From Gemmata sp. (lineage in GTDB: Bacteria; Planctomycetota; Planctomycetia; Gemmatales; Gemmataceae): a stretch of 64,000 nucleotides of DNA. A program made the position numbers and the translations under genes. Positions within the stretch are counted from its first letter, which is position 1, and each line of letters opens with the position of its first letter. Location: positions 44,230-108,229 of the forward strand of contig JANWYJ010000008.1 of assembly GCA_025055115.1 (NCBI GenBank), in the 5' to 3' direction. Of this stretch, positions 1 to 64,000 are shown one piece after another. The notes beneath the pieces were generated by a model. That model had not been told where the DNA came from. It ran no database searches and saw only the letters and a program-made list of their open reading frames with translations.

Positions 1-354
1 GAAGAACGCGGCGTTGAGGCCCTCCACAAACACGAGGTTCTCCTCTGCAAGTCCTTACGCAGTAAGCTGTTAGAGCTACCGGGCATTGAAGTGTTCGGCC
101 ACGCCGACGACACACAGCGCGTCGGCGTTCTCAGTTTCCGCTGCGCCGCGCTGCCAGCGCCAGAGCTGGCCGGTCTCTTGGATCAATCGTTCGATATCGC
201 GGTGCGACCCGGGTTGCATTGTTCTCCGTATATCCACAAAGCCCTTGGGACCGCTCCGGATGGTCTGGTGCGCGTGAGTGTCGGCCCCTTCAACACCGAA
301 GCCGACATCGACCAACTCGTGGCAGCCTTGCAAGAAATCACCCGTGGTCTCTGA
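1..354 (+). CDS. Class V aminotransferase-fold PLP enzyme (cysteine desulfurase-like), C-terminal part; 5' end lies outside the window
   Basis: Frame 1 is open from base 1. The tail RPGLHCSPY...VRVSVGPFNTEADIDQLV resembles C-termini of class V aminotransferases. Confidence 0.7.
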   Translation, partial: EERGVEALHKHEVLLCKSLRSKLLELPGIEVFGHADDTQRVGVLSFRCAALPAPELAGLLDQSFDIAVRPGLHCSPYIHKALGTAPDGLVRVSVGPFNTEADIDQLVAALQEITRGL

Positions 355-632
355 CACCATCGGCACAAAGGTGCTAAACGGGTAGGAACGGTTTGGGGCT
401 TCTTTTCATCTTCACGCTTGCCCTGGGACATCGTGGCCAAGGGCCAACCGGGTCCGACCGGGTCTGGCCACGCTCGGATTTCTCATTTTTTTGAGCCTCA
501 CCCCGACCCGATGTGGCCTGCGCACGAGTGGGACGGGGTCTCGGTGACGACCGGATTTCTCACTAGGAAGTCTGTGCCGCGGCGTTTACTGTAAAGTCAC
601 TCCCAACATCACTGCACCGGTCTGCGGAACTT

Positions 633-2432
633 GTGAGGTATCACTTCATGCTGCACCGCATCCTTGGGTTTGTTGGCGGAGTGGTGGTCGGAGCATTTCT
701 GCTCGGAGACCGCTGCTCCGTATGGGCCGCCGATCCGGATTTCGCCGGCCACTGGCTACTGACCATCTCCGCCCGGCCGGGCGTCGAACAAAACCCCATG
801 ATTCTTCACATCGCGATGAAAGATGGCCAACCGGTAGCCCGGGTAGTAGCCACCCCGACCCCAGGAAGTGCCCTGACAGTCACCGACTGGGTGATCGATG
901 GTTCCACTGTCAGGTTCAACTTCTCCGGGCTGAGGTTTGAAGGCACGCTCCGCCCTGATGGAAACACGATTCGCGGTTCTCTTGGCAACGACACCATCGC
1001 TGTGCGCGCCCGCCTGAGCCGCACCCCCAAAACCGGACTGACCGCGGCCGATGCGGTGGTTCGCGTGGATATTCCGGCCCCCCTGGCGGAAGTGCAAAAA
1101 CGGACCGATGCCCTGACCCGTCTGCGCATGGAAGTTCAACAACAAAAAGATGCCGACAAACGCCAAGAACTGCTCGCCAAGTTGGAAGAAGCGCAAAAAG
1201 AAGCGGACGCGAAAATCCCCGGCTTGCTCCGGGACGTTGTGGCTCAGCAGGCCGATTCGGAGGCCGCCCTCGATGCAGCGCTGGATCTGCTGCGCAATGC
1301 GGCCCGCTATTCACTGACCGCGGCGGAAGCCACGCAATGTCTGGCACTGGTCGAAAAGCAAGCCGCGGCCTATGGCCCCCGGTATCTGCGGCTCCAGTTA
1401 CTCAATAGCCTCGAAGCCCTGGTTGCAGTTCGGGACCTGGCGGCTGTGGCCGAGGCCACCGCGGCCCGGTTGACCCAAGCCCCCGACGCGCCTGCCGAGT
1501 ATCTGGCCCGTATTCTCCAGGTCCGCAAAACGGCCCTGACGACTCTCAACAAACCCGACGCGGTCAAAGCCGTGGTGGCAGAATTGGCCAAACTCGAAGA
1601 GCGGATCGACGCGGAATACCTCAAAAACGTCCCGCCGTTCCGACCGGCGAAATACCCCGGTCGCAAAAACCCCGACGCCAACCGCGTCGCGGTCCTGGAA
1701 CTGTTCACCGGGGCGCAATGCCCACCGTGTGTCGCGGCCGATGTCGCCTTCGATGCTCTGCTCAAAAGCTATTCACCCCGCGAGCTGGTTCTGATCCAAT
1801 ATCACCTGCACATCCCTGGTCCGGACCCGCTGACCAACGCCGATACCGTGGCCCGGGCGAAATACTATGGCATCAAGAGTACGCCCAGCACGCTCTTCAA
1901 CGGTCAACCGCACGCCCGCGGCGGTGGTGGTATGGCCCAAGCTGAGCGGAAGTACAATCAGTACATCGAATTCATCCACCCGATTCTCGAACAGAAAACG
2001 GAAGTTACCATCTCCGCCCAGGCCCGCCGCCGCGGCGACAAAATCGACATCACCGTCGAGGTCGGCGGCATCCGTGGCGACGACATCAAACTGCGCGTTG
2101 TGCTGGTTGAGGAAACGGTCAAGTATGTCGGTGGCAATCAACTCCGCTTCCACCATAACGTTGTTCGCGCGATGCCCTTGGGGGCCGAGGGGGTCGCCAT
2201 CACCGACCAAGACTTCCACAAAAAGCTCACCGTCGATCTCAACGACGTCCGCAAAAATCTGATGCAATATCTCGATGATTACGCCGCCAACGTCCGACCC
2301 TTCCCCAAACCCGATCGCCCCCTGGAGATGAAAGCGCTGCAAGTCATTGCCCTCGTGCAAAACGACGCGACCCAGGAAATTCTGCAAGCGGTTCAAGTGA
2401 ACGTGGAGAATAAAGCCGCCGGCGGGCCATAG
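633..2432 (+). CDS. Secreted or anchored protein with a C-terminal thioredoxin-like domain (CPPC motif)
   Basis: 599-aa ORF with an N-terminal hydrophobic segment and a central Ala/Glu-rich helical region. The motif LFTGAQCPPCVAAD sits in a thioredoxin-like context. Start is GTG at 633, with an alternative ATG at 648. Confidence 0.7.
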   Translation: MRYHFMLHRILGFVGGVVVGAFLLGDRCSVWAADPDFAGHWLLTISARPGVEQNPMILHIAMKDGQPVARVVATPTPGSALTVTDWVIDGSTVRFNFSGLRFEGTLRPDGNTIRGSLGNDTIAVRARLSRTPKTGLTAADAVVRVDIPAPLAEVQKRTDALTRLRMEVQQQKDADKRQELLAKLEEAQKEADAKIPGLLRDVVAQQADSEAALDAALDLLRNAARYSLTAAEATQCLALVEKQAAAYGPRYLRLQLLNSLEALVAVRDLAAVAEATAARLTQAPDAPAEYLARILQVRKTALTTLNKPDAVKAVVAELAKLEERIDAEYLKNVPPFRPAKYPGRKNPDANRVAVLELFTGAQCPPCVAADVAFDALLKSYSPRELVLIQYHLHIPGPDPLTNADTVARAKYYGIKSTPSTLFNGQPHARGGGGMAQAERKYNQYIEFIHPILEQKTEVTISAQARRRGDKIDITVEVGGIRGDDIKLRVVLVEETVKYVGGNQLRFHHNVVRAMPLGAEGVAITDQDFHKKLTVDLNDVRKNLMQYLDDYAANVRPFPKPDRPLEMKALQVIALVQNDATQEILQAVQVNVENKAAGGP

Positions 2433-2824
2433 CTCTCGGGAACGGGGATGGGCGGCGCGAAACCGCCCCGGGGCGTAGCCTTGCGGGTTAGCGTAGCCGG
2501 GGTCAGAGGCTGGAACGCTTCCATCGTAGTGATAAGGGTAATAGACATCAAACTTGCCGATTCGCGGAGTTGGGGTCGGAGGCTGGAAACGAGGTTGAAG
2601 GCTGGAACGAGAACGGCCGGTGGCCAAGTCGCCGCTGGGTTTCTCTGGCCACCGCGGCGGGTGTTAGGCGCAGCCCAACGAAAACTGCACGTTGGGGTGT
2701 GCGGAAGTTATCATTGTGAGCAGCAGAAAATTTCACGTTGGGCCAAACAGAGGCTTTTCTTCATGGGGTCAACCGGGTATCTTCATCATCGCCACATCAT
2801 GCGCCCATCAGGGAGGGACTCGCG

Positions 2825-3172
2825 ATGGCGACGACAATTCTTGTCCAACTCCCCGTCACCGGGGCGGTTGGGACCGATGACGATTTCGATCTGCGCGCCC
2901 ATCTCGAACGCGAACTGAATCTCGCATTATTGACCGAAGAAGCCGGCGAATGCGACCGGGGCGAAATCGATGGCGGTTGGATGCGCATCCGGCTGGTTCA
3001 GATCGTTGATCCCGCCCAAACGCTCGCAATTGTCAAAGATGTTCTGGCCCGTGCGCATCTGCTGCACCGCGCCGTCATTGCCCTCGAAACCTGCCGCGAT
3101 ACTGATACCGACGACGTGGACCGTGAAATCCTCTGGCCTGTGCAGCCGGCCGCGGCTGTGGGGCTGGCTTAA
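2825..3172 (+). CDS. Hypothetical small acidic protein (116 aa)
   Basis: ATG at 2825 is preceded by GGGAGGGA 8 nt upstream. It lies in the same orientation just upstream of the BON/AAA+ pair. No family recognised. Confidence 0.5.
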   Translation: MATTILVQLPVTGAVGTDDDFDLRAHLERELNLALLTEEAGECDRGEIDGGWMRIRLVQIVDPAQTLAIVKDVLARAHLLHRAVIALETCRDTDTDDVDREILWPVQPAAAVGLA

Positions 3173-3276
3173 CCACCCCCTCAAGACCGATCTTGTCTCC
3201 GTGATGTGCCTGCGGGCAATCGGCCGCGTTTTATTGCGCAGGCCCGATTTGTAAGCCATACTTTCTGGAAAAGCCT

Positions 3277-3687
3277 GTGTTGGGTTTTTCCATGCGCCAC
3301 ATCATTGCGGGTCTCATTCTGCTGGCACTTTTTGTGGTGCTGGTGGGTAGCCGGTTTCAAGCCGCCGATGGCGACAAACTGCGGGCGGTTTCCCAACTCG
3401 TGGTGGCCAAGCTGCAGAAGAGTTTGCCGCCGACGCTCAATCTTCGCGCACCTGTTGCGGTTATCTGTCAGGAACTTCCTCAACAGCCGGCTGAGGCTGT
3501 GCGTGCCCGCTTGGCGAGCGATCAACGCTTTGTCGGTATCGTGTTTGCGGTCACGGCGGAAGGCTCCGTCGTCACCCTGCGCGGAATTGTTCCCGACACA
3601 GCGACCCGACATCTTGCGGTGAGCGTCGCTCAGAACACGATCGGCGTGGAACACGTGATTGATGAACTGGCAGTTCCGGCAGAATGA
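3277..3687 (+). CDS. BON domain-containing membrane-anchored protein
   Basis: N-terminal TM/signal segment (IIAGLILLALFVVLVG). The C-terminal segment FVGIVFAVTAEGSVVTLRGIVPDTATRHLAVSVAQNTIGVEHVIDEL is BON-like. Start is GTG 3277 or ATG 3292. Confidence 0.65.
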   Translation: MLGFSMRHIIAGLILLALFVVLVGSRFQAADGDKLRAVSQLVVAKLQKSLPPTLNLRAPVAVICQELPQQPAEAVRARLASDQRFVGIVFAVTAEGSVVTLRGIVPDTATRHLAVSVAQNTIGVEHVIDELAVPAE

Positions 3688-4691
3688 GGGGAACGGTCGT
3701 TCGTTCCCCGCGCGATCTTACCCCTGACTTCAGCTCCAAGAATACCATGACGCCAATGACCGCGGAGAGTGCAGCACCGCCACCGGTCTCCGACCCGACC
3801 GGCTACGAATTGGGGATTCTCGAACGCCGTTTGCTCCCCAGCGACGATTTCCTCGCTCTCTGGGACGCGATTCTCATTGATCCCGTGATCAAAGATCGCC
3901 TCTTGGCCCAAGCGCTACTGAATTTCACGATTCGGCCCACGGTCGATCGTTCGCGCTTGCCCCTGCACGGCCTGATTCTTCTGGTCGGTCCGCCGGGAAC
4001 CGGGAAAACGTCGTTGGCGCGGGGCTTGGCGGCCATGACCGCAGCGCGGATGCCCCACTTGGGGCCGTTTCAGTATCTCGAAGTGGACCCGCATGATGTG
4101 GCCAACGCCGGCTTAGGGCAACGGCAGAAGGCCGTGACGCAGTTATTGGGAGCCACCATCGCCCGCTATGCGCGGCAGCGGCCGACGATTGTTTTGCTCG
4201 ATGAAGTGGAAACGCTGGCTGTGGCCCGGTCCGGGTTGAGTCTGGATGTCAACCCGATCGACATTCACCGCGCAACCGATGCCCTGTTGGCCCAACTGGA
4301 TGTCCTTGCGGCCCATACCCCGCAGTTGCTGTTCGTAGCGACCAGTAACTTTCCGGAAGCGATCGACGAGGCGTTTTTGTCGCGCAGTGATCTGTTGGTC
4401 ACTATCGAGCGTCCGTCGGCGGAAGCATGCCGCACGATTTTCTTCGACACCCTTCAGGCCCTGGCGGATCACTACCCGGCTATTCGCGGGCTGCTCAATA
4501 GCCCGGAGATTGAAAGTGCGGCGGCGATCTGCCGCGATCTCGACGGTCGGCAGATTCGCAAGCTGGTTCTGGCGGCTTGTACCTTGCGGCATGAGACCGC
4601 CTTGGACCCCAACACGGTACAGGCAGCGGATTTTCTCGAAGCTCTGCAACGCGGCAAGGAAGAGCACCGCAACCTCAAGGAGCGGCGTTGA
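3684..4691 (+). CDS. AAA+ ATPase, TRIP13/Pch2-like
   Basis: Walker A LLVGPPGTGKTS and Walker B IVLLDEVE are present. The surrounding layout (WDAILIDPVIKDRLL...GPPGTGKTSLARGLA...DEVETLAVAR...VATSNFPEAIDEAFLSRSD) resembles TRIP13/Pch2 as I recall it. The ATG overlaps the BON stop (ATGA). Confidence 0.8.
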   Translation: MRGTVVRSPRDLTPDFSSKNTMTPMTAESAAPPPVSDPTGYELGILERRLLPSDDFLALWDAILIDPVIKDRLLAQALLNFTIRPTVDRSRLPLHGLILLVGPPGTGKTSLARGLAAMTAARMPHLGPFQYLEVDPHDVANAGLGQRQKAVTQLLGATIARYARQRPTIVLLDEVETLAVARSGLSLDVNPIDIHRATDALLAQLDVLAAHTPQLLFVATSNFPEAIDEAFLSRSDLLVTIERPSAEACRTIFFDTLQALADHYPAIRGLLNSPEIESAAAICRDLDGRQIRKLVLAACTLRHETALDPNTVQAADFLEALQRGKEEHRNLKERR

Positions 4692-4715
4692 GCGAATCCG
4701 CCGCGCTGGGGAATA

Positions 4716-4831
4716 GAGCCTGGGCGGGAGTGCATTGGGGCCACTGCGGCTCGAAGGGGCGTCTTGAGCTTCAGTGGCAGCAATCCCTGGAGCCTGGGCG
4801 GGAGTGCATTGGGGCGACGACGGCTCGGCAA
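4716..4831. repeat. Two copies of a ~41-bp direct repeat, period 74 bp
   Basis: gagcctgggcgggagtgcattgggg... occurs at 4716 and 4790, about 36/41 identical. It lies in the spacer between the AAA+ gene and the groEL stop. Confidence 0.9.
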
Positions 4832-4993
4832 ATCTGTGCCCAATCGTCGGAGGGCAGGTTGCGTCACACCACGGCGGCTGTTCAGACGTAGTTCTGTTTC
4901 GGTTCGTCCTGGATTTTCTCAGGTTGGAAAAAGCTGCAGGGGGTGTTGGCCCCCTGCGTGTGTCCGGCTGCGGCGGTGTGGGCCGCGCGATGG

Positions 4994-6631
4994 TTAGTAG
5001 AGGTCGTCGTAGTTACCGCCGGCGGCGCCTTTCTTTTCTTCCTTCTTTTGCTCCTCGGCGATGAGCGCGTCGGAGGTCAGAAGTAGCGTTGCAACGCTGG
5101 CAGCGTTTTGCAGGGCACTGCGGACGACTTTGGTGGGGTCGATGATTCCGCGTTTCATCAGGTCGGTGTATTCGCCACTGCGGGCATCGTAGCCGAAGTT
5201 CTTGTCGTTGTTGGCTAGCACTTCGTTGATGACCACGTTGCCATCTTCGCCAGCGTTTTCGACGATTTGCTTGATCGGTGCCCGGCAGGCGCGGACGATG
5301 ATGTTGTAACCGATCTGTTCATCGTCGGTGAGGTCGCTGCTGGGTTTGAGGCCTTGGCTGGCCCGCAGCAGGGCGATACCACCACCGGGCAGAATGCCTT
5401 CTTGGTGCGCGGCTTTGGTGGCGTGCATCGCGTCCTCGACGCGCATCTTCTTTTCCTTCACTTCGCTTTCGGTAGCCCCGCCGACATTGATCTTGGCCAC
5501 CCCGCCGGAGAGCTTGGCGATCCGTTCGCTGAGTTTTTCTTTGTCGTAATCGCTGGTGCTCTTTTCCAATTCCTTTTGGATACTGGCAATGCGGGCTTTG
5601 ATGGCGTCTTTCTTACCGCCACCTTCGATGATGGTGGTGTTTTCCTTATCGACCTTGATCTTCTTGGCTTTGCCGAGTTGATCGAGGGTGACGGTTTCGA
5701 GTTTCAGGCCCAAATCTTCGAAGATCGCTTCGCCGCCGGTCAGAATGGCGATGTCTTGCAGCATGGCTTTGCGGCGGTCGCCGTAGCCGGGGGCCTTCAC
5801 CGCGCACACCTTCACCTGGTAGTTCGACTTGATGACGTTGACGACCAACAGGGCCAGGGCTTCGCCATCCACTTCTTCGGCAATGATCAGAAGCGGCTTG
5901 CCTTCGCGAACGACTTTCTCCAGAAGCGGCAGAATGTCGCGGGCTGCGCTGATCTTCTTCTCGTAGACGAGGACGTAGGCATCTTCCAGGATGCATTCCA
6001 TCGTCTCCGGGTTATTGATGAAATATGGCGACAGATAGCCCCGGTCGAACTGCATCCCTTCGACGAATTCGTAGGTGGTTTCGAGGCTTTTGCCTTCTTC
6101 CACCGTGATGACGCCATCTTTGCCGACTTTGTCCATCGCTTCGGCCAGCTTGCGGCCAATGTCAGCATCGCCGTTGGCGGCGACGGTGGCGACGTGTTCC
6201 AAATCTTGCTTGCCTTTGACCGCAATGCTCATTTCCTTGAGCTTGGCGACGATATCTTCAACGGCTTTGTCCATGCCGCGTTTCATCAGCATGGGGTTGG
6301 TACCCGCGACCACCGCTTTCAGCCCTTCGTTGAAGATGGCTTCGGCCAACACAGTGGCGGTGGTGGTGCCGTCGCCCGCGACATCGGAGGTCTTGGAGGC
6401 GACTTCCTTGACCATGGCCGCGCCCATGTTCTCATAATGGTCGGGCAGTTGAATTTCCTTGGCCACGGTAACACCGTCTTTGGTCACTGTCGGGCTGCCG
6501 AACGATTTTTGGATGATGACGTTACGGCCTTTCGGTCCCAGTGTGACCTTGACGGCCTTGGCCAGTTTGCTGATCCCGCGTTTGATGGCATCGCGGGCTT
6601 CTTGGTCGAACGCAATTTGCTTGGCGCTCAT
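4994..6631 (-). CDS. groEL: Chaperonin GroEL (copy 1)
   Basis: 545 aa with classic GroEL sequence ([12 protein letters not shown]..., [23 protein letters not shown]). The tail ...[13 protein letters not shown] lacks the GGM repeat. Confidence 0.97.
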
Positions 6632-6684
6632 TCCTGATCCTCGTCTGGAGTGATTAGCGGATGGTGTTTTGGGGGATGCGATGA

Positions 6685-6978
6685 TTATTCAATGACGCAC
6701 AATACGTCGCCTTCGTGCATCAGCAGCAGTTCGTCGCCGGTGGCACGGTCTTTGAATTCATCGCCGGCCCATGAGGTGAACAGCACCTTGTCGCCCACCT
6801 TCAGTTGTAAGGGGGTTCGGGTGCCGTCCTTTTGCAGCTTGCCAGGCCCGACGGCCAGGACGGTGCCGCGCTGGGGTTTGTTTTTGGCCGTATCGGGCAG
6901 CAGAATGCCTCCCGCGGTTTTGGCTTCCGCGGCTTCGCGACGAACCACAATCCGGTCGCCGATTGGTTTCAGACCCAT
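6685..6978 (-). CDS. groES: Co-chaperonin GroES (copy 1)
   Basis: [14 protein letters not shown]...[10 protein letters not shown]...GPG is typical GroES. GGAG lies 8 nt upstream of the ATG at 6978. The longer ORF start at 7029 falls inside a promoter motif. Confidence 0.95.
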
Positions 6979-7028
6979 GACAACTCCGTTGGTGCCAAGG
7001 GAACTTCGATACTCGCGGTCTGTTGCCA

Positions 7029-7044
7029 TGCAAGTCGCGTGCCC
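7029..7044 (-). promoter_or_regulatory. Sigma-54 type -24/-12 promoter candidate for groES-groEL copy 1
   Basis: The minus strand reads GGGCACGcgacTTGCA, i.e. GGCACG-N4-TTGCA against the consensus TGGCACG-N4-TTGCW. It sits about 50 nt upstream of the GroES ATG. Confidence 0.6.
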
Positions 7045-7239
7045 GGCTGCGAAAAGTGAATTAAGTTATGACTGAATAAGGACTTGTGGAAATATATCCT
7101 CGGAGCTGCCGAGCGTAATTCTGTCAGGATGACCCGATGGCCGACGGCCACGACTGCCGCTTTGGCAGGGTTCCTTCTTCGTCCGCTGGGTGGCCTCGTT
7201 GGGCCACATCGCGAAATTGTTGAATGCCAACGTAGTGGC

Positions 7240-8010
7240 TTACCGCAAGTTCCGTAAGGCCCGTGTGCAGATGCGTGTGGTGGCCGCGGTGGGGGATTCT
7301 TTCTGCCAGCGTGCGCACAGTTGCCGTACCCAGTGCGGCTGGCTTTTGGCGGCGTCGTTGAGCCAATTGGCCACTGCATCTTGAACGTAGGGGGCTGGGT
7401 CAGACTTCAGTGGTTCGAGAAGGGGTAAGGCCAGTTGCGGGTTGGCTTTCAGGGCTTCGATGTGGGCACACCACACGCCGCGTGGTCGCAGCGATTCCAC
7501 CGCGAAGCGACGCAGAGAGGCTGAGGGTGAAGCCGTCCACGTGGTCAGGAGTTTGACGGCATAGGGCACATTGGCTGCTAGGTGGGGGCGGAGGGCCAGC
7601 CAGGCCCACTCACGCACGGCGAAATGGTGATCGTCGGCCAGGGGGCGAATGAGATGCAACCGGGCTGGCAGCTTCAATTTCGGGGCACGACCGACGACAT
7701 AACACGCCCAGCCGCGGACCGTGTCGGCGGGATGTTCGGCCACTTCGGCGAGCCGGTCGAGGGTGAGATGGCGCAGTAACAGTTCACCAACTGTTTCCAT
7801 ACGCCGGGTGATGCCAGCACCGGCCATTTCCCGCACCAGGGTGATCGCTTCGGGGGGAATATCGGGCACTGCGGCGGCCAGCAGAGTGGCGAAGTCGATG
7901 GCCAGGCTTTCGGCCAGTGTCGCCGTCGACACCGTTCCAGCATTGAGTTGGGCGAGTAACTCGGGCGAAATGTCCGCCCGACGTGTCGCCCCTTTGCGCG
8001 CTTCCGTCAT
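7240..8010 (-). CDS. DNA alkylation repair protein (AlkC/AlkD-like HEAT-repeat family)
   Basis: 256 aa. The patterns HFAVREWAWLALRPHL, LRRFAVESLRPRGVW and YVQDAVANWLNDAAK fit the DNA alkylation repair enzyme family. Confidence 0.7.
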   Translation of the reverse strand: MTEARKGATRRADISPELLAQLNAGTVSTATLAESLAIDFATLLAAAVPDIPPEAITLVREMAGAGITRRMETVGELLLRHLTLDRLAEVAEHPADTVRGWACYVVGRAPKLKLPARLHLIRPLADDHHFAVREWAWLALRPHLAANVPYAVKLLTTWTASPSASLRRFAVESLRPRGVWCAHIEALKANPQLALPLLEPLKSDPAPYVQDAVANWLNDAAKSQPHWVRQLCARWQKESPTAATTRICTRALRNLR

Positions 8011-8154
8011 GACGTTGGTTCCGCTACACCAAGGATTGCCCCCCTAGCCCTGAGGATGCAGTGGGCAACACTCACCGCGGCTGGAGAATGTCGGGCGCGG
8101 ATGCCGTGCCCGTGCGTGATGCACTCGCGGTGCTTCGGTGATGCATATGTGATC

Positions 8155-9333
8155 TCACATCCGTTCGACAATGAGGGCCACCGCGTTGCCACCGCCCAAG
8201 CACAGCGCCGCCAAACCGTAGCGCTTGTTGTGCCGCTTCAGGGCATAAACGAGCGTGACCAACACCCGCGCACCGCTGGCGCCGATGGGGTGGCCGAGGG
8301 CCACCGCGCCGCCGTGGACGTTCACTTGCGCTTCGTCGAGTTGCAGTTCCTGGCAGCAGGCAAGCATTTGCGCGGCGAACGCTTCATTCAGTTCGAACAG
8401 GTCGATGTCGGTAAGAGCGAGTTGGGCCTTTGCGCACGCTGCGCGGATGGCTGGTACGGGAGCCAGGAAGATGTCTTTGGGATGGACTCCGCTCATGGCA
8501 TAGGCCACGATGCGAGCCAGCGGTTGCGCTCCGTGCTGCGCCACGAAACGGCCGGAGGCGACGACGACCGCTGCAGCTCCGTCGGAAAGTTGCGAGGCGT
8601 TGCCGGCGGTCACAGTCCCCTCCGGGCGGAACGCCGGACGCAGCCGGGCCAAGGAATCGGTCGTGGTCTCCGGGCGGATGCCTTCGTCACGTTCCACGGG
8701 TGGCGTTGGCTTTTTCCCGGGTGGGAAGGTGACGGGGACCACTTCGTCCTGGAAGGCACCGTCGGTCCACGCCGCTGCGGCCCGCTGGTGGCTTTGCGCG
8801 GCGAAGCGGTCTTGTTCCGCACGGCTAATGCCGCACTTGGCCGCGATGTAGTCCGCGGAATCGCCCATCGCGCAGTTTTCAAAGGGGCACCACAGCCCGT
8901 CATGAAGGAGAGCATCGACGGTGGTTTGGTTGCCGTATTTGTAGCCGTGGCGCACACCCGGCAGTAAAAACGGAGCACGGCTCATGCTCTCCATGCCCCC
9001 CGCGACGACCACCTGGGCATCGCCTGCGCGAATGCTTTGGGCCGCAAGCATCACGGCTTTCAACCCCGAGCCGCAGACCATGTTGGTGGTGTGAGCCGGG
9101 ATGGTCTCAGGCAGCCCCGCGAAAAGGGCGGCTTGCCGCGCCGGAGCCTGCCCCAAACCGGCTTGCACCACGTTGCCCATAATGACATCGTCAACCTGGT
9201 CGGGCTTCACACCAGCACGCCGGACCGCTTCTGCAATGGCGATCGCCCCCAAACGCGGGGCTGGCAATTCCGACAGGCCACCCAGAAATTTGCCAATCGG
9301 CGTGCGCACGGCCGACAGGAGAAACGCTTCCAT
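8155..9333 (-). CDS. Acetyl-CoA C-acetyltransferase (thiolase II)
   Basis: 392 aa with the active-site region NMVCGSGLKAV and C-terminal HGGAVALGHPIGASGAR and CLGGGNAVA. Confidence 0.93.
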   Translation of the reverse strand: MEAFLLSAVRTPIGKFLGGLSELPAPRLGAIAIAEAVRRAGVKPDQVDDVIMGNVVQAGLGQAPARQAALFAGLPETIPAHTTNMVCGSGLKAVMLAAQSIRAGDAQVVVAGGMESMSRAPFLLPGVRHGYKYGNQTTVDALLHDGLWCPFENCAMGDSADYIAAKCGISRAEQDRFAAQSHQRAAAAWTDGAFQDEVVPVTFPPGKKPTPPVERDEGIRPETTTDSLARLRPAFRPEGTVTAGNASQLSDGAAAVVVASGRFVAQHGAQPLARIVAYAMSGVHPKDIFLAPVPAIRAACAKAQLALTDIDLFELNEAFAAQMLACCQELQLDEAQVNVHGGAVALGHPIGASGARVLVTLVYALKRHNKRYGLAALCLGGGNAVALIVERM

Positions 9334-9648
9334 AACACAACCTACCGTCAGGGGAGAGGAACGCTACATCATCATATACATCGGATGCGGAGAAAATCGC
9401 GATGCACCACGACGTGCGACCGACTCTCGGCGGATTTCGGCGCGACCAGGCTCTGAAGTTCGGCGACTTGGGCACGGCGGGCCGCCCCTTCGCGGCGACA
9501 GCGCGGCGGTCGAGCAAGACTGGGGCGGTCCCCAATCACCGACTATTCCCGATGGTTGGTTGAACTATCGATCCGCGAGCGAGGATTTCCCGTAGGTTCG
9601 CGGGTTGCTCGTTTGTAACAACACGGTATGGGAGGACGCGTATCCTAC

Positions 9649-9765
9649 GGAAACCGTGTTTCCACTCCAATCCCCTTGGGCTGTGCCAATCGTAGATCGT
9701 ATGTGGGCTGTGCCAATCGTAGATCGTATGTGGAAGGATAAGTATCGGGCGGAAGCCGTGTTTCC
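9649..9765. repeat. 27-bp tandem duplication (9678-9704, 9705-9731) flanked by two copies of a short palindrome
   Basis: GGAAACcgtGTTTCC lies at 9649-9663 and GGAAGCcgtGTTTCC at 9751-9765. They bracket gggctgtgccaatcgtagatcgtatgt x2. Confidence 0.9.
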
Positions 9766-9838
9766 ACACCACGACTACTCCTATGGTGGCGCCTACTGAG
9801 TGTCGCCATCACGCCGCCAGCGCCAGTGGTCGCCGATG

Positions 9839-9941
9839 CCTCGCGTTCCGAGTCTTTTGCATTCTGCGACTCACGGATCGAGGTGGGTGGGGGCTGGATT
9901 TCCGGTATCCCTCGCGTTCAGAGTCTTTTGCATTCTGCGAC
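9839..9941. repeat. 32-bp direct repeat, period 71 bp, spanning the hemH stop codon
   Basis: cctcgcgttcAgagtcttttgcattctgcgac (9910-9941) contains the tca stop complement at 9918-9920. The copy at 9839-9870 has tcc at that position. Confidence 0.9.
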
Positions 9942-10988
9942 CGCGGTATTTCCCTGGCTCAGTCCGACGGTGGCGCTTGTGGCCGTCAGTGGGACCGCCA
10001 CCTGCCCTGGGGCACTGTCGGTCAGCCAGCCGTGGCCTTCTTCGCGGAGGATGCGGGCCATAGCGGCGATCCATTGAGGATGATCGTTGAGGCAAGTACC
10101 GTTTTTGAGGTGTTCGCCGCCGGCCTGCTCGAAAACCTCGCGGCTTTCGTGGCCGATTTCGTCGATGGTTTCCAAGCAATCGGCTGTGAAGCCGGGCAGG
10201 GCGACATACACCCGCTTCACCCCTTTTTTGGCCAATTGTTCCAGTACGTCGTCGGTGTAGGGCTTTAACCACGCTGCGCGGCCGAAGCGCGATTGATAGG
10301 TTTGCGTCCACTGCGTTCGCGGCCAGCCCATCCGCTTCACCAAAGCCCGCGTGGTGCGGACCACATGCGTGGCGTAGGGATCGCCACGTTGGGCGTACTT
10401 TTGGGGAATACCGTGATAGCTGATGACAAAATGCTCTGGCTCCCAGGGGAGTTGGGCCAGATCGTCCCGGATCGTCGCTGCGAGGGCCTCCAGATAGGCG
10501 GGATGATCATAGTACGGCGGCACCACGCGCACCGCCGGCACGCGCCGTAGCTGCATCAGTGCTCGGAACAGTGCATCGGTGGCACTGGCAAACGACGTGG
10601 CCGAATATTGCGGGAACATCGGCATGACGATGAGCCGTTCAACCCCGGCATCGACCATTTCGCGAACCACCTGCCGCACCGACGGTTGGCCCACGATCAT
10701 GCCGAAGCGAACGGGATGGTGGGGAAAGTACTCTTGCAGCAATTGCGTTTGTCGTTGCGTGTAATGCAACAGAGGTGAGCCGGTTTTCTCATCCCAAATC
10801 CGGCGGTACTTCGCGGCCGAAGCACCTGAGCGAAACGGTAAGATACGCAAGTACAAAAGGGGCAGCCAGATAAGGCGGGGAACTTCGATCACCCGGGGGT
10901 CCGAGAGGAATTGCCGCAAATAAGGGAAAAGCCCGGCGTAAGTGGGTTTATCCGGGGTACCCAGTTGAATCAGCAGGATTCCGGTCAT
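9918..10988 (-). CDS. hemH: Ferrochelatase
   Basis: MTGILLIQLGTPD..., ISYHGIP and LPGFTADCLETIDEI are ferrochelatase motifs. Start chosen at ATG 10988. About 40 aa of non-conserved C-terminal tail run into a repeat. Confidence 0.9.
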   Translation of the reverse strand: MTGILLIQLGTPDKPTYAGLFPYLRQFLSDPRVIEVPRLIWLPLLYLRILPFRSGASAAKYRRIWDEKTGSPLLHYTQRQTQLLQEYFPHHPVRFGMIVGQPSVRQVVREMVDAGVERLIVMPMFPQYSATSFASATDALFRALMQLRRVPAVRVVPPYYDHPAYLEALAATIRDDLAQLPWEPEHFVISYHGIPQKYAQRGDPYATHVVRTTRALVKRMGWPRTQWTQTYQSRFGRAAWLKPYTDDVLEQLAKKGVKRVYVALPGFTADCLETIDEIGHESREVFEQAGGEHLKNGTCLNDHPQWIAAMARILREEGHGWLTDSAPGQVAVPLTATSATVGLSQGNTAVAECKRL

Positions 10989-11036
10989 GATGCTTCGGTG
11001 CGGGGTGGGCCGGCCCGTTGGCGACAGAGGAAGGAA

Positions 11037-11053
11037 CCGCAAAGATTGCGGTA
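11037..11053. other. 17-bp inverted repeat ACCGCAA-aga-TTGCGGT between the fdxA stop and hemH start
   Basis: Perfect 7-bp arms with flanking AGGA/TCCT partially extending the dyad. Could be a terminator or attenuator hairpin, or an operator. Confidence 0.35.
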
Positions 11054-11127
11054 TCCTTCACTTGTGAAAACTTTACTCTGCCAGCCACGCTGGCCGCAGG
11101 CACGTGCCGATCAACCCCCTCCTGCAA

Positions 11128-11439
11128 CTATTTCTTTTTGCACTGTGGCCCTTCTTTGGGGGATTGCTTTTCGGTGATGTGGGCGTCGCCGCCGGCGGCT
11201 TTCAAGGCGGTGGCTCGCTCCGCGTTCAGTTGAATGTAGCTACTCCACTCCGCGGGCACGTTCGGTTCCGAGTAAATCGCCTCGACGGGGCACTCTGGAA
11301 CGCAGGCTTCACAGTCGATGCAATCGGCCGGGTCGATGTACAACATCATTTCATCTTGATAGAAGCACTCCACCGGGCAAACGACGCAGCAATCGGTATA
11401 CTTGCAATCGTAGCAATTGGCAGTAACAACGTGAGCCAT
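11128..11439 (-). CDS. fdxA: Ferredoxin, FdxA-like 7Fe/8Fe type
   Basis: 103 aa with Cys clusters CYDCKYTDCCVVCPVEC and CIDCEACVPECP. Confidence 0.9.
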   Translation of the reverse strand: MAHVVTANCYDCKYTDCCVVCPVECFYQDEMMLYIDPADCIDCEACVPECPVEAIYSEPNVPAEWSSYIQLNAERATALKAAGGDAHITEKQSPKEGPQCKKK

Positions 11440-11611
11440 GAGTGGCGGATCCTTCTAACGGGACATACGCGGTGTCACGACGAAGAGGTTATCACACCGC
11501 GATCTTACATCAAGTTACACAGCCCCACGGGGGGATTGCCAGAGGCCAGCGCCAATTTTCCTCAACTGAGACGCAATCTCACCGCCTGCCGTGAGTCGCG
11601 CCGATTGCCGG

Positions 11612-13975
11612 TCACAACATGTTGTAGGGGTCGATGTCGATTTGGAATTCGACATTCGAGGGTACTTTGACGATGCGTAGCACCGTGCGCAGAACGTCGT
11701 GCAGCACGGCACTACTTTCCGATTGCACCTGAAAGTGGAACCGATAGTAGTTGTTGAGCCGGAACACCGGGCATTCCGCCGGCCCCAACAACCGGATCGG
11801 CGACGGCAACGGGGTGGCTGCGGTCGAGCCGGGATCGCTCGGCCGCGCCGGCGGGCGGGTGATAGCGGCACGGAACGCGCCAGCGAGGGTTTCGGCAAAT
11901 TGCGCCGCGGCCTCTTCTTTTTCGCTCCGCACAATCAGACGCGCCATCCGTTCGTAGGGCGGGTAACGGTGCTGCTTGCGGTGAGTCAGTTCGAGCTTGG
12001 CGAACTCTTCGTAGTTGTGTTGGGCCGCCAGTGTGATACAGGGATGATCCGGAGTGAAGGTTTGCACCAGCACCTGCCCACCGCGTTCACCCCGTCCGGC
12101 TCGGCCAGCCACTTGTGCCAGTAACTGAAACGTCCGCTCGGCACTGCGGAAATCCGGCAGATGCAGGCCGACATCGGCATTGACCACCCCCACCAGCGTG
12201 ACATTGGGAAAGTCCAGCCCTTTCGCAATCATCTGAGTCCCAACGAGAATCTGAATCAGCCCCTCGCGGAAGGCATCGAGTACGCGTTGGTGGCTGCCGG
12301 GTTTGGACATGGTGTCGGAATCCATCCGCTGGCAGACACTGCCGGGGAATTTCTGCTCAATTTCGGCTTGCAGTTTCTCGGTACCCAAACCCTGATAGCG
12401 CATCGTCGGTTGTTCGCATGCCGGGCAACGCAAATACGGCGCGGTCTCGAAGCCGCAGTAGTGGCAAATTAAGGCGTTCTTCGTGCGATGGAACGTCAGC
12501 GCCAAATCGCAGTGGGCGCACTGCGCCACATGACCGCAGGCTTCGCAGTGAACGTGCGTACTAAAGCCACGACGGTTCAAAAGGAGAATGATTTGTCCTT
12601 TCGCCTTGAGGGTTTGCCGCATGGCCTCTTCGAGCGTCGGGCCGATGGCGCCGTGGCGGCCGGCTGATTTCGGTTCATGCCGCAGATCGATAATCTTCAC
12701 ACGCGGCAGTGGCCGACGTTCGACCCGTTGCGGCATCTGCAGGAGGGTGTAGTTGCCTTTCTCGGCGTTGGCCCAACTTTCGAGGCTGGGTGTGGCTGAA
12801 CCCATCAGAATAGGAATCCCTTCGAGCCGAGCGCGCATGACCGCGACATCGCGGGCATGGTAACGGGGCGTCGATTCTTGCTTGAAGGTATGCTCGTGTT
12901 CTTCGTCGATGATGATCAAGCCGAGCTTGCGTGTGGGGGCGAAGACAGCGCTGCGAGCACCCACCACGACGTTGACCTGCCCCGCGGCGACCCGTCGCCA
13001 GTAACTGCCGCGTTCGGCATCCGTCAGGTGGCTGTGCAGCACAGCCAGTTCCCCACAGCGGCCGTGGAAACGGGCTAAGGTTTGCGGCGTCAAGGAAATC
13101 TCCGGTACAAGCACAATCACTTCCTTGCCCTGACGCACTACGTCTTCAATGGCCCGCAGGTAGACTTCGGTCTTGCCGCTGCCCGTGACGCCGTGCAGCA
13201 AAAAGGCGTGGTAGCCGCCGGTTTGCAACGCCTTCTGCAGCGTTTGCCAGACCCGCTGTTGGTCGGCATTGAGGGTGATCGGTTGGCGTTCAGTGGCACT
13301 GGCGGCGTTCTCCACTGCGGGGGTGTCGCGCGGGCTGATGGCGTCGTTCTCGATACGCTGGGTGAAGCGGCGCACCAGTCCTTTCTTCACCAACCCCGCA
13401 ACAACACCGGGAGTACACTTCGCCAAGCGCGCCAGTTGCAGCACTTCGAGGGGACGATTTTCCTTTTTGAGCTTGTCGAGCGCCACTTTTTGCTGCGGTG
13501 TGACGCTCGGCAGAGGATGGGGCAGTTGTTCTTTGGGTAAAGGTTCCACGAAGGTGGCGACCCGGGTGCCGGCGTTGTCGCGAACTCCGGCGGGAACAAC
13601 CGCATGCAGCACCTGCCCCCAACCGCACAAGTAGTAGTCGGCCATCCACCGTGTCAGTTTCATCAGATGGTCGTCGACGATCGGTTCATCATCGAGAACA
13701 CGCAGGAGGCTTTTGATCTCATAATGATGGCGGGGGGGCTGATCACTGACGCGGACACAGAAGCCGACGGTGGGCTTGCCCCCTTTACCAAAGGGTACTT
13801 CCACCCGTTGCCCAGCTTGCACACGGCCCACCAACGTTGTGGGCACGGCGTAGGTGTAGGCCTCGTCGAGCGGTCGATCAAAGACCACGTCGGCAAACAG
13901 GGTGGCTGCCGACGCTGTGGTACGGCCACGTTCGTCATCGAGTTCGAATAAGGCGCGGATGTGGGGGGCCGTCAT
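11612..13975 (-). CDS. priA: Primosomal protein N' (replication restart helicase PriA)
   Basis: 787 aa with Walker A GVTGSGKT, a DEEH box (IIIDEEHE) and the Zn-binding Cys cluster CEACGHVAQCAHC...CHYCG...CPAC. Confidence 0.93.
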   Translation of the reverse strand: MTAPHIRALFELDDERGRTTASAATLFADVVFDRPLDEAYTYAVPTTLVGRVQAGQRVEVPFGKGGKPTVGFCVRVSDQPPRHHYEIKSLLRVLDDEPIVDDHLMKLTRWMADYYLCGWGQVLHAVVPAGVRDNAGTRVATFVEPLPKEQLPHPLPSVTPQQKVALDKLKKENRPLEVLQLARLAKCTPGVVAGLVKKGLVRRFTQRIENDAISPRDTPAVENAASATERQPITLNADQQRVWQTLQKALQTGGYHAFLLHGVTGSGKTEVYLRAIEDVVRQGKEVIVLVPEISLTPQTLARFHGRCGELAVLHSHLTDAERGSYWRRVAAGQVNVVVGARSAVFAPTRKLGLIIIDEEHEHTFKQESTPRYHARDVAVMRARLEGIPILMGSATPSLESWANAEKGNYTLLQMPQRVERRPLPRVKIIDLRHEPKSAGRHGAIGPTLEEAMRQTLKAKGQIILLLNRRGFSTHVHCEACGHVAQCAHCDLALTFHRTKNALICHYCGFETAPYLRCPACEQPTMRYQGLGTEKLQAEIEQKFPGSVCQRMDSDTMSKPGSHQRVLDAFREGLIQILVGTQMIAKGLDFPNVTLVGVVNADVGLHLPDFRSAERTFQLLAQVAGRAGRGERGGQVLVQTFTPDHPCITLAAQHNYEEFAKLELTHRKQHRYPPYERMARLIVRSEKEEAAAQFAETLAGAFRAAITRPPARPSDPGSTAATPLPSPIRLLGPAECPVFRLNNYYRFHFQVQSESSAVLHDVLRTVLRIVKVPSNVEFQIDIDPYNML

Positions 13976-14049
13976 GGCCGGTTCTCCCGAGGTTCGAGAG
14001 TGAAATTATGTTCATACGGATAGTTTAACCGCGCACCCCCCCCACCACA

Positions 14050-14210
14050 AGTGCAGTTGCCGCATTTCCTGAACAGTTGGGTCGGTTCGAGCTGCGCTGC
14101 CATAGTACAGCTCATCCGCCGAGTGCAGTTGCCGCATTTCCCGAAGAGCTAGGTCGGTTCGAGGATCAGTTGGAGGGTATGTCGACAAATGTCGAGTTGC
14201 AGTTGACGAG
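14050..14210. repeat. 42-bp direct repeat x2 plus a degenerate third copy, period 72-73 bp
   Basis: agtgcagttgccgcatttcc[t/c]gaa...ggtcggttcgag occurs at 14050 and 14122 (38/42 identical). A decayed copy, agttgcagttgacgag, starts at 14195. Confidence 0.85.
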
Positions 14211-14229
14211 TCCGTGGGCAGGAGGGGAA

Positions 14230-15057
14230 TTAACGCCGCGGACGCCGCTTCGGTTGATGAAAAATGGGTAAAAGTTCGTCGATGTCGCGGGGAGTCGGTT
14301 CGGGTTTATCTTCATGCCACGGATCGCGGGTGGGAGCGGCCGACGGTGTGCCCGGCGGGGGGCGGTCGGACAACAGCCAATCGACAAATTGGCCACAATT
14401 CAGATACCAGCATTCGCCGCGGCGGGCGGCTTCACGCACCCGGGCATCGTTGGAGACCACCGTCAGCGATTGGGGGTTGGCGGCCGTCGCGATCCACGTT
14501 TCGATCGCATCGTCTGCGGTTTGGGCGAAGGCGAATTGCACCTGCAAGCCCCGGTGGCGGGTTTGGAGCGTGGGTTCGGGGGCCGATTGGGCGTCGAAGA
14601 CCATGTGGACTTCGGCCCGGTTCTTGAGGTGGTCGGCGATCCAATCGAGCAGGCGCAGCCGAGCGCGAACGAAAGCCGCTGCGGGCATGTCACGCGTGGC
14701 TAACCCCATGGCGTGTAACAAGTTGTAGCCATCGACGAGGAAAGACACAGCAGCACCGACTTTCTCGAGTTCGGTTGCGTCGTCGATCCGTCGAACGAGG
14801 CAAACGACAGGTGGCGGGGGTTCGTTATCCTCCGATTGTCGTGATTGTATCACGCCGCGGCTCACCAGCGGAATGACAGTTGTGAGAAAATCGCCCGGGG
14901 GAGCACCCGCGTCATGCCCTCGCTGTGGGCCGGCTCTGGAGGGTGAAAAGCCGATCGGAACTAGCCTCCGAAAATGCCGCAGGCTGCGTAGCGCGCCACG
15001 CAGCCTTCTGGCGAATCTATCGATAATCGGTCGGAGGATCGACCGTCGGAGCAGCAA
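14230..15057 (-). CDS. NYN/YacP-like RNase domain protein
   Basis: The conserved part starts at VSFLVDGYNLLHAMG...VVSNDARVREAARRGE (GTG at 14748). The Arg-rich 100 aa upstream may not be translated, so the start is uncertain. Confidence 0.7.
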   Translation of the reverse strand: MLLRRSILRPIIDRFARRLRGALRSLRHFRRLVPIGFSPSRAGPQRGHDAGAPPGDFLTTVIPLVSRGVIQSRQSEDNEPPPPVVCLVRRIDDATELEKVGAAVSFLVDGYNLLHAMGLATRDMPAAAFVRARLRLLDWIADHLKNRAEVHMVFDAQSAPEPTLQTRHRGLQVQFAFAQTADDAIETWIATAANPQSLTVVSNDARVREAARRGECWYLNCGQFVDWLLSDRPPPGTPSAAPTRDPWHEDKPEPTPRDIDELLPIFHQPKRRPRR

Positions 15058-15062
15058 GGCGG

Positions 15063-15248
15063 TCAGGGTTGTTCACCGTCTGGGGGCGTTGAGCGATCAA
15101 GAGCCGGGCTGGCGATGCGGTACTTCTCATCCAGCCAGCGGCCCAGATCGATCTTGCGGCACCGGGCCGAGCAAAACGGAAAGTCGGGATATTCCTGCCA
15201 GTTGCCCGGCATAGCCGCATCACAGATCGGACACCGCACTTTACTCAT
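15063..15248 (-). CDS. yacG: DNA gyrase inhibitor YacG (zinc finger)
   Basis: 61 aa. CPICD...FPFCSARCRKIDLGRW is the YacG signature. Confidence 0.8.
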   Translation of the reverse strand: MSKVRCPICDAAMPGNWQEYPDFPFCSARCRKIDLGRWLDEKYRIASPALDRSTPPDGEQP

Positions 15249-15307
15249 CGGTTCGCTCCTGCCCGAACTTCGGACATTCTCCGAATATCCGGAGCAATCC
15301 CGGCGGG

Positions 15308-15631
15308 CTATTTCCTCTTGTTCTTCGCGGCACAGGATGCAGTGGATTCACCTTGGGCGGCCGCAGCGGGTTCGCCGCAAGCTCCGCAGGTTGTGGGCGC
15401 TTTGTCGCCAGAGGCGGCTTCGGTTTCTTGGCGGCATGCTTGACCCGCACGCCGGTAATCGGTTTCGTAGAAGCCACTGCCTTTGAAGATGATGGCTCCG
15501 CCCCCCCCGAAGAGTCGTTCGAGTTTGTGCTTTTTGCACTTGGGACATTGCGTCAGCGGTGGCTCTGAAAACGATTGCAGTTCGTCGAAGGTGTAGTGGC
15601 AGGCATTACAGCGGTAATCGTAGGTTGGCAT
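15308..15631 (-). CDS. FmdB-family zinc-ribbon protein (CxxC_CxxC_SSSS)
   Basis: MPTYDYRCNACHYTFDELQSF...CPKCKKHKLERL. Start taken at ATG 15631 rather than the 167-aa ORF start. Confidence 0.8.
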   Translation of the reverse strand: MPTYDYRCNACHYTFDELQSFSEPPLTQCPKCKKHKLERLFGGGGAIIFKGSGFYETDYRRAGQACRQETEAASGDKAPTTCGACGEPAAAAQGESTASCAAKNKRK

Positions 15632-15826
15632 AGGCGTAGGCAACTGACAAGGGTTCAATCGTGGCGCTAGACGCGAAAACCACCCCGTGTGGTCCGCGCC
15701 GTATCGCCCCTTCACCAAGCGAGTTCGACCGATCGACGGCCCCCCTTGAAGGGGTATGGTATTTTTCGTCTGTGCGGGTGTTTCGTTGTTGGTTCTGAAA
15801 CACACATGCATGCGATCGGGGTGCGG

Positions 15827-16405
15827 CTATTGTTCACTGGCCACGACAACCGACGCCGGACGGAGCACGCGATCGTGTAACAGGAACCCGTGTTGCAATA
15901 CCTGCACCACTTGCCCGGGCTGGAAGGTTGTGCCGGCTTGCTGCATGACCGCCTGATGCAAGTTGGGGTCGAAGGTCGTGCCGGGTTCGACGGGGATGCG
16001 GTGAATGCCGTGGCGCCGGAACGCATCGAGAAACTGGCTGGCGGTGGCGGCGACTCCGGTGGCCAAAGGGCCGTTGTCGCCGGCGCGTTGGGCGGCTTCC
16101 AAGGCCCGGTCGAGGTTATCAAGGGCCGTCAGCAGATCGCGGACCAACGGTTCAATAGCAAATTTGCGTTCGATCTCCATATCGCGGAGAAGGCGTTTGC
16201 GGGCATTGTCGAAGTCGGCCAGCATCAATTTGTAGTTATTCAATTCTTGTTCACGCGCGGCTAATGCGGCTCGGAGTGTGTCCAGCTCATTGGCAGGTGG
16301 GTGTTCCACCGGCACGGGTTCTTCCACCGGCGGGGCGGTTTCAGGCGCTGTTCCAGGCGCTGCGGCGGGGGGCGTTTCTGGCGTTGCAGCTTGCTCATCG
16401 GGCAT
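15827..16405 (-). CDS. grpE: Nucleotide exchange factor GrpE
   Basis: 192 aa with a GrpE-like coiled-coil N-terminus and a C-terminal beta domain (FDPNLHQAV...GFLLHDRVLRPASV). Confidence 0.9.
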   Translation of the reverse strand: MPDEQAATPETPPAAAPGTAPETAPPVEEPVPVEHPPANELDTLRAALAAREQELNNYKLMLADFDNARKRLLRDMEIERKFAIEPLVRDLLTALDNLDRALEAAQRAGDNGPLATGVAATASQFLDAFRRHGIHRIPVEPGTTFDPNLHQAVMQQAGTTFQPGQVVQVLQHGFLLHDRVLRPASVVVASEQ

Positions 16406-16454
16406 GGGTTTTTACCTTCTGAATATTGTCTTCACATAGGCTGTGTGATGCGGA

Positions 16455-17609
16455 TTATTTCTTCTCTTCTTTTGGAGGGTTCTCGCCGCTGACGAGATCC
16501 TTGAGTTTGCTGAAAATTCCCTTTTTGGGCGGCGGCGGGCTGAGGCCCTCCAGGGCGGCCAGTTGCCGGTAAAGTTCCTCTTGTTCGGGGGTGAGGTGGG
16601 TGGGGGTTTCGACGATCAGTTGGACGAGCAAATCGCCGCGGCGTTGGGGATCGTCAAAATGGGGCATCCCGTGGCCGGGGACACGGACCACCGTGGTGTG
16701 GGATTGCGTGCCGCGCGGCACTTCCACAAGGATTTTTTCTCCGGTGAGGCTGGTCATCTCGAAAGTTCCGCCTAAAGCCGCCCGGGGGAAGGAGATGGTT
16801 TGGCGGCAAAGGAGGTTGTGCCCGTCGCGTTGGAAGGTTTTGTCGTCGCGAATCTGGATGCGGAGTTCCAAATCGCCGCGGGGTGCTCCGGGATCGCCGG
16901 CGTGGCCCCGGCCAGGATAGGTGAAGACCGCGTGATTGGGAACCCCCGGAGGAATGTTGACGGTCACTTCCTCGGTCAGGGTCACTCGACCGGAGCCGCG
17001 GCACGTCGGGCAGGGATCGGTGATGACGCTGCCGCGGCCACCACAACCGCGGCAGCGCATGCGCGTGGTGATACCAAAGCCGGTATTGAGAACTTCGTAG
17101 CCCTGGCCGCGGCAGCGGCGGCACGAGGCCGGCTGGGTACCGAGTCGGGCACCGCTGCCGCCACAGTCGCGGCAGTTCTGTTCGCTGGGAACGGTGAAGG
17201 TTTTGCTACAGCCGGTAGCCGCTTCGACCAGTTCGATTTCCAGCAAGGCGGCGATACTTTCGCCACGGCGGGGGCCACGGGCGCGGCGGGGGCCACCCCC
17301 GAAGAAACTGCCGATAAGATCGCCGAAGAAGTCGCCCAGATCGACGCCCACGCCCTCCATGCCGCTGGCGGCAAACGAGCTGTCCACCCCCGCGTGGCCG
17401 TAGCGGTCGTAGCGGGCCCGTTTGTTCGGGTCGCTCAGTACCGAATAGGCTTCATCCACTTCTGCGTACTTGATCTTCGCTTCCTCATCGCCAATGTTGC
17501 GATCGGGGTGATAGCGTTTGGCGAGGGTGCGATACGCTTTGGTAATCTCCGCTTCGGTGGCCGTGCGTGATACGCCGAGGACTTCGTAATAGCAGCGTTT
17601 CTCAGCCAT
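16455..17609 (-). CDS. dnaJ: Molecular chaperone DnaJ
   Basis: J domain with HPD (YHPDRN), a G/F-rich region and four CxxCxGxG zinc motifs. Start at ATG 17609. Confidence 0.95.
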   Translation of the reverse strand: MAEKRCYYEVLGVSRTATEAEITKAYRTLAKRYHPDRNIGDEEAKIKYAEVDEAYSVLSDPNKRARYDRYGHAGVDSSFAASGMEGVGVDLGDFFGDLIGSFFGGGPRRARGPRRGESIAALLEIELVEAATGCSKTFTVPSEQNCRDCGGSGARLGTQPASCRRCRGQGYEVLNTGFGITTRMRCRGCGGRGSVITDPCPTCRGSGRVTLTEEVTVNIPPGVPNHAVFTYPGRGHAGDPGAPRGDLELRIQIRDDKTFQRDGHNLLCRQTISFPRAALGGTFEMTSLTGEKILVEVPRGTQSHTTVVRVPGHGMPHFDDPQRRGDLLVQLIVETPTHLTPEQEELYRQLAALEGLSPPPPKKGIFSKLKDLVSGENPPKEEKK

Positions 17610-17724
17610 CGGTTCCTCAGGCGAGTTTCCAGTAAAACGGGAAAAGTGCAAAATGGGGAAGACACCACTTTGCAGCGGGTCGTTTCCTCATTTTACACTT
17701 TTCGCCGCCAACGGTGGACCCTGC

Positions 17725-19410
17725 TTAGGCGATCGCACCGACAACGGGTTTCTTCTTGTCGTCGTCATCCAACCGGGTGACCAGTACCTCGGTGGTGAGC
17801 ATCAGCCCAGCGATGCTGGCTGCGTTCTGCAGGGCGTTGCGGGTGACACGCAGCGGGTCGATAATCCCGGCTTTGAACATGTCTTCGTATTCGCCGGTGT
17901 TGGCGTTGTAGCCGATGTTGGGGTTTTTCTCGCCGCGGGCGATCACTTCGGCGGCCACCACAGCTCCATCGGCCCCACCGTTTTCGGCGATCGTGCGAAT
18001 GGGTTTGGCCAGTGCCCGGGCCACGATTTCGGCGCCGACACGTTCATCGTGTTTGAGTTTTTCGGCCAGGGCTTCGACCGTGGGGATGCACCGCAGTAGC
18101 GCCACCCCACCGCCGGGAACGATGCCTTCGGCCACGGCCGCACGCGTAGCGTGTAGGGCATCCTCCACGCGGCCTTTGGTTTGCTTCATTTCCGCCTCGG
18201 TGGACGCACCGACTTTGATGATCGCCACACCGCCGCCGAGTTTGGCGAGCCGTTCGGAGAATTTCTCCTTGTCGTACTCGCTTTCGGTTTGATTCATCTG
18301 CGTGCGGATCGTATCCATGCGGGCTTTGATGGCCGCTTGGCGTTCCTTGTCGGGTTCGACGATGATCGTGGTGCTTTCCTTGTCGACGATGACTTTGTTG
18401 GCCGTGCCGAGCAGTTTGAAGACTTTCGGTTCCGGCCGAGCGCCACGTTGTTGCTCTTTGGCGCTGGGTTCTTCCATGCTGTCGAGGGCGATGCCGCGGT
18501 CTTCGCTGATGAAAGTCCCGCCGGTTAGCACGGCGATGTCTTCCATCATGGCTTTGCGGCGGTCCCCGAAGCCCGGCGATTTGACGGCGCAGACTTCGAG
18601 CAGGCCGCGCAGCCGGTTGACCACGAGGACGGCCAGGGCTTCGCTTTCCACATCATCGGCCACGATCAGAAGCGGCTTGCCGGCGCGGGCGACAGCGTCC
18701 AGCAGCGGCAGCATTTCGCGCACGTTCGACAGTTTCTTTTCGTACAGCAGCACCAGAACGTTCTCTTGCTCCCACTTCAGATCGGGCGTGTTGACGACGA
18801 AGTACGGCGAGATGTAGCCTTTGTCGAACTGCATCCCCTCGACGAATTCCTGCACGGTTTCGGAGGTTTTGCCTTCTTCGACCGTGATGACGCCATCGCG
18901 GCCAACCTTTTCGAAGGCTTCGGCCATCATTTCGCCAATTTTGGGGTCGTTATTGGCCGAAATGGTGGCCACTTGCTTCATTTCATCCTTCTTGGAGACG
19001 GGTTTTTTCAACGTCTCTTCGAGGTATTTGACCGCGGCGGCCACGGCTTTGTCGATGCCGCGCTTGACGGCCATAGGGTTGGCCCCGGCGGTGATATTGC
19101 GCAAGCCCTCTTGGTAGATGGCCAGTGCCAGAACGGTGGCGGTGGTAGTGCCGTCACCAGCAACATCGGAGGTTTTTTGGGCGACGGCGTTGACGAGTTT
19201 GGCCCCCATATTCTCGAAGGGGTCGGCCAGTTCGATTTCCTTGGAGACGGTGACTCCGTCTTTGGTGACGGTGGGTCCGCCGAAGGATTTCTCGATGATG
19301 ACGTTGCGTCCGGTGGGGCCGAGGGTCGAGCCGACGGCGCGGGCGAGTTTTTCCGCACCGGCTAAAAGTTTCTTCCGGGCTTCGTCGGTATAGAGTAATT
19401 GTTTGGCCAT
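17725..19410 (-). CDS. groEL: Chaperonin GroEL (copy 2)
   Basis: 561 aa of GroEL sequence throughout. It has an unusual acidic/basic tail, ...[16 protein letters not shown], with no GGM repeat. Confidence 0.97.
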
Positions 19411-19537
19411 GGTGTCTCCAGAATTCCCAGTGGCCGCGTTCCGCTATCGACTCGACAGGCAGCCGGAGCGTGCCTGGGGGTGTCTCCGGCAGCTCCTGGA
19501 GCCGCGGAAGCGCGGCGATGGTTAGGGGGTCCGTGGG

Positions 19538-19849
19538 TTATTTGACGATTTTGCCGAGGATTTCACTTTCACGCAGAATCTTGTATTCCTTGCCGTTGAC
19601 TTGCACATCCGAGCCGCTGTACTTGCCGAACAGCACGGTGTCGCCCACAGCGACCGCGAGGGTATGGCGTGTGCCCTTGTCGGTGAGCTTACCGGGACCG
19701 ACCGCGATGACTTTGCCTTGTTGGGGCTTTTGCTTGGCGGTATCGGGCAGGAGGATGCCGCCACTGGTCTTTTCTTCGGCTTCCAGTGGTTCCACCACCA
19801 CGCGATCATCGAGCGGTTTGAGGGTCAGTGGCTTATCGCTTTTGGCCAT
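19538..19849 (-). CDS. groES: Co-chaperonin GroES (copy 2)
   Basis: 103 aa. [44 protein letters not shown]. Confidence 0.95.
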
Positions 19850-19878
19850 GATGGTTTACTCCGGTGGTTGGTTGGGGA

Positions 19879-19899
19879 GCCGAGGTTGGGGGCCTCGGC
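19879..19899 (-). other. 7-bp stem hairpin in the groEL3-groES2 spacer
   Basis: GCCGAGG-ttggggg-CCTCGGC lies 30-50 nt upstream of the GroES2 ATG. Possible processing site, attenuator or RNA structure. Confidence 0.3.
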
Positions 19900-19997
19900 G
19901 GAACAATCGCTGGTAACGTTGGATCCAGTTGAGAGTGTGTGGTTTGTCGGGACCGTGGGGTATTGCCCAAGTTGGTGAACTTTGGGGTTGTGGGGGT

Positions 19998-21896
<1,899 letters not shown>

Positions 21897-21960
21897 TTAC
21901 AGCGTTTCTCATCGCCGCACGCCGCGGTAATGTGGTAACAGTCGCTCGACCGGAGGAGCC

Positions 21961-24921
21961 ATGATGCGCTGTTGGGGCTTACTGATCGCCTGGGGCTTAT
22001 CGTGGGTGGCGGTGGCGGCCGATCGCACGCCCGCGCCGTTGCCGGCGGAGAAGGCCGCGCGGCAGTCGGTTCTGCCCGATGGCTTCACGATGACGGTCTT
22101 CGCGGCCGAACCAGACGTAACACAACCCATTTCCTTCACCATCGACGCCAAAGGGCGGTTGTGGGTAGCCGAAGCAACCAACTACGGTCAATGGAAACCG
22201 ACGGGGAAAGATCGTGTGGTCATTCTGGAAGAACACCACGGTAAGCTCCGACGCACCCTCTTCTACGAAGGGTTCAACTACATCACCGGGATCGAGGTGG
22301 GCTTTGGCGGGGTGTATGTGATGAGTCCGCCGTGCCTGTACTTTGTGCCGGATCGCAACGGCGACGACCGCCCCGATGGCGAACCCGAAGTACTGTTCGA
22401 CGGTTTCGGCTACAAAGAAAGCCGGCACAACCTCGCCAATGGTTTCACCTGGGGGCCGGATGGCTGGCTGTACGGCGGCCATGGTCGCACCAGTCCTTCT
22501 GATGTGGGCCGCCCTGGCACACCGGCCGATCAGCGCATCCACTGCGACGGCGGCGTTTACCGCATTCACCCCACCCGGCTTGTGTTTGAGAACTTCGCCG
22601 ATGGAACGACCAATCCATGGGGCGTTGACTTCGACGACTACGGCGCCTGTTTCGTTTCCAACTGTGTCAACCCGCACCTCTTCCACATGCTGCAAGGCGG
22701 GCACTATGAACCCTGGCGCAACCGACCCAGCAGCCAATACGCCTACGAACGCCTCCCCACCATCGCCGACCACCTGCATTATCCCGGCGGCGATCTCCGC
22801 GGCGATTTGGGCAAACCCGACACCCTGGCGATGGGTGGCGGGCATGCCCACTGTGGCACGCTCGTTTATCTGGGCGATTCCTTTCCCGCCCGTTATCGCA
22901 ACACGGTGTTCATGTGCAATGTCCACGGTCGCCGTATCAATCACGACATTCTGAAGCGCAAAGGCTCCGGTTACACGGCCAGTCATGCCCCCGATTTCAT
23001 GATTTCCGCCGATCCGTGGTTTATGGGCGTAACACTTCGCACCGGGCCGGACGGCAGCGTTTTTGTCAGCGATTGGTCGGACACCGGGGAATGCCATACC
23101 TATCAACCCGATACCAGCACTGGGCGCATCTACAAGATTCGCTACACCGGAGCTAAACCCCGCGACTTCCCCCCCGACCTCAATCAACTCCACGATGCCG
23201 AACTGGTGCAACTGCAAACGCACCCGAACGATTTCTTCGTCCGCCATGCCCGGCGCATTCTCCAAGAACGCTGTGCTACCCGCGATGCAAAAGCCAATAC
23301 CGCCGTGCACCACGCCTTGGATCGAGCCGTGGATACGCACACCGACGTGCGGCACCGTCTGCGTGCGTTGTGGGCACTGCACGCCACCGGCGGCACCACC
23401 CCGCAGCGGTTGGCCGGCTTGCTCGCCGACCCGTCGGAATATCTGCGCGCCTGGGCGATTCAACTGTTGTGCGAACGTGATACTCCCACCGACGACATCC
23501 TGGCGCAGTTCGCAACGCTCGCAAAAACCGACCCCTCGCCCCTCGTCCGCCTGTACCTCGCCAGTGCCTTACAACGGCTTCCTGTGGAGAAACGCTGGCC
23601 CATTCTGGAACAGCTCCTCCGCCACGCCGACGATGCTACCGACGCTAACATTCCCCTGATGCTCTGGTACGCCATCGAACCGGCGGTGCCGACCGATCCG
23701 GCTCGCGCCTTGGCCCTCGCCGTGTCCGGCCGCCTACCACGCGTACGCGCCTTCATCGCCCGCCGGGCCGCCGAACATGCTGTCAGCCAGGGCGCGAAAG
23801 CCAACTTCACATCACTAATGACTGTACTGAAGATTGCCGACGACGCCGTACAACGCGATCTGCTCGACGGCACACTGACTGGTCTTCGTGGGCAGAAGAA
23901 CCTTCCCATGCCCCCCGAGTGGCCCGCAACCTACGCCCGGCTCCGCGGCCATTCCGATGCCGTGATCCGCGAACACGCGGTACGCCTGGCACTGATCTTC
24001 GGCGATCCTCAGGCGGTCAACGACCTGGTGCGGCTGGTGAAAAATACCGCCGCCGCGCCGGCACAGCGCGTCGCGGCGATTGCCGCGTTGGTCGAATACC
24101 AAGCCCAAGACTTCGATCGCGTTCTTCACGAACAACTGACCGATACCGCCACCCGTCAGGCCGCGATTCGGGGACTAGCGGCGTACACCCACCCGGATAC
24201 GCCACAAAAGCTCCTGGCGGTCTACCCCCAACTGACCTCTGAGGAAAAGCAAGACGCCATCGCCACGCTTTCGGCACGGGCCGAATATGCATTGGCCCTT
24301 CTGGAGGCGGTTGCAGCGAACAAACTGCCACGCCGCGACATCTCGGCGTTCGCGGCTCGGCAAATGTTCGCGCTTAACAATGCCCAACTCACCGACCGGT
24401 TGAAAGCCGTCTGGGGGGAGGTTCGCACCACCGCCGCCGACAAGCAGAAACTCATTGCCCGCTACAAAAACCAGCTCACCGAGGCCGTTCTGAAGAACGC
24501 CAACCGCGCCAACGGCCGCCTGTTGTTCATGCAGCACTGCCAACAATGCCACAAGCTTTTCGGCGAAGGCCACACAATCGGCCCCGATCTGACGGGTGGC
24601 AACCGCCACAATCTCGACTATCTGCTGGCTAACCTGGTTGATCCCAGTGCGGAAGTGGGACGGGATTTCCGCATGTCGGTGGTGCGAACGGTCGATGAAC
24701 GCACCATCACCGGCCTGTTGGTGGAACGCACGGCAGCCCGGCTGGTCATTCAAACCGCGACCGACAAAATCGTCGTCGCCGCCCGCGATGTGGCCAGCGT
24801 CACGGATTCGCCCCTGTCGATCATGCCCGAAGGCTTGTTGGAGAAGCTCACCCGCGAAGAAGTTCGCGATCTGATTGCTTATCTGCAAAGCCCGGTGCAG
24901 GTAGAGCTACCACCGCGATAG
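21961..24921 (+). CDS. PVC-type heme-binding CxxCH protein (membrane-bound dehydrogenase-like domain + HEAT repeats + C-terminal cytochrome c domain)
   Basis: 986 aa with a signal peptide, an N-terminal beta-propeller-like dehydrogenase region, HEAT-like repeats and the motif CQQCHKLFGEGHTIGPDLTG. Confidence 0.85.
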   Translation: MMRCWGLLIAWGLSWVAVAADRTPAPLPAEKAARQSVLPDGFTMTVFAAEPDVTQPISFTIDAKGRLWVAEATNYGQWKPTGKDRVVILEEHHGKLRRTLFYEGFNYITGIEVGFGGVYVMSPPCLYFVPDRNGDDRPDGEPEVLFDGFGYKESRHNLANGFTWGPDGWLYGGHGRTSPSDVGRPGTPADQRIHCDGGVYRIHPTRLVFENFADGTTNPWGVDFDDYGACFVSNCVNPHLFHMLQGGHYEPWRNRPSSQYAYERLPTIADHLHYPGGDLRGDLGKPDTLAMGGGHAHCGTLVYLGDSFPARYRNTVFMCNVHGRRINHDILKRKGSGYTASHAPDFMISADPWFMGVTLRTGPDGSVFVSDWSDTGECHTYQPDTSTGRIYKIRYTGAKPRDFPPDLNQLHDAELVQLQTHPNDFFVRHARRILQERCATRDAKANTAVHHALDRAVDTHTDVRHRLRALWALHATGGTTPQRLAGLLADPSEYLRAWAIQLLCERDTPTDDILAQFATLAKTDPSPLVRLYLASALQRLPVEKRWPILEQLLRHADDATDANIPLMLWYAIEPAVPTDPARALALAVSGRLPRVRAFIARRAAEHAVSQGAKANFTSLMTVLKIADDAVQRDLLDGTLTGLRGQKNLPMPPEWPATYARLRGHSDAVIREHAVRLALIFGDPQAVNDLVRLVKNTAAAPAQRVAAIAALVEYQAQDFDRVLHEQLTDTATRQAAIRGLAAYTHPDTPQKLLAVYPQLTSEEKQDAIATLSARAEYALALLEAVAANKLPRRDISAFAARQMFALNNAQLTDRLKAVWGEVRTTAADKQKLIARYKNQLTEAVLKNANRANGRLLFMQHCQQCHKLFGEGHTIGPDLTGGNRHNLDYLLANLVDPSAEVGRDFRMSVVRTVDERTITGLLVERTAARLVIQTATDKIVVAARDVASVTDSPLSIMPEGLLEKLTREEVRDLIAYLQSPVQVELPPR

Positions 24922-25017
24922 AACCGGTTGCACCCCCCCTCGGAGACGACATTGCCGAAGCCCTAGCTTCCGACGGTGCTACCGCCGCGATAGAACCGGG
25001 GGCAACCCTCCTAGGGG
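24906..25017. repeat. Direct repeat, period 72 bp, spanning the stop codon of the 21961-24921 CDS
   Basis: gctaccAccgcgatagaaccgg at 24906 includes the tag stop at 24919-24921. The copy gctaccGccgcgatagaaccgg lies at 24978. Weaker similarity continues for about 16 more nt. Confidence 0.9.
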
Positions 25018-25123
25018 CCACAAGCCCATCGGGAGGACATACCTTTCCTCCGTGTTGTCCCTGGTGGTCACGGGTGGTGCCGAAAGCTCAGGGGGTGGAA
25101 ACAACGTGGCTTCTGGGCGTTGG

Positions 25124-25177
25124 GTCGAGATGGCGACGATGGGGGCAACCGTCGAGACGGCGACGATGGGGGCAACC
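25124..25177. repeat. 27-bp tandem duplication
   Basis: gtcgaga[t/c]ggcgacgatgggggcaacc x2, 26/27 identical. Confidence 0.9.
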
Positions 25178-25358
25178 GTCGATCACTCCCCGGATGCGAC
25201 TCCGTCGAGCACGATGGGTTGGAGGAACTCCAGGGTAACACGCCTCCACTTCAGCCTTAGTGGAATGGGGCCGTGTGCGGCCGTCAATCAGTTCCCTGAT
25301 CACGAAGTGTTAGATAACCACCTCAGCCTCGGTAGAATGAGGCCGTGGCCGGGGCGAT

Positions 25359-25820
25359 TCAATGGCTTTTCACCTTGAGCGTTTGCACAGTGCCGGTGCC
25401 GTCGCACAGTGGCACGCTGGTACTGGAAGGGTCGGCCAACACTTCGGCCAACGTGGTGTTTCGGAAGGCTTCCTCCACGGCGGCCATGGCCGCATCCATC
25501 CGCCGATGCAGCGGGCAGAGGTTGGTTCCGTGGTTGGGGAGGTTCAGCGGGCAGGTGAAGTAGCGAGTGATGGGTTCCACCGCGTTGACGACATCCAAAA
25601 TCGTCACTTCCTCCGGCGGTCGGGACAGCGAAATGCCACCGCCGACACCCCGCTGCGTTTGCAGAAGTCCTTTCTTGGCCAGACCTTGCAGAATTTTCGA
25701 CAGATAATCTTTGGGCACCCGTGTCGCTTCGGCGATCTGTGCTGTCGTCCGCGCTTCGGGTGCCTCGTGAGCTAAGTGAATCACCGCCCGCAAGGCATAC
25801 TCGACCGTCTGCGAAAACAT
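25359..25820 (-). CDS. Rrf2-family transcriptional regulator (IscR/NsrR-like)
   Basis: 153 aa with an N-terminal wHTH (MFSQTVEYALRAVIHLA...YLSKILQGLAKKGLLQTQRGVGGG). Candidate ligand residues are CPLNLPNHGTNLCPLH (C-x11-C-x2-H). Confidence 0.9.
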   Translation of the reverse strand: MFSQTVEYALRAVIHLAHEAPEARTTAQIAEATRVPKDYLSKILQGLAKKGLLQTQRGVGGGISLSRPPEEVTILDVVNAVEPITRYFTCPLNLPNHGTNLCPLHRRMDAAMAAVEEAFRNTTLAEVLADPSSTSVPLCDGTGTVQTLKVKSH

Positions 25821-25882
25821 TCCTCGGCTCCGGGTTTGCTAGGCACTTCGGGTTTTTCTAGGCACCAATTGTGTTAGGCTGG

Positions 25883-25910
25883 TTGACATTCGATTATAGC
25901 GGGTTAAGCT
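25883..25910 (+). promoter_or_regulatory. Sigma-70-like promoter candidate for the protoglobin gene
   Basis: TTGACA (25883-25888), N16, TAAGCT (25905-25910). The palindrome starts 9 nt downstream of the -10 element. Confidence 0.35.
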
Positions 25911-25918
25911 AAAAGGAC

Positions 25919-25951
25919 GAAATTGGAATTTGGACTCCAATTTCCAATTTC
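25919..25951. promoter_or_regulatory. 33-bp near-perfect palindrome, candidate Rrf2 operator
   Basis: GAAATTGGAATTTGGA-c-TCCAATTTCCAATTTC, with 15 of 16 arm positions complementary. It lies between the divergent Rrf2 and protoglobin genes. Confidence 0.5.
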
Positions 25952-26002
25952 ACCGATCGCAACTGTTCGGTGGTTCTCGTCCCTCAGCCCGGAGCCTGCT
26001 TC

Positions 26003-26578
26003 ATGACACACATCGACGAACCGCGCTTGGAATCAGATTTGGGTTATCGGTTTGGGTATGTCGCGAACTTCATGGGCTTTGGTCCAGAAGATGTTGCAGC
26101 CATTCACGGGGTGGCCGACCGGCTAGCCCCCCTGGTGCCTGCGTTGGTGGATGCCGTTTACAACCAATTGATTCAATACGACGCCACGTGGCGGCATTTT
26201 CTTCCCCGTCAGTATGGTTACGACGGGGAAATTCCGGCCACACTGGACCAACTGACGCTGGACCATCCGTCGATCGCCTTCCGCAAGCAGCATCTGGCCC
26301 GTTACTTAAATGGTTTGGTTACAAGACCTTACGACGGAAAGATGGTGGAATACCTGGACATGGTCGGGAAGATTCATACCCCGAAGGCCGGCAATCCGGC
26401 CATCCATGTTCCGTTGGTGCAAATGAATGCTCTGATGGGCTTTGTGGCCGACGCACTGACCGCGACGATCCTCAGTTTAGGGTTGGAGCGCGAAGTGGAG
26501 GTCCGAACGTTGCGGGCGTTTGGCAAATTGTTATGGATTCAAAACGATTTGATTAATCGGCACTATGCCGTCGCCTAA
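26003..26578 (+). CDS. Protoglobin domain protein
   Basis: 191 aa. FGPEDVAAIHGVADRLAPLVPALVDAVYNQL...FRKQHLARYLNGLV...VGKIHTPKAGNPAIHVPLVQMNALMGFV...LLWIQNDLINRHY resembles the protoglobin / globin-sensor fold. Confidence 0.8.
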   Translation: MTHIDEPRLESDLGYRFGYVANFMGFGPEDVAAIHGVADRLAPLVPALVDAVYNQLIQYDATWRHFLPRQYGYDGEIPATLDQLTLDHPSIAFRKQHLARYLNGLVTRPYDGKMVEYLDMVGKIHTPKAGNPAIHVPLVQMNALMGFVADALTATILSLGLEREVEVRTLRAFGKLLWIQNDLINRHYAVA

Positions 26579-26766
26579 GGTGTGCTGTTTGTGCCGGGGG
26601 GCTGGTGTCGGTCAAAGCAATCAGGCCACCACCAAGAACTGGTCGTCTCAGGTGTGGTGTAGTGTTTGTGCCCCGTCACACCACCACCAACCGGTCGTCG
26701 CTGGTGTAGTGTTTGTGTCCCGTCAGGGGTGGTGTTTGTGTCCCGTCAGGTGTGGTGTTTGGGCGC
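26577..26766. repeat. GT-rich repeat array starting at the protoglobin stop codon
   Basis: 4-5 degenerate copies of ggtgt(g)gtgtttgtg[c/t]cc(c)gtca, with two longer units at 26624-26677 and 26678-26724. It is flanked by gccggggg(g)ctgg motifs. Confidence 0.8.
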
Positions 26767-26858
26767 CGGGGGCTGGCTGGTCGGCCCCCGGCGCCGGTTG
26801 CGGGAACTCGGGTTGTTGCTACGGAATGAAGCTGAGCCGACGTTCTGCGGCCCGACTT

Positions 26859-26979
26859 AGCGTTTGATGCTCTTGAGCGTTTGATGCTCTTCAGTAGGCT
26901 TTCAACTAGTCCACACCGTCCCAGGGTGTACCCGGCACCGTGTGGCTAGCGTTTGATGCTCTTCAGCAGGCTTTCGACT
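26859..26979. repeat. Three copies of the 3' end of the 26946-27611 CDS (periods 17 and 72 bp)
   Basis: agcgtttgatgctctt occurs at 26859, 26876 and 26948. The 26876 copy matches 30/32 nt of the true gene end, which includes the stop complement cta at 26946-26948. Confidence 0.9.
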
Positions 26980-27611
26980 GTGGCCCGATAGTCTTCCGGG
27001 ACTTCTTTCGGGTCGGTGGTTTCGATCTTTTGTTTGTCGTCTTGGATGATGATCTTAGGCGGATCGTTGCCCGCCAAAGCACCAACGATGGTGTAACTCA
27101 CATTGTTACGGCGGGCGCGGATGGTGAAGGTGTCGTTAACGATCGTGATTGACTGGGTGGTGACGCCAACAGCGTTTTCGAAAGCGATACCGTTGATGAC
27201 GACACGAGCACCCCCTCGGCCGCCCCGCATCGGCGGCAGCGGCTCGAACTTCTTCTCTGGCTGCGTGGGGCGTTCGAATTCCCGGCCGGTTAGCGCCTTT
27301 TCGATCCGCCCCAGTTCTTTGGAGATCGCGTCCACATCTTCGCCCTTTTTATGGGCGGCTTCCACCGCTTGCCGCAAGGCGGTCAGTTCGGGGGGCGCTT
27401 GACCGGCTTTGAACGTCGGTTGGGCCAAGGCTTTTTCCAGGGCCACGAGGGCATCGCTGATCAGGCCGACGTTGACGCCCTTCTTCTCGGCTTGTTCCAC
27501 GGCATACTTGAGGTCGTCCAGATTCACGGCCGCGGGTTGGGGGTCGGCCGCAGTCACGGTGGTGGCCGTCAGAACGACAACCACCGTCGCAAAGAGTCGT
27601 GCGCGGAGCAT
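26946..27611 (-). CDS. Secreted hypothetical protein with a helical repeat module shared with the upstream PDZ protein
   Basis: Signal peptide MLRARLFATVVVVLTATTVTA. The module VNLDDLKYAVEQAEKKGVNV...PPELTALRQAVEAAHKKGEDVDAISKEL is paralogous to residues in the 27677-28810 product. Confidence 0.6.
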   Translation of the reverse strand: MLRARLFATVVVVLTATTVTAADPQPAAVNLDDLKYAVEQAEKKGVNVGLISDALVALEKALAQPTFKAGQAPPELTALRQAVEAAHKKGEDVDAISKELGRIEKALTGREFERPTQPEKKFEPLPPMRGGRGGARVVINGIAFENAVGVTTQSITIVNDTFTIRARRNNVSYTIVGALAGNDPPKIIIQDDKQKIETTDPKEVPEDYRATVESLLKSIKR

Positions 27612-27676
27612 GGCAGGCCCTCCCGTGATGAAGGAATCATCCTCGATCGCGATGGCTTGATTTCGTGGTGGAGGAA

Positions 27677-28810
27677 TCAATCCCGATCGAGTTGCTTGAG
27701 TTCCCGTTCGAGTCGCTTTTGCAATTCGTCAAGTTCGCGTTGCAGTTGGGGTAAGGCGTTGGGGAAACCGGGCAAGTCGTTGGGTACCAGCACGCCAGCT
27801 TCGGGCAATTCCACGTCTTTGATTTCGACCTTCTTGCCCTTGCGCAACACGACGACCGTGAATTTTTCACCGGCTTTCGCTTCGTTGATCCGGCGGGCGA
27901 ATTCATCCGGATCGTTGCTCACCGGCTTGCCGGCGAATTCCAGGATGATGTCGTTGGCTTTCAGTCCCACTTTCTCCGCTACGGTGTTGGGAATCACCGA
28001 GGAAACGACAATCCCGGTATTGGGTTCCAAACCCAGTTGTTCAGCGGCCACCGCCGGGACACGTTCCATGCGGATGCCGAAGCGAACCCGTTCTGCCGGC
28101 CGAGCCACATCAGGGCCGATCGGATCGGGGAAATTGGGAGGCATTGGCAACAGCCGCGGCAAACGACCTGCACCAGCCGCTTTGAGCATCAATTCTTGCG
28201 ATTCGGCCAGCAGTTTCCGCGCTTCTGGGTCGCGGGGATTGCGCATCAGCAGTTCGGTGGCTTTCCGCCGCAATTCCATCGCTCTGTTGAAGCCGGGAAC
28301 GTCGATACCACCAATGATGCCGAAATCGCCCATACCCGGATCGGGCAGAATCGGTAGCGGCAGATCGGGCACGAAGGGCCGCGGACGACGGTTGTTCGGG
28401 TTGGGTTGTGGCTCGGGTTGCGGTTCGGGCTTGGGTTTGGCGAGCGATCGGCCGGCGATTGCCATTTCGATCGCTAACAATTCCTTAGTAACTCGATCAA
28501 CATTCTCGCCTTTACGGGCCGCAGCATCGACCGCATCGCGCAGGGCTTGTAATTCCGGCGGTACGGTGCCCGGTTGAACATTCGGCAGCACTTTCTCGAA
28601 GGCTTCGAGAGCTTTGGTGATCTCATCAACATTCGCCCCACGTTGGGAATCGGCCTCCAGCGCTTCGCGCAGCGCGGTCAGATCGACCGGTTTGTTGGCC
28701 GTCGCTTTGGGCGCGGGCTGGGGTTGTTCGGCGGCCAGCGTCCATCCGACCGCGGCCAGCACACCCATGACCAAGCTCGAAATCCCGACTATTAAGCCTT
28801 TCCGAACCAT
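27677..28810 (-). CDS. Secreted or anchored PDZ domain protein
   Basis: N-terminal TM/signal segment, the same helical module as the downstream gene, a Pro-rich linker and a C-terminal PDZ (GIVVSSVIPNTVAEKVGLKANDIILEFAGKPV). GAGGAGG precedes the ATGs at 28819 and 28810. Confidence 0.75.
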   Translation of the reverse strand: MVRKGLIVGISSLVMGVLAAVGWTLAAEQPQPAPKATANKPVDLTALREALEADSQRGANVDEITKALEAFEKVLPNVQPGTVPPELQALRDAVDAAARKGENVDRVTKELLAIEMAIAGRSLAKPKPEPQPEPQPNPNNRRPRPFVPDLPLPILPDPGMGDFGIIGGIDVPGFNRAMELRRKATELLMRNPRDPEARKLLAESQELMLKAAGAGRLPRLLPMPPNFPDPIGPDVARPAERVRFGIRMERVPAVAAEQLGLEPNTGIVVSSVIPNTVAEKVGLKANDIILEFAGKPVSNDPDEFARRINEAKAGEKFTVVVLRKGKKVEIKDVELPEAGVLVPNDLPGFPNALPQLQRELDELQKRLERELKQLDRD

Positions 28811-28983
28811 GTTTCCCATCCTCCTCAGTGTCGTGCTCTTCCTCAGGTATCGTCTTCGCATTCTTTTCTTCCATCGTATCGCAACTCTTATTTCACCAGA
28901 TCGCCATATCCGCAGCAAGTCTGTGATGGGTCGCGGTAACGAGTTGTTACAGAGAATCTCTCCGCGCAGAAGCGGGTGAATCG

Positions 28984-29025
28984 ATCCATAACAATCCATA
29001 ACAATCAGCAATCCATAACAATCAG
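28984..29025. repeat. ATCCATAACA x3, upstream of the PDZ gene
   Basis: Copies at 28984, 28994 and 29011. This is a locally AT-rich stretch 170-200 nt upstream of the PDZ start. Confidence 0.85.
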
Positions 29026-29062
29026 ATAGCCCAGCCCATCACAGCGATTCACATCAGCACGA

Positions 29063-29134
29063 GAAAACGTGGTCGCTCGGGCCAAGGAAGCCGCCCGAGC
29101 GTGGGAAAAGGTGGTCGCTCGGGCATAGGAAGCC
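29063..29134. repeat. 30-bp direct repeat (period 42) containing a 9-bp stem hairpin
   Basis: gaaaa[c/g]gtggtcgctcgggc[ca/at]aggaagcc occurs at 29063 and 29105. The hairpin is CGCTCGGGC (29074-29082) paired with GCCCGAGCG (29093-29101). Confidence 0.85.
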
Positions 29135-29233
29135 CTGGTAACGAAGTGGACCCACGCCGCGGGGTCGGGTGCGCACGGTCTGTCGCTTTGGTTCAACACG
29201 CACCGCAAGCGGCGGCGAAGCGAACGGACGACG

Positions 29234-29293
29234 CTAGTAGCTCTGGCGGCGCATCGCGGTGTACTAGTAGCTCTGGCGGTGCATCGCGGTGTA
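29234..29293. repeat. 30-bp tandem duplication spanning the stop codon of the 29264-29824 CDS
   Basis: ctagtagctctggcgg[c/t]gcatcgcggtgta x2, 29/30 identical. The downstream copy keeps an in-frame stop. Confidence 0.95.
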
Positions 29294-29824
29294 GCCGGCG
29301 ATGACTTCGGCTCGGTTCATCACCACAAGTGTCCAAATTCCGAACACCAGGCCGAGGAAACAGCATGGACTCAAGCACGGGATGAAGGAAAGAACCGCTC
29401 CGGTCTTGACCAACCCGGGACTGGTCAGCTTGAGCAGATTGACACCCGCCAGAAGGATGATCAGCGACAGCAACGCCGTGAGAATGGCCTGGGGAATGAT
29501 GATGGGTTTGATCATCTTTCCCACCTTCTCCAGAATGTCGAGCTGCTCTTGTTTTTGGTTGGCGGGAATGTTGGGGTCGTCTTCGATCTTTTTCATCTCC
29601 TTTTCCCACAATTCATCGAATTGGTGAAATTGAACTGCGTTGACGGCCGCAAGAACAAAGCCCAGCACCCCTGTGATGAGTAGTCCGATGGCGGGGCCAA
29701 GGACACGATTTCTGGCCGCGGCGATGGTTTGTTGATCGGCTTCGGGGTCGTCGTAGCGATCGTCGAGAGGGTCGTTGTTGCGGTCGCCGTGGCGTTGGTA
29801 GTCATCATCGGGATAGTTCGACAT
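29264..29824 (-). CDS. Hypothetical membrane protein (acidic N-terminus, 3-4 TM segments)
   Basis: Start at ATG 29824 (MSNYPDDDYQRHGDRNNDP...). Hydrophobic segments include GPAIGLLITGVLGFVLAAV, IIIPQAILTALLSLIILLAGV and CCFLGLVFGIWTLVV. Confidence 0.6.
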   Translation of the reverse strand: MSNYPDDDYQRHGDRNNDPLDDRYDDPEADQQTIAAARNRVLGPAIGLLITGVLGFVLAAVNAVQFHQFDELWEKEMKKIEDDPNIPANQKQEQLDILEKVGKMIKPIIIPQAILTALLSLIILLAGVNLLKLTSPGLVKTGAVLSFIPCLSPCCFLGLVFGIWTLVVMNRAEVIAGYTAMHRQSY

Positions 29825-29901
29825 AGTGCCCTGATTGGTAAGAGTTCTGCGTAGGTGATGGGGCGACGTTGTGTGGTTTCCCTCAGGTTGTGTGGTTTCC
29901 C

Positions 29902-30414
29902 TCAGTATGTGATCAGGCTGAAGACATCCCGGCCCGCGAGCTGTTGCGCGCCGTGGAGAAAGGATAATTCGATGAGGAACGCACAGCCCACCACTACGCC
30001 CCCCGATTCTTCGACCAGTTTGCACGCGGCGGCCATAGTCCCCCCGGTGGCTAGTACGTCATCGACCAACAGCACGCGTAATCCCGGCGTGATGGCGTTG
30101 GCGTGGACGTGCAATTCGGCACTGCCGTATTCGAGGTCGTATTTGTAGCTACGGGTGGCGCCCGGCAGCTTGCCCGGCTTGCGCAGGGGAATGAGAGGTT
30201 TTTTCATCTGCAAGGCCATGGGGGCGGCGAAGAGAAATCCGCGTGCTTCCGCAGCCGCAATCGCCTCGACCGGCGCGGCCTGATAATGCCGGCACAGGGC
30301 ATCGACCGCGTAGGCGTAGGCCTCCGGGTGGGCCATCAGTGGCATGATGTCTTTGAAGAGTACGCCGGGTTTGGGAAAATCCGGCACATCGCGAATGTAC
30401 GCCTTGAGGTCCAT
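29902..30414 (-). CDS. apt: Adenine phosphoribosyltransferase
   Basis: 170 aa with IRDVPDFPKPGVLFKDI and the PRPP-binding VLLVDDVLATGGT. Confidence 0.93.
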   Translation of the reverse strand: MDLKAYIRDVPDFPKPGVLFKDIMPLMAHPEAYAYAVDALCRHYQAAPVEAIAAAEARGFLFAAPMALQMKKPLIPLRKPGKLPGATRSYKYDLEYGSAELHVHANAITPGLRVLLVDDVLATGGTMAAACKLVEESGGVVVGCAFLIELSFLHGAQQLAGRDVFSLITY

Positions 30415-30502
30415 GTCTGCCCCCTCTGGTATGATTCTTGTCTTAGCGTAACATGCTTCCCAAGGGTAGCATTGACGGTTTCTTTCCCCTCAACAACGTG
30501 TT

Positions 30503-30982
30503 ATGAACCTGCACATTCGCCGGGCAACGGTGGCCGATTTGCCAGTCTTGGTGGCTTTCAATCAAGCCATTGCTTGGGAAACGGAACACAAACAGCTCGA
30601 TGAACAGATTGTGACCACCGGGGTCCGAGCGGTTTTCGACAACCCGGCTCGGGGATTCTATACCGTAGCGGAACGCGACGGTGCGGTGGTTGGCCAAATT
30701 ATGGTCACCTACGAATGGAGCGATTGGCGCAACGGCTGGTTTTGGTGGATTCAAAGTGTCTATGTCCGGGAGGATGCCCGGCGCAGCGGTGTATTTCGTG
30801 CCCTCTATGAAGCCATCCGCGACCAGGCGGCCCGCGATCCGACAGTGATCGGTCTGCGCCTGTACTTCGACATCGCCAATACCCGCGCTCAGGCTACCTA
30901 CCGGGCTATGGGCATGCGCGATACCACCTATGGCATCATGGAAGTCTATCCCCTCCCGGGGCGCGAATCGCACATTCGTTGA
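30503..30982 (+). CDS. GNAT family N-acetyltransferase
   Basis: 159 aa with a GNAT core, including the acetyl-CoA motif VYVREDARRSGVFRALYEAI. Confidence 0.85.
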   Translation: MNLHIRRATVADLPVLVAFNQAIAWETEHKQLDEQIVTTGVRAVFDNPARGFYTVAERDGAVVGQIMVTYEWSDWRNGWFWWIQSVYVREDARRSGVFRALYEAIRDQAARDPTVIGLRLYFDIANTRAQATYRAMGMRDTTYGIMEVYPLPGRESHIR

Positions 30983-31061
30983 CGGCAGAAGCCGCTAACC
31001 GACGAAACTTTCGCTGCTATCGCGGCCGCGAATCGCACATTCGTTGACGGCAGGAGCCGCT
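30963..31061. repeat. 34-bp direct repeat (period 65) spanning the GNAT stop codon
   Basis: gcgaatcgcacattcgttgacggcag[a/g]agccgct occurs at 30963 and 31028, 33/34 identical. The tga stop at 30980-30982 lies inside the first copy. Confidence 0.95.
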
Positions 31062-31233
31062 TGTGCCGACCAGCGTCGGGTTGTGCCGACCAGCGTCGGG
31101 TTGTGCCGACCAGCGTCGGGTTGTGCCGACCAGCGTCGGGCGGAGTTGGTCGCTACCGCCCAAGCTTGGTTTGGATAGCTCTCCATAAGCTTGTTGGTGC
31201 CGACCAGCGTCGGGCGGAGTTGGTCGCTACCGC
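31061..31233. repeat. Perfect 20-bp tandem repeat x4 with a hairpin core, plus a dispersed fifth copy 74 bp downstream
   Basis: ttgtgccgaccagcgtcggg is repeated x4 (31061-31140), each with CCGAC-cagc-GTCGG. A 19-bp tail cggagttggtcgctaccgc follows. One unit plus the tail recurs at 31197-31233. Confidence 0.95.
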
Positions 31234-31264
31234 AGTATCACGATCTTCGCACACGGTGGAGGCG

Positions 31265-31630
31265 ATGGAACCGCTCTTTTCGCCAGCGTGGTTTGCGGCG
31301 GGTGTTGTGACCGATTCCATCGCCGCGGACTTTGCCCAGCAAGCCGCGGCCGCACCGCATCACTGCCCACGGCATTGGCGCTGGCAGGCCTTCCGCGATT
31401 GGAGTGAAGAACGCGACCCGCTGACGGCGGACGAATGCCGGGCTGCGTATGAACTGGGAGTCCGCGAAGCGGCTGAGGATAGCAACCTGGGGGTGGCCAT
31501 CCTGTGCCATGTGCTGTTGCAACGTCACTGCCCAGCGGAGGTGCGGGCGGCGGCCATCAACAGCCCCTTCCCAGCGGTTCAGAAAGCCGCTTGCCGGGGG
31601 GAAAAACCGACCAGTTCTGGGGGCATGTGA
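31265..31630 (+). CDS. Hypothetical protein (121 aa)
   Basis: First ATG downstream of the repeat array within the 31061-31630 ORF. No family recognised. The upstream part of the ORF is merely translated tandem repeat. Confidence 0.4.
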   Translation: MEPLFSPAWFAAGVVTDSIAADFAQQAAAAPHHCPRHWRWQAFRDWSEERDPLTADECRAAYELGVREAAEDSNLGVAILCHVLLQRHCPAEVRAAAINSPFPAVQKAACRGEKPTSSGGM

Positions 31631-31777
31631 ACGTGTTCGGTTCTATGTGATCGTATGTTCAATTTTTGAACACTTCCTCATCAATAACCTCGACGGACAT
31701 TTCGTAATTGGCATCCCATGTGCAGACTATTCCTCTGCTGCCCAGGTTGGATGCAGCGGTTGATGAGGGGTTAGACC

Positions 31778-32320
31778 GTGTGGACATCGAACAGTACGAC
31801 GGTGATTGGTGTTTTCTCCATTCGCGAGGAGATGGAACAAGCCATCCGCGAACTGCGTGCGGCAGGATTCTCGGAAGATAGTATCGGGATGATCAGTCGC
31901 GACCCGGAAGGCCGGCTGGTCAGTGAAGGTGGTGGTCAAACATTGGTCAGCGAAGGAGCTGCGGCCGGCGCTGTGGTGGGAGCCAGTGCTGGGGCATTGG
32001 TAGGATGGGGGATGGTCAGCGGTACGATTCCGGTGATCGGTCCGGTGTTGGCCCTTGGTACACTGGGTACCATTCTGGTGAACGCGGCCGGCGGGGCTAC
32101 GATTCTGGGCATTGTGGGAGCTTTGGTCGGTCTGGGTATTCCCGAAGATGAAGCCAAGTTCTACGAAGCGGAAGTCCAAGGCGGCCGCTTTTTGGTCACG
32201 GTGGATGCCAGAGATCGCCAAACTGAGGCCTGGACAATCCTCAATCGGTCGGGGGGCTACAATCATGCGACCCAGACTCACGATCGCAGCAACCGACCGA
32301 GTACATCAGTGGCCAACTGA
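31778..32320 (+). CDS. General-stress-like protein with a central glycine-zipper hydrophobic segment
   Basis: 180 aa. VIGVFSIREEMEQAIRELRAAGFSEDSIGMISRD and EDEAKFYEAEVQGGRFLVTVDA flank a Gly/Ala/Val-rich stretch. It resembles YflT/DUF1269-type stress proteins. Confidence 0.6.
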   Translation: MWTSNSTTVIGVFSIREEMEQAIRELRAAGFSEDSIGMISRDPEGRLVSEGGGQTLVSEGAAAGAVVGASAGALVGWGMVSGTIPVIGPVLALGTLGTILVNAAGGATILGIVGALVGLGIPEDEAKFYEAEVQGGRFLVTVDARDRQTEAWTILNRSGGYNHATQTHDRSNRPSTSVAN

Positions 32321-32433
32321 CCAGAAACTTTTACATCAGTGGCCAACTGACCAGAAACTTTGCAACTGTGACCGACCAAGCTTTCGACATCGTCCGGGGT
32401 GATGCACCACAGTGGCCAACTGCCCGGAAACTT
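32302..32433. repeat. Perfect 30-bp tandem duplication spanning a stop codon, plus a degenerate third copy 73 bp on
   Basis: tacatcagtggccaactgaccagaaacttt occurs at 32302-32331 and 32332-32361, 30/30 identical. The tga at 32318-32320 is the CDS stop. A third copy, cagtggccaactgcccggaaactt, starts at 32410. Confidence 0.95.
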
Positions 32434-32679
32434 GGCAACGGTTGCCGTTAGCCCCACCCCAGACGGACCACCTGCGACGTTCAACCACCATCGCTTGTTG
32501 CGAGATACGATTGCGTTCGGGGTGGATTTCGTGGTGTTCGTTTCGCCTGCCCTGTCCTGTATGGGCTGTTGAGATTCCGGAGCACAGGTGCTTTCACGGC
32601 AGCACCGAGATACCAACCACGATAACGTTTCAACCACCCGAGCTAATGGCGATGGTTCCTAGTGGGTGTGACAATCCAC

Positions 32680-33909
32680 CTATTCCATTTCCAGGGTTGC
32701 GAGGGCGAGGGCGATGCGGCAACCGTCTTCAAATTCCTTCAGATCGACATATTCCTTGACGGTGTGAATCTCGTTTTGCCCCGCTCCGAAAGTGACGGTC
32801 GGGATGCCGTGTTTGACCATCCAATTCGCATCCAACCCACCATTGGTGACGCGCAGTTGCGGTTCGCGCTCAATCGCCCGCACCGCGGCTTGCGCTCGCA
32901 CCACGACTGGCGCATCGGGCTTGAGCCGGAAGGGCAGATAATCGAGCCGGGAGGTGAATTTGACTTTGGCCGTTCGTCCTTCGTGGTCTTTCACGTGCTT
33001 GGCGGCCTGGGCGAACGCAACTTTATACGCCGCGGTGATTTCCCGAACGAATTTCGCATCGTGACTGCGGCTTTCCCCCTTCACATGGACGAAATCGGTC
33101 ACCACATTGGTGGCATCGCCGGCGCTTTTGCCGTCGGCGCTACCAACAACGCCAACGTTGCTGGTGCCTTCGCGGCCATTTTTCGTCACTTTGCCGAACC
33201 AGCCGCCGTGGTGAACCTCCGCCAAAGCCAATGCCAAGACCATCGTCGCGGAAATCCCCTTTTCTGGAGCAACTCCGGCGTGGGCCGCTTTTCCGTAAAT
33301 GTCGACCGTCCAGCGGTCGGCCCCTATGGCTCCGATAATGACATCGGCGGCACTTTTCCCGTCGAAGTTGAAACCCATCACCGGTCCGCCGAGGTCGGCC
33401 GGGTTGAGGTGTTTGGCGCCGAACAGCCCACTTTCTTCGCGAACTGTAAAGAGCAGCGTAATCGGTGGGTGGGGCAGATTCTGCTGCAGCAGTTCAGCGG
33501 CCAGTGTCACCAGAACGGCACAACCACTGCGATTATCACCCCCGAGGGCCGTGGTACCTTCCAGTTCGTTAACGATTCGCCGACCCACCCGTTTCGGTTT
33601 CGCCCCCGCGCAGAGCGGTACGGTGTCCATGTGTGTCATGAACAGCAGGGGCTTGGCGTTTTTGCGGCCATTGGCGGGTAATTTGACGATCAAATTGCCA
33701 ATCGGCGTGGGTTCGGGAATGCGGGTGTGGGCGTCGTCGAAGCGGATGGCTTTCGCCGGCACACCCACGTCCTTGAGAGCAGCCACCAGTTCCTCGCCAA
33801 TGGCCTTTTCTTGACCAGTGATGGCCGAAACCGACAACAATCGCATCAACCGCGCAATGGCGGCTTCGGTATCCAGATGAAACACAGGCGGCGGCGCAGT
33901 CGCAGGCAT
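32680..33909 (-). CDS. M20-family metallopeptidase (tripeptidase / PepT-like)
   Basis: 409 aa. FMTHMDTVP, LGGDNRSGCAVL and a C-terminal ...VTFGAGQNEIHTVKEYV are typical of M20/M42 peptidases. Confidence 0.85.
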   Translation of the reverse strand: MPATAPPPVFHLDTEAAIARLMRLLSVSAITGQEKAIGEELVAALKDVGVPAKAIRFDDAHTRIPEPTPIGNLIVKLPANGRKNAKPLLFMTHMDTVPLCAGAKPKRVGRRIVNELEGTTALGGDNRSGCAVLVTLAAELLQQNLPHPPITLLFTVREESGLFGAKHLNPADLGGPVMGFNFDGKSAADVIIGAIGADRWTVDIYGKAAHAGVAPEKGISATMVLALALAEVHHGGWFGKVTKNGREGTSNVGVVGSADGKSAGDATNVVTDFVHVKGESRSHDAKFVREITAAYKVAFAQAAKHVKDHEGRTAKVKFTSRLDYLPFRLKPDAPVVVRAQAAVRAIEREPQLRVTNGGLDANWMVKHGIPTVTFGAGQNEIHTVKEYVDLKEFEDGCRIALALATLEME

Positions 33910-34009
33910 ACACAGCTACTCACAAATGACAGCCAAGAATCACAACCACCAGTTAGAATACAGACAGCGGCACCCGGTCCGACGCTCGTTCTACCCCAGC
34001 CGAGCACTA

Positions 34010-34453
34010 TCAGCGGCTCCGCAGTAATTTCGCCATCCGCTGTTCCAGACGCAGCCAAACCTCCCCCGTGGGCCGGACCACTGGCGGCAAGGCCTCCGGA
34101 AAATGGGTCAATTTCCCCTCCGCCGTGACTTGGGCAAAACCGAACAAAGCTTCCATCCAGGGGTCGTCAGCGGTACTCTCCCAGGGAATGCCTACCAGGC
34201 CACAGATGAGATAGCCCGCGGTGCGGTGGATGACGGCCCCCTGAATTTCCACCACCACCCCGACCGGCACCGGCCGCAAACACTCCATGTTCAGCACACG
34301 CCGCAACACCAAATTGGCCTCGGGGCCGATGTGCTTCCAGGCGGTGGCGTACGCGGCTTCTAACGCTAAGCGCAGCATCGCCCCGGCGTAGAGCGTCCCG
34401 TGGTGATTGGCGTCCGCAGGGAGCACCAACTTGTGCGTATGCGTGATGCTCAT
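34010..34453 (-). CDS. Acyl-CoA thioesterase (hotdog fold)
   Basis: 147 aa. LPADANHHGTLYAGAMLRLALEAAY...CLRPVPVGVVVEIQGAVI. Confidence 0.8.
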   Translation of the reverse strand: MSITHTHKLVLPADANHHGTLYAGAMLRLALEAAYATAWKHIGPEANLVLRRVLNMECLRPVPVGVVVEIQGAVIHRTAGYLICGLVGIPWESTADDPWMEALFGFAQVTAEGKLTHFPEALPPVVRPTGEVWLRLEQRMAKLLRSR

Positions 34454-34596
34454 AAGACCATTGTGAGAAAAGGACTCGGTGGGGAAATCGTACCGGTCGC
34501 GGCCCCCTCAGGACACCCAAAACAGCGTAGACGATGCCCCCACCGATTCGCACCATGACCGGGACACCCGCAACGTCTGACCCAGAGGATTGCGCC

Positions 34597-35043
34597 ATGC
34601 AACGAACCCTCATTCTCCTGAAGCCGGATGCGGTGCAACGGCGATTGATCGGTGAAATTATTGCACGCTTCGAACGCAAAGGACTACGCCTGGTCGGTCT
34701 GAAATTGGTGCCCGTGAGCCGTGAGTTGGCCGAAAAACACTACGCCATCCACAAAGGCAAACCCTTCTACGAGAGTTTGCTCAGCTTCCTGACCAGCGGC
34801 CCCACCGTGGCCATGGTCTGGGAAGGCCGCGACGCCGTGGCCGTTTGCCGCAACCTCATGGGGGTCACCGATGGGGCCAAAGCCCCCCCCGGTACCATTC
34901 GCGGTGATCTGGCCTTAAGTGTCCAAAATAACCTCGTCCACGGTTCGGACAGCCCCGAAAATGCCGCCGCCGAAATCGCCCTGTGGTTCCACAATGACGA
35001 ATTGGTGAACTTCACCACGACCGATGCCCCCTGGGTCGGCTAA
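34597..35043 (+). CDS. ndk: Nucleoside-diphosphate kinase
   Basis: [30 protein letters not shown]..., GTIRGDLA and NLVHGSDS. Start at ATG 34597. Confidence 0.95.
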
Positions 35044-35165
35044 GTCCGGGGCGATGCTCTCGCGCCATCCGCTGCCGACGGAATCTTCACCCTGCTTTCG
35101 CCGGTCGTTCCGGCAAAACGAGTCGCGTTCACCGCCTCCGGGGGTCGAAAGGACAACCGGAGGAA

Positions 35166-35444
35166 ATGACCATGCGCCAACAGCTAATCGCACTTCTGCT
35201 CCTGGCAACCGTGACCGTCGAAACAACGGCCGCCTGGCCTGCCCGCTATCCGTTTGTGCGGACCGCAGCCCTCGAGAGCCGTACCGGCAACGTTCATACA
35301 GCCGTCACCCGCGTGCAACCCGTGGTCGGTTCGCTGCAACGGACCAGCCGTTTCCGCAATCCCTTCACCCACCAGGCGAAGTACACAATGACCACCTACA
35401 ACCCGCTGGTGGGGAGCTTTCAGCAAGTGAAATTCCGGCGTTAA
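35166..35444 (+). CDS. Small secreted hypothetical protein (92 aa)
   Basis: GGAGGAAATG context and a signal-like N-terminus (MTMRQQLIALLLLATVTVETTAA). No family recognised. Confidence 0.45.
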   Translation: MTMRQQLIALLLLATVTVETTAAWPARYPFVRTAALESRTGNVHTAVTRVQPVVGSLQRTSRFRNPFTHQAKYTMTTYNPLVGSFQQVKFRR

Positions 35445-35579
35445 GCCCCCCGCGCAGCTTGATTCTGCCCACTTGCTGGGTGAACGGGCAGCCCTCCAGC
35501 CCCTCCCTGTCGCTACGGAGGACTGTCGCTGCTGAAGACTGACGACCCACCCGGGGCCTCAGCGGGGGCTGAGAGCGCT

Positions 35580-36932
35580 TTATCCTTTCGGTGACATCAA
35601 TTCACGCTCAATAAACGTGGTATCGACCGTTCCAGCGATGAACGCCTCGTTGCGGAAAATCGTCTGAAGCAGGGGAATGGTGGTGTGAATGCCCTCGACG
35701 CGGAATTCCCGGAGGCAACGGCGCATGACTGCGAAGGCTTCGTCCCGCGTCGGTTGGTGAACCAGCAGCTTGGCCACCATGCTGTCGTAGTTCGAAGGTA
35801 CGCGATAGCCAGCGCAAACGTGGGAATCGAGCCGAACCCCCGGGCCACCCGGAGGCCGCCAGGTCTTGACCACACCCGGACTGGGGCGAAAATCGTTCGC
35901 CGGGTCTTCCGCATTGATGCGCACTTCAATGGCGTGCCCGCGTTGGACAATGTCTTTCTGCTGATAGCGTAATTTTTCGCCCGCAGCAATACGAATTTGT
36001 TCGCGGATCAGATCGACCCCCGTGACCAATTCCGTGACTGGGTGTTCCACCTGAATCCGCGCATTCACTTCAATGAAATAAAATCGGTTGTGCTGATCGA
36101 CGAGGAATTCGCAAGTGCCAGCGTTGTAATAGCCCGCTTCTTGGGCCAAGCGAACGGCAGCCGCGCACATCTCCTGCCGCACCGCGTCGGGCAGTCGGGG
36201 CGAGGGCGATTCTTCGACCAATTTCTGGTGGCGGCGCTGCAAGGAGCAGTCGCGTTCAAATAGATGAATGACGTGACCGTATTGGTCGCCGAGCAGTTGC
36301 ACTTCGACGTGGCGCGGCCGATCGAGGTATTTTTCGAGAAAAACGCTGCCGTCTTTGAAAGCGGCTTCGGCCTCAGCGCGGGCTTGGGCAAAACCGGCCA
36401 CCAGAGAGGCTTCGTCGCGCGCGACGCGCATGCCGCGGCCACCACCACCGGCCGAGGCCTTGATGAGCACTGGGTAGCCCACGGCACGGGCGAATTTTTT
36501 CGCCTCCTCCTCGCTGTGCACCAGGCCATCGCTGCCGGGCACGGTGGGCACTTTCGCCGCCTTGGCGACGGTTTTGGATTTGTCCTTGTTGCCCAACCGT
36601 TCCATGGCTTCGACCGGGGGGCCGATAAATTCAATACCCGACGCCCGGCACTGCTCCGCGAACTTGCTATTTTCCGACAAAAACCCATAGCCGGGATGGA
36701 TGGCCTGAGCCCCGGTCACCTCTGCCGCCGCAATGATCCGGGGAATCTTCAGGTAGCTTTCTGACGATACAGCCGGACCGATGCAGATACTCTGATCGGC
36801 GACATCCAACCACGGAGCGCCGCGATCAGCTTCGGAGTAGACGGCGACTGCTTCAATGCCCAGATCGTGGCACGCCCGGATGATACGGAGGGCAATTTCG
36901 CCGCGGTTGGCGACAAGAATTTTGCTGAACAT
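35580..36932 (-). CDS. accC: Acetyl-CoA carboxylase biotin carboxylase subunit
   Basis: [21 protein letters not shown]..., ATP-grasp motifs and [15 protein letters not shown]. Start at ATG 36932. Confidence 0.96.
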
Positions 36933-37031
36933 GCCTGGTGTCCTGAGTCGTTTGTCGTTGGTGGGGCCGACAGGTGACGCGGGCTGTGGTCGCCGCGGGA
37001 GCACGGCAACTCGCAAGCCGCCGACCAACGA

Positions 37032-37550
37032 CTAGGCCGGATCGACCCGGAACAAGACTTCCCCGTATTCCACCGGTTCACCGCTTTTCTTGCAAATTTC
37101 CACAATCGTGCCGGTGCAATCCGCGTAAACCTCGTTGTAGAGTTTCATCGCTTCAATCGTACAAACAACGGTTTTCGGAGTGACTTTACTACCAAGGGTT
37201 ACGTAGTCGGGTTTTTTCGGGTCGGGTTTGGCGTAGAACGTCCCGACCATAGGCGATTTGATCTCGATGAGATTTTTGGTGGTCGTGGGTGGTGGGGGTG
37301 GCGGTGCCACGGGGGAATTGCCGTTGGCCGTGGCCGGTGGGCTGGCGGTAACCGGCGCCGCCGCCGGGGCCGTGAGTGGCAGCGGCGAGGGGAACGCCGG
37401 CGCGGCGGGGTAAAGCGCCGGGGCGACCGCGGTTCCTTTGCGCAGACGAATACGTTGGTCGCCTTCCTTGAGGTCGATCTCGGCCAGTTCGTGCGCGGTC
37501 ATCAGTTTCAGCAAATATTCGACCGTGCGCACGTCGAACGGTCGGGGCAT
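37032..37550 (-). CDS. accB: Acetyl-CoA carboxylase biotin carboxyl carrier protein
   Basis: Ala/Pro-rich linker and a C-terminal biotinyl domain with EAMKL (CTIEAMKLYNEV). Start at ATG 37550. Confidence 0.9.
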   Translation of the reverse strand: MPRPFDVRTVEYLLKLMTAHELAEIDLKEGDQRIRLRKGTAVAPALYPAAPAFPSPLPLTAPAAAPVTASPPATANGNSPVAPPPPPPTTTKNLIEIKSPMVGTFYAKPDPKKPDYVTLGSKVTPKTVVCTIEAMKLYNEVYADCTGTIVEICKKSGEPVEYGEVLFRVDPA

Positions 37551-37739
37551 ATCCCGTTTGTCGTCGGCCACCACGCCACTCCCAAAACGAAACGCCCGGC
37601 CCAACCGGGACTGCGAGAAAGCTAATGTACAGGGGAGCGGGGCGATTGGCAGCGGGTGGTGGCCGTGGTGCGAGGGTTTCTGGCGGCAGCCGTCCACTCC
37701 GCCCCATCCGCCCCACCGCGAGGATTTCAACCAGCGCTG

Positions 37740-38885
37740 TCAAACGACCGCGAAGGTGCTGATTTCCCGGGGCAGCGTACTGAGCAGCCGGTAGCCATCG
37801 TGCGTGACCAAAACATCATCTTCAATGCGCACACCGCCCCAACCCGGAATATAGATGGCCGGCTCAATCGTCACGACCATACCCGATTCGAGAACGTCTT
37901 CCGAGTTGGCACGAATCTTCGGCGCTTCGTGGACCTCCAGGCCGATGCCATGCCCCAGGCCGTGGGTGAAATAATCGGCCAAATTGCCTTCCGGGGCGCG
38001 ATGGATTTTCGCGGTCGCAATCGCCTTGCGGGCGGCGGCGTCCACGTCTTTGGCCTTCACGCCGGGGCGAATCATGGCCAACGCGGCATTCTGCGCGGTG
38101 AGAACCACTTGATAAATCTCTTCAAAATCGTAACCAACACGTTCCATCTTGTTGCGGCGGCTGGGAGCCGTGCCAAAGGGGCTACGCAGTGTGCGGGTCA
38201 AATCCGACTTGTACAGCAGGTCGGCACCCCAATCGACCAACAGTTTGCTTCCTTCCCCCAACGGCCGGTTGGTGGGCGGGGCGTGCGGCAAAGCCCCGCG
38301 CTCGCCGACGGCCACAATCGGAGGGAAAGACGAACCACGGGCCCCGGCGCGACGGATGTAATTCTCCAGGGCATCGACCATTTCTTTTTCTGTGTCCGTC
38401 TCACGCAGCGTCGCAACGAACATGCGGAATGCCCGCTCGGCGACCCGCACCGAATCTTCAATCTTCTGCACTTCACTGGGGTCTTTGATAACACGCTGCG
38501 CTTCAATCACCCCGTTGAGCGGAACAAAGTTGATTTTCGGAGCCAGCGCCTTCAACTGCTCCAGCTCGCCCAAGGTGATGCGATTCCCCTCCACACCCAC
38601 CGACTTGACTCCGGCCTTGGTCAACACTTCCGCCGCCGCTTCCAACGTGGTGCGGTTGTGCGGGCGGATATGAGCATCCAGATCACTGCATTCGTCCTTG
38701 ATCTGTTCCTCAAAGCGGCTGTCACTGATGAGCAGACCGTTTTTCACCGTGGTGAAGTACGTGTCCTCACCCGTAAAACCCGTCAGGTAAGTGACATTGA
38801 CCGCAGTGGTGACCAGGAAGGCCTCCACTCCGTGGGTTTTTAGGGCCCGAGTCAACGCGGTGCGACGTTCGAGGATGTAGTTCAT
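37740..38885 (-). CDS. pepP: Xaa-Pro aminopeptidase (M24B family)
   Basis: 381 aa with a creatinase-like N-domain and the M24 metal-ligand region HGLGHGIGLEVHE...EPAIYIPGWGGVRIED. Confidence 0.88.
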   Translation of the reverse strand: MNYILERRTALTRALKTHGVEAFLVTTAVNVTYLTGFTGEDTYFTTVKNGLLISDSRFEEQIKDECSDLDAHIRPHNRTTLEAAAEVLTKAGVKSVGVEGNRITLGELEQLKALAPKINFVPLNGVIEAQRVIKDPSEVQKIEDSVRVAERAFRMFVATLRETDTEKEMVDALENYIRRAGARGSSFPPIVAVGERGALPHAPPTNRPLGEGSKLLVDWGADLLYKSDLTRTLRSPFGTAPSRRNKMERVGYDFEEIYQVVLTAQNAALAMIRPGVKAKDVDAAARKAIATAKIHRAPEGNLADYFTHGLGHGIGLEVHEAPKIRANSEDVLESGMVVTIEPAIYIPGWGGVRIEDDVLVTHDGYRLLSTLPREISTFAVV

Positions 38886-38951
38886 ACGAGCGTTAGCGTA
38901 ATTAAAGTGAGGTGACGTTTGGTTAAGTAATCAACTGAGCAACGCCTCTCC

Positions 38952-38980
38952 ATAATACGGGCGTTTCACACAAATCAGAA
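38952..38980 (-). promoter_or_regulatory. Sigma-70-like promoter candidate for pepP-accB-accC
   Basis: The minus strand reads TTCTGA-N17-TATTAT followed by GGAGA. It lies inside a 233-bp AT-rich spacer. Confidence 0.3.
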
Positions 38981-39118
38981 GTGTTACTATCTTGTGTGGC
39001 GTGAGAATTCAACAATTAACCGAAATATTTCGCCAGGTTTTTGTTGTGATTTTCAATAACAGCTGAATCAGGTGGAACGAGGATACCAAGTTGGATTCCT
39101 GTTACATACACCGTCAGG

Positions 39119-39709
39119 ATGACGACCGACCACGGCAAGCGATACACGACAAATATCATGAACGTTATAACCAAAACTGATCCGGCGCAACAGGACCGCT
39201 TGTGGCTCGGCTATCATCCGCGAGCGGCCATTCCTTGGATGGTGACGGTCGGAGCGGTTTCTTTGCTGATTTGGACGGGAAAATGGTATCTCGACGAGCT
39301 TTCCGATCTGGCCGAAAAGATCGGGGCACTGGCCTTGTTCGCGTTGGCGTGGGGGGTGTGGCCACTCTTAGGGGCGATCATTCTGTATCGTACAGTTGCC
39401 TACACGTATCGGCTCACCGATCGCGCGCTGTACTATGATTTTGGTTTTTGGTATGCTCCACAGCCTCCGGTCTGGCTGCAGGACATCCTCGCGGTTCGCT
39501 GGGGGGGCGGATGGCTCAGTTGCGCGTTGGGAGTCGGCTGGATCGAGGTGCGGACAGCCGATCGTGTGGTTCGTTGGCCAGGAGTGCGCCATCCCCAGCG
39601 AGTGGCGGAAGCTATTCGCGCGGCTGTCGCCGCGGTCCAACGTGCCGACACCCGAATACCGCAAGTCGTTGCCACCCCAACCAATCGCGACGATCTGTTC
39701 AGAATGTGA
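39119..39709 (+). CDS. Membrane protein with a bacterial PH (YdbS/YdbT-like) domain
   Basis: Two TM segments followed by YRLTDRALYYDFG...IEVRTADRVVRWPGVRHPQRVAEAIR. An alternative start lies at ATG 39158. Confidence 0.65.
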   Translation: MTTDHGKRYTTNIMNVITKTDPAQQDRLWLGYHPRAAIPWMVTVGAVSLLIWTGKWYLDELSDLAEKIGALALFALAWGVWPLLGAIILYRTVAYTYRLTDRALYYDFGFWYAPQPPVWLQDILAVRWGGGWLSCALGVGWIEVRTADRVVRWPGVRHPQRVAEAIRAAVAAVQRADTRIPQVVATPTNRDDLFRM

Positions 39710-39885
39710 ACTCGGCCGTGGTGCGGAAGCGGTGCTCCCTGATTCTCCGCGAACTGTTCAGAAGGTGAACGGGGCAGTGGTGGGGGAGCGGTGCTCCGTG
39801 ACGCTCTGCGCGCCGAGAAGTCGCCGGCGTCAAAGACGGCTTGTGCCGGTGGTGGGGGAGCGGTGCTCCGTCACTCTCTGCGCGG
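39695..39885. repeat. 59-bp tandem repeat starting in the last 15 nt of the PH-domain CDS, plus a partial third copy 72 bp on
   Basis: ctgttcagaa[t/g]gtgaac...gtggtg[c/g]gg[a/g]agcggtgctcc... occurs at 39695 and 39754. The segment gtggtgggggagcggtgctccgt recurs at 39777 and 39849. Confidence 0.9.
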
Positions 39886-39925
39886 TGGTGCCCGGTCACT
39901 TGCTTGTGCGCTGGTGGGTGCTTTC

Positions 39926-42900
39926 TTACGCTGCTTGCGCGGGTGGGGCCGATTCTTCGTCTGGCCAATCCTCGAAGCGCATGGGCAGCAGCCGGCTGAT
40001 GCCACTTTCTTGCATGGTGACGCCCCAGAGTCGATCGGCGGCCGCCATTGTTCGTTTTTTGTGTGTGACCACGATGAATTGACTACGATCGAGAAACTCG
40101 CGGAGCACGCCGGCGAGTCGCTGCGTGTTGGCTTCGTCGAGGGCGGCATCCACTTCATCGAGAATGCAAAACGGCGACGGTTTGTTACGAAAGATGGCCA
40201 GCAGCAATGCGACCGCGGTGAGAGTTTTTTCGCCGCCGGAGAGTAACGACAGCGAGCGCAGTTCTTTGCCTGGGGGGCGGGCGGTGATTTCGATTCCACA
40301 TTCGAGAACGTCGTTTTCGTCTTCGAGCAAGATGTCGGCTTGGCCGCCACCGAAGAGTTTGCGGAACAATTCTTGAAAGTAACCACGAATGGCCGTGAGT
40401 GTGTCGAGGAAGAGTTTGCGGCTATCCGCGTTGATGGTGTCGATGACTTGTTGCAGGGATTGGCGGGCGGCGTGGAGGTCATCGTGTTGGGCCTGCAGGG
40501 CGGTGAATTCGCCTTCGACGCGTGTCAGTTCGTCGAGGGCTTCCATATTCACACTGCCCAGGCGTGTCAATTTCCGCTTCAATTCGTCGATTTCTTCCAA
40601 CGGATGGCGGAGGGGGTCGCTGGCCACTGGGGTTGCGGTGGTGGCGGCCAGTTCGCTCAATTCGAGGGCGTAGTCGTCGCGGATGCGGGCCGCGAGGGCT
40701 TCCCGGCGTGCCGTCAGATCGTGAACGGCCAATTCACGGCTATGCGCGGCGGCTTGTTTGTCGTGCCAGCCGTGGCGCAGCTGTTGCAGCCGATCGCGGA
40801 GCTGTTCGCGTTGCTGCCGGTGGTGCGTGGTTTGCTGAGCGATTTCGGCAATGGTGCGCTCGCGATTCTCCTTGTCCCGATAGGCTTCCGCTTGGGCGGC
40901 ACTGGCGCGGAGGGCGGCCAGAATGTGGTTGTCGCGCCGATCACGCAGTTCCGCGGCGACAGCCGATAGGTTCACCCCTTCGATTTTGCGTTTGCGCAAC
41001 TCGGCATCGATTTGCGTGACGCGCTCGCGGGCGCGGTCGCGCTCGGCGATGGCCCGGCTGAGGGCCACTTGTGCGGCGGTGTGTTCGGCTTGGCGCTGTT
41101 CGCGTTGGGCCACGCACTCGGCGAGAAGCTGTTTCAATTCCGCCAGGCGGGCGTTCAACATGGTGGCGGCGGCCTCGGCCTCTTCCGCGGCCAGCCGTGC
41201 CGTTACCCAGGCGGCTTCCCCTTCTTGGACTTGCCGTTCCAGCAGGCGAATTTCTTGATCGAGCAGTTCAATTTCGCCATCCAACGATTCGACCGCTTGC
41301 CGCTGCCGGGCAATTCGTTGCAGTAGGTCTCCGGCTTCGTCGGAAAGCAGTGTGATTTCGGCGGTGATGGCGGCGATAACGCCATCCGCGCTATTGACCT
41401 GGCGCCGGAACTCGGCCAGCTCCAGCTCGGCATGAACGACGGCTTCCGAAGTAAGCCGATGCTGCTCCCGGAGTTCGCGAAGTTCACTTTTTCGGGAAAC
41501 CAAGCCGGTTTCGCTCTTGAACGGCCCGACCGTCAATGAGCCGTCGGGTTCGAGCAATTCGCCACTGCGGGTCACAATCCGACATTGTGGATAACGGGCA
41601 GCCAATTGCCGCGCGTCGGCGAGTGTATCCGCCAACAAGACGCGCCCCAGCAGTTGTCGGGGTAATTGCGCGGCATCAGGATGATCGCAGGTGACGAAAA
41701 GATGTAAGGTCTGTCCAGAATCTGGACAGATGGGCAGATGTTCGCTCGGCAGAAGCGGCAGGAAGCCGACGCGGCCTGCGATTTCTCCGATGGAGGTCGC
41801 CACCGCATCGACCAATTCCGGGCCACGGACGACGAACCGTTGGGCTGTTTCACCCAACGCCAGTTCGACCAGCGGCGCCAATTCCCGTGGCACGGTGAGC
41901 AAATCAGCGACCAGGCCGAGGATGGCAGAATCCGCTTGGGTCGCTGCGTTTTGGTGACGGCGGAGTACCGCGGCCACCCCTGCGCCGAGGCCATCAAGAG
42001 AACGTTCCAGGTTTTCGAGAATGTCGAGACGGCCGCGCAGGTCGCTTTGCCGCAAGCGGAGTTGCTCCAGTCGGGTTTGGGTGGTGCAAAGACCCTCGGT
42101 GAGTGTTTCGCGTTGGGTTTGCAGCTGCTGGAGTTGTTCGCGAGCGGCAGCTAACCGGGCTTGAACGTTGGCATCGGCCTGCGACAGCCCATCGAGGGCG
42201 TGCGCCAGCGCGGCCCGGTTGGCCGACCGTTGCTCGCGGAGCTGCCGCTTGTGGGTGTATTCCTGCTGCAGACGTTGCACTTGGGCGAGGGTGGCATTGG
42301 CTTCGGCCCGGCTGGAGCCGGCTTGGCGGACCAGTTCAAACTGTTGGGCGGCCCCGTCGGTCTGTTCGCGGTCGAGTTCCGCCAGTTGCGTGATGATAGC
42401 ACTGAGGGCGGCGGAGGCCGCATCGGCCTGTTGCTGTTCGGCGACGACGGCGGCTTCGGCGGCCTCGGCTTGGGCCGCGGCACGACGCGCTTCGGCCTCG
42501 ATCGCCTGAATCCGGTAGCCCAGCTCGGTCTGCTGGTGACCGACCTTGAGCAGTTCGGCCTCGACAGCAGCGGCTTGGGCCCGTTCATGCTTGAAGGTGG
42601 TCTCGAAAGTGGCAATGTGCTGCCGGGCCAGGGCCAGTTGTGACTCGTGATGCCGCAGGGTTTCTTCGCCGCGCGTGACGGCCCAATCGAGTTCCTTGGC
42701 GTGCCGTTCGAGTTGTTCGGTTTCAGCACTTGTTGCGGCCACTTCGGCTTGAAGCGCTGCGAAAGCCTCTTGCTCCCGTGTCAGCGCGGTGGTCAGTTCG
42801 CGGTATTCTTGCACGCTCAGACCAACGCGCAATTCGCGCAACCGCTCGGAGTATTCCTTGTGCTTTTGGGCTTTGGCCGCCTGCATGCGCAGGGTACGGA

Positions 42901-43501
42901 GTTGGGCATCGAGCGCGTGGAGTTTATCTTGCGAGCGCGTGAGATTGACTTCAACCGCAGCCAGTTTGCGGAGCGTTTCTGTTTTCTTTGCTTTGAAACG
43001 GCTGATACCCGCCGCTTCGTCGAAAATTTCGCGGCGATCGCGAGGCGATGCTTGCAGCAATTCCTCGACCCGGCCTTGGGCGATGATGGTGTAGCCGCCG
43101 GCCCCTGCGCCGCTGCCCAGAAATATCTCTTTGAAGTCTTTGAGCCGGGCCATTTGGCCGTTGATGAGGTATTCGCCGGTCCCGTCGCGGTAGACCCGCC
43201 GCGTCAGTTGCACTTCGTCGGCATCAACGGCCAACAGCCGGCGCGAGTTGTCGAAGGTGACCGAAACTTCGGCCATCCCCAAACTTTTGCGCGACGATGA
43301 ACCGTTGAAGATGACGTCGGCCATTTCCCCGCCGCGAAGGCTTTTGGCCGATTGTTCGCCCAAAATCCAGCGCACGGCGTCGACCACGTTGCTTTTGCCA
43401 GAACCGTTCGGTCCGACAATCGCGGTAATACCCGGCGCGAAGTCGAAGCAGGTTTTATCGGCGAACGATTTGAAACCCACCAGTTCGAGTCGCTTGAGCA
43501 T
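39926..43501 (-). CDS. smc: Chromosome segregation protein SMC
   Basis: 1191 aa with N-terminal Walker A GPNGSGKSN, long coiled coils and a hinge. The C-terminus has LSGGEKTLTAVALLLA and Walker B CILDEVDAALD. Confidence 0.96.
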   Translation of the reverse strand: MLKRLELVGFKSFADKTCFDFAPGITAIVGPNGSGKSNVVDAVRWILGEQSAKSLRGGEMADVIFNGSSSRKSLGMAEVSVTFDNSRRLLAVDADEVQLTRRVYRDGTGEYLINGQMARLKDFKEIFLGSGAGAGGYTIIAQGRVEELLQASPRDRREIFDEAAGISRFKAKKTETLRKLAAVEVNLTRSQDKLHALDAQLRTLRMQAAKAQKHKEYSERLRELRVGLSVQEYRELTTALTREQEAFAALQAEVAATSAETEQLERHAKELDWAVTRGEETLRHHESQLALARQHIATFETTFKHERAQAAAVEAELLKVGHQQTELGYRIQAIEAEARRAAAQAEAAEAAVVAEQQQADAASAALSAIITQLAELDREQTDGAAQQFELVRQAGSSRAEANATLAQVQRLQQEYTHKRQLREQRSANRAALAHALDGLSQADANVQARLAAAREQLQQLQTQRETLTEGLCTTQTRLEQLRLRQSDLRGRLDILENLERSLDGLGAGVAAVLRRHQNAATQADSAILGLVADLLTVPRELAPLVELALGETAQRFVVRGPELVDAVATSIGEIAGRVGFLPLLPSEHLPICPDSGQTLHLFVTCDHPDAAQLPRQLLGRVLLADTLADARQLAARYPQCRIVTRSGELLEPDGSLTVGPFKSETGLVSRKSELRELREQHRLTSEAVVHAELELAEFRRQVNSADGVIAAITAEITLLSDEAGDLLQRIARQRQAVESLDGEIELLDQEIRLLERQVQEGEAAWVTARLAAEEAEAAATMLNARLAELKQLLAECVAQREQRQAEHTAAQVALSRAIAERDRARERVTQIDAELRKRKIEGVNLSAVAAELRDRRDNHILAALRASAAQAEAYRDKENRERTIAEIAQQTTHHRQQREQLRDRLQQLRHGWHDKQAAAHSRELAVHDLTARREALAARIRDDYALELSELAATTATPVASDPLRHPLEEIDELKRKLTRLGSVNMEALDELTRVEGEFTALQAQHDDLHAARQSLQQVIDTINADSRKLFLDTLTAIRGYFQELFRKLFGGGQADILLEDENDVLECGIEITARPPGKELRSLSLLSGGEKTLTAVALLLAIFRNKPSPFCILDEVDAALDEANTQRLAGVLREFLDRSQFIVVTHKKRTMAAADRLWGVTMQESGISRLLPMRFEDWPDEESAPPAQAA

Positions 43502-43566
43502 AGCCGGCCCACCCCGAAAAGTCGCTAGCCCTGCAGGCGTAGGAAGTTCTTCGCTGCAAGCCAGAG

Positions 43567-45567
43567 CTATTGACCGCCGGCGGGAACCACGGCCGGATCC
43601 AGGATCGGGGTATCGGGCGTCCGTCGGGGGCCAAACAGCCGGCCCGGATCGCGGTTGAGCGGCGGCCGCACAATCGGGGCACCGACCGGGGTGATGGGTT
43701 CTTCGGCGGCGCTGGGCACTTCAAAGCCATTGGCATCCACCGCGGGTCGCACCTGACCCACTTTCGCCACCTCGCGATTCGCCTTGGCCAACGTGGTGTC
43801 GGTTTTGGCATACTGCGCCAACTGCTGAATACTCAGTTCGCGCGGAATCGCATCAACCACCAATTCACCTTGGAGCAACTCGGCGCGGTGAGCGCGACGA
43901 ACCAGTTCGATCGCCTCGCTGTAGCTGCCACCGAGGTTGGCCATCGCTCCTAAAATCCCCACCAATGTGGGAGCGCAGCGGACTTCGCGAACTTCGGCAT
44001 CGTCGCGGCCTTTGACGATGCGTGTCACTTTGGCATGTTTTTCGCCGCTGGGCCACGACACGGTGAACTCAGTACCCACGGCGAAGGGTTGAACCGGTCC
44101 GCGCAGCTTCACGCCATCGCCGAAAACGAGAATTTCACTGCGGCCCGAAGTACTCAGATGAACGGCCGGTGCGGCATCAGGGGCCAGGCGATGTAGCCAA
44201 TAGGAGCGGTTCATGAGTGTGGCCCCGAGTGCCGGATGGCGTTCATCGGCCAGACGTAAGGCGATGAAGGCGCCTTGACGCAGTTCCGGATCGGAACTGG
44301 AGAGCATTTCCACCAAGCGATCCGTGCTGATGGCGTCGTCGATGGTGGCGAGGGCTTTAAGGCATTGAACGCGCAAGGCCGGGTGATCTTCGGCCAGTCG
44401 GGCCAGTTCGGCAGCGCCGTCGTTTTGCCCCAGGTAGGCCAGCGCTTCCGCGGCGGCAAAGCGCACCCACGGCGAAGGGCTTTCCAGGCCGATGCGTAAG
44501 CTGTCGCGGCAATCCCCACCCAGGGCTTCGAGCTTGACGGCGGCTGTCAGGGTGGTGGCCGGGTCCATCAGCTCTTCTTCCAACTTCTGCCGGTAGGGGC
44601 TATCGGGGCGAACCGGGTTGTACGGTACCTGCCGGGCCACCAACAAGAAGCGGTAATGATTGTGGCGGTACAGCAACGGGACATGGAGCAGAATCAGTTC
44701 CGGCGTTTTCGCTTCGGCGATCTTCAGATGGGGTTCGTGCGTGGTGTGGAAAACACTGTTGATACGCGCGGCGATACTGGCTGCGACACGGGAATTTTGT
44801 TCGTTTTGATGGAGCAAAAGGTGATAGGGCCGGGTTTGCAGCACAGTCCCTCCCCCGGCAATGAAACCCGCGCGAAACGCCAATTTGCCATCGTTATCGA
44901 CCGGTGCGGCCGTGGTGGAACCGCTTTCGGACACGAAGTTGCCCGCAACCAACGGCCCACGGGCTTCGGCCCACACATCGCCTCGCAACAACCGCCCGCT
45001 GGGTTCCGCCGGAGTTCCCTCACGCAGCAGGGAACGCACATTGCCTGTCGTATCCGCGGTGAACAGTTCGCAGGGAAACAAGACCCCGCCCTGCAGACTG
45101 GTCGTCTTGCTGCCATCCGGTAGAGTCACTTGCACATCAATCGCATCGCCTTTGCGGACACCCGGAGGTACCAGCGCCGACACCAGAACCAGCGACGTGG
45201 TTCGCTCCGGATTATCCAAAAGTTCCTTGATGTTGATCGGCTGGTCGCGTTTCATCTTCTTGAGATTTTGTTCCAGCATGGCCCGCCAGCCATCGGGTTG
45301 GGGGCTACTGCCAGTGCCCGGCAACATGTAAACCAAACCGACACCGCTGACGATGAGCGGTTCGGTATTGGAAACCACGGTTTTGGCCCCAATGGTGACA
45401 ACCCCATCGGCCTCGGCCGGGTCTTCGCCAATTTGCGAGCGTGATTGCAATAGGACGTTGTCCGGAGTGCTTTTGCACCCGGTCCAACCCGCGACGCCCA
45501 CTGCGGCCGACCACGCCAGCAGTTGACGCCGACTCACCCCCGCCGCGAGTTTCCACGCCCGGTTCAT
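43567..45567 (-). CDS. FlgI (flagellar P-ring)-like domain fused to HEAT repeats, with a Tat-like signal
   Basis: Start at ATG 45567 with SRRQLLAWSAAVGVAGWTGC. FlgI-like segments are IVSGVGLVYMLPGTGSS and LVLVSALVPPGVRKGDAIDVQVTLPDGSKTTSLQGGVLF. HEAT repeats are PWVRFAAAEALAYLG...DPELRQGAFIALR. Confidence 0.7.
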   Translation of the reverse strand: MNRAWKLAAGVSRRQLLAWSAAVGVAGWTGCKSTPDNVLLQSRSQIGEDPAEADGVVTIGAKTVVSNTEPLIVSGVGLVYMLPGTGSSPQPDGWRAMLEQNLKKMKRDQPINIKELLDNPERTTSLVLVSALVPPGVRKGDAIDVQVTLPDGSKTTSLQGGVLFPCELFTADTTGNVRSLLREGTPAEPSGRLLRGDVWAEARGPLVAGNFVSESGSTTAAPVDNDGKLAFRAGFIAGGGTVLQTRPYHLLLHQNEQNSRVAASIAARINSVFHTTHEPHLKIAEAKTPELILLHVPLLYRHNHYRFLLVARQVPYNPVRPDSPYRQKLEEELMDPATTLTAAVKLEALGGDCRDSLRIGLESPSPWVRFAAAEALAYLGQNDGAAELARLAEDHPALRVQCLKALATIDDAISTDRLVEMLSSSDPELRQGAFIALRLADERHPALGATLMNRSYWLHRLAPDAAPAVHLSTSGRSEILVFGDGVKLRGPVQPFAVGTEFTVSWPSGEKHAKVTRIVKGRDDAEVREVRCAPTLVGILGAMANLGGSYSEAIELVRRAHRAELLQGELVVDAIPRELSIQQLAQYAKTDTTLAKANREVAKVGQVRPAVDANGFEVPSAAEEPITPVGAPIVRPPLNRDPGRLFGPRRTPDTPILDPAVVPAGGQ

Positions 45568-45975
45568 ACGTTCATCCTTGAACTGTTGGCAGAATCCCGG
45601 TTCCCCCGAACCGGTTGTCGTGTCCCGTGTTGGCTTTACACCCGAAGGGCGGCCTGATACCCAATCGCCCGTTCGCGTCAAGATCAAGCGGAGGAGAACC
45701 AAAGAAAAACAACTCCCAAGACGATGCCAGGAACTGAATTCCGGACAGCCAGGGAAACAAGGAAACCACCGACAACCAGGGACACGGGGGAGACGCGCGG
45801 AACTACTCCGGATGTGTCAACTCCGGGCGAAAGGACGCAGACGGCGATTTCGGCAACGGTAATCCGATGTCTGCTGTTGGCCAGTGAAGATCGCGTGCTG
45901 AAGATCGTGTGCTAATCGGGGAAAGAGAGTGGTGAAAATGGGATGAGTATTCGTATGTTCAATATCGACCGGCAT

Positions 45976-46008
45976 TTCGGCGCGACATTCCACTTCGGCG
46001 CGACATTC
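45976..46008. repeat. 15-bp motif ttcggcgcgacattc x2 (period 18)
   Basis: Copies at 45976-45990 and 45994-46008. A second small tandem, tgaagatcg[c/t]gtgc x2, lies near 45886-45914. Confidence 0.85.
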
Positions 46009-46133
46009 TGACAAGCGCCGACGTTCCACGAGGAACTTTTCAACACAAGCCGACATCCGCACCGCGTAGACCTCGCAGCCGCTGGCCAGGCGTCTGCGCA
46101 AGACAAGGGGAACAAGCCGGCACCTTGGGGCCG

Positions 46134-46157
46134 GAGCCGCCCCCCTCCGGGCGGCTC
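46134..46157 (-). terminator. 9-bp GC stem hairpin about 50 nt downstream of cysK
   Basis: GAGCCGCCC-ccctcc-GGGCGGCTC. No U-tract follows, so an intrinsic terminator role is uncertain. Confidence 0.35.
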
Positions 46158-46204
46158 GCAGGCAACGGCCGAACGGCGATGAGCGGTCCACTCCACAGGC
46201 TTTC

Positions 46205-47197
46205 TCAATCCTGGGGGTACAACGCCGTGCTGAGATAACGTTCACCAAGGTCGGGCAGCACCACGACGATCACTTTGCCCGCGTTTTCTGGCCGCTGCGC
46301 GACTTTCACCGCGGCGGTCGCGGCGGCGCCGCAAGAGATGCCACAGAGCATGCCTTCCTCTTTGGCCAAGCGGCGACCCATTTCGAAGGCCTCGTCGTCG
46401 GTCACTTGGATGATTTCGTCGATGACCGCCGTATTCAGCACATCGGGGATAAAACCGGCTCCGATACCTTGAATCTTGTGCGGTCCCAGTGGTTTCACCT
46501 GGTTCCGGGGAATCCCTTGGACGAGGTGCTGCGTGAGCACCGGGCTTTGCGTGGGTTCAACCGCGATGCATTTGACGCTGGGTTTGCGGCTTTTCAGCAC
46601 TTCGCCACAGCCGGTGATTGTGCCGCCGGTGCCCACGCCACACACAAGGATGTCGATTTCCCCTTTGGTCGCGCGCCAGATTTCTTCGGCTGTTGTCTTC
46701 CGGTGGATCTCCGGATTGGCCGGATTTTTGAACTGCTGCGGCATGAAGGCTTTGGGTTCACCGCCCAATTCTTGGAAAATTTTCGTGGCTTCGGCCACCG
46801 CGCCGCTCATGCCCAATTCGCGGGGCGTCAGAATCAGCCGCACACCAAAGGCTTTCAGAAGCCGTTGTCGCTCCAGCGACATACTTTCGGGCATGGTCAC
46901 GGTGAGTTTGTAGCCGCGGGCAGCACAGGTGAACGCCAGACCAATACCGGTGTTACCGCTGGTGGGTTCGACGATCATCGTTTCGGGCGTGATTTTCCCC
47001 GCTTTTTCCGCGGCGTTGATCATCGCCACTCCGATGCGATCTTTCACCGACCACAGCGGGTTGAAGTTCTCCAGTTTGCCCAAAACAGTGGCCTTGGCAT
47101 TGCCCACCACACGGCGCAGCCGGATCAGCGGTGTGTAGCCAATCGTTTGGGTAATGTCGTCATAAATGTGGCCACGAAAGCCATTGTCGGTTTGCAT
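46205..47197 (-). CDS. cysK: Cysteine synthase A (O-acetylserine sulfhydrylase)
   Basis: 330 aa with the PLP-lysine motif NPLWSVKDR, plus [10 protein letters not shown] and GTGGTITG. Confidence 0.95.
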
Positions 47198-47311
47198 AGT
47201 TCAGGGTCCTTCGGTCGATACCGGGGCATCGCGCGGATCGAATGTCGTTATCGGCAGTCTAAGCCGGGCTTGCAGAGCGGACAAGCCGCTGCTGTCAGAC
47301 GCGGCCTTATG

Positions 47312-48586
47312 CTACCGGCTGTCCGTAGCCGGTAACAGCCCAACCCAGACCACGCCAGCTAACACGGCAACACCCAACGGTCGGTGGAAATCGAAGCCCA
47401 ACGGTGCCAGAACCTGAATGGGAAGTGCCTGGAAACCGAGTACCAGCGCCGCCACTGTGCCCCACCCCCCCCAACCAGCCGCGAACAGATCGCGTATCCA
47501 CGGCACGGTGAGCACCAACACCAAGGCTTCGTACCCCAACACCTGCGGGCATCCCACCGACCCCACGACCCCCGCCGCCAACACCCACGTTGCGGCAGGC
47601 TTCACCCCCCCAAGCGCGCAGCGGACCAATACCACGCCTAACCACACCCCGTAGGCAGCCAGAGTGATGGTGGCCGTTTGTTCAATCACCACGGGCTGAG
47701 CCATCAGCCGATCCGTTGTCACGAACAACAACCGGTTCCAACTGGTGATCTCATAATTCCGCGCCGCCTGGTTGAAGGCCACCGCGTGGTGGCTGTCGCG
47801 GAGGAAGTTGAGATAGTCGCGGACAAATCTTGGGGAATCACTGACGAGCCAACTACCCAGAAGATTGAACGCCACCACCACGCCCACCAGAGCCGCCGCC
47901 CGCTTCCAACCGCCCACAAACCAAGCCACCGCAATCAACGGCAAGGCGACATGCGGCTTGATGAATGGCACCGACCACAGCAGGATACCCGGCCAAAAGC
48001 CCCATCGTGTGGACCGCGACCAACACCACAACCCCGCGGCGATACACCCGGTCGTCAGTAGCGTCGTTTGCCCAACCATCGCGACGCCGAGGGTCAGAAA
48101 ATTCACAAGCAAAAAAAACGGCAGCCATCGGCCTATCGGCGCTGGCTGGCCCACAAGGGAAGCGGCCAGCCACAGTCGCGGTACTCGTGCGATTGCCAAG
48201 GCAGCGGCTCCCTGCAGCAAAGCCCAGGCGATCTTGGCGACCCCCCAGGGTAGGACGGCGAACGGGGCAAAGACGATCAGCGCTTGTGGAGGCAGAAAGT
48301 AACCACAGTTGTTGACGAAGCTATCCGCGGTCGGCTCGGGGTCGGGGAATTGCTGCGCGACGTGGCGGCGGATCGTGGCTAAATCGTAGGGCGATTGTCC
48401 CCGCAGAGCCAATTCGGACCCGAGTCGGTAGATGTAAAAATCCGGCAACAGGTGCGGCGCGACGGCGAAGCCCAAGGCGATGAGGGTGAATACCGCCGCG
48501 GCCGTGAATTCTGCACACCCGACCGACCACCGCACGCTCGAAACCATCCACGCCCCCGGCACCACCTGTGGCGGTGTATCAGACAC
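47312..48586 (-). CDS. Polytopic membrane glycosyltransferase, GT87/DUF2029-like
   Basis: 424 aa with more than 9 TM segments. The N-terminal loop PYDLATIRRHV...NNCGYFLPPQALIVFAPF resembles GT87 mannosyltransferases. The GTG start overlaps the E2 stop by 8 nt, so the start is uncertain. Confidence 0.65.
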   Translation of the reverse strand: MSDTPPQVVPGAWMVSSVRWSVGCAEFTAAAVFTLIALGFAVAPHLLPDFYIYRLGSELALRGQSPYDLATIRRHVAQQFPDPEPTADSFVNNCGYFLPPQALIVFAPFAVLPWGVAKIAWALLQGAAALAIARVPRLWLAASLVGQPAPIGRWLPFFLLVNFLTLGVAMVGQTTLLTTGCIAAGLWCWSRSTRWGFWPGILLWSVPFIKPHVALPLIAVAWFVGGWKRAAALVGVVVAFNLLGSWLVSDSPRFVRDYLNFLRDSHHAVAFNQAARNYEITSWNRLLFVTTDRLMAQPVVIEQTATITLAAYGVWLGVVLVRCALGGVKPAATWVLAAGVVGSVGCPQVLGYEALVLVLTVPWIRDLFAAGWGGWGTVAALVLGFQALPIQVLAPLGFDFHRPLGVAVLAGVVWVGLLPATDSR

Positions 48587-49988
48587 CGGTTTTCTCGGGT
48601 AATAGCAACAGGGCCGGAGCTTGCAGATACCGCATCACCACGTTGCCGAACGCGGCCCCGATCGCCCCATCCACCACCCGATGATCAAACGAAAACGACA
48701 AATACACAATGTCGGTAGGCTTCAAATTCCCGTGCGCGTCGTACATTGGCCGCTTCACCACCTTCCCCACACCCATAATCCCCACTTCCGGATGATTGAT
48801 AATCGGAGTGGACATCAAACCGCCAATGCCTCCCACCGATGTCACCGTGAAAGTGCTACCGCGGAGGTCGTCGATTTTGCTTTTGCCGCTTTTGGCGTCA
48901 TTGCTGAGCCGTTCGATATCCGCAGCAATCGTGACCAGGTCTTTCTTGTTGGCGTCTTTGACGACGGGCACCATCAGCCCCTGCGGCGCAGCCACGGCGA
49001 TCCCGATATGGTATTTGTCGTGCAGGATGACTTCGCCAGCGGTTTCGTCGAAGGTGCTGTTGACGATGGGCACTTCTTGGAGCGCGCGAGCCACGGCTTT
49101 CACGAAGAACGCCAAATACGTCAGCTTCACGCCGACTTGGGCCAGCGGTTCGCGGAGTTGGTTGCGCAGCCGGACGACATCACTCAGATCGCATTCATCG
49201 ATGTACGAATAGTGGGGAATGTGTCGTTTCGACTCGACCATATGCTCGGCGATCTTGCGGCGCATGCCGATGAGTTTCATCCGGGTGCCAGCGATGCCGA
49301 AGTCGAGCTGGGAGGTGTCGGTTCCGCGGGACGCCGAGGGCGGCGGAGGGGAGGGAGCGGTTTGGGGAACCAGAAAGGGGGTGAGGTCGTCGAGCAGGAT
49401 GCGGCCATGCGGCCCGCTACCGCGAATCCGCGACAGATCAACGCCCAATTTCCGCGCCAAGGCCCGCACCGATGGCGCCGCTGGGGGCAAGGTGGCGGAC
49501 GTAGCCGCTGCCGCCGCGGCGGGAACAGTAGCCGCGACCGAACCGGCCGCCGGTGAATGCCCGTTGGTCGGCGTTCCAGCCCGGCTGGGGGGGGCCGTGA
49601 GTGTGGCCGTGGCTGAAGGTAGTGTGGCCGTGGTTGAAGGTGACGTTATCGGAGGGTGTTCGCGGCTGCCGGCGATGCCCGCCGCGGGAGCAGCTGGGAC
49701 CGTGGCTGAGGTGCTGGTCGCTTCTGTCGTGGCGGTTGAGCCTTCGGCTGCCGCGGTCACTGGCTGGTAACTGAGAATCCGCTGCCCCACACGGACTTTC
49801 GTTCCCGGCGTGGCCCATAGTTCCGTGATGGTGCCGTGAAAAGGCGCGGGCACTTCCATATTGGCTTTGTCGGACATCACGTCCGCCAGCACCTGCCCCG
49901 GGACGACGGCATCGCCCGGCCGAACCTGCCAACGCACCAGCTCCACTTCCAGCAATCCTTCACCAACCGGAGGAAGAGAAAAATCCAT
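48579..49988 (-). CDS. 2-oxoacid dehydrogenase E2 (dihydrolipoamide acyltransferase)
   Basis: Lipoyl domain (LADVMSDKANMEV), Ala/Pro/Thr linkers, a subunit-binding domain (PSVRALARKLGVDL) and catalytic SFDHRVVDG. Confidence 0.92.
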   Translation of the reverse strand: MDFSLPPVGEGLLEVELVRWQVRPGDAVVPGQVLADVMSDKANMEVPAPFHGTITELWATPGTKVRVGQRILSYQPVTAAAEGSTATTEATSTSATVPAAPAAGIAGSREHPPITSPSTTATLPSATATLTAPPSRAGTPTNGHSPAAGSVAATVPAAAAAATSATLPPAAPSVRALARKLGVDLSRIRGSGPHGRILLDDLTPFLVPQTAPSPPPPSASRGTDTSQLDFGIAGTRMKLIGMRRKIAEHMVESKRHIPHYSYIDECDLSDVVRLRNQLREPLAQVGVKLTYLAFFVKAVARALQEVPIVNSTFDETAGEVILHDKYHIGIAVAAPQGLMVPVVKDANKKDLVTIAADIERLSNDAKSGKSKIDDLRGSTFTVTSVGGIGGLMSTPIINHPEVGIMGVGKVVKRPMYDAHGNLKPTDIVYLSFSFDHRVVDGAIGAAFGNVVMRYLQAPALLLLPEKTGV

Positions 49989-50035
49989 AGACGCACCGGG
50001 GGGTTGTGGTCGTGTTGTTGTACGGGGGACCGTGT

Positions 50036-50152
50036 CTGTGCGAGGTTCGATCGTGGTTCGTGGCCCCCCCGAATATCGCGCTAACCCTTTTCGCCCATCA
50101 TCACATGTCTGTCATCATCACATGTCTGTTCTGTGCGGAGGTTCGATCGTGG
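50036..50152. repeat. Local repeats in the E1beta-E2 spacer
   Basis: ctgtgcg(g)aggttcgatcgtgg occurs at 50036 and 50131 (period 95). catcatcacatgtctgt x2 lies at 50096-50129 (period 17). Confidence 0.9.
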
Positions 50153-50229
50153 CTCCTCCGGCGAGGGATGGGCTAGCCCGAGCGGGAGTATGGCTGGCGG
50201 CAACCCCAATGGTACTTGTGGGGCTGTTT

Positions 50230-51288
50230 TTACGCCGGTTCAGTGGCCAGGTCCCACATCGCGGTCCGAATGTCGCCCAATTGGGGGACACTGTTCAATT
50301 CGTAGTTTTGGTTCATACCAATACCGGGCACATGTTTGCCCATCAAGGTCCGCGGGCGAACAGCCAGGTCGTAGAAGTGTTCGTCGATCACCCGGCGGAG
50401 CAGGTGTTCGCCGAAATTGGTCACTTCCGTATCTTCGTTGACAATCAAGACGCGGCCGGTTTTCAGCACACTGTGGGAGATCATCGACCAGTCGTAGGGG
50501 AACAAACTCCGGAGGTCGATGACATCGAAGGAATAACCGTGTTCGCGGGCCAGTTCGTCGGCGGCTTGTACGCACAGTGGCAGGGGGCGGCCATAGGCAA
50601 TGACGGTACCATGCGAGCCTTCGCGGACTAGATTGGCCACGCCCAGGGGTATGGTGTAATCTTCGAGCGGTGGCCATTGCGGCTGCCAATGGGAGCGATC
50701 GCCGATGGGGGCGTCGATCATGCGGCTCAGTTCGTCCGGGTCGGGCGGTTCGCCGGGAATGAGCTGTTCCCCCCGAACGCGGAGAAGAGCTTTGGGCAGC
50801 AAAACCAGCACCGGATTGGGGTCTTTGATGGCGGCGAGCATCAGGCCGTAGGCATCCAGGGGTGTGGAAGGCATGACGATCTTCCAGCCGGCCAGACGTG
50901 TGGCGAAGCTCTCGAAACTGTGCGAATGGTAGATGCTGCCGCGGATACCCGCGCCGTTGGGTGTCATGACGACAATGGGCAGATCGAAGGCCCCGCCGCT
51001 GGCCCAGCGTTGGTTGCCAGCGATTTTGAATAAATCCATGATATTCAGGGCGTAATCGCAGAACTGGATTTCGCACACCGGGCGGCCCCCAGCGTAGGCA
51101 ATGCCCATCGCCGTCCCGAGGATGCCGCGTTCATCGAGCGGGGTATTCCAGGCGGTCTTCAGCCCTTGGGTAACGGTGAAGACACCGCCCAGTGGCGGGC
51201 CGACGTCTTCGCCAAATACATCCGTGACACCCAAATACTCTTCACCATAGTGCAGTGCCATCCGCACGGCTTGGGCCATGTTTGCCAT
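50230..51288 (-). CDS. 2-oxoacid dehydrogenase E1 component beta subunit
   Basis: Start at ATG 51288 (MANMAQAVRMAL...). VFGEDVG and a transketolase-like pyrimidine-binding domain plus C-terminal domain are present. The 163-aa N-terminal extension of the listed ORF is Arg/Pro-rich and implausible. Confidence 0.93.
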   Translation of the reverse strand: MANMAQAVRMALHYGEEYLGVTDVFGEDVGPPLGGVFTVTQGLKTAWNTPLDERGILGTAMGIAYAGGRPVCEIQFCDYALNIMDLFKIAGNQRWASGGAFDLPIVVMTPNGAGIRGSIYHSHSFESFATRLAGWKIVMPSTPLDAYGLMLAAIKDPNPVLVLLPKALLRVRGEQLIPGEPPDPDELSRMIDAPIGDRSHWQPQWPPLEDYTIPLGVANLVREGSHGTVIAYGRPLPLCVQAADELAREHGYSFDVIDLRSLFPYDWSMISHSVLKTGRVLIVNEDTEVTNFGEHLLRRVIDEHFYDLAVRPRTLMGKHVPGIGMNQNYELNSVPQLGDIRTAMWDLATEPA

Positions 51289-51437
51289 ATTGCTTCGGAG
51301 AGGTTGGAACGTCTGGGCGAGATTGTCTGTGGGGATGATGATTCGCGTGGCGGCCAGTGCGTGTTGCTGGTGTGAATCGTGGCCGAGGGTTACGGCCGGG
51401 GACCTGTGGGGTCGGCTGACCCCCGGCCAGGGTTTGT

Positions 51438-52583
51438 TTAGGGGTGGGGCAATTCGGGGCGTCCGGGTAAGCCGGTGTAGTCGTGGGGGTACACGGCATC
51501 GACCGGGCTGGGGGCGTAGGTGAACCGGTAGACGTCTTCGCGGGTCGGTTCTGGTTCTTTCATGGTTTGGGCCACGGCCTCGTCGGCCTCTTTTTTCGCT
51601 TCCTCTTTGAGGGTGCGAATGGTGGCGGCGTCGATGGCGCCGGCGTCGAGGAGTTTTTGCTCGAACTGGGCCAGTGGGTCCACTTCGTTCCAATTGCGTT
51701 GGGCCCCGCTGGACGAGGAGTGGCCATGCAAGCGGCTGACCATCGCTTCGAGCAAGTAGGGTTTGCGTTCGCGGCGACAATAGCGCATGGCGCGGTCGAT
51801 GGCGTGCCAGGCGATAACCGGGTCGTTGCCGTCGATGGTTTCGTGACGGATACCGTAAGGGATGGCCCGATCGGCGATGGGGCGGTGGGCGTGGACGGTG
51901 TCGATGTCGGTCGAAATTCCAAAGCGGTTGTTGGTGACGACCATCAGCACCGGCAGTTCCAGGCCCGGTCGGGTACTCCAGTTGAGGCAGGTTTCGAAGT
52001 CGCCTTCCGCGGCTCCAGCTTCGCCGCCCACCACGATGGTGATACCTTCATTCTCCGCCGGATTTTTCAGACCATGCCGCTTCTGCACCAGCGCCGTGCC
52101 GGGGGCCATCGCGTACTGCACTTCAATGACGCTGGTGACGGGAACGACATTCCATTCGGGCACGGCATAATGGCCGACAAAGTTGCGGCCCCGGGAATGG
52201 CGGTCGGTCCAGCGCATGGCCAATTGCCGGGTGTGGTCGATCATGGGCATGCCCATGGCTAACAGAACGCCGGCATTGCGGTAGTGGAGGTGGAGGTAGT
52301 CGTAGGCAGGACCGCGGCCTTTGTGAACCTGCAGACCGAGGCAGACGTTGAACGCTTCCTCGCCGGGACCACCAATCCAGAAGTAGGCTTCCCCGGATTT
52401 GGACATTTTGATGCTGCGTTCTTCCAGGGCACGTGTGCGCAGCATTTGGCGATAGACGGTGAGGGCCAGCTCGACCGACATGGCCTCGCGGCCCGAACGG
52501 ATCACCGCGGGGGCGGCGGTTCGGGTGGCCCGCCGCCGCAATTCATCTTCGAAATCGGGCGGCTCCTCGTGCGTTTCGGGCAT
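51438..52583 (-). CDS. 2-oxoacid dehydrogenase E1 component alpha subunit (TPP-dependent)
   Basis: 381 aa with the TPP-binding region GGEAGAAEGDFETCLNW...VVTNNRFGIST. Confidence 0.93.
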   Translation of the reverse strand: MPETHEEPPDFEDELRRRATRTAAPAVIRSGREAMSVELALTVYRQMLRTRALEERSIKMSKSGEAYFWIGGPGEEAFNVCLGLQVHKGRGPAYDYLHLHYRNAGVLLAMGMPMIDHTRQLAMRWTDRHSRGRNFVGHYAVPEWNVVPVTSVIEVQYAMAPGTALVQKRHGLKNPAENEGITIVVGGEAGAAEGDFETCLNWSTRPGLELPVLMVVTNNRFGISTDIDTVHAHRPIADRAIPYGIRHETIDGNDPVIAWHAIDRAMRYCRRERKPYLLEAMVSRLHGHSSSSGAQRNWNEVDPLAQFEQKLLDAGAIDAATIRTLKEEAKKEADEAVAQTMKEPEPTREDVYRFTYAPSPVDAVYPHDYTGLPGRPELPHP

Positions 52584-52953
52584 CGTTAGTACTCCCCGGC
52601 TCTGGGTCGGCTTTCGGAGAGGGGATCGTTGGGGGGGGAACGATCCTGTTCCCGACGGACAACGATCGAGCGGACAGGCCGACCAAGGTCCGTTACATGA
52701 GTGACAGTTCCGGGATACGGGCTGTTCGCGACCCGCCGCAGTTCCGTCGGAGCTGGCATGGCAAACATTGCGCCACCGCTAGCGATTGTGCGTTTTTTTC
52801 ACTTCCGACGGTTCTTCGGGGGTGGTTTTTCGCCCTACAACAACATTTTACGGGGAATCACTGTCGCGTGATTCGGCAAACCCTGTCGGATTTTTGGGCA
52901 GTGGGTGCGTCCTCCTACGTACAAACAGACATCTCCTCCACCTTCTATCGGCA

Positions 52954-55482
52954 TTATACGCCCGAATCTGCCGCGCGGGTGGGCAGTTCTTGGTTGGCGA
53001 ACAACGCCGAGAGTAAATAAAATCCGATGGCCACGCACAAGAGTAATTGGAAGCCCAAAAGGATCGAGGTATTTTCGGCCAATCCGCCGACCAACGCTCC
53101 GGCGACGTTGGCCCCAAAGACGCGATCAGGCTGCCCCGTGCGGCGGAAACTGGTGGCAAAGATCACCCCGGCAAACGCGATCGGGACAAAGACCAACAAA
53201 CAAGCACCGACAATTTGGACTGTCGGGTTGTAGCCGAGAAACGCGCTGGGCGAGACTATCAAACCGATGGCCAAGGCCACGAACAGCCCCGCGTAGTACG
53301 GTTCGAGCCGCCGTGGTTTTACCCAGCCGGCAAACAGGTTCCCGGCCAGGCTCATCACCAGAATAGCCGCGAACACCGCGGTGTTCACCATCCACGTTCC
53401 GCCGAACAACAGAGCCATTTCCACCACAGCTTTGGTTTCGACCAACATGAAGCCCGCTCCCAGGAAAAAGGCGCGGAGCATGGAACCATAGTCGGGGGCG
53501 ATGCCGGCTTCGGTCGCCAGTGCTTGGCGACCACCGTACACCCACCACAGCAGCACCGATAAGCCGAAGATCAACGCCATGCTGCTGGCGGTTTGCGAAG
53601 GAATGCGGGGATAACGAGCATACAGGAAGGGCCAATCGTCGGTCGCCGGCCGCAGCGCCGGATCGGAAGCTTCGATCCGTGCCGGATACAGGCCGAGCCA
53701 CTGCGGCTCGAACTCATCGACAATTGGTTCGCCTGTGGTCGGGTCGCGGGCGAATTCGAAGGTGTTATTCCCCTCGGCATCTTTGACGTAGCGGACTCGA
53801 TATACCGGTGTTGGCGACGGTGGGGGCGGTTGGGCCGGCGGCTCGGTTCCGAAGCGGGCCTGGGTATCGGCGGTCACACCCGTGTACCAAGGGTACCAGT
53901 ACTTGACGGGTTGGCCGTTGTGGGGCGCGAAGGCTTGGCGGAGGGGTTCGATCACGTCCGCCCGGCCGCCGAAGAAGCAGGTACTGGTGGTGGGGAAGAA
54001 TTTGTCAAGCGGCACATAGGCCAGGGGCGGGGTGGTGATGGCCACCGGTTCGACCCCGTCGAAAGCGGCTTGCAATTGGTCGCGAATCCGTGCTGTGATC
54101 CAGCCTTGCCGGAAGAAGTTGTAAACCGCATACACTCCGGTGGGTTTGAGCACACGCTTGACATCTTGGAAACATTCGCGGGTGAACAGATAGCTTTCAA
54201 GCCGCAAGTTGGAATAGCCCGATTGCAGAACGAGCGAGTCGATGAGGGCGAAGACGACCAGGTCATACGTTTCCGAAGGCGCCTGACGCAGGAAGTTGCG
54301 ACCATCGTTGATGTGAACGTGTACGCGCGGGTCTTGGAAGGGTCGGTCGGGGTGGTGCAGTTCGCCAAGGCGTTGGATCACCGGGTCGATTTCCACCGCA
54401 TCGATCTGCACACGGGTGTCGTTCTTCAGAAACATCAACGCTCGCGACACATCGTTGCCGTTACCGGCCCCGATGATCAGTACTTTGCGGAATTCTGGCC
54501 ACGCCGGGGAACCATCGGGCTTTTTCAGATCACGTTGAAACAGATACGGCAGAGCGTAGGGTACGTCGGCCACGGGAGGTTCTGACCGCGGTTCCATCAA
54601 CTGATGACTGATCAGATTCGTGATGATGAAGCGGCGTTTGGCATCATAGTCGATCCGGTAATACTCACTCCAGATCGTCTGCAGGCCCCGACTGCTGACC
54701 AAGCCCGAGGTCGTGGCCGTCAGGGCGATGGCGACCACCAGGCAGCCCAAGGGGACCAAGGGCGAAACCGGCGGAGGCGGCGACGGGGGGAAGTGGGGAG
54801 CAGCCGAGGCCGTCACCCCCGTGACCGACGGCGGCAACGCTTCCCGCACTTCTGCGGTCGCATCCGGGTCGGGCCGCACCAACAAATACGTGATGACAAT
54901 TCCCACCAAGGCGAACCACACCAGCGGCGGCCATCGCTCCATCGAACAGATGGCGAAGGTACCAATACCCAACAAACTCCCCAGCAAGTTCGCCGAATAC
55001 GCGGTGGTGCGGCTGGGCACCCGGTTGAACGCCCGGCCCATCTCCTGCCCCGGACCCACCAAAATGGCCGCGATGATAGCAAAAAACAATGCCCCGACAA
55101 ACTCCATCGGAATGGTGAAAGGCAGCGGATTGTTCAGAATGATGGACGTTTCGGTGCCAAAATACACGACCTCAGGATTGGCCTGATTGCCGACTTTGAA
55201 TACCGGCATCAGGTAGGGCGCGAAATAATCAATCGTCAGGCCCAGGACTATTCCGATCAGCAGCCAGATGGGCGTTTGCCGGATCAAGTTCGTGGGCCGC
55301 CGAGCCACCAGGCAACCAATCGACATTCCAACAAAACACGCCAACAGCACCAGGTTGACGAAAAATGTCAGAAACAACACATGCGACGGAAACCAGCGGA
55401 TGCAGGCGAGTTCGAGAAACAGTACCAGCCAGCTGATCACAAACAGGTCGAGGGCCGGGCGGTGGCGCATGGTGCGGCTCAC
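52954..55482 (-). CDS. Fused polytopic membrane protein / spermidine synthase-like AdoMet-fold domain
   Basis: 842 aa with multiple TM segments at both ends. The central domain VLIIGAGNGNDVSRAL...DAVEIDPVIQRLG...INDGRNFL fits the spermine/spermidine synthase family. Confidence 0.8.
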   Translation of the reverse strand: MSRTMRHRPALDLFVISWLVLFLELACIRWFPSHVLFLTFFVNLVLLACFVGMSIGCLVARRPTNLIRQTPIWLLIGIVLGLTIDYFAPYLMPVFKVGNQANPEVVYFGTETSIILNNPLPFTIPMEFVGALFFAIIAAILVGPGQEMGRAFNRVPSRTTAYSANLLGSLLGIGTFAICSMERWPPLVWFALVGIVITYLLVRPDPDATAEVREALPPSVTGVTASAAPHFPPSPPPPVSPLVPLGCLVVAIALTATTSGLVSSRGLQTIWSEYYRIDYDAKRRFIITNLISHQLMEPRSEPPVADVPYALPYLFQRDLKKPDGSPAWPEFRKVLIIGAGNGNDVSRALMFLKNDTRVQIDAVEIDPVIQRLGELHHPDRPFQDPRVHVHINDGRNFLRQAPSETYDLVVFALIDSLVLQSGYSNLRLESYLFTRECFQDVKRVLKPTGVYAVYNFFRQGWITARIRDQLQAAFDGVEPVAITTPPLAYVPLDKFFPTTSTCFFGGRADVIEPLRQAFAPHNGQPVKYWYPWYTGVTADTQARFGTEPPAQPPPPSPTPVYRVRYVKDAEGNNTFEFARDPTTGEPIVDEFEPQWLGLYPARIEASDPALRPATDDWPFLYARYPRIPSQTASSMALIFGLSVLLWWVYGGRQALATEAGIAPDYGSMLRAFFLGAGFMLVETKAVVEMALLFGGTWMVNTAVFAAILVMSLAGNLFAGWVKPRRLEPYYAGLFVALAIGLIVSPSAFLGYNPTVQIVGACLLVFVPIAFAGVIFATSFRRTGQPDRVFGANVAGALVGGLAENTSILLGFQLLLCVAIGFYLLSALFANQELPTRAADSGV

Positions 55483-55509
55483 GGTACAGTGATGCGGGCG
55501 AAACTATCA

Positions 55510-55521
55510 GGTTCATGAACC
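55510..55521. promoter_or_regulatory. Perfect 12-bp palindrome GGTTCATGAACC in a divergent promoter region
   Basis: Located 28 nt upstream of the 55482 start on the minus strand. A 12-bp tandem gtgttcctgtaa x2 lies at 55678-55701 in the same spacer. Confidence 0.25.
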
Positions 55522-55825
55522 AGTTCTGAGGTTCCCACTGCCAGTGAACGAACGTGCCGAACGAGCGCGGCCGCCGACCATCCGTGGGGGAACCATACCA
55601 AAACGGTTTACTAATGGCAGCGCCCAGCGGAAACCCTCGACGGTTCCGCCGACGCATGCCCTCATCGCTGCGCCTGCGTGTTCCTGTAAGTGTTCCTGTA
55701 ACGATTCGGGCGGCGATGGCGGAAAGCCTATGTGCAAATTTGCCGCGGCGCGTATAACGAAGCGCCCCGGTGCTATTCACAACCCAACGTTGCGCGCCGG
55801 TGTCCCTCTTCGCGGAGATGCACCC

Positions 55826-57964
55826 ATGCGTTCTCGCGTCCTTCTATTCGTGGCGGCCGCCGCCGCGCTGGGATGGCTCATGATTCCCGACACCCTCCAA
55901 GCCGATGAGGGCATGTGGTTGTTCAACAACCCGCCCCGAGCGCAATTGAAAAAGTACAACTTCGATCCGGAGCCCAAATGGCTCGACCATGTCCGACTGG
56001 CCAGCGTCCGTTTCAATTCCGGCGGCTCCGGCAGCTTTGTTTCACCCCACGGTTTGGTGATGACCAATCACCATGTCGCAGCCGATGATTTGCAAAAAGT
56101 CTCCACGCCACAAAACAACTACCTCAAAGATGGCTTCCACGCCAAAACGCTCCAAGACGAAATTCCTTGCAAAGGTTTAGAGCTGAACGTTCTTATCGAC
56201 ATCAAAGACGTCACCGCGGAAGTCGAGAAGGCCGTCCCTCCCGGAACGAACCCTGCCGAAGCCTTTCGCCTGCGGCAAGCCAAGATCGCGGAGTTAGAGA
56301 AAGCCGTAGCCAACCCGGAGAAGAATATCCGTGCCGATGTCGTTACGCTCTACGCCGGCGGCCAGTATCATCTGTACACGTTCAAGAAGTACACCGATAT
56401 TCGCATTGTTTTTGCTCCTGAGAAACAAGCGGCCTTTTTCGGTGGTGATCCCGATAACTTCGAGTATCCCCGTTACTGCCTGGATGTGGCCTTTTTCCGC
56501 GTCTACGAAAATGGCCAACCGATCAACAGCGAACATTATTTGAAATGGAGCGCCGCCGGCTGTCAGGAAGGCGACCTGGTCTTCGTCTCTGGTCACCCCG
56601 GCCGCACCAACCGGGCCAATACTGTTGCCGAACTGAAGTACCTGCGCGACACGGGTTATCCGTATCTGCTGCAACGTCTCAATCGGCTCGAGGTCCTTCT
56701 GGGGGCGTGGGTCGCTCGCAGTGAACGTAACGCGCAACGCGGCGAAGACGAACTATTCGGCATTCAAAACAGCCGCAAAGCCCGTATGGGCGGCCTTGCG
56801 GGCTTAATGGATCCCAAGCTGATGGGCCGCAAAGAGAAGGACGAAGAACGGCTCCGCAACTACATCGTCGGCCTGCAACGGGTTGGAACGGCGTTGCCGC
56901 CGTGGCACGCCGACGCCATGAACGCCTTCGACGTCATTGCCAAAGCTGAGAAGGTTCGGGCTGAAATCATTAAAGAGTACGCCCTTCTGGAAGGTGCTGG
57001 TGGCTTCAACAGTGCTTCCTTCGGGATTGCCCGCACGCTACTGCGGGCGGCGGACGAATTGCCCAAACCCAACGGCGAGCGTCTGCGCGAATTCACCGAC
57101 GCCCGCCTCAGCAGCCTCAAGTTCAGCTTGTTGTCCGATGAACCGATTTATGAAGACCTCGAAATCCTCAAGTTGACCGATGGACTACAGTTCACTGCTA
57201 TAACTATGGGCTATGACAGTGAATTTGTCAAGAAAATTTTGGCCGGAAAATCGCCCCGGGAGCGGGCCTACGAACTGATCAGCGGTACGAAAGTCCGCGA
57301 TCCGAAGGTGCGCGAACGCCTTTGGAATGCGATCGAAGCGGCGGCCAAAAATGGGCAAACCTACGATCTGAAAGCGCTCAACGACCCGATGATCGAGTTG
57401 GCACGCTGGGTGGATGGCCCCGCCCGAGCGGTTCGCAAGCGGCAAGAAAACGAAGTCGATGAACCGAAGCGGCAAGCCTATGCCGCTTTGGCCAAAGCCA
57501 AGTTTGCGATGGATGGCGACGCGGTCTATCCCGATGCTACCTTCACGCTCCGACTGGCCTTTGGAACCGTACAAGGCTACACCGAAGACGGTGTGGCGAT
57601 CCCGGCGTTCACCACGCTCGGCGGCATCTACAAGCGCAGTGCCGAACAAGGGAATAAAGGCCCGTTTGAATTGCCGCCGCGCTGGAAAGCCCGCCAAGAC
57701 AAAATTGACCCCCAAACGCCGTTTAACTTCGTTTGCACGGCCGACATCATCGGCGGTAACTCCGGTAGCCCGGTGCTCAACCGCCAGGCGGAGGTTGTCG
57801 GTTTGATTTTTGATGGCAACATTCACTCGTTGGTGTTGGATTTTATTTACGATCAGGACCTGGCCCGGGCGATTTCGGTGGATAGTCGGGCGATTATTGA
57901 AGCGTTGCGGAAGATTTACGACGCCAACGACCTGGCCGACGAAATCACCGGCCGCAAGAAGTGA
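55826..57964 (+). CDS. S46-family serine peptidase (dipeptidyl-peptidase 7/11-like)
   Basis: Signal peptide followed by ADEGMWLFNNPP, catalytic-type MTNHHV and C-terminal IIGGNSGSPVLN. Start at ATG 55826. Confidence 0.88.
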   Translation: MRSRVLLFVAAAAALGWLMIPDTLQADEGMWLFNNPPRAQLKKYNFDPEPKWLDHVRLASVRFNSGGSGSFVSPHGLVMTNHHVAADDLQKVSTPQNNYLKDGFHAKTLQDEIPCKGLELNVLIDIKDVTAEVEKAVPPGTNPAEAFRLRQAKIAELEKAVANPEKNIRADVVTLYAGGQYHLYTFKKYTDIRIVFAPEKQAAFFGGDPDNFEYPRYCLDVAFFRVYENGQPINSEHYLKWSAAGCQEGDLVFVSGHPGRTNRANTVAELKYLRDTGYPYLLQRLNRLEVLLGAWVARSERNAQRGEDELFGIQNSRKARMGGLAGLMDPKLMGRKEKDEERLRNYIVGLQRVGTALPPWHADAMNAFDVIAKAEKVRAEIIKEYALLEGAGGFNSASFGIARTLLRAADELPKPNGERLREFTDARLSSLKFSLLSDEPIYEDLEILKLTDGLQFTAITMGYDSEFVKKILAGKSPRERAYELISGTKVRDPKVRERLWNAIEAAAKNGQTYDLKALNDPMIELARWVDGPARAVRKRQENEVDEPKRQAYAALAKAKFAMDGDAVYPDATFTLRLAFGTVQGYTEDGVAIPAFTTLGGIYKRSAEQGNKGPFELPPRWKARQDKIDPQTPFNFVCTADIIGGNSGSPVLNRQAEVVGLIFDGNIHSLVLDFIYDQDLARAISVDSRAIIEALRKIYDANDLADEITGRKK

Positions 57965-57996
57965 GCCACTAGATAGACTAGACGAGAAGTGAGCCA
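57957..57996. repeat. 12-bp duplication of the S46 peptidase 3' end including the stop
   Basis: agaagtgagcca occurs at 57957-57968 (tga stop at 57962-57964) and at 57985-57996. actaga x2 lies between the copies. Confidence 0.8.
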
Positions 57997-58029
57997 TCAG
58001 CCCTGGGGGCTGCGTACAATTTCTCGGCG

Positions 58030-58056
58030 GGGGGCGCAAGCCCCCTGCTCTGTTTT
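58030..58056 (+). terminator. Intrinsic terminator candidate downstream of the S46 peptidase gene
   Basis: GGGGGC-gcaa-GCCCCC (a GNRA tetraloop) is followed by tgctcTGTTTT. Confidence 0.5.
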
Positions 58057-58118
58057 GCCCCGATCTGCAACAACCCACGATTGCCGTGTCTGGGCACGAA
58101 TTGAGGGGAGAGAACACC

Positions 58119-59537
58119 ATGGCCGACGTTCGCGAAGTTCCGCTGCTGGTGATCGGCGGTGGACCCGGCGGATACCCGGCGGCACTGCATGCTGCCGACC
58201 ACGGTTTGAAGGTCACTCTGGTCGATGAAAGCCCGCAATTGGGTGGGGTGTGCCTCAATCGGGGCTGCATTCCTTCCAAAGCCCTGTTACACACTGCCAA
58301 AATCATTCGCGAAGCCCACGAAATGGCCCAGTACGGTGTCACTTTCGGCCAACCGCAGATCGATCTGGCGAAGCTGCGCGATTTTGTGCAAGCCAAGGTG
58401 ATCGGCAAGTTGACCAGTGGCATTCACCAACTGACCAAAGGCCGGGGTGTGGACGTCGTCACCGGGCGTGCGGTTTTTACCTCGCCGCATACGGTGGAAG
58501 TCACCGGCCCAGTGCCGCAGACGATTCGTTTCGACAAATGCATCATCGCCACAGGCTCGGTGCCCGTCATTCCCAAGCCCTGGCAGATCAACGACCAACG
58601 GGTGATGGATAGCACCGCGGCGCTATTGCTGCCCGAGATTCCCTCGAAACTGCTGGTGATCGGCGGTGGCTACATTGGCTTGGAACTGGGCAGTGTCTAT
58701 GCCGCGTTGGGCAGCCGTGTGACGGTGGTGGAAGCGTTAGAACGGATTCTGTTCATGGCCGACAAAGACCTGGTCGAACCGCTCGAAAAACGCTTGCGGG
58801 CCGAATTCGAGGCGATTTACACCAACACCCAAGTGATAGGACTCGAAGCCACCCCCGACGGTATTGCGGTCCGCTTGGAAGGCTCGGGCGTGCCTACCTC
58901 CCTGGTGTTCGATCGTGTGTTGGTGGCGGTGGGGCGGCGGCCCAATTCCGCTGGCTTGGGATTGGAAAAAGCCGGCGTGCGGGTGAACGAAAAAGGCTAC
59001 ATTCCCATCGACAAACAGCGGCGAACGAACGTACCCCATATCTTCGCCATTGGCGATGTTGGTGAAGAACCGGCCTTAGCACACAAAGCGACTGCCGAAG
59101 CCCGGGTGGCGGTTGAGGTCATTCTCGGCGAGCCGGCGGAGTGGAATCCGCGGTGTATTCCTGCGGTCATTTTCACCGATCCAGAAATTGCCTGGGCCGG
59201 GCTGACGCAAATGGAAGCGGAGAAAGCCAACATCCCCCATGAGGTTCTCAGCTTTCCCTGGGCGGCCAGCGGCCGCGCCGTGACGATCGCTCGCACCGAG
59301 GGACGCACCAAGATGATCGTGGAACCAGAAACCAAGCGGATTTTGGGTGTTGGTATTGTGGGCGCTGGAGCCGGAGAGATGATCGCCGAAGGGGTGTTGG
59401 CCATTGAGATGGGCGCAGTAGCCCGCGACGTGCTGGAAAGCATTCACCCTCATCCGACTCTCAGCGAAACGGTCATGGAGGCTGCCGAGTTGGCCTACGG
59501 GGCGGCGACCCACATGGCCAAACCCCGCAAGCGCTAG
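58119..59537 (+). CDS. lpdA: Dihydrolipoyl dehydrogenase (E3)
   Basis: FAD motif VIGGGPGGY, redox disulfide GGVCLNRGCIPSK and C-terminal HPHPTLSE. Start at ATG 58119. Confidence 0.95.
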   Translation: MADVREVPLLVIGGGPGGYPAALHAADHGLKVTLVDESPQLGGVCLNRGCIPSKALLHTAKIIREAHEMAQYGVTFGQPQIDLAKLRDFVQAKVIGKLTSGIHQLTKGRGVDVVTGRAVFTSPHTVEVTGPVPQTIRFDKCIIATGSVPVIPKPWQINDQRVMDSTAALLLPEIPSKLLVIGGGYIGLELGSVYAALGSRVTVVEALERILFMADKDLVEPLEKRLRAEFEAIYTNTQVIGLEATPDGIAVRLEGSGVPTSLVFDRVLVAVGRRPNSAGLGLEKAGVRVNEKGYIPIDKQRRTNVPHIFAIGDVGEEPALAHKATAEARVAVEVILGEPAEWNPRCIPAVIFTDPEIAWAGLTQMEAEKANIPHEVLSFPWAASGRAVTIARTEGRTKMIVEPETKRILGVGIVGAGAGEMIAEGVLAIEMGAVARDVLESIHPHPTLSETVMEAAELAYGAATHMAKPRKR

Positions 59538-59692
59538 CGGCAGCGGTGGCGGTTATTGCCACTCAAACGCAGCCCGCAACCTCCAAACGCGGCCCGCAAC
59601 CCCGGCGGCCAGATTGCGAACCAGCGCTAGCGGCAGCGGTGGCGGTTATTGCCACCGTCATCGGGTGGCGACCCACATGGCCAAAGCCCGCA
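59497..59692. repeat. Duplicated and reordered copies of the lpdA 3' end
   Basis: Segment Y, agcgctagcggcagcggtggcggttattgccac, occurs at 59530 and 59623 (33/33). Segment X, ...ggcgacccacatggccaaa[c/g]cccgcaag, occurs at 59497 and 59659. caaacgc[a/g]gcccgcaacc x2 lies at 59564-59601. Confidence 0.9.
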
Positions 59693-59975
59693 AGTGAAGC
59701 GAGAGCGTTCCTCCCGTCGTTGGCCCCAGGCGGTAGCCGGCCTCTGATTTCTTCTTCGGAGAATCTTTGTCGGAGAATCTTTCCGCAAACGGTGGTTCTC
59801 CCCTCGGTGGCCCCGGGGGTGGGGACGTTCCACTGCTCCGGCCGCTGCCCCGCCGCCGTCTTCGGTGGACTCGATTCCTAACATCTTGTAATACATAGGC
59901 TTATGATTGCTTTGCCCTGTGGCCGACCGTGGGCATGCGCCCATTCCTCACACCACAGGCCTTTTTCTAAGATCA

Positions 59976-60004
59976 TCGACACCCGTTGGATCGTCCGATA
60001 TAAT
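59976..60004 (+). promoter_or_regulatory. Sigma-70-like promoter candidate for the 60115/61546 paralog pair
   Basis: TCGACA (59976-59981), N17, TATAAT (59999-60004), followed by GGAGA. About 105 nt upstream of ATG 60115. Confidence 0.4.
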
Positions 60005-60114
60005 GGAGACTTTGCTTGGGGCGTTTCCCCCTGATTCCTGCCTGACGCGAAACGCTCACAAGCCCCCTGGGGTTCCATCGCATCTGCTTTCTCTCCCACG
60101 CTGTCGAGGGCTCC

Positions 60115-61368
60115 ATGATGTTCCGAGTCGGTGTCGCGTTGGTGGTTTGGGGGGTCGGTTGGGTTCCGCTGGTCGCGGCCCCTCCGGCGGCCAAGAAAGT
60201 GGACCCGAACCCCAAATCGCTGGAGGTATCCCCGGAAGACCTTTCCAAAGCCCGCCAGCTTGTTCAAAAATTGGGCAGCGAGACCTTCCGCGAACGGGAA
60301 GAAGCCGAACGCGCTCTTACGGAAATGGGCCGCTTGGCACGCCCCGCGCTGCTGGATGCCATCAACCTCGATCCAAACCCGGAGATTCGCCATCGGGCGG
60401 CATTTCTGCTACCCAAAGCCAACGCCGATGAGATGCAAGCCCGTTTGGAGGTATTTTTAGCCGATACCAAAGGGGAATACGAACACCACCTGCCCGGCTG
60501 GCAGCAGCTCCGAGCCGTCGTGCGCGGGGAAACGACGTTGTTCGGCTGGTCGCATGTGGCCCGGCCACAGTTGGAGAAAGCGGCGCGGGAATTGTTCATC
60601 GAATTCATGCAAACCCCCGGAGCACGGCCACTTATGCTGGCCCTGGAACGGCCGCCGACGGAACTAGGCCGGGAGATTGCCGCCCGCAAGCAAGAGATTT
60701 ACAACGCCATGTATCCCCGCCGCCCTGGCGTGACCCCGCGTAATCCGACCCCGACGGAGATGGCGGCGGTTCTGCTTGCTGAAGCGTCTGTCCACTCCCG
60801 GTACATTCCCCGCTCGATGGTGATTACCAACTTCCTGACCCAATCGGGCATTCCCGGGGTGATTCAAGGGAGCAACGACCGGGCCCAAGCGATCAAAGCC
60901 ATCCTTACGGCATGGATTGAAACGCGCAGCGAAGTCAATGACATCACCACGGCCTTGAACATTGCTGGCAACATCCTGCGCGATCCCGACGTGGCCGGCC
61001 GCTTGGCCATTCGCATCTTGCAAACCCCTGGCCTGACAGGCCTTCAGAAGAGCACGGCGATCACCCATCTGGTCCAATCGGGAGCCAAACAGCACCTGCC
61101 ATTGCTCGAAAAAGCCATGACTGATACGACAATGGTGACGACGCTGGTACGGGTGGTCAACGGCCAGCAGATGCGCGAAACGATTGAAGTCCGCGATGTG
61201 GCCTTAGCCGGAGCGATTGTGCTGAGCGGGCAAGACCCCGTCGAGTACGGTTTTGAGAAGGTCGGGGCTGCGGGGGGGGCTTTCCATTACACCCGCGCCC
61301 GGATTGCCAGCGACAAACGGGCCGCGGCTCTCGAAAAGTGGCAACAATGGCGACAAAACAATCCCTAA
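60115..61368 (+). CDS. Secreted hypothetical protein with a HEAT-like N-terminal module (paralog A)
   Basis: Signal peptide, then LSKARQLVQKLGSETFREREEAERALTEMGRLARPALLDAI...PEIRHRAAFLLPKANADEMQARLEVFLADTKGEYEHHLPG. This region is highly similar to the next gene. Confidence 0.6.
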   Translation: MMFRVGVALVVWGVGWVPLVAAPPAAKKVDPNPKSLEVSPEDLSKARQLVQKLGSETFREREEAERALTEMGRLARPALLDAINLDPNPEIRHRAAFLLPKANADEMQARLEVFLADTKGEYEHHLPGWQQLRAVVRGETTLFGWSHVARPQLEKAARELFIEFMQTPGARPLMLALERPPTELGREIAARKQEIYNAMYPRRPGVTPRNPTPTEMAAVLLAEASVHSRYIPRSMVITNFLTQSGIPGVIQGSNDRAQAIKAILTAWIETRSEVNDITTALNIAGNILRDPDVAGRLAIRILQTPGLTGLQKSTAITHLVQSGAKQHLPLLEKAMTDTTMVTTLVRVVNGQQMRETIEVRDVALAGAIVLSGQDPVEYGFEKVGAAGGAFHYTRARIASDKRAAALEKWQQWRQNNP

Positions 61369-61388
61369 GCCAGGCTCTGTCGTCATAA

Positions 61389-61517
61389 AATAGGGCCTTG
61401 CAAAGAATAGGACGTTGCAAACCTGCATCGAATAGGACCTTGCAAACCTGCGAATTCCCGTTGCCGCGGTGGGGGAAATCGGTCATCTTGAACGAACGCA
61501 AGTTGAACGAACGCAAG
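61389..61517. repeat. Small repeats between the paralogs
   Basis: aatagg[g/a]c[c/g]ttgcaaa occurs x3 at 61389, 61406 and 61431. ttgaacgaacgcaag x2 lies at 61488-61517. Confidence 0.85.
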
Positions 61518-61545
61518 CGGCTTTTCTATCGCTAGGGGGCAACCC

Positions 61546-63036
61546 ATGAATCGGCTCAGGGCGGTTGTACTGCTGTGGTGTGTGGGGCTGGCGTCTCCGG
61601 TCGGGGCCGCTTCCCCCGACCCCAAAGACCTGATCGTTCCACCAGAAGAACTCTCCAAAGCGCGCGAACTGGTCCAAAAATTGGGCAGCGAAAACTTCCG
61701 CGAACGGGAAGAAGCCCAAGCCGGTTTGGCCAAAATGGGCCGCCGTGCCCGGCAAGCCCTCGCGGACGCCGTCCTCAACGATACCGACCCGGAAATCCGT
61801 CTGCGTGCCTCCCTGCTGTTGCCCAAAGCCAACGCCGACGATCTGAAAGCCCGCATCGAAACCTTCCTGGCCGATACCGAAGGCAAATACGATCACGATC
61901 TGCCCGGCCTCAAATTGTTCCGCAAATACCTCGGGGCGACGCAAAAATCCCGTGACCTCTACGCTGAGATTCTCAAATCGCCCTACAACATGGAATTGTT
62001 TAACAGTATTGAGAAAGGGGAAGAAGAAGGTGGCCGTGCCATCGCCGACCGGCGAACCACCATGTGGAACGAGATGAACGGCCAGAACATCCGCTTCTCC
62101 GGCCGGCCCTTCACCCCCAAACAACCATCCCTCCCCGACATCGCGGCCCTGCTTTTTGCCGAAAGTGTTGTTCCCGCGGAACGTATCCCGCAGATGCAGC
62201 AATGGCAGTGGATCAACGGGACGCAATTCATCCACCAGCCCGCCTCGATGAACGCCCTGAACAATCCGAATGCCGCGCACGCGGAGGTCTACCGGGCCAT
62301 TATCGCCCGCTGGCTGGCCACCCGGACCGATCCCAACGAACTGGCCAACCTTTCCTACCAACTCGGGCAGATGCCGCTGAAACAGTTCAAAGAAGCCCTG
62401 CCGCTGTTACGCCGCATTGTTTTGACCGAAGGCGTGCAAAACTACGCCAAAGGCCAAGCCCTCAATTCTCTCGTCATGACCCGCGGCAAAGACGAAGCGA
62501 AATTCCTCCGCGACATTCTCCGCAACGAAATTCGCGTCGGCGATTATCCGGAGCTGTTCCCCAACGAGAAGAATCCCGATCGTGTCATCACGGTCAACAA
62601 CGATCAGATGATTCAGCAAGTGTGGTTTGGCAAGCCCGACGGTCAGGCGGAAATGCACAACTGCACTATGAAAGACGTTGCCTTAGCCTTCCTCATTTCC
62701 CAATCCGGCGGCAACATCCGCGATTATGGCTTCGAGACGCAACCTGGCGCCGTCATTCACCCCAATCAACTGGGCTATGGGCAATACGCCTTCACCTCGG
62801 AAACCAAACGCGCCGCCGGCTACATGAAGTTCGGTTGGAAACAACTCAAAGATCAATTGGAAGGCCCCTCGACCGATAAACCCGCCAATCCGCCAAAGGA
62901 CGAGACCAACCCGAGCAACCGACCCGGTCGCCGGCCCGACATTCGCCCGGTTCCGGGCATCCGCCCGGCTCCGCCGGTTCAGATTCAGCCGATTCAACCG
63001 CTGCCCGTTCCCCCGCCTCCGGCTCCAGATCGATAG
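61546..63036 (+). CDS. Secreted hypothetical protein (paralog B) with a Pro-rich C-terminal tail
   Basis: LSKARELVQKLGSENFREREEAQAGLAKMGRRARQALADAV...PEIRLRASLLLPKANADDLKARIETFLADTEGKYDHDLPG. Tail is RPGRRPDIRPVPGIRPAPPVQIQPIQPLPVPPPPAP. Confidence 0.6.
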   Translation: MNRLRAVVLLWCVGLASPVGAASPDPKDLIVPPEELSKARELVQKLGSENFREREEAQAGLAKMGRRARQALADAVLNDTDPEIRLRASLLLPKANADDLKARIETFLADTEGKYDHDLPGLKLFRKYLGATQKSRDLYAEILKSPYNMELFNSIEKGEEEGGRAIADRRTTMWNEMNGQNIRFSGRPFTPKQPSLPDIAALLFAESVVPAERIPQMQQWQWINGTQFIHQPASMNALNNPNAAHAEVYRAIIARWLATRTDPNELANLSYQLGQMPLKQFKEALPLLRRIVLTEGVQNYAKGQALNSLVMTRGKDEAKFLRDILRNEIRVGDYPELFPNEKNPDRVITVNNDQMIQQVWFGKPDGQAEMHNCTMKDVALAFLISQSGGNIRDYGFETQPGAVIHPNQLGYGQYAFTSETKRAAGYMKFGWKQLKDQLEGPSTDKPANPPKDETNPSNRPGRRPDIRPVPGIRPAPPVQIQPIQPLPVPPPPAPDR

Positions 63037-63085
63037 ATCGCCCGTCTTCCCCGCAACCCCGGCCGACCGTTCCGTCCGGTTGGCC

Positions 63086-63203
63086 GGGCCGATCAGAAAG
63101 GCCTTTCCACAAGGGATTCAGTGTCCCTTGGTCGTTGTCGGTTTCAACATGGACTTCGACGGCGGGGCCGATCAGAAAGGCCTATTCCACAAGGGATTCA
63201 GTG
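63086..63203. repeat. 38-bp direct repeat, period 79-80 bp
   Basis: gggccgatcagaaaggcct(a)ttccacaagggattcagtg occurs at 63086 and 63165 with one indel. It lies between convergent genes. Confidence 0.9.
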
Positions 63204-63256
63204 GATGCAACAGTCGACCGTGCGTTGCGGTCGGCCGCACGGATCGTGTCCGCCGG

Positions 63257-63838
63257 TTACCGCCCACCGCGGAGTTGCGTACTGGAAATGTCTTCGCGAA
63301 AATCCCCCTCGCTCAAGGCCATAAACAGTGGCCCAAATTCGCGGCTCCATTCGTGATCGTGCCATACGCGGAATACCCCCTGCCCATCAATCCGCCCACC
63401 GACCACCAACCGGCACCCGTACGCCAACAATCGGCGCAACGCCGCGTCACGAGCCGCAACGCTGCCGTAGTACTTCGGATCGATCACGCGAATGGCCGTA
63501 TCCCAACCAACAACAAACGCTGCTCCCGGGAATAACGCAGCCTTGTCGAGGAAAGTCGGGGCTTGTGTGAGCCACAGTGGGCCGATGGTGACGAACTGGG
63601 CGACGCGACGTTCCACTTCGTCGGGGCTGAGCGGTGGTTTGTCGACGTTGTGCCAACTCAGTTCATAGTGAACGTCGCAGCCTAGTCGGAGGGCGGCGGC
63701 GCGGGCGAGGGCCGTGTGCCCGCGATGAAGCGGGTTGAACGAGCCGGGCAGCAGTGCCCGTGGCGGTGGCACGGCCGACCGCACTTGCCCACGCTCGATG
63801 CACAGTGGCTGGGTGATGGGGAACAACGACTCCAACAC
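63257..63838 (-). CDS. Nicotinate/nicotinamide-nucleotide adenylyltransferase-like cytidylyltransferase-fold protein
   Basis: GSFNPLHRGH (an HxGH motif) and C-terminal ISSTQLR (ISSTxxR motif). GTG start at 63838. Confidence 0.7.
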   Translation of the reverse strand: MLESLFPITQPLCIERGQVRSAVPPPRALLPGSFNPLHRGHTALARAAALRLGCDVHYELSWHNVDKPPLSPDEVERRVAQFVTIGPLWLTQAPTFLDKAALFPGAAFVVGWDTAIRVIDPKYYGSVAARDAALRRLLAYGCRLVVGGRIDGQGVFRVWHDHEWSREFGPLFMALSEGDFREDISSTQLRGGR

Positions 63839-63859
63839 CGCAACGAACCCACCTTTCCA

Positions 63860-64000
63860 TCACGGCGAACGCACCGCCGTGAGCTGCGCCCAGGCTGGCG
63901 CAGTCACCTGACCATTGGCCGCCAAGGCCCGGGCACTGACCTGCAACACGCGCAGGAAGCCTTCGCTATCAGCATGATCGAACGAACCGATGGCTTCCAT
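63860..64000 (-). CDS. Possible 3' end of an upstream CDS running off the window edge
   Basis: One minus-strand frame is open from 64000 to a TGA at 63860-63862, 21 nt upstream of the next start. It is too short to assign a function. Confidence 0.25.
   Translation of the reverse strand: MEAIGSFDHADSEGFLRVLQVSARALAANGQVTAPAWAQLTAVRSP

Follow-up and report, generated by a model that had tools for sequence, protein, structure and literature searches.

The window, by which we mean the whole 64,000-nucleotide stretch of Gemmata DNA analysed here, carries a series of local direct repeats with a preferred copy-to-copy distance: 12 of its 19 repeat-spacer-repeat events have a period of 70–74 bp (binomial p = 1.7e-14, under a null that is uniform over 31–200). 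A unit consists of two copies of a target (R1 and R2; 32–42 nt and 86–100% identical in the main units) on either side of a unique spacer (S; 30–40 nt), and this anatomy of unique spacer and duplicated target is seen at 14 loci. Our best reading, tentative as it is, is that short DNA fragments were integrated under a length ruler, in the manner of ectopic spacer acquisition by Cas1-Cas2. The units and the repeats beside them are as follows, with the identity between copies in brackets.

About 2486–2516 and 2559–2589 (span 2486–2589): decayed unit, period 73 (24/31).
R1 4716–4753, S 4754–4789, R2 4790–4827: unit, period 74 (35/38), between convergent genes.
R1 9839–9870, S 9871–9909, R2 9910–9941: unit, period 71 (31/32); R2 takes in the end of a ferrochelatase gene (minus strand), its last 7 codons and the stop.
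R1 14050–14091, S 14092–14121, R2 14122–14163, weak third copy from 14195 (to 14214): three-copy unit, periods 72 and about 73 (38/42).
R1 24906–24940, S 24941–24977, R2 24978–25012: unit, period 72 (30/35); R1 carries the stop codon of a DUF7133/cytochrome c gene.
25245/25317 (span 25245–25352): decayed unit, period 72 (28/36).
26857–26875: partial copy of 17–19 nt, retaining a TAA stop and G like those of the related locus L001.
R1 26876–26907, S 26908–26947 (strong hairpin), R2 26948–26979: unit, period 72; R2 is the 3′ end of the minus-strand gene 26946–27680.
30962–31061: repeat-spacer-repeat, period 65, R of 35 nt (34/35) and S of 30 nt; R1 has its homologue in L001.
31061–31140: perfect tandem array, four copies of 20 nt, whose final 18 nt open the repeat of the unit that follows.
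R1 31123–31159, S 31160–31196 (hairpin, 46% GC), R2 31197–31233: unit, period 74 (37/37), also present in the independent assembly X2 (see below).
32302–32361: perfect tandem, two copies of 30 nt, adjoining and overlapping the next unit (joint span 32302–32447).
R1 from 32337, R2 from 32410: unit, period 73 (27/30, or 38 nt if mismatches are allowed).
39691–39742 and 39750–39801: repeat of 52 nt with a 7-nt spacer, period 59, including the stop codon of gene 39119–39709.
R1 39777–39812, S 39813–39848, R2 39849–39884: unit, period 72 (34/36), nested with the preceding repeat.
59500–59539 and 59663–59707: outer target duplication of about 40 nt at the 3′ end of lpd (copy 2 has a 5-nt indel); its period of 163 becomes 70 after removal of the nested 93-nt event.
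59530–59562 and 59623–59655: inner unit at the 3′ end of lpd, period 93 (33/33), made up of 73 and a 20-nt tandem duplication inside the unit at 59564–59601.
63082–63203: repeat-spacer-repeat, period 79–80, R of about 42 nt with one indel, S of about 37 nt.

The original prediction had listed eight pairs, and all are real, with offsets of 74, 71, 72, 72, 72, 74, 73, and 72; blastn of the window against itself also bears out that only 30–42 nt per pair are conserved, at 86–100% identity. Two starts had to be moved, from 31141 to 31123 (37/37) and from 9842 to 9839, while the predicted third copy of the 14123 unit does lie about 73 nt further on, at 14195, but matches over merely 17–20 nt or so. 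Five or six further members occur in the window. At the threshold used, the window holds 39 local repeats, 11 of them at 70–74, and 20 dinucleotide-preserving shuffles hold none. Across the units, identity between the copies ranges from 100% down to about 78%.

What is constrained is the sum of repeat and spacer. Lengths of R are 32, 32, 33, 35, 36, 36, 37, 38, 38, 40, 42, and 42 nt, so that the fixed repeat of a CRISPR-type ruler is not found, and they are unequal even in the young units, where R is perfect over 33, 36, and 37 nt. Longer repeats go with shorter spacers (r = −0.62, permutation p = 0.011), which marks R+S as the constrained quantity, and the standard deviation of the sum is 2.95, vs. 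3.2 and 3.5 for the separate parts. The claim that the period reflects a length ruler and not random slippage is upheld by this tighter sum. Slippage tandems and short tandem repeats are likewise local, non-coding, and polymorphic in copy number between strains, and the perfect 15–30 nt tandems of the window belong to that class; the 72-bp units, however, are not head-to-tail, and S differs from the sequence after R2, so a single slippage step cannot produce them. About 14 simple tandem duplications of 15–30 nt share the same non-coding regions.

The topology of the units is that of an insertion. S is unrelated to the sequence 3′ of R2 even where the repeats are 37/37, 33/33, or 36/36 identical. 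At the 3′ end of lpd, copy 1 runs on from the gene (the Lpd of relatives likewise ends in PRKR and a stop) and copy 2 runs into the ancestral 3′ flank, with 23/28 nt matching the related locus L162 (p = 0.004); since one copy is joined to the gene and the other to the ancestral flank, the DNA between them is new. The same topology is suggested at 26857–26979 by the distal partial copy, in which the outgroup TAA stop and G survive, and R1 at 24906 is ancestral, encoding the family-consensus C-terminus. With outer junctions ancestral and S new at the informative loci, each event is a ≈ 72-bp insertion composed of a filler and a long target duplication.

The spacers themselves have normal complexity and a GC content of 61%, and share at most 9 matched bases when aligned all-against-all. 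Searches of the window, 168 related loci, IMG/VR (7 exact scans with 24–31-mers), and GenBank phages gave no match to them; most genuine CRISPR spacers also lack database matches. Compared with shuffles, they are not enriched for 6-mers of their flanks, direct (p = 0.13) or inverted (p = 0.43). Over six stretches examined, the contigs of the independent assemblies X1 and X2 hold no second copy of a spacer, although that comparison also gave a 40-nt partial match elsewhere. Hairpin strength reaches z < −2.6 in 3 of 14 spacers, and junction microhomology of at least 1 nt occurs in 7/17 events, which is near chance.

X1 and X2 are assemblies of two public hot-spring runs, the first represented by Logan k=31 contigs and the second coming from a separate study and year, with a strain about 1% diverged. 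Contigs of X1 cross several loci without differences, and those of X2 cross the 4716, 30962, and 31123 units. The dominant X1 strain lacks exactly 74 nt, one unit, at 4715/4790, while the X2 strain keeps the unit; precise absence of one unit from a near-identical strain indicates that units turn over. At position 14070, X1 has the base of R2 in R1, which could be gene conversion, and the strains also differ in copy number of a 12-nt unit at 16342 and a 23-nt array at 26709.

All events sit in non-coding DNA or at gene ends, about 14 of them within roughly 6 kb of non-coding DNA, and all those whose periods are not divisible by 3 are either outside genes or buffered by their position at the end of one. 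Coding repeats of 24 residues were considered and rejected, as periods of 70, 71, 73, and 74 occur and the units lie between genes or at gene ends. No preference for a target-site sequence or structure was detected, the units match no Rfam family, and the 64-kb window contains no cas gene, CRISPR array, or transposase.

The abundance of units is specific to one hot-spring Gemmataceae lineage: relatives at about 82–86% nucleotide identity have almost no units, and their intergenic regions are 2–4 times shorter. In line with the expectation of the same period in other Gemmataceae, a few non-coding cases at 71–75 bp occur there (twice in L102, and in L025 and L001). Among the full tandem repeats of relatives, 72–74 is not preferred. 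L102 also has 100% identical repeats with an unrelated spacer, and L016 (Gemmataceae) has a perfect, full-length tandem of three 74-nt copies. The 72-nt repeats of L051, L085, and L091 resemble 24-residue coding repeats, being regular multi-copy arrays judged coding by eye. No CRISPR arrays were found in the 168 related loci.

The candidate rulers proposed originally were a template-switch distance, a protein-wrapped unit, and a repair intermediate. Integrase-type insertion was not among them, and we judge it the best fit. A short unrelated fragment of 30–40 bp, putatively of foreign origin, would be joined to the chromosome at two nicks 32–42 bp apart, the chemistry being that which the products suggest; fill-in of both single-stranded gaps would then duplicate the target on either side of S. 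The R-S-R product, at about 36 + 36 = 72 bp per unit, would be that of Cas1-Cas2 spacer addition. Integration would take place at ordinary, unrelated sites outside any array (ectopic or “off-target”), giving one-spacer proto-arrays, with new events often in or beside older ones and later loss of units by recombination between the two repeat copies. The enzyme may be Cas1-Cas2-like or another ruler-bearing integrase. Nivala, Shipman and Church (2018), as cited in PMC7054753 and bioRxiv 10.1101/148544, reported that Cas1-Cas2 also integrates outside CRISPR loci and can thereby give rise to new arrays. Mutation of the ruler motif of the repeat moves the second integration site by up to 8 nt (PMC6895254).

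The likeness to CRISPR acquisition and neo-CRISPR formation is extensive: a unique spacer of about 30–40 bp between two target copies of about 36 bp, a unit of about 72 bp as is typical for systems with 36–37 bp repeats, ancestral outer junctions (found at lpd and suggested at 26857–26979), events beside earlier ones, and target sites unrelated in sequence. Unlike CRISPR, the arrays here seldom exceed one or two spacers, the window has neither cas genes nor a true array, no protospacer was found, and the repeat, at 32–42 bp, trades off with spacer length. This variation of 10 nt, present even in young perfect units, speaks against the integrase reading, as known Cas1-Cas2 rulers give a fixed repeat length; to our knowledge, no integrase holds the R+S sum constant by coupling R and S. 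Also against it are the density of events, orders of magnitude above reported rates of off-target integration, the 15–30 nt tandem duplications, which an integrase does not explain, and the strong-hairpin spacers, which are not expected among random captured fragments. The lack of cas genes, CRISPR arrays, and transposases in the window, of spacer matches in IMG/VR and GenBank phages, and of any detected target preference counts against it as well. Transposons and MITEs resemble the units in being insertions flanked by a target duplication and polymorphic in presence, but have terminal inverted repeats and duplications of 2–15 bp in known cases, whereas here S differs in every copy, terminal inverted repeats are absent, and 32–42 bp are duplicated; with no common element among the spacers and no transposase in the window, this class was rejected.

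A serious rival, though one that we consider rather improbable, is a polymerase or repair process without an integrase, in which non-coding DNA with a break or a stalled 3′ end would undergo end joining or template switching (of SD-MMEJ/FoSTeS type): filler would be added, the adjacent 32–42 nt recopied, and synthesis rejoined, with Ku/LigD, a Pol-theta-like polymerase, or a group-II-intron-like reverse transcriptase as candidate actors. Its ruler of 72 nt would be a fixed-size intermediate, e.g., a flap or loop under one SSB tetramer or another DNA-wrapping protein, and a fixed-length intermediate divided variably is expected to give just such a variable R with a fixed sum. The lineage-specific short tandems in the same intergenic regions suggest one duplication-prone process, the full-length tandem of L016 counts in its favor, and some spacers fold into hairpins or base-pair with the R1 end, the pattern that snap-back synthesis would leave (4734–4752 with 4766–4784; spacers S5, S6, and S10b). 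MMEJ that involves template switching has been described for bacterial reverse transcriptases (bioRxiv 10.1101/2022.03.14.484287). Complex insertions that combine a direct copy of the flank with filler, some of it folding back on the flank, are common to SD-MMEJ/Pol theta, the G2L4 reverse transcriptase, and the present units, but in those repair pathways the filler is usually copied from nearby and lengths are broad, whereas here the total is sharply fixed and no template is detectable, either in the flanks by 6-mer coverage or elsewhere in the X1/X2 contigs over the six stretches. Filler from nearby sequence coupled to consistent junction microhomology, the mark of templated insertion, is thus not found, and normal spacer complexity argues against untemplated synthesis. 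Nor is 72–74 favored among relatives' full tandem repeats, and we know of no repair pathway with a 72-nt ruler.

Very unlikely, and already contradicted, is the proposal that the units are old 72-bp tandem duplications, made by slippage over a protein-wrapped unit, in which the second half later diverged or gave way to other sequence. The constant period, the true 74-nt tandem in L016, and the limitation of the match to the first 30–42 nt agree with it. The residual similarity that it predicts is absent, however, identity being random beyond 32–42 of about 72 nt, and the spacers are wholly unrelated at 31123, 59530, and L102 despite 100% identical repeats. The window has no full-length 72-nt tandem, and at lpd, where a new spacer separates two ancestral junctions, R2 abuts the ancestral flank directly, which means that a second copy of the spacer never lay there.

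Functional paired sites, either two binding sites separated by seven helical turns or a choice of terminator/antiterminator structures, kept alike by selection or gene conversion, we regard as a most improbable explanation. A period of 72–74 bp is close to 7 helical turns, several units lie directly past stop codons, some spacers fold like terminators, and the R2 base at 14070 in X1 could reflect gene conversion; but each pair has a sequence of its own, which leaves nothing for a common factor to recognize, relatives lack units at orthologous positions, the sister strain does without one, copies contain stop codons and coding ends, no Rfam family matches, and the 100% to about 78% range of identity resembles neutral decay. 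Chance, or an assembly or sequencing artefact, is hardly conceivable even in a metagenome-derived window where k=31 contigs break within the most repetitive stretches, as the shuffles yield zero repeats and contigs of X1 and X2, from different studies and years and with strain-level SNPs, span the junctions.

Returning to ruler-based integration, we think it possible, if doubtful, that in this natural lineage an integrase with a ruler, either Cas1-Cas2 or an enzyme not yet described, places short fragments throughout non-coding DNA. If so, by extrapolation each genome would hold hundreds to thousands of one-spacer proto-arrays, enough to make its intergenic regions measurably longer, with turnover through repeat-mediated deletion. 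The constancy of R+S would then be a previously undescribed geometric constraint of the integration complex, and the birth of CRISPR-like arrays would be taking place in the wild.

All eight local direct-repeat pairs of the original prediction, which had periods of 71–74 bp, proved to be true direct repeats with exactly the offsets claimed, and exact-seed, blastn and mismatch-tolerant scans agree on the repeat picture. Each unit has the order R1–S–R2, two copies of a direct repeat (R) around a spacer (S), and its period is R + S, typically ~72 bp. The further units are:

2486: period of 73 bp
25245: period of 72 bp
59500: period of 163 bp, which becomes 70 bp after removal of a nested 93-nt event
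59530: period of 93 bp, made up of 73 bp and an internal 20-nt duplication

With 22 of 28 matching positions as the threshold, the window contains 39 local repeats, 11 of them at 70–74 bp, and 20 dinucleotide-preserving shuffles contained none at that threshold. Counted as repeat–spacer–repeat events, 12/19 lie at 70–74 bp (binomial p = 1.7e-14 against a uniform 31–200 null); a few events have the same anatomy at periods of 42, 47, 59, 65, and 79–80. The repeat structures are not assembly artefacts, because contigs (Logan, k = 31) from two public hot-spring metagenome runs pass through them: those of X1 read through the units at 24906, 32337, and 59530, and those of X2 cover the units at 4716, 30962, and 31123 and carry strain-specific SNPs.

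Within the units, R is 32–42 nt with 78–100% identity between copies, and S is 30–40 nt. The lengths of R and S are negatively correlated (r = -0.62, p = 0.019) and their sum is tighter than random pairing gives (permutation p = 0.011), so that the constrained quantity is the period, i.e., the DNA added per event, which supports the length ruler originally inferred. The picture of decayed full-length units that came with it does not hold: even units with perfect repeats (37/37 at 31123, 33/33 at 59530, and 36/36 at the related locus L102) have an S unrelated to the sequence that follows R2, which rules out decayed 72-bp tandem duplications. A palindromic or shared-motif target was rejected, as the repeats do not exceed control intergenic 36-mers in structure, and a sigma-54 promoter or TGCA motif was rejected on inspection for mismatched spacing. 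No common boundary motif was seen by eye among the units, and junction microhomology is overall not above chance. The best description is one of recurrent ~72-bp insertions with long target duplications, whose product resembles that of CRISPR and whose origin from CRISPR machinery is putative.

The window is core chromosome of a Gemmataceae planctomycete (60% G+C), only about 10% of it non-coding, and its gene content includes:

GroEL (three paralogues), DnaJ/GrpE, PriA, SMC, and ferrochelatase
pyruvate/2-oxoacid dehydrogenase components including Lpd, and a PVC-type DUF7133-HEAT-cytochrome c protein

Within the 64 kb, gene annotation found neither a cas gene nor a transposase, and the Rfam and tRNA scans had no hits. 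The groEL paralogues (4994–6631, 17725–19410, and 19998–21731, with dnaJ and grpE between) share 76–89% nucleotide identity in blocks; X1 depth spikes over groEL and over a biotin carboxylase gene (35.9–37.2 kb) reflect reads of other community members that cross-map there. Two neighboring paralogous genes without an assigned function (60115–61368 and 61546–63036) are 73% identical over 264 nt, a pair kept in relatives. The minus strand carries most of the genes, yet it is the plus strand that is rich in G, and cumulative GC skew climbs across the window. Both outgroup lineages carry dnaA some 8 kb downstream of lpd (L162, 19796–21217; L167, 19964–21385), which places the replication origin probably less than ~10 kb beyond the right end of the window.

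The nearest GTDB genome is an uncultured Gemmata MAG (L001), with 95% amino-acid identity in the M20 peptidase, about 82% nucleotide identity to the window, and synteny over 22 kb. A second outgroup lineage (L161–L166) is about 85% identical across the right-hand 16 kb. The window sequence itself is present in both metagenome runs, with 99% of sampled words found in X1; X2 is an older, low-coverage run from a different study, whose strain is about 1% diverged from the window. The JGI metagenomes gave no relative above 87% amino-acid identity.

All units with a period that is not a multiple of three lie between genes or at a gene end, and those repeats of the window that fall inside genes keep the reading frame (12 nt in grpE and 21 nt in the E2 linker). 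A stop codon lies under one copy in six units, one of them only possibly:

9910: ferrochelatase gene
14230: NYN gene (possibly)
24906: DUF7133 gene
26946: end of a gene
39709: end of a gene
59500: lpd

Such overlap is tolerated because an in-frame copy leaves the gene end intact. Events are clustered, with 2–5 per intergenic region in several regions, and later events overlap earlier ones at 26626–26979, 30950–31233, 39691–39884, and 59500–59707.

The most informative locus for ancestry is the 3′ end of lpd. The Lpd C-terminus is ...THMAKPRKR* in the window and in both outgroup lineages, so that copy 1 (59500–59539, including CGC TAG) is continuous with the gene. What follows copy 2 aligns to the outgroup gene end and its immediate 3′ flank (AAGCGAGAGCGTTCCTCC-CGTCGTTGG vs. 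AAGCGGTAGCGTTCATCCGTGTCGCTGG; shuffle p = 0.004), and what follows copy 1 shows no such alignment. With copy 1 continuous with the gene and copy 2 with the flank, the duplicated target measures ~40 nt; the outer junctions are ancestral on both sides, and what lies between the copies is new DNA. The junction of copy 1 and spacer was then struck by another event, with an R of 33 nt and an S of 40 nt, and the 20-nt tandem duplication came afterwards. A model in which S is ancestral and just R2 was inserted 72 nt away is suggested by the CGC TAG after lpd copy 1, as in relatives; it was rejected because the post-copy-2 sequence matches the outgroup gene end and 3′ flank, the duplicated ~40 nt including the stop codon. 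An apparent homologue of an L162 downstream block in the lpd spacer (59540–59621, p = 0.01) is probably spurious, a better-placed one lying at 59810–59887.

The alignment at 26857–26979 suggests the same topology, with ancestral outer junctions and a new spacer: the gene-proximal copy continues the gene, and the distal partial copy retains the TAA stop and following G of L001 at the same distance to a conserved block as in the outgroup. At 24906, R1 encodes the C-terminus QVELPPR*, which fits the family consensus QV[PE]LP.[KR]; the spacer at 24941–24977 was ruled out as ancestral C-terminal coding sequence, since the consensus matches the present LPPR* end. Outgroup intergenic DNA at the remaining loci is too diverged for alignment.

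Orthologous intergenic regions are 61, 120, and 126 nt long in L001 vs. 276, 368, and 281 nt in the window, and the units are absent from those L001 regions; the same scan found no local repeats at all in the outgroup loci L161, L162, L166, and L167. This comparison shows that the intergenic DNA of this lineage grew 2- to 4-fold by local insertions since its split from ~85%-identical relatives. Across 160 other loci (1.9 Mb, Gemmataceae with Bradyrhizobium controls) the 72–75 bin stands out; its hits mostly resemble multi-copy 24-codon repeats, judged coding by eye without an ORF check. Non-coding R–S–R units occur there in L102 (two), L025, and L001, so that the trait is sporadic across the family and this lineage has amplified it strongly. 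In L102, a 275-nt MITE-like insertion (3453–3725, also 2321–2446 and 8944–9069), absent in the close relative L030 and present in several copies in the locus, has ~51-nt inverted arms forming GC hairpins and a perfect 36+37+36 unit at its center. Another Gemmataceae MAG (L016, 19787–20010) has a perfect intergenic 74-nt × 3 tandem ending in a long hairpin; its period is that of the window units, whereas in L016 the whole unit repeats.

The range of repeat identities, from 100% down to about 78%, indicates that events built up over time. The dominant X1 strain, just a few SNPs per 20 kb from the window, lacks exactly one 74-nt unit at 4715/4790, the joint being ambiguous over 26 nt common to R1 and R2, and the X2 strain retains the unit. 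The most parsimonious reading of the X1 allele is a deletion mediated by the repeats, and units are therefore lost as well as gained. Smaller differences were also seen: a minor X1 variant at 39683–39794 (depth 4.7 vs. 11.7) has 7 differences in 112 nt, concentrated in the 52-nt repeat region, which a second strain or gene conversion between the copies could explain; at 14070 the R2 base is found in R1 in X1; X1 is without one 12-nt unit in grpE (16338–16362); and X2 has an additional TCTTG after 3190.

The same intergenic regions contain a second class, some 14 head-to-tail duplications of 15–30 nt whose copies are perfect or nearly so (one of them 20 nt × 4), with the following examples within 2784–63000:

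9677–9733
25124–25182
26709–26761
29234–29293
29868–29905
31061–31140
32302–32361
50096–50129
61488–61517

These are absent from the orthologous regions of relatives (e.g., the 15-nt and 17-nt duplications compared with L162). At 61383–61460, the motif AATAGGRCSTTGCAAA occurs three times at spacings of 17 and 25 nt and as a single copy in L162, a small repeat–spacer–repeat expansion with spacers of 1–9 nt in an otherwise conserved upstream region. A perfect GC hairpin with a 12-bp stem (GGCGCCGGGGGC...GCCCCCGGCGCC) lies at 26762–26795; an X2 contig from a different genomic place matches this stretch alone (40 nt), so the hairpin may be a dispersed REP-like element.

The spacers resemble ordinary DNA (61% G+C, normal complexity) and match nothing elsewhere in the window or in the 168 related loci. 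They are not patchworks of flank sequence (6-mer coverage p = 0.13 direct, 0.43 inverted), and over the six stretches examined no second spacer copy appeared among the X1/X2 contigs, a search in which matches of spacer size are detectable, given the unrelated 40-nt partial match it reported. Exact scans of IMG/VR with 24–31-mers and blastn of all spacers against GenBank phages found no source. Taken together, the spacers form slightly better folds than their shuffles do (mean z = -0.88, p about 0.04), with strong hairpins in three (26908–26947, 31160–31196, and the original lpd spacer). Two spacers 1.2 kb apart (31160–31167 and 32375–32383) both start with CCAAGCTT, a sequence that includes a HindIII-type palindrome; they may share it by coincidence or through a common source.

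Any model must explain a sharply fixed 70–74 nt insert, made of a 32–42 nt target copy and 30–40 nt of non-local DNA that trade off against each other. It must also account for ancestral outer junctions, nesting, lineage-specific abundance, and no target specificity beyond tolerance by selection. In the explanation we consider best, a short DNA fragment would integrate at nicks staggered by one repeat length, and gap filling would then leave a unique insert of ~36 nt between two target copies of ~36 nt, as in CRISPR adaptation by Cas1-Cas2, to our knowledge the only process with that outcome. A 72-nt unit is typical of CRISPR systems with 36–37 nt repeats. New arrays from off-target integration have been demonstrated experimentally (Nivala et al. 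2018, cited in PMC7054753 and bioRxiv 10.1101/148544). The position of the second integration depends on a ruler motif within the repeat, and altering the motif moves it (PMC6895254), which makes variable duplication lengths plausible at sites without such a motif. We tentatively favor integration of the Cas1-Cas2 type by a putative enzyme, at rather less than even confidence. Caution comes from the lack of a protospacer for any spacer in IMG/VR, GenBank phages, and the X1/X2 contigs. The R/S trade-off, moreover, is not a Cas1-Cas2 property known to us and counts against integration, and we know of no precedent for the event density. The simple tandem duplications would call for an explanation besides integration; one possibility is that selection against insertions is relaxed in this lineage, which would let both classes persist.

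The main rival, only somewhat less probable, is a polymerase- or repair-driven process whose intermediate has a fixed size, e.g., a flap or loop of one SSB-sized unit. It would unify the 72-bp units with the short tandems and account for the fixed sum of R and S, but it supplies no source for the spacers and its ruler is without precedent. Specific results contradict each of the other readings: decayed tandem duplication, functional paired sites, and artefact.

Unrelated repeat–spacer–repeat units with a 70–74 bp period form a signature for which any genome can be screened. If an integrase is responsible, this would be the first natural genome in which ectopic spacer integration is a major mutational force, and the birth of new CRISPR arrays, the host cost of off-target adaptation, and DNA measuring by the integration complex would become testable. 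Should the 72-nt length be set by an intermediate of repair or replication instead, the units would indicate that Planctomycetes have an unknown DNA intermediate of fixed size.

Follow-up and report, generated by a model that had tools for sequence, protein, structure and literature searches.

Heat-shock genes are, in the textbook scheme, under the control of sigma-32 or of the HrcA repressor, and to our knowledge Planctomycetes have neither. Sigma-54 promoters have come up elsewhere in front of genes of this kind. For example, groESL3 of Bradyrhizobium japonicum is reportedly NifA- and sigma-54-dependent (work ascribed to Fischer et al., 1993), and in Myxococcus xanthus lonD, a heat-shock gene, is said to be switched on through its sigma-54 promoter by the HsfB/HsfA two-component system (Ueki and Inouye, 2002). 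In Chlamydia, a member of the same superphylum, a chaperone operon has a sigma-54 promoter whose activator is an NtrC-type regulator with a kinase (AtoS/AtoC; 2020 work). In Flavobacterium psychrophilum, the sigma-54 motif SM4 has been found at the mapped starts of groES-groEL, dnaK, grpE-dnaJ, htpG, lon, and clpB (PMC9723704). For Planctomycetia and Bacteroidota, a PSSM survey (PLoS One 2025; PMC12316311) reports that the GroEL, GroES, GrpE, DnaJ, DnaK, and IbpA groups are enriched for sigma-54 promoters, as are, in Planctomycetia, the Clp/Lon ATPases. Orthologous chaperone clusters are heat-induced in Rhodopirellula baltica (PMC2754498), and heat induction is documented only for that other order, Pirellulales. 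Francke et al. (2011) is silent on planctomycetes and on chaperonins (PMC3162934), and no planctomycete map of transcription starts was found in the literature searched.

Here, we describe the DNA upstream of the first groES-groEL copy (groES1-groEL1) in a species of Gemmata (Gemmataceae), from a 4.93 Mb assembly that is 98% complete. The stretch of contig analyzed, called the window below, is 64,000 nt long, and coordinates given without a contig name are positions within it. We conclude that positions 7029-7044 are very probably an enhancer-dependent sigma-54 promoter transcribing groES1-groEL1, and as such a member of a kind already known, in this phylum only by prediction.

The -24/-12 core upstream of groES1

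The operon and the elements next to its start are as follows:

6685-6978, minus strand: groES copy 1, 97 aa (Pfam Cpn10, E 5.9e-31)
4994-6631, minus strand: groEL copy 1, 545 aa (Pfam Cpn60_TCP1, E 1.6e-79)
7029-7044, minus strand: sigma-54 -24/-12 core GGGCACGcgacTTGCA (direct reading, PWM score 15.1, conservation in relatives)
6984-6987, minus strand: Shine-Dalgarno sequence GGAG, 5 nt before the ATG (direct reading; kept before the ATG in relatives)
7016-7020, minus strand: predicted transcription start, expected near 7018 (standard sigma-54 geometry)

groEL1 is co-oriented with groES1 and starts 53 nt after it, and its orthologues are present in 30 of 30 relatives with 71-89% identity. Upstream of the promoter lies a HEAT-repeat or DNA-alkylation-repair-like gene (7240-8010, minus strand). 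Beside the operon is a 336-aa AAA+ gene (3684-4691), which was rejected as a sigma-54 activator in a domain search.

Read directly on the minus strand, positions 7044 to 7029 give GGGCACGCGACTTGCA. This agrees with the consensus TGGCACG-N4-TTGCW at 15 of 16 positions, the sole mismatch being the first T, which is G here and G or C in most Gemmata copies. The two key dinucleotides, GG at 7043/7042 and GC at 7031/7030, are exactly 10 nt apart, and 50 nt lie between the end of the 16-mer and the groES ATG (6978-6976, minus strand). A preliminary description of this DNA had claimed a sigma-54-type motif with canonical spacing about 50 nt upstream of the ATG at 6978, and had taken it for the promoter of groES-groEL; its measurements hold, and geometry, machinery, and conservation all agree with a predicted promoter of this class. 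It had also favored a short GroES because the ATG of a longer ORF (114 aa, 6685-7029) falls within the -12 element. That ORF does open at an ATG within TTGCATGG, and since relatives have TTGCATAT or TTGCAGTG in its place and do not keep the ATG, the short start is taken as correct. In the standard geometry of sigma-54 promoters, transcription begins about 12 nt downstream of the C of the -12 element, which would place the start in the groES1 leader near 7018.

Short motifs of this sort do occur by chance, and on the window alone such a reading has something to be said for it: three matches with at most one mismatch are found against 0.84 expected, a count that is not significant by itself (6 of 100 shuffles also reach three). 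Two of the three lie about 50 nt upstream of chaperonin starts. Across the genome the picture is sharper. Using a sigma-54 PWM that is approximate, being built from consensus frequencies and not from a published matrix, the score of the groES1 core is reached by only 59 sites on both strands of the 4.93 Mb assembly, so that a 150-nt region upstream of a gene would be expected to hold about 0.0009 of them. Of the extended word GGCACGC-N3-TTGCATGG the genome has exactly three copies, and two of these are groE promoters. Given the conservation and regulon results presented below, which rule it out, we give a chance match virtually no weight.

The remaining matches deserve a brief mention. The third match in the window, TGGCACGGTCTTTGAA at 6741-6756 on the plus strand, lies antisense within groES and was rejected as a promoter; we judge it a chance match because it falls in coding sequence, runs opposite to the gene, and reads GA at -12. 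The third copy of the extended word is on another contig (C46:33652-33669, minus strand), and a 636-aa ORF begins 45 nt downstream of it; judged by eye, the N-terminal residues of this ORF resemble MurQ (N-acetylmuramic acid 6-phosphate etherase). No palindrome of the chaperone type described below was seen at this copy, which points to a different activator for this putative sigma-54 promoter.

The genome has the machinery for such promoters. An intact rpoN (535 aa, C31:1998-3602) encodes the AID, CBD, and DBD Pfam domains, and there are at least 11 genes for sigma-54 activator ATPases, counted as 11 strong PF00158 matches with the GAFTGA-type loop, so that both components whose presence the preliminary description wanted confirmed are in place. 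The textbook alternatives were also looked for. No HrcA was found in the genome, and the best match to the RpoH model TIGR02392 scores 163 bits against a cut-off of 323. The preliminary description had seen no CIRCE-like element in the window, and this extends to the whole genome: searching 4.9 Mb for TTAGCACTC-N9-GAGTGCTAA gave one word with three mismatches and one with four, which is chance level, and neither is by a chaperone gene. groES1 belongs neither to the HrcA/CIRCE-controlled groESL class nor, judged by the lack of an RpoH-level match, to the sigma-32 (RpoH) promoter class. The better of the two CIRCE-like words (three mismatches, C66:78759-78785) adjoins the gene of a PspF-like activator of 379 aa; with no HrcA encoded and some two words of this quality expected by chance, it is probably meaningless.

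Conservation of the core and an upstream palindrome

Orthologous groES1-groEL1, dnaK, and groEL-groES-groEL-dnaJ-grpE loci (the last called op2 below) were collected from 30 relatives, drawn from two families within the order. In each, the 300 nt upstream of the gene were scored with the approximate sigma-54 matrix at a threshold of 13 or more:

groES1 upstream set: forward strand at or above 13 in 26 of 28, reverse strand in 0 of 28
op2 upstream set: forward strand at or above 13 in 24 of 30, reverse strand in none
dnaK upstream set: forward strand at or above 13 in 26 of 29, reverse strand in none

The loci missed for op2 are truncated or belong to the wrong paralogue. When the upstream regions of the three sets together were shuffled, 12 of 1740 reached the threshold (<1%). 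In alignments anchored on the GG, the core stands out as near-invariant columns amid diverged upstream DNA. Further sampling of Gemmataceae gave the same picture, with 62 of 68 genomes scoring at least 13 upstream of groES, including Gemmata algarum, Gemmata sp. IIL30, Limnoglobus roseus, and Zavarzinella formosa. In these 62, 30-106 nt separate the site from the groES ATG (40-55 nt in most), and the other six have slightly weaker versions at 33-67 nt. The preliminary description had proposed that the promoter reading be dropped should the motif not be conserved upstream of orthologous groES genes; as the motif is kept there, that refutation fails.

These data also bear on the possibility that GGCAC-N5-TTGC instead serves a different sigma factor, or is bound as an operator by a DNA-binding protein other than sigma-54. 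Support for use of the site by sigma-54 is indirect, the first T of the consensus is usually absent, and at -12 TTGC is replaced by TTGA or TTTG in some related promoters. However, sigma-54 is the only known class that fits the two invariant dinucleotides, their exact spacing, the lack of reverse-strand hits (0 of 28), and the distance from core to start codon. The same holds for an enhancer 75-145 nt away and for the linked gene of an NtrC-type activator (both described below). In addition, the same motif class has been mapped to transcription starts on groESL in Flavobacterium (PMC9723704). We therefore consider an operator or foreign sigma target very improbable, and a site that would be used by sigma-54 remains our reading.

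The anchored alignments show a second conserved element, a 15-bp palindrome CTGCCA-N3-TGGCAG at fixed gaps from the core. Together with the other elements of the groES1 spacer and the corresponding twin promoter of op2, the features are as follows:

7154-7168, no strand: distal enhancer-type palindrome CTGCCAAAGCGGCAG, one mismatch, 109 nt upstream of the core
7121-7135, minus strand: second, decayed palindrome GGGTCATCCTGACAG, gap about 75 nt (anchored alignment and gap table)
7099-7113, minus strand: dyad CTCGGCAGCTCCGAG of the preliminary description, a 5-bp stem with a partly T-rich tail, weakly terminator-like as a hairpin
7062-7086, minus strand: proximal dyad CAAGT-N15-ACTTa (conserved alignment columns)
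21731-21746, minus strand: twin sigma-54 core cGGCACGccgcTTGCA, preceding op2
21821-21835, no strand: palindrome CTGCCACTCTGTCAG of the twin promoter, gap of 74 nt to the twin core

The distal palindrome of groES1 occurs in both families of the order, and 53 instances of it among the 68 Gemmataceae lie 106-110 nt from the core. The gap-75 copy has four mismatches in this genome; most relatives have two, reading cCGCAAtccTGGCAG. Overall, the palindrome-core gaps are about 75 and 108 nt for groES1, 74-78 nt for op2 (in all 26 relatives carrying the op2 palindrome), and about 97 and 143 nt for dnaK. The 109 nt measured here lie within the range of about 70-150 nt at which an upstream activator site of a sigma-54 promoter is sought.

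The preliminary description had placed an IHF or activator site at the dyad near 7099-7113. The dyad does exist, but it is lineage-specific, being absent from aligned relatives and even from the nearest one (99% identical GroEL), and because it is not conserved we rejected it as an enhancer; the conserved palindrome is the one at 7154-7168. The 7099-7113 dyad may be a weak terminator of the upstream HEAT-repeat gene. The proximal dyad, on the other hand, is conserved and reads cGCAAGTc-N~15-cACTTcg in relatives, in which similar dyads of the type (c)GCAAGT-N13-15-ACTTGC(g) (CAAGT...CTTGCG) also lie 20-45 nt upstream of the op2 and dnaK cores. It stands between enhancer and core, in the place of a bending protein or a second regulator. 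Two genes of the HU/IHF family are present in the genome; the dyad is unlikely to be a classical IHF site because it is palindromic. No Rfam element was found in 6500-7400.

GroEL and DnaK are needed at all times, and this constant need implies either an activator that is always partly active or a second, housekeeping promoter. The second option amounts to a sigma-54 promoter that is real but accessory, providing a stress boost to basal transcription from a sigma-70-family promoter somewhere in the 260-nt spacer. In favor of this, all three groEL genes and dnaK bear the sigma-54 architecture, which means that some basal route must exist, and the conserved proximal dyad at 7062-7086 has no assigned function. 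Against it, no sigma-70-type consensus was found in 6600-7300, a weak test as it used E. coli hexamers and a planctomycete housekeeping promoter could be missed, and the spacer is conserved only in the palindromes, the proximal dyad, and the -24/-12 core, with nothing else conserved. We regard this as a serious, though on balance doubtful, alternative to a sigma-54 promoter as the main route into groES1-groEL1.

A predicted chaperone regulon and its candidate activator

Five promoters in this genome combine a palindrome (two mismatches or fewer) with a sigma-54 site that follows at a distance of 74-120 nt, and these define the predicted regulon:

Promoter 1: groES1-groEL1
Promoter 2: the groEL-groES-groEL-dnaJ-grpE cluster (op2)
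Promoter 3: dnaK
Promoter 4: hsp20 (C50:~1600), with an exact palindrome and a -12 element reading TTGAA
Promoter 5: a gene for a 156-aa receiver-only response regulator, then groES3 (C65:100000-101027, minus strand)

Promoter 5 has the palindrome CTGTCAGCGTGGCAG and the sigma-54 site cGGCACcgcttTTGCA with a gap of 120 nt, and groES3 directly follows the receiver-only gene. The receiver-only protein could be a feedback element of the regulon. In three other sampled loci, a GroES gene lies 450-570 nt downstream of a composite promoter. Some promoters keep TGGCAC at -24 and have TTGA, TTTGA, or TTTGT at -12; besides hsp20 these are dnaK loci of other families (L228, L230, L231, L234, and L235).

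Across the phylum, an exact composite pattern (TGCCA-N3-YGNCA-N95-125-GGCAY-N5-TTGC) was searched in 201 sampled genomes and gave 66 matches in 53 of them, versus two for a reversed control. Directly downstream of the composite promoter, 28 of 30 sampled loci have a chaperone or receiver-only gene (DnaK 7, GroEL 6, receiver-only 6, GroES 4, Hsp20 4, and ClpB 1). Because the same two-part architecture stands on op2, dnaK, hsp20, and the receiver gene with groES3, the groES1 promoter would be a member of a folding-stress regulon, and with chaperone genes behind the composite pattern phylum-wide, it would be one copy of a phylum-wide scheme of chaperone control. Its conserved sigma-54 site before chaperone genes places groES1 in a predicted Planctomycetota sigma-54 chaperone regulon.

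On this architecture, the mechanism would run as follows. Sigma-54 RNA polymerase would bind GG(7043/7042)-N10-GC(7031/7030) as a closed complex, while an oligomer of an ATP-hydrolyzing enhancer-binding protein would sit upstream on CTGCCA-N3-TGGCAG at a distance of about 110 nt and, in the ancestral arrangement, on a further copy about 75 nt away. The enhancer-binding protein would loop over and open the closed complex, perhaps aided by the conserved dyad in between, and transcription from near 7018 would yield a leader of about 40 nt with the GGAG ribosome-binding site. The inducing signal would presumably be heat or folding stress, and the regulon would stand in for sigma-32 and HrcA/CIRCE in this lineage.

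Which of the activators serves the promoter is a question to which synteny speaks. A candidate pair of kinase and activator is encoded on contig C53 (11061-14245, minus strand). The activator (C53:11061-12506) is an NtrC-type response regulator of REC-AAA+-HTH composition. The kinase combines HAMP, HisKA, and HATPase domains with a Tll0287-like sensor domain, in which CVDCH (CxxCH) is taken to be a c-type haem-binding motif. An activator gene lies downstream of groESL1 in two sister-family genomes and upstream of dnaK in an unrelated family; these chaperone-linked activators are closest to the C53 protein (55% and 49% identity, versus 42-43% for the next paralogue). Of 201 genomes from the phylum, 189 gave an orthologue of the C53 protein, and 8 of 29 sampled orthologue loci, from at least five families, have the order kinase, activator, palindromes with a TGGCAC promoter, and dnaK. 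In at least six Gemmata genomes, the kinase-activator pair is just beyond the chaperone cluster. The contact loop of the C53 activator reads GAYTGS and not GAFTGA, which is probably a tolerated variant, because F and Y alternate among orthologues within the clade. In the present genome, the pair sits on a contig other than that of groES1 and has no palindrome upstream. Neither a palindrome nor a sigma-54 site was found before any of the 11 activator genes of this genome, and lacking such a palindrome, the activator cannot be picked out through autoregulation. The most likely activator of the groES1 promoter would be the C53 NtrC-type regulator with its adjacent kinase, an assignment made by synteny only.

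The architecture could also be as described and be served by another activator, such as the PspF-like protein on contig C66 (76927-78067), which might be held by chaperones and freed by titration with unfolded proteins. This protein of 379 aa consists of AAA+ and HTH domains only, with no sensory domain, and has the canonical GAFTGA; chaperone titration is an established mode of control for sigma-32 and HrcA, and linkage of an activator gene to a chaperone promoter is not seen in this genome. However, no synteny of the C66 protein with chaperone genes was seen, whereas every chaperone-linked activator elsewhere is closest to C53 by the identities given above, and dnaK is directly downstream in the 8 of 29 C53 orthologue loci. 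We consider another activator improbable and retain the C53 pair as the candidate.

More broadly, and as a tentative proposal that falls somewhat short of probable, one conserved pair of kinase and NtrC-type regulator, binding CTGCCA-N3-TGGCAG, might replace sigma-32 and HrcA as the master switch of folding stress in Planctomycetota, and perhaps in the wider PVC group. The kinase would be a membrane protein with an outward-facing Tll0287-like domain bearing the CxxCH haem motif, and the receiver-only protein encoded with groES3 would provide feedback. If this is true, cytoplasmic chaperones would follow a signal sensed outside the cytoplasm (envelope or redox), rather than the titration of free chaperones.

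Comparison with known systems

Taken together, groES1, its twin, and three further promoters show the full enhancer-dependent architecture of a predicted sigma-54 promoter, conserved on core genes of the chaperone set. From the comparison of relatives come three testable objects, namely the -24/-12 core, the palindrome of 15 bp with its fixed spacing, and the candidate pair of kinase and activator.

The preliminary description had cited a groESL paralogue of Bradyrhizobium as the one precedent. It stands as a case of a sigma-54-dependent groESL paralogue, and the likeness is that one of several groESL paralogues is behind a -24/-12 promoter; it is not the sole case, since such promoters have been mapped in Flavobacterium psychrophilum (PMC9723704) and, in the 2025 survey, predicted in Planctomycetota (PMC12316311). 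The resemblance, with the Gemmata and the Bradyrhizobium operon each being a groESL paralogue behind a -24/-12 promoter, might suggest symbiosis or nitrogen control of the NifA-dependent groESL3 kind. But the NifA site TGT-N10-ACA is absent from the groES1 spacer (7045-7240), the genome has no true nifH (its best match is a 29-bit P-loop hit), and its predicted partners in regulation are dnaK, hsp20, and the remaining groE genes, not nif genes. groES1 is not a member of the NifA-dependent groESL class, and we hold control of that kind to be extremely unlikely. While Bradyrhizobium groESL3 is co-regulated with nitrogen fixation through NifA sites, the partners of groES1 are heat-shock genes, in keeping with a predicted chaperone regulon.

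For the activator, the nearest parallels differ in turn. The HsfB/HsfA system of Myxococcus, a kinase and an NtrC-type activator acting on a heat-inducible quality-control gene, corresponds to our working model in its arrangement; it differs in having a single target gene and in belonging to another phylum. Chlamydia is alike by type of regulator, but it keeps HrcA/CIRCE and a housekeeping promoter in tandem, whereas the Gemmata genome has neither HrcA nor CIRCE.

For the promoter itself, Flavobacterium has the -24/-12 motif on the same protein-quality-control genes, in a lineage that is also without the textbook heat-shock regulators (PMC9723704). It is of another phylum, its starts were measured, and one of its sigma-54 promoters, not that of groESL, was mutagenized (PMC9723704); the likeness covers the core motif and the gene set. 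Within the phylum, the groES1 site is one of the promoters of the kind predicted in the 2025 survey, which, in the part available to us, is statistical and names no enhancer, activator, or individual Gemmata promoter (PMC12316311). The general idea is thus not new, having been predicted in 2025 and mapped in flavobacteria. Compared with what that part of the survey contains, our study adds the palindrome, its fixed spacing, and the candidate kinase-activator pair, and its value lies in this precise anatomy and in naming a candidate regulator.

Follow-up and report, generated by a model that had tools for sequence, protein, structure and literature searches.

Short inserts within direct repeats and exact tandem duplications behind Gemmata genes: possible spacer-like integration at non-CRISPR sites

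In a 64-kb stretch of DNA from Gemmata sp. (the window), the ends of several genes, stop codons included, reappear a short distance downstream. What process makes these copies, and are gene ends really its target? A preliminary description listed ten such genes. Nine of the ten repeats are present, although as copied gene ends they are misnamed, as 23 of the 36 events that we find in the window are wholly intergenic. Nor are all of them tandem duplications. Fifteen are units in which a direct repeat R of 30-43 nt lies on either side of an unrelated segment S of 27-42 nt (R-S-R units); they represent about 36 nt of foreign DNA inserted within a target duplication of about 36 nt. The other class, approximately 21 events, consists of exact two-copy tandem duplications with units of 12-59 nt. 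The high tandem-duplication rate offered earlier as an explanation leaves the inserted S of the 15 units, and the 72-nt ruler described below, unaccounted for.

There are 42 repeat segments in the window and 0-3 in block-shuffled sequence, which rules out chance for all repeats except the tenth, at the S46 peptidase gene. This case is weak because it is only a 12-nt match (57956 / 57984), of which we estimate about 0.8 to be expected by chance in the window. Both R and S are unrelated from locus to locus, each locus being unique. The earlier view of a process rather than a dispersed element is thus upheld, and REP/BIME, MITE or MIRU repeats are rejected.

Structure of the units and the 72-nt ruler

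Brackets below give the length of R with the identity of its copies, the length of S and the start-to-start period in nt. The unit at 2480-2588 (R 36, 81%; S 37; period 73) lies 48 nt past the stop of an Omp28-like gene (633-2432, + strand), and that at 4716-4827 (R 38, 92%; S 36; period 74) 25 nt past an AAA-ATPase stop, in the convergent spacer before GroEL. Downstream of hemH, the unit at 9629-9771 (R 41, 78%; S 61; period 102) has an S composed of 34 nt and an internal 27-nt exact tandem (9677-9733); before that duplication its period was 75. The hemH stop itself (9918-9920, - strand) is inside the second copy of the unit at 9836-9870 / 9907-9941 (R 35, 94%; S 36; period 71). Between the stop of an NYN-domain gene and the priA start we find a unit at 14050-14163 (R 42, 90%; S 30; period 72). 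In the gene for a DUF7133-cytochrome c protein, previously called the CxxCH protein, the copies begin at 24906 and 24978 (24906-25015; R 38, 84%; S 34; period 72) and the first holds the stop. Another unit follows 12 nt past the Rrf2 stop (25246-25347; R 30, 83%; S 42; period 72).

The three copies described for the 26946 CDS are found at 26859 (partial), 26876 and 26948. Within 26859-26979, a 17-nt exact tandem (26859-26891) ends at the R1 start of a unit at 26876-26907 / 26948-26979 (R 32, 94%; S 40; period 72), whose S is a strong hairpin. At the GNAT gene the copies begin at 30959 and 31024 (30959-31061; R 38, 95%; S 27; period 65), with the stop (30980-30982) in R1. The spacer downstream of it continues with a 20-nt exact tandem array of four copies (31061-31140) that runs into the next unit (31123-31159 / 31197-31233; R 37, 100%; S 37; period 74). 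Two units come after tandem duplications: one at 32337-32374 / 32410-32447 (R 38, 84%; S 35; period 73), after the 30-nt tandem at the stop of a YflT-like gene, and one at 39777-39812 / 39849-39884 (R 36, 94%; S 36; period 72), after a 59-nt tandem. At the lpdA 3´ end two units are nested. The outer one, A (59499-59531 / 59662-59694; R 33, 91%; period 163), encloses the inner one, B (59530-59562 / 59623-59655; R 33, 100%; S 60; period 93). The 163 nt of A are 70 nt plus the 93 nt of B, and the S of B combines 40 nt with a 20-nt tandem duplication, before which its period was 73. The last unit (63082-63203; R 42-43 with one indel; S 37; period 79-80) occupies the convergent spacer after a gene at 61546-63036. 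The units at 2480, 4716, 9629, 14050, 25246, 31123, 32337, 39777 and 63082 are additional to those listed before.

The period is 71-74 nt in ten simple events, and the three compound ones reduce to 70, 73 and 75 nt. At the main score threshold no simple event has a period of 66-70 or 75-78 nt; a lower threshold adds one low-scoring segment of a GT-rich array at period 70. That 10 out of 24 events should share one 4-nt bin has a probability of about 5e-10. R has its mode at 36-38 nt (range 30-43) and S, with internal tandem duplications removed, at 35-37 nt (range 27-42). Their lengths trade off, so that R/S pairs of 33/40, 32/40 and 42/30 all total 72-73. Copies of R differ by up to 19%, some units having decayed to about 80% identity, and eroded ends account only in part for the trade-off and the loose R length.

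S shows no similarity to the sequence after R2, to its context within 150 nt on either side (both strands) or to other S segments; simple tandem duplication is therefore excluded. The window holds no donor for S on either strand, even for units with 100% identical R, and searches of GenBank phages, PLSDB plasmids, IMG/VR (with six 24-26-mers) and 1.8 Mb of related DNA yielded no protospacer for any S. Oligonucleotide usage shows S to be genuine rather than random sequence: it departs far from shuffled sequence (z = +3.7). It departs also from average host DNA (z = -2.4) and is unlike host coding sequence. This would fit the capture of fragments from outside the host or from non-coding DNA.

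Tandem duplications, gene ends and relatives

The tandem duplications comprise exactly 2.0 copies, unextended and without microhomology at the junction. Several cross stop codons: a 40-nt tandem (27624-27703, 80%) that of a PDZ protease gene (27677-27679, - strand), a 30-nt tandem (29234-29293, 96%) that of a 186-aa gene (29264-29824, - strand), a perfect 30-nt tandem (32302-32361) that of the YflT-like gene (31778-32320), and the 59-nt tandem (39691-39808, about 83%) a stop at 39707-39709. The CDS ending there was earlier called PH-domain, for which we find no Pfam match. A 19-nt exact tandem (29868-29905) overlaps the stop of a phosphoribosyltransferase gene (29902-30414, - strand); this one and the PDZ case were not listed before. 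As reported, a GT-rich array (26579-26771) begins at the protoglobin stop; its units are spaced by about 77, 47-52, 23 and 23 nt. Some boundaries are common to independent events (59530/59531, 31061/31123, 26876, 59563 and 9730), and several of the tandem duplications have a boundary in common with an R-S-R unit.

The asymmetry between gene ends noted earlier is real, with 11/36 events across a stop codon and 0/36 across a start; none of the 36 lies in a divergent spacer, i.e. a promoter region. Events are found only where insertions should do no harm, and the pattern fits retention where insertion is harmless. It had been suggested that events across stops are tolerated because the protein stays intact. 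The gene-joined copy indeed keeps or re-creates a stop, but the C-terminus is altered in three genes. Homology of the DUF7133-cytochrome c gene to three relatives stops exactly at 24906, and its C-terminus has therefore been replaced. In lpdA the live stop (59535-59537) is within inserted DNA, and the native end ...AKARK-TGA persists after copy A2. In a 221-aa gene (- strand) the stop TAG arises at the R2|S junction of the 26876 unit.

Comparison with sister genomes reveals sites before and after insertion. One sister (L006) carries a clean 76-nt insertion of R+S that is missing from L002, L011 and the window, and an event common to L002 and L011 is missing from L006. In sister L012 the 14050 site has one R copy and the spacer at the 4716 site is 72 nt shorter than in the window; the R of the 26876 unit occurs once in relatives. 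These single copies, together with the clean insertion, identify the units as lineage-specific insertions with target-site duplication. The spacer downstream of GNAT measures about 280 nt in the window and 36-67 nt in relatives, owing to the 30959-31061 unit and the array and unit at 31061-31233. The same convergent spacers have been struck independently in sister genomes. Further, two strains that are 99.1% identical (L173 and L172) are polymorphic for a 51-nt duplication, which indicates a high ongoing rate of duplication.

Units with R/S of 37/35, 33/39 and 39/32 and periods of 72, 72 and 71 nt recur in a distant, Zavarzinella-like lineage (L038/L175). The 72-nt signature was absent elsewhere in about 1.6 Mb of further planctomycete DNA, and such patchy spread would be expected of a dispensable enzyme system.

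Spacer-like integration as a candidate mechanism

We propose, with a probability of about 0.45, that two very active DNA-level processes operate in this Gemmataceae lineage, the first being a Cas1-Cas2-type integrase that acts at non-CRISPR sites, and that the products survive only where harmless. The chromosome would be opened with a stagger of about 36 nt and would receive a pre-existing DNA fragment (S) of similar length. Gap filling would then duplicate the 36-nt target (R) on both sides of S. This geometry is that of CRISPR spacer acquisition, from which we infer an integrase of this type with little sequence specificity; its products would be single-spacer "neo-CRISPR" units outside CRISPR loci. 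The tandem duplications look like target duplications without an insert and perhaps stem from events that were aborted or received no insert, the nick sites being reusable and shared with the R-S-R units. Purifying selection would keep events in downstream spacers and across stops, where the gene-proximal copy closes the reading frame, and those across starts, in promoters and inside genes would be lost.

There are two important aspects of the units that agree with such an origin. Firstly, a target duplication of roughly constant, CRISPR-repeat length surrounds the insert in the 15 units of the window and in three of L038. Secondly, S is of definite, spacer-like length, with no similarity to its locus or to other inserts. 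Against it, R varies in length (30-43 nt) more than would be expected of a strict ruler. A leader-repeat-like motif is not shared by the sites: R boundaries reach 9.3 bits, within the 7.5-9.8 bits of random-site controls (orientation optimised, only 21 sites). Off-target integration sites in E. coli do resemble the leader-repeat junction. To our knowledge, about 15 events per 64 kb is also far above any reported natural frequency of off-target integration. Neither the window nor any of 182 fetched loci contains a cas gene, reverse transcriptase, transposase or CRISPR array.

The nearest precedent is from E. coli, where off-target integration by Cas1-Cas2 creates new repeat-spacer-repeat loci (Nivala et al. 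2018, Nat Microbiol, cited in PMC6698737, bioRxiv 10.1101/148544). As far as those neo-CRISPR loci are described in the accounts cited, they share with R-S-R units the insertion of short unrelated DNA into ordinary chromosomal DNA, the direct target duplication of ruler-set length that flanks it, and repeats that vary from site to site. Measured against the same accounts, R-S-R units differ in having no target motif, never more than one spacer per site, and no cas genes or canonical array that could be tied to the genome from the window or the fetched loci; they are far denser (some 15 units in 64 kb of core genome), have a looser repeat length (30-43 nt) and are accompanied by many insert-less exact duplications.

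A length of about 36 nt for both repeat and insert is found in many natural CRISPR arrays, and the repeat-spacer-repeat order, the period of about 72 nt and the unique spacers are likewise those of a canonical array. Unlike such an array, our sites have only two repeats each, the repeats are unrelated across sites and several derive from coding sequence, and there is neither a leader nor neighbouring cas genes. The repeats match no Rfam CRISPR family, and no site has grown past one spacer by re-duplication of the same R. A canonical array is rejected, as no run of at least three equally spaced repeats occurs in the window or in any locus; its polarised growth is rejected too, since the events nested at lpdA and at GNAT differ in their R.

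Transposons and casposons also double their target around an insert, implying staggered strand transfer. Their duplications measure 2-15 bp and 14-15 bp, respectively; those of R-S-R units are two to ten times longer, and the insert is only about 36 nt, non-coding and devoid of terminal inverted repeats common to copies. Att-site duplications, which integrative elements leave at the ends of genes, and the template/variable repeats of diversity-generating retroelements resemble our events in placing a copy of a gene 3´ end downstream of the gene. Here, only 27-42 nt separate the copies, no integrase or reverse transcriptase is present and most units touch no gene. Template/variable pairs have a nearby reverse transcriptase, adenine-specific differences and repeats of about 100 bp or more; a retroelement of this kind is rejected, as the window has no reverse transcriptase, the repeats are 30-43 nt long and mismatches are of all types and not adenine-specific.

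Competing explanations

It is possible, although doubtful, that some Gemmataceae possess a previously undescribed, array-independent insertion-duplication machinery. Behind transcription units, a stand-alone Cas1-like integrase or an unrelated agent would open the chromosome at reusable sites, with a stagger of about 36 nt, and fragments of about 36 nt would be pasted in. If this is true, 3´ untranslated regions and protein C-termini are continually rewritten.

Rather unlikely is a Cas-independent route, in which a nuclease or integrase opens both strands with a stagger, at sites downstream of genes that can be reused, and Ku/LigD-type end-joining fills the overhangs; direct rejoining would yield a tandem, and capture of a stray fragment an R-S-R unit. 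This single scheme covers both classes. It agrees with the exact 2.0 copies without microhomology, the shared boundaries, the missing target motif and the lack of cas genes in the window and fetched loci. Random capture, however, would not yield an S mode of 35-37 nt, and R is confined to 30-43 nt only with an insert (12-59 nt without). Moreover, we know of no nuclease that leaves overhangs of about 36 nt.

Replication errors, with slippage producing the tandem duplications and template switching out and back the R-S-R units, are improbable. The numerous short tandem duplications in the same spacers and the L173/L172 polymorphism speak for them, and the short intergenic duplications, some over stops and strain-variable in copy number, recall slipped-strand duplications and MIRU minisatellites. 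Yet slippage requires microhomology and leaves it at the junction, and MIRU-type elements have a family sequence common to their copies; neither yields an unrelated 36-nt middle or a 72-nt ruler. Slippage is rejected on account of that middle in the 15 units and the exact, unextended copies in the approximately 21 tandems. Template switching predicts no fixed 72-nt period and would need a nearby donor for S, of which the window has none.

Very improbable is a function at gene 3´ ends (terminators, 3´-UTR structure or alternative C-termini) coupled to termination of transcription or translation, as had been considered earlier. Events do cluster just downstream of stops, 11 span a stop, the same convergent spacers are hit in sisters and some C-termini are rewritten. 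Folding is good in three units (z = -3.7, -3.2 and -2.5), but z-scores are mostly unremarkable, most R, S and R-S-R folds being no better than shuffled sequence, and the idea finds no support. Conservation of sequence or structure is lacking, both across loci and in relatives, the identity of copies falls to about 80%, and selection against harmful insertions would leave the same positional pattern.

Finally, a metagenome assembly artefact (k-mer overlap duplication or strain bubbles written in series) might be suspected because the source is a MAG contig and R of about 36-37 nt resembles the k-1 overlap for k = 37, but it is extremely improbable: it would give identical copies, whereas those of R differ by up to 19%, the same units are present in a second assembly of the strain (L001, 99.98% identical), those of the L038/L175 lineage recur across at least five independent assemblies (one NCBI MAG, Logan assemblies for four runs and two from JGI), and the reading frames stay closed in a biologically sensible way.

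Direct repeats and their 72-nt ruler

Direct repeats exceed the chance expectation by far in the window, with 42 repeat segments found as against 0-3 after shuffling within 100-nt blocks. The preliminary description, made from the sequence alone, had proposed that 3´ ends of genes are locally duplicated together with their stop codons. Repeat finders and a seed-and-extend scan recovered the repeats listed there for hemH, the DUF7133-cytochrome c gene, the minus-strand gene at 26946 encoding 221 aa (three copies), the 186-aa gene at 29264-29824 (minus strand), GNAT, the YflT-like gene, the PH-domain gene, lpdA (two nested pairs) and the GT-rich array behind protoglobin; strands of the GNAT and YflT genes were settled by Pfam. 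A match is present also at the S46 peptidase gene, but we grade this case as weak because it amounts to 12 nt only. The observation holds and was extended; its interpretation is right in part only. The events are not duplications of gene termini. We conclude that they comprise spacer-like insertions with long target duplications and, besides them, exact tandem duplications.

Simple tandem duplications, 12-59 nt in length, make up about 21 of the 36 events, and nearly all of them are present in exactly 2.0 copies. Another 15 are R-S-R units, in which two copies of a direct repeat (R1 and R2) enclose a middle segment S. Because S has no resemblance to the DNA that precedes R1 or to that which follows R2, these units are not tandem duplications. 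Length of R is 30-43 nt (mode 36-38) and that of S 27-42 nt (mode 35-37). The period, i.e. the start-to-start spacing of R copies, is narrowly distributed over the whole window: 71 nt occurs once, 72 nt five times, 73 and 74 nt twice each, and periods of 66-70 and 75-78 nt contain no event at the main score threshold (at a lower threshold, a single low-scoring segment of the GT array appears at 70 nt). The probability that 10 of 24 events share one 4-nt period bin is about 5e-10. The periods of three compound cases come down to this value as well. The 93 nt of lpdA pair B equal 73 nt plus a 20-nt tandem within S, the 163 nt of lpdA pair A equal 70 nt once nested unit B (93 nt) is subtracted, and the 102 nt of the unit at 9629 equal 75 nt plus a 27-nt tandem. 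Outliers are GNAT (65 nt) and the unit at 63082 (79-80 nt). A fixed total length with free partition between R and S was also considered; eroded ends of R account for this appearance mostly, though not fully. Identity of R copies ranges from 100% to about 80% (the pair at 63082 is lower solely through an indel), hence the events are of many ages.

The GT-rich array behind protoglobin (26579-26771), with units spaced about 77, 47-52, 23 and 23 nt, is possibly an old R-S-R unit to which short tandem amplification was added later. A stretch of 17 kb contains three GroEL paralogues (4994-6631, 17725-19410 and 19998-21731), with DnaJ and GrpE in between; the internal repeat they have in common (5706-5775 and 20755-20824) reflects mere paralogy.

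Related genomes and distribution of the units

Syntenic loci from three sister genomes (L002, L006 and L011; 84-89% protein identity) were reached via the PDZ-protease gene, and a ferrochelatase scan added L012, a contig of the MAG that also contains L002. The window's own strain is represented by another assembly (L001, 99.98% identical), in which the units recur. No sister strain that would show presence or absence of the window's own events exists in the collections, the nearest relatives having 84-90% protein identity; a scan of JGI metagenomes yielded 75% at best.

Comparison of orthologous loci shows that the units are insertions, not deletions. Relatives lack the units of the window: R of the unit at 26876 corresponds to the conserved 3´ terminus of the gene encoding 221 aa, of which all of them have one copy only, and L012 likewise has a single R copy at the 14050 site. 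The spacer behind GNAT measures about 280 nt in the window as against 36-67 nt in relatives, and subtraction of two R-S-R units and a 20-nt array of four copies restores native length and similar sequence. The relatives, too, carry private events, if only a few. L006 has a clean 76-nt R+S insertion at a site that is empty in the window as well as in L002 and L011, the Rrf2 stop of L002 is covered by a 75-nt unit that is not found in L006, and a 78-nt unit is common to L002 and L011 and missing from L006.

Independent events have hit the convergent spacer between Rrf2 and DUF7133 genes in several sister genomes (window 24922-25358, L002 13201-13304, L011 13228-13337). It contains two R-S-R units and a 27-nt tandem in the window, one unit of its own in L002, and one unit common to L002 and L011. 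The spacer between YflT and M28 was similarly struck in the window and L006.

The window represents core housekeeping DNA of a Gemmataceae MAG (PriA, SMC, pyruvate dehydrogenase, accBC, hemH, DnaJ/GrpE, three GroEL genes), and no cas gene, reverse transcriptase, transposase, Rfam match or tRNA was found in its 64 kb. Neither CRISPR arrays nor cas genes were detected in the fetched loci, and a literature search on CRISPR in Gemmataceae gave nothing usable. Two sets of 80 loci each, one from Gemmataceae genomes (1.1 Mb) and one from metagenomes (0.48 Mb), are devoid of the 72-nt class with the sole exception of L038/L175, a distant Zavarzinella-like MAG of 50% G+C. Three units occur there in 10 kb, with R/S lengths of 37/35, 33/39 and 39/32 and periods of 72, 72 and 71 nt; the 37/35 unit spans a stop codon, and the hemH stop is spanned by a pair with 47-nt period. 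These units are fixed in contigs of at least five independent data sets. Two distant lineages thus have the same ruler and most others are without it. The contig in question (CAZFDX010000311.1; assembly GCA_964518325.1) is labelled "uncultured Alcaligenaceae bacterium", yet its genes are Gemmataceae-like and its hemH shares 75% identity with the Zavarzinella formosa gene; several more "binchicken" records among the matches listed seem likewise mislabelled.

Tandem duplication is an ongoing and polymorphic process, as follows from two strains that are 99.1% identical: a 51-nt exact tandem duplication, beginning 16 nt past the stop codon of a tilS-like gene, is carried by one (L173, 11471-11573) and not by the other (L172, 14932-14983).

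Position of events and altered C-termini

The preliminary description had noticed repeats over stop codons and none over start codons, and this asymmetry holds: 11 of the 36 events span a stop and none a start (binomial p about 5e-4). Convergent spacers harbor nine events and same-direction spacers 14, mostly on the 3´-proximal side, whereas divergent spacers, 869 nt in total, harbor none; the two events within genes are both multiples of three in length. Given that R measures about 36 nt and native spacers 100-300 nt, the roughly 30% share of stop-spanning events would fit random integration followed by selection, and a stop-spanning event changes the protein little or not at all. The 11:0 ratio calls for either a genuine 3´ bias or selective loss of events that create decoy starts or displace promoters. 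We consider it probable that selection filtered the events toward the 3´ side of genes.

Not all events are silent, since some protein C-termini were rewritten. In the DUF7133-cytochrome c protein, the ancestral C-terminus breaks off precisely at R1 (24906-24921), and the protein ends with ...VQVELPPR-stop, as against ...VQVEWPKSEKPAEK-stop in relatives. At the 3´ end of lpdA (59499-59697), the gene closes with ...AKPRKR-stop in inserted DNA, and the native ...AKARK-stop is kept downstream. Stop codon of the 221-aa gene arises at the R|S junction (26946-26948). In L038, hemH bears a 28-residue tail (8170-8253 in L175) that is missing in a 91%-identical sister.

Origin of S and possible mechanism

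Donors of S were sought in several ways. GenBank phages and PLSDB plasmids gave no matches when searched by BLAST with every S segment, nor did six 24-26-mers against IMG/VR, and a blastn-short search of the window itself and of fetched related loci (1.8 Mb) returned self and orthologous copies only. Mutual comparison of S segments, including a search for a terminal motif, revealed no similarity beyond chance. When scored with a third-order Markov model built from the window, S reaches 0.0125 bits/nt, host fragments 0.049 +/- 0.015 and shuffled S -0.060 +/- 0.020. S is therefore real structured DNA, neither untemplated filler nor a random sample of the host chromosome. Its codon-likeness equals that of intergenic DNA and lies three standard deviations under random host-gene fragments. 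CTTGG is found close to four S starts and AAGCTT in several S, both at counts we estimate as borderline. The sequence CCAAGCTT opens two S segments and CCTTGG stands near the start of three others (window 31160-31196, 32375-32409, 9670 and 63124; L038 887); being borderline against chance, these may be chance-level or a hint of a processing motif.

A duplication of about 36 nt on either side of an insert of about 36 nt implies a stagger of that width between two strand transfers and subsequent gap filling. To our knowledge, such geometry is known solely for CRISPR spacer integration by Cas1-Cas2. Target duplications of transposons and casposons measure 2-15 bp, in contrast to about 36 nt in the units of the window. 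In E. coli, off-target integration generates new repeat-spacer-repeat loci (Nivala et al. 2018, as cited in PMC6698737 and bioRxiv 10.1101/148544). Because of the geometry and this precedent, we infer that the likeliest agent would be a Cas1-Cas2-type integrase acting at non-CRISPR sites, with a probability of about 45%. Several points count against it. Firstly, neither adaptation genes nor a canonical array occur in the window or the fetched loci, no target motif was found at R boundaries, and no protospacer for S in phages, plasmids, IMG/VR or the related DNA. Secondly, no site carries two spacers on the same repeat. Thirdly, R is looser than a strict ruler would give, and we know of no precedent for the density of units.

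A Cas-independent origin, in which a staggered break is filled in with or without capture of a fragment, is a less likely alternative. It is kept alive by the exact two-copy tandems and by the boundaries that independent events share within 0-2 nt (59530/59531, 31061/31123, 26876, 59563 and 9730). There, the start of one repeat coincides with the end of another, and R|S junctions form the edges of tandem duplications; the exact tandems and the coinciding boundaries together suggest reusable nick sites. Replication slippage or template switching is much less likely; no source of S exists within 150 nt on either side, direct or inverted. Much less likely, too, are a function coupled to termination, good terminator folds being found in only 2 of 16 S segments, and an assembly artefact, which is ruled out because R copies have diverged and units were recovered by different assemblers from different samples. 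Snap-back priming at R|S junctions was not significant (P = 0.19).

If a Cas1-Cas2-type integrase is responsible, this would be the first natural genome where off-target spacer integration represents a major mutational force, beyond a laboratory curiosity. Inflated intergenic spacers and fast-changing protein C-termini of these bacteria would be accounted for, the raw material for new CRISPR arrays would become visible, and the cost of keeping an adaptation module quantifiable. As a rough estimate from divergence of repeat copies, spacer DNA takes up about one insertion of 72 nt for every hundred substitutions. If such an integrase is absent, then the 36+36 ruler would point to an unknown DNA-insertion enzyme.

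Readings as a DGR, att site, transposon or REP element were dismissed on their defining features. A REP/BIME-like hairpin cluster does exist in a fetched locus (L080, 19902-20010), where identical copies of GCAGGCTAAAGCCTGC alternate in orientation with a 75-nt period; it mimics an R-S-R unit and is a separate phenomenon.
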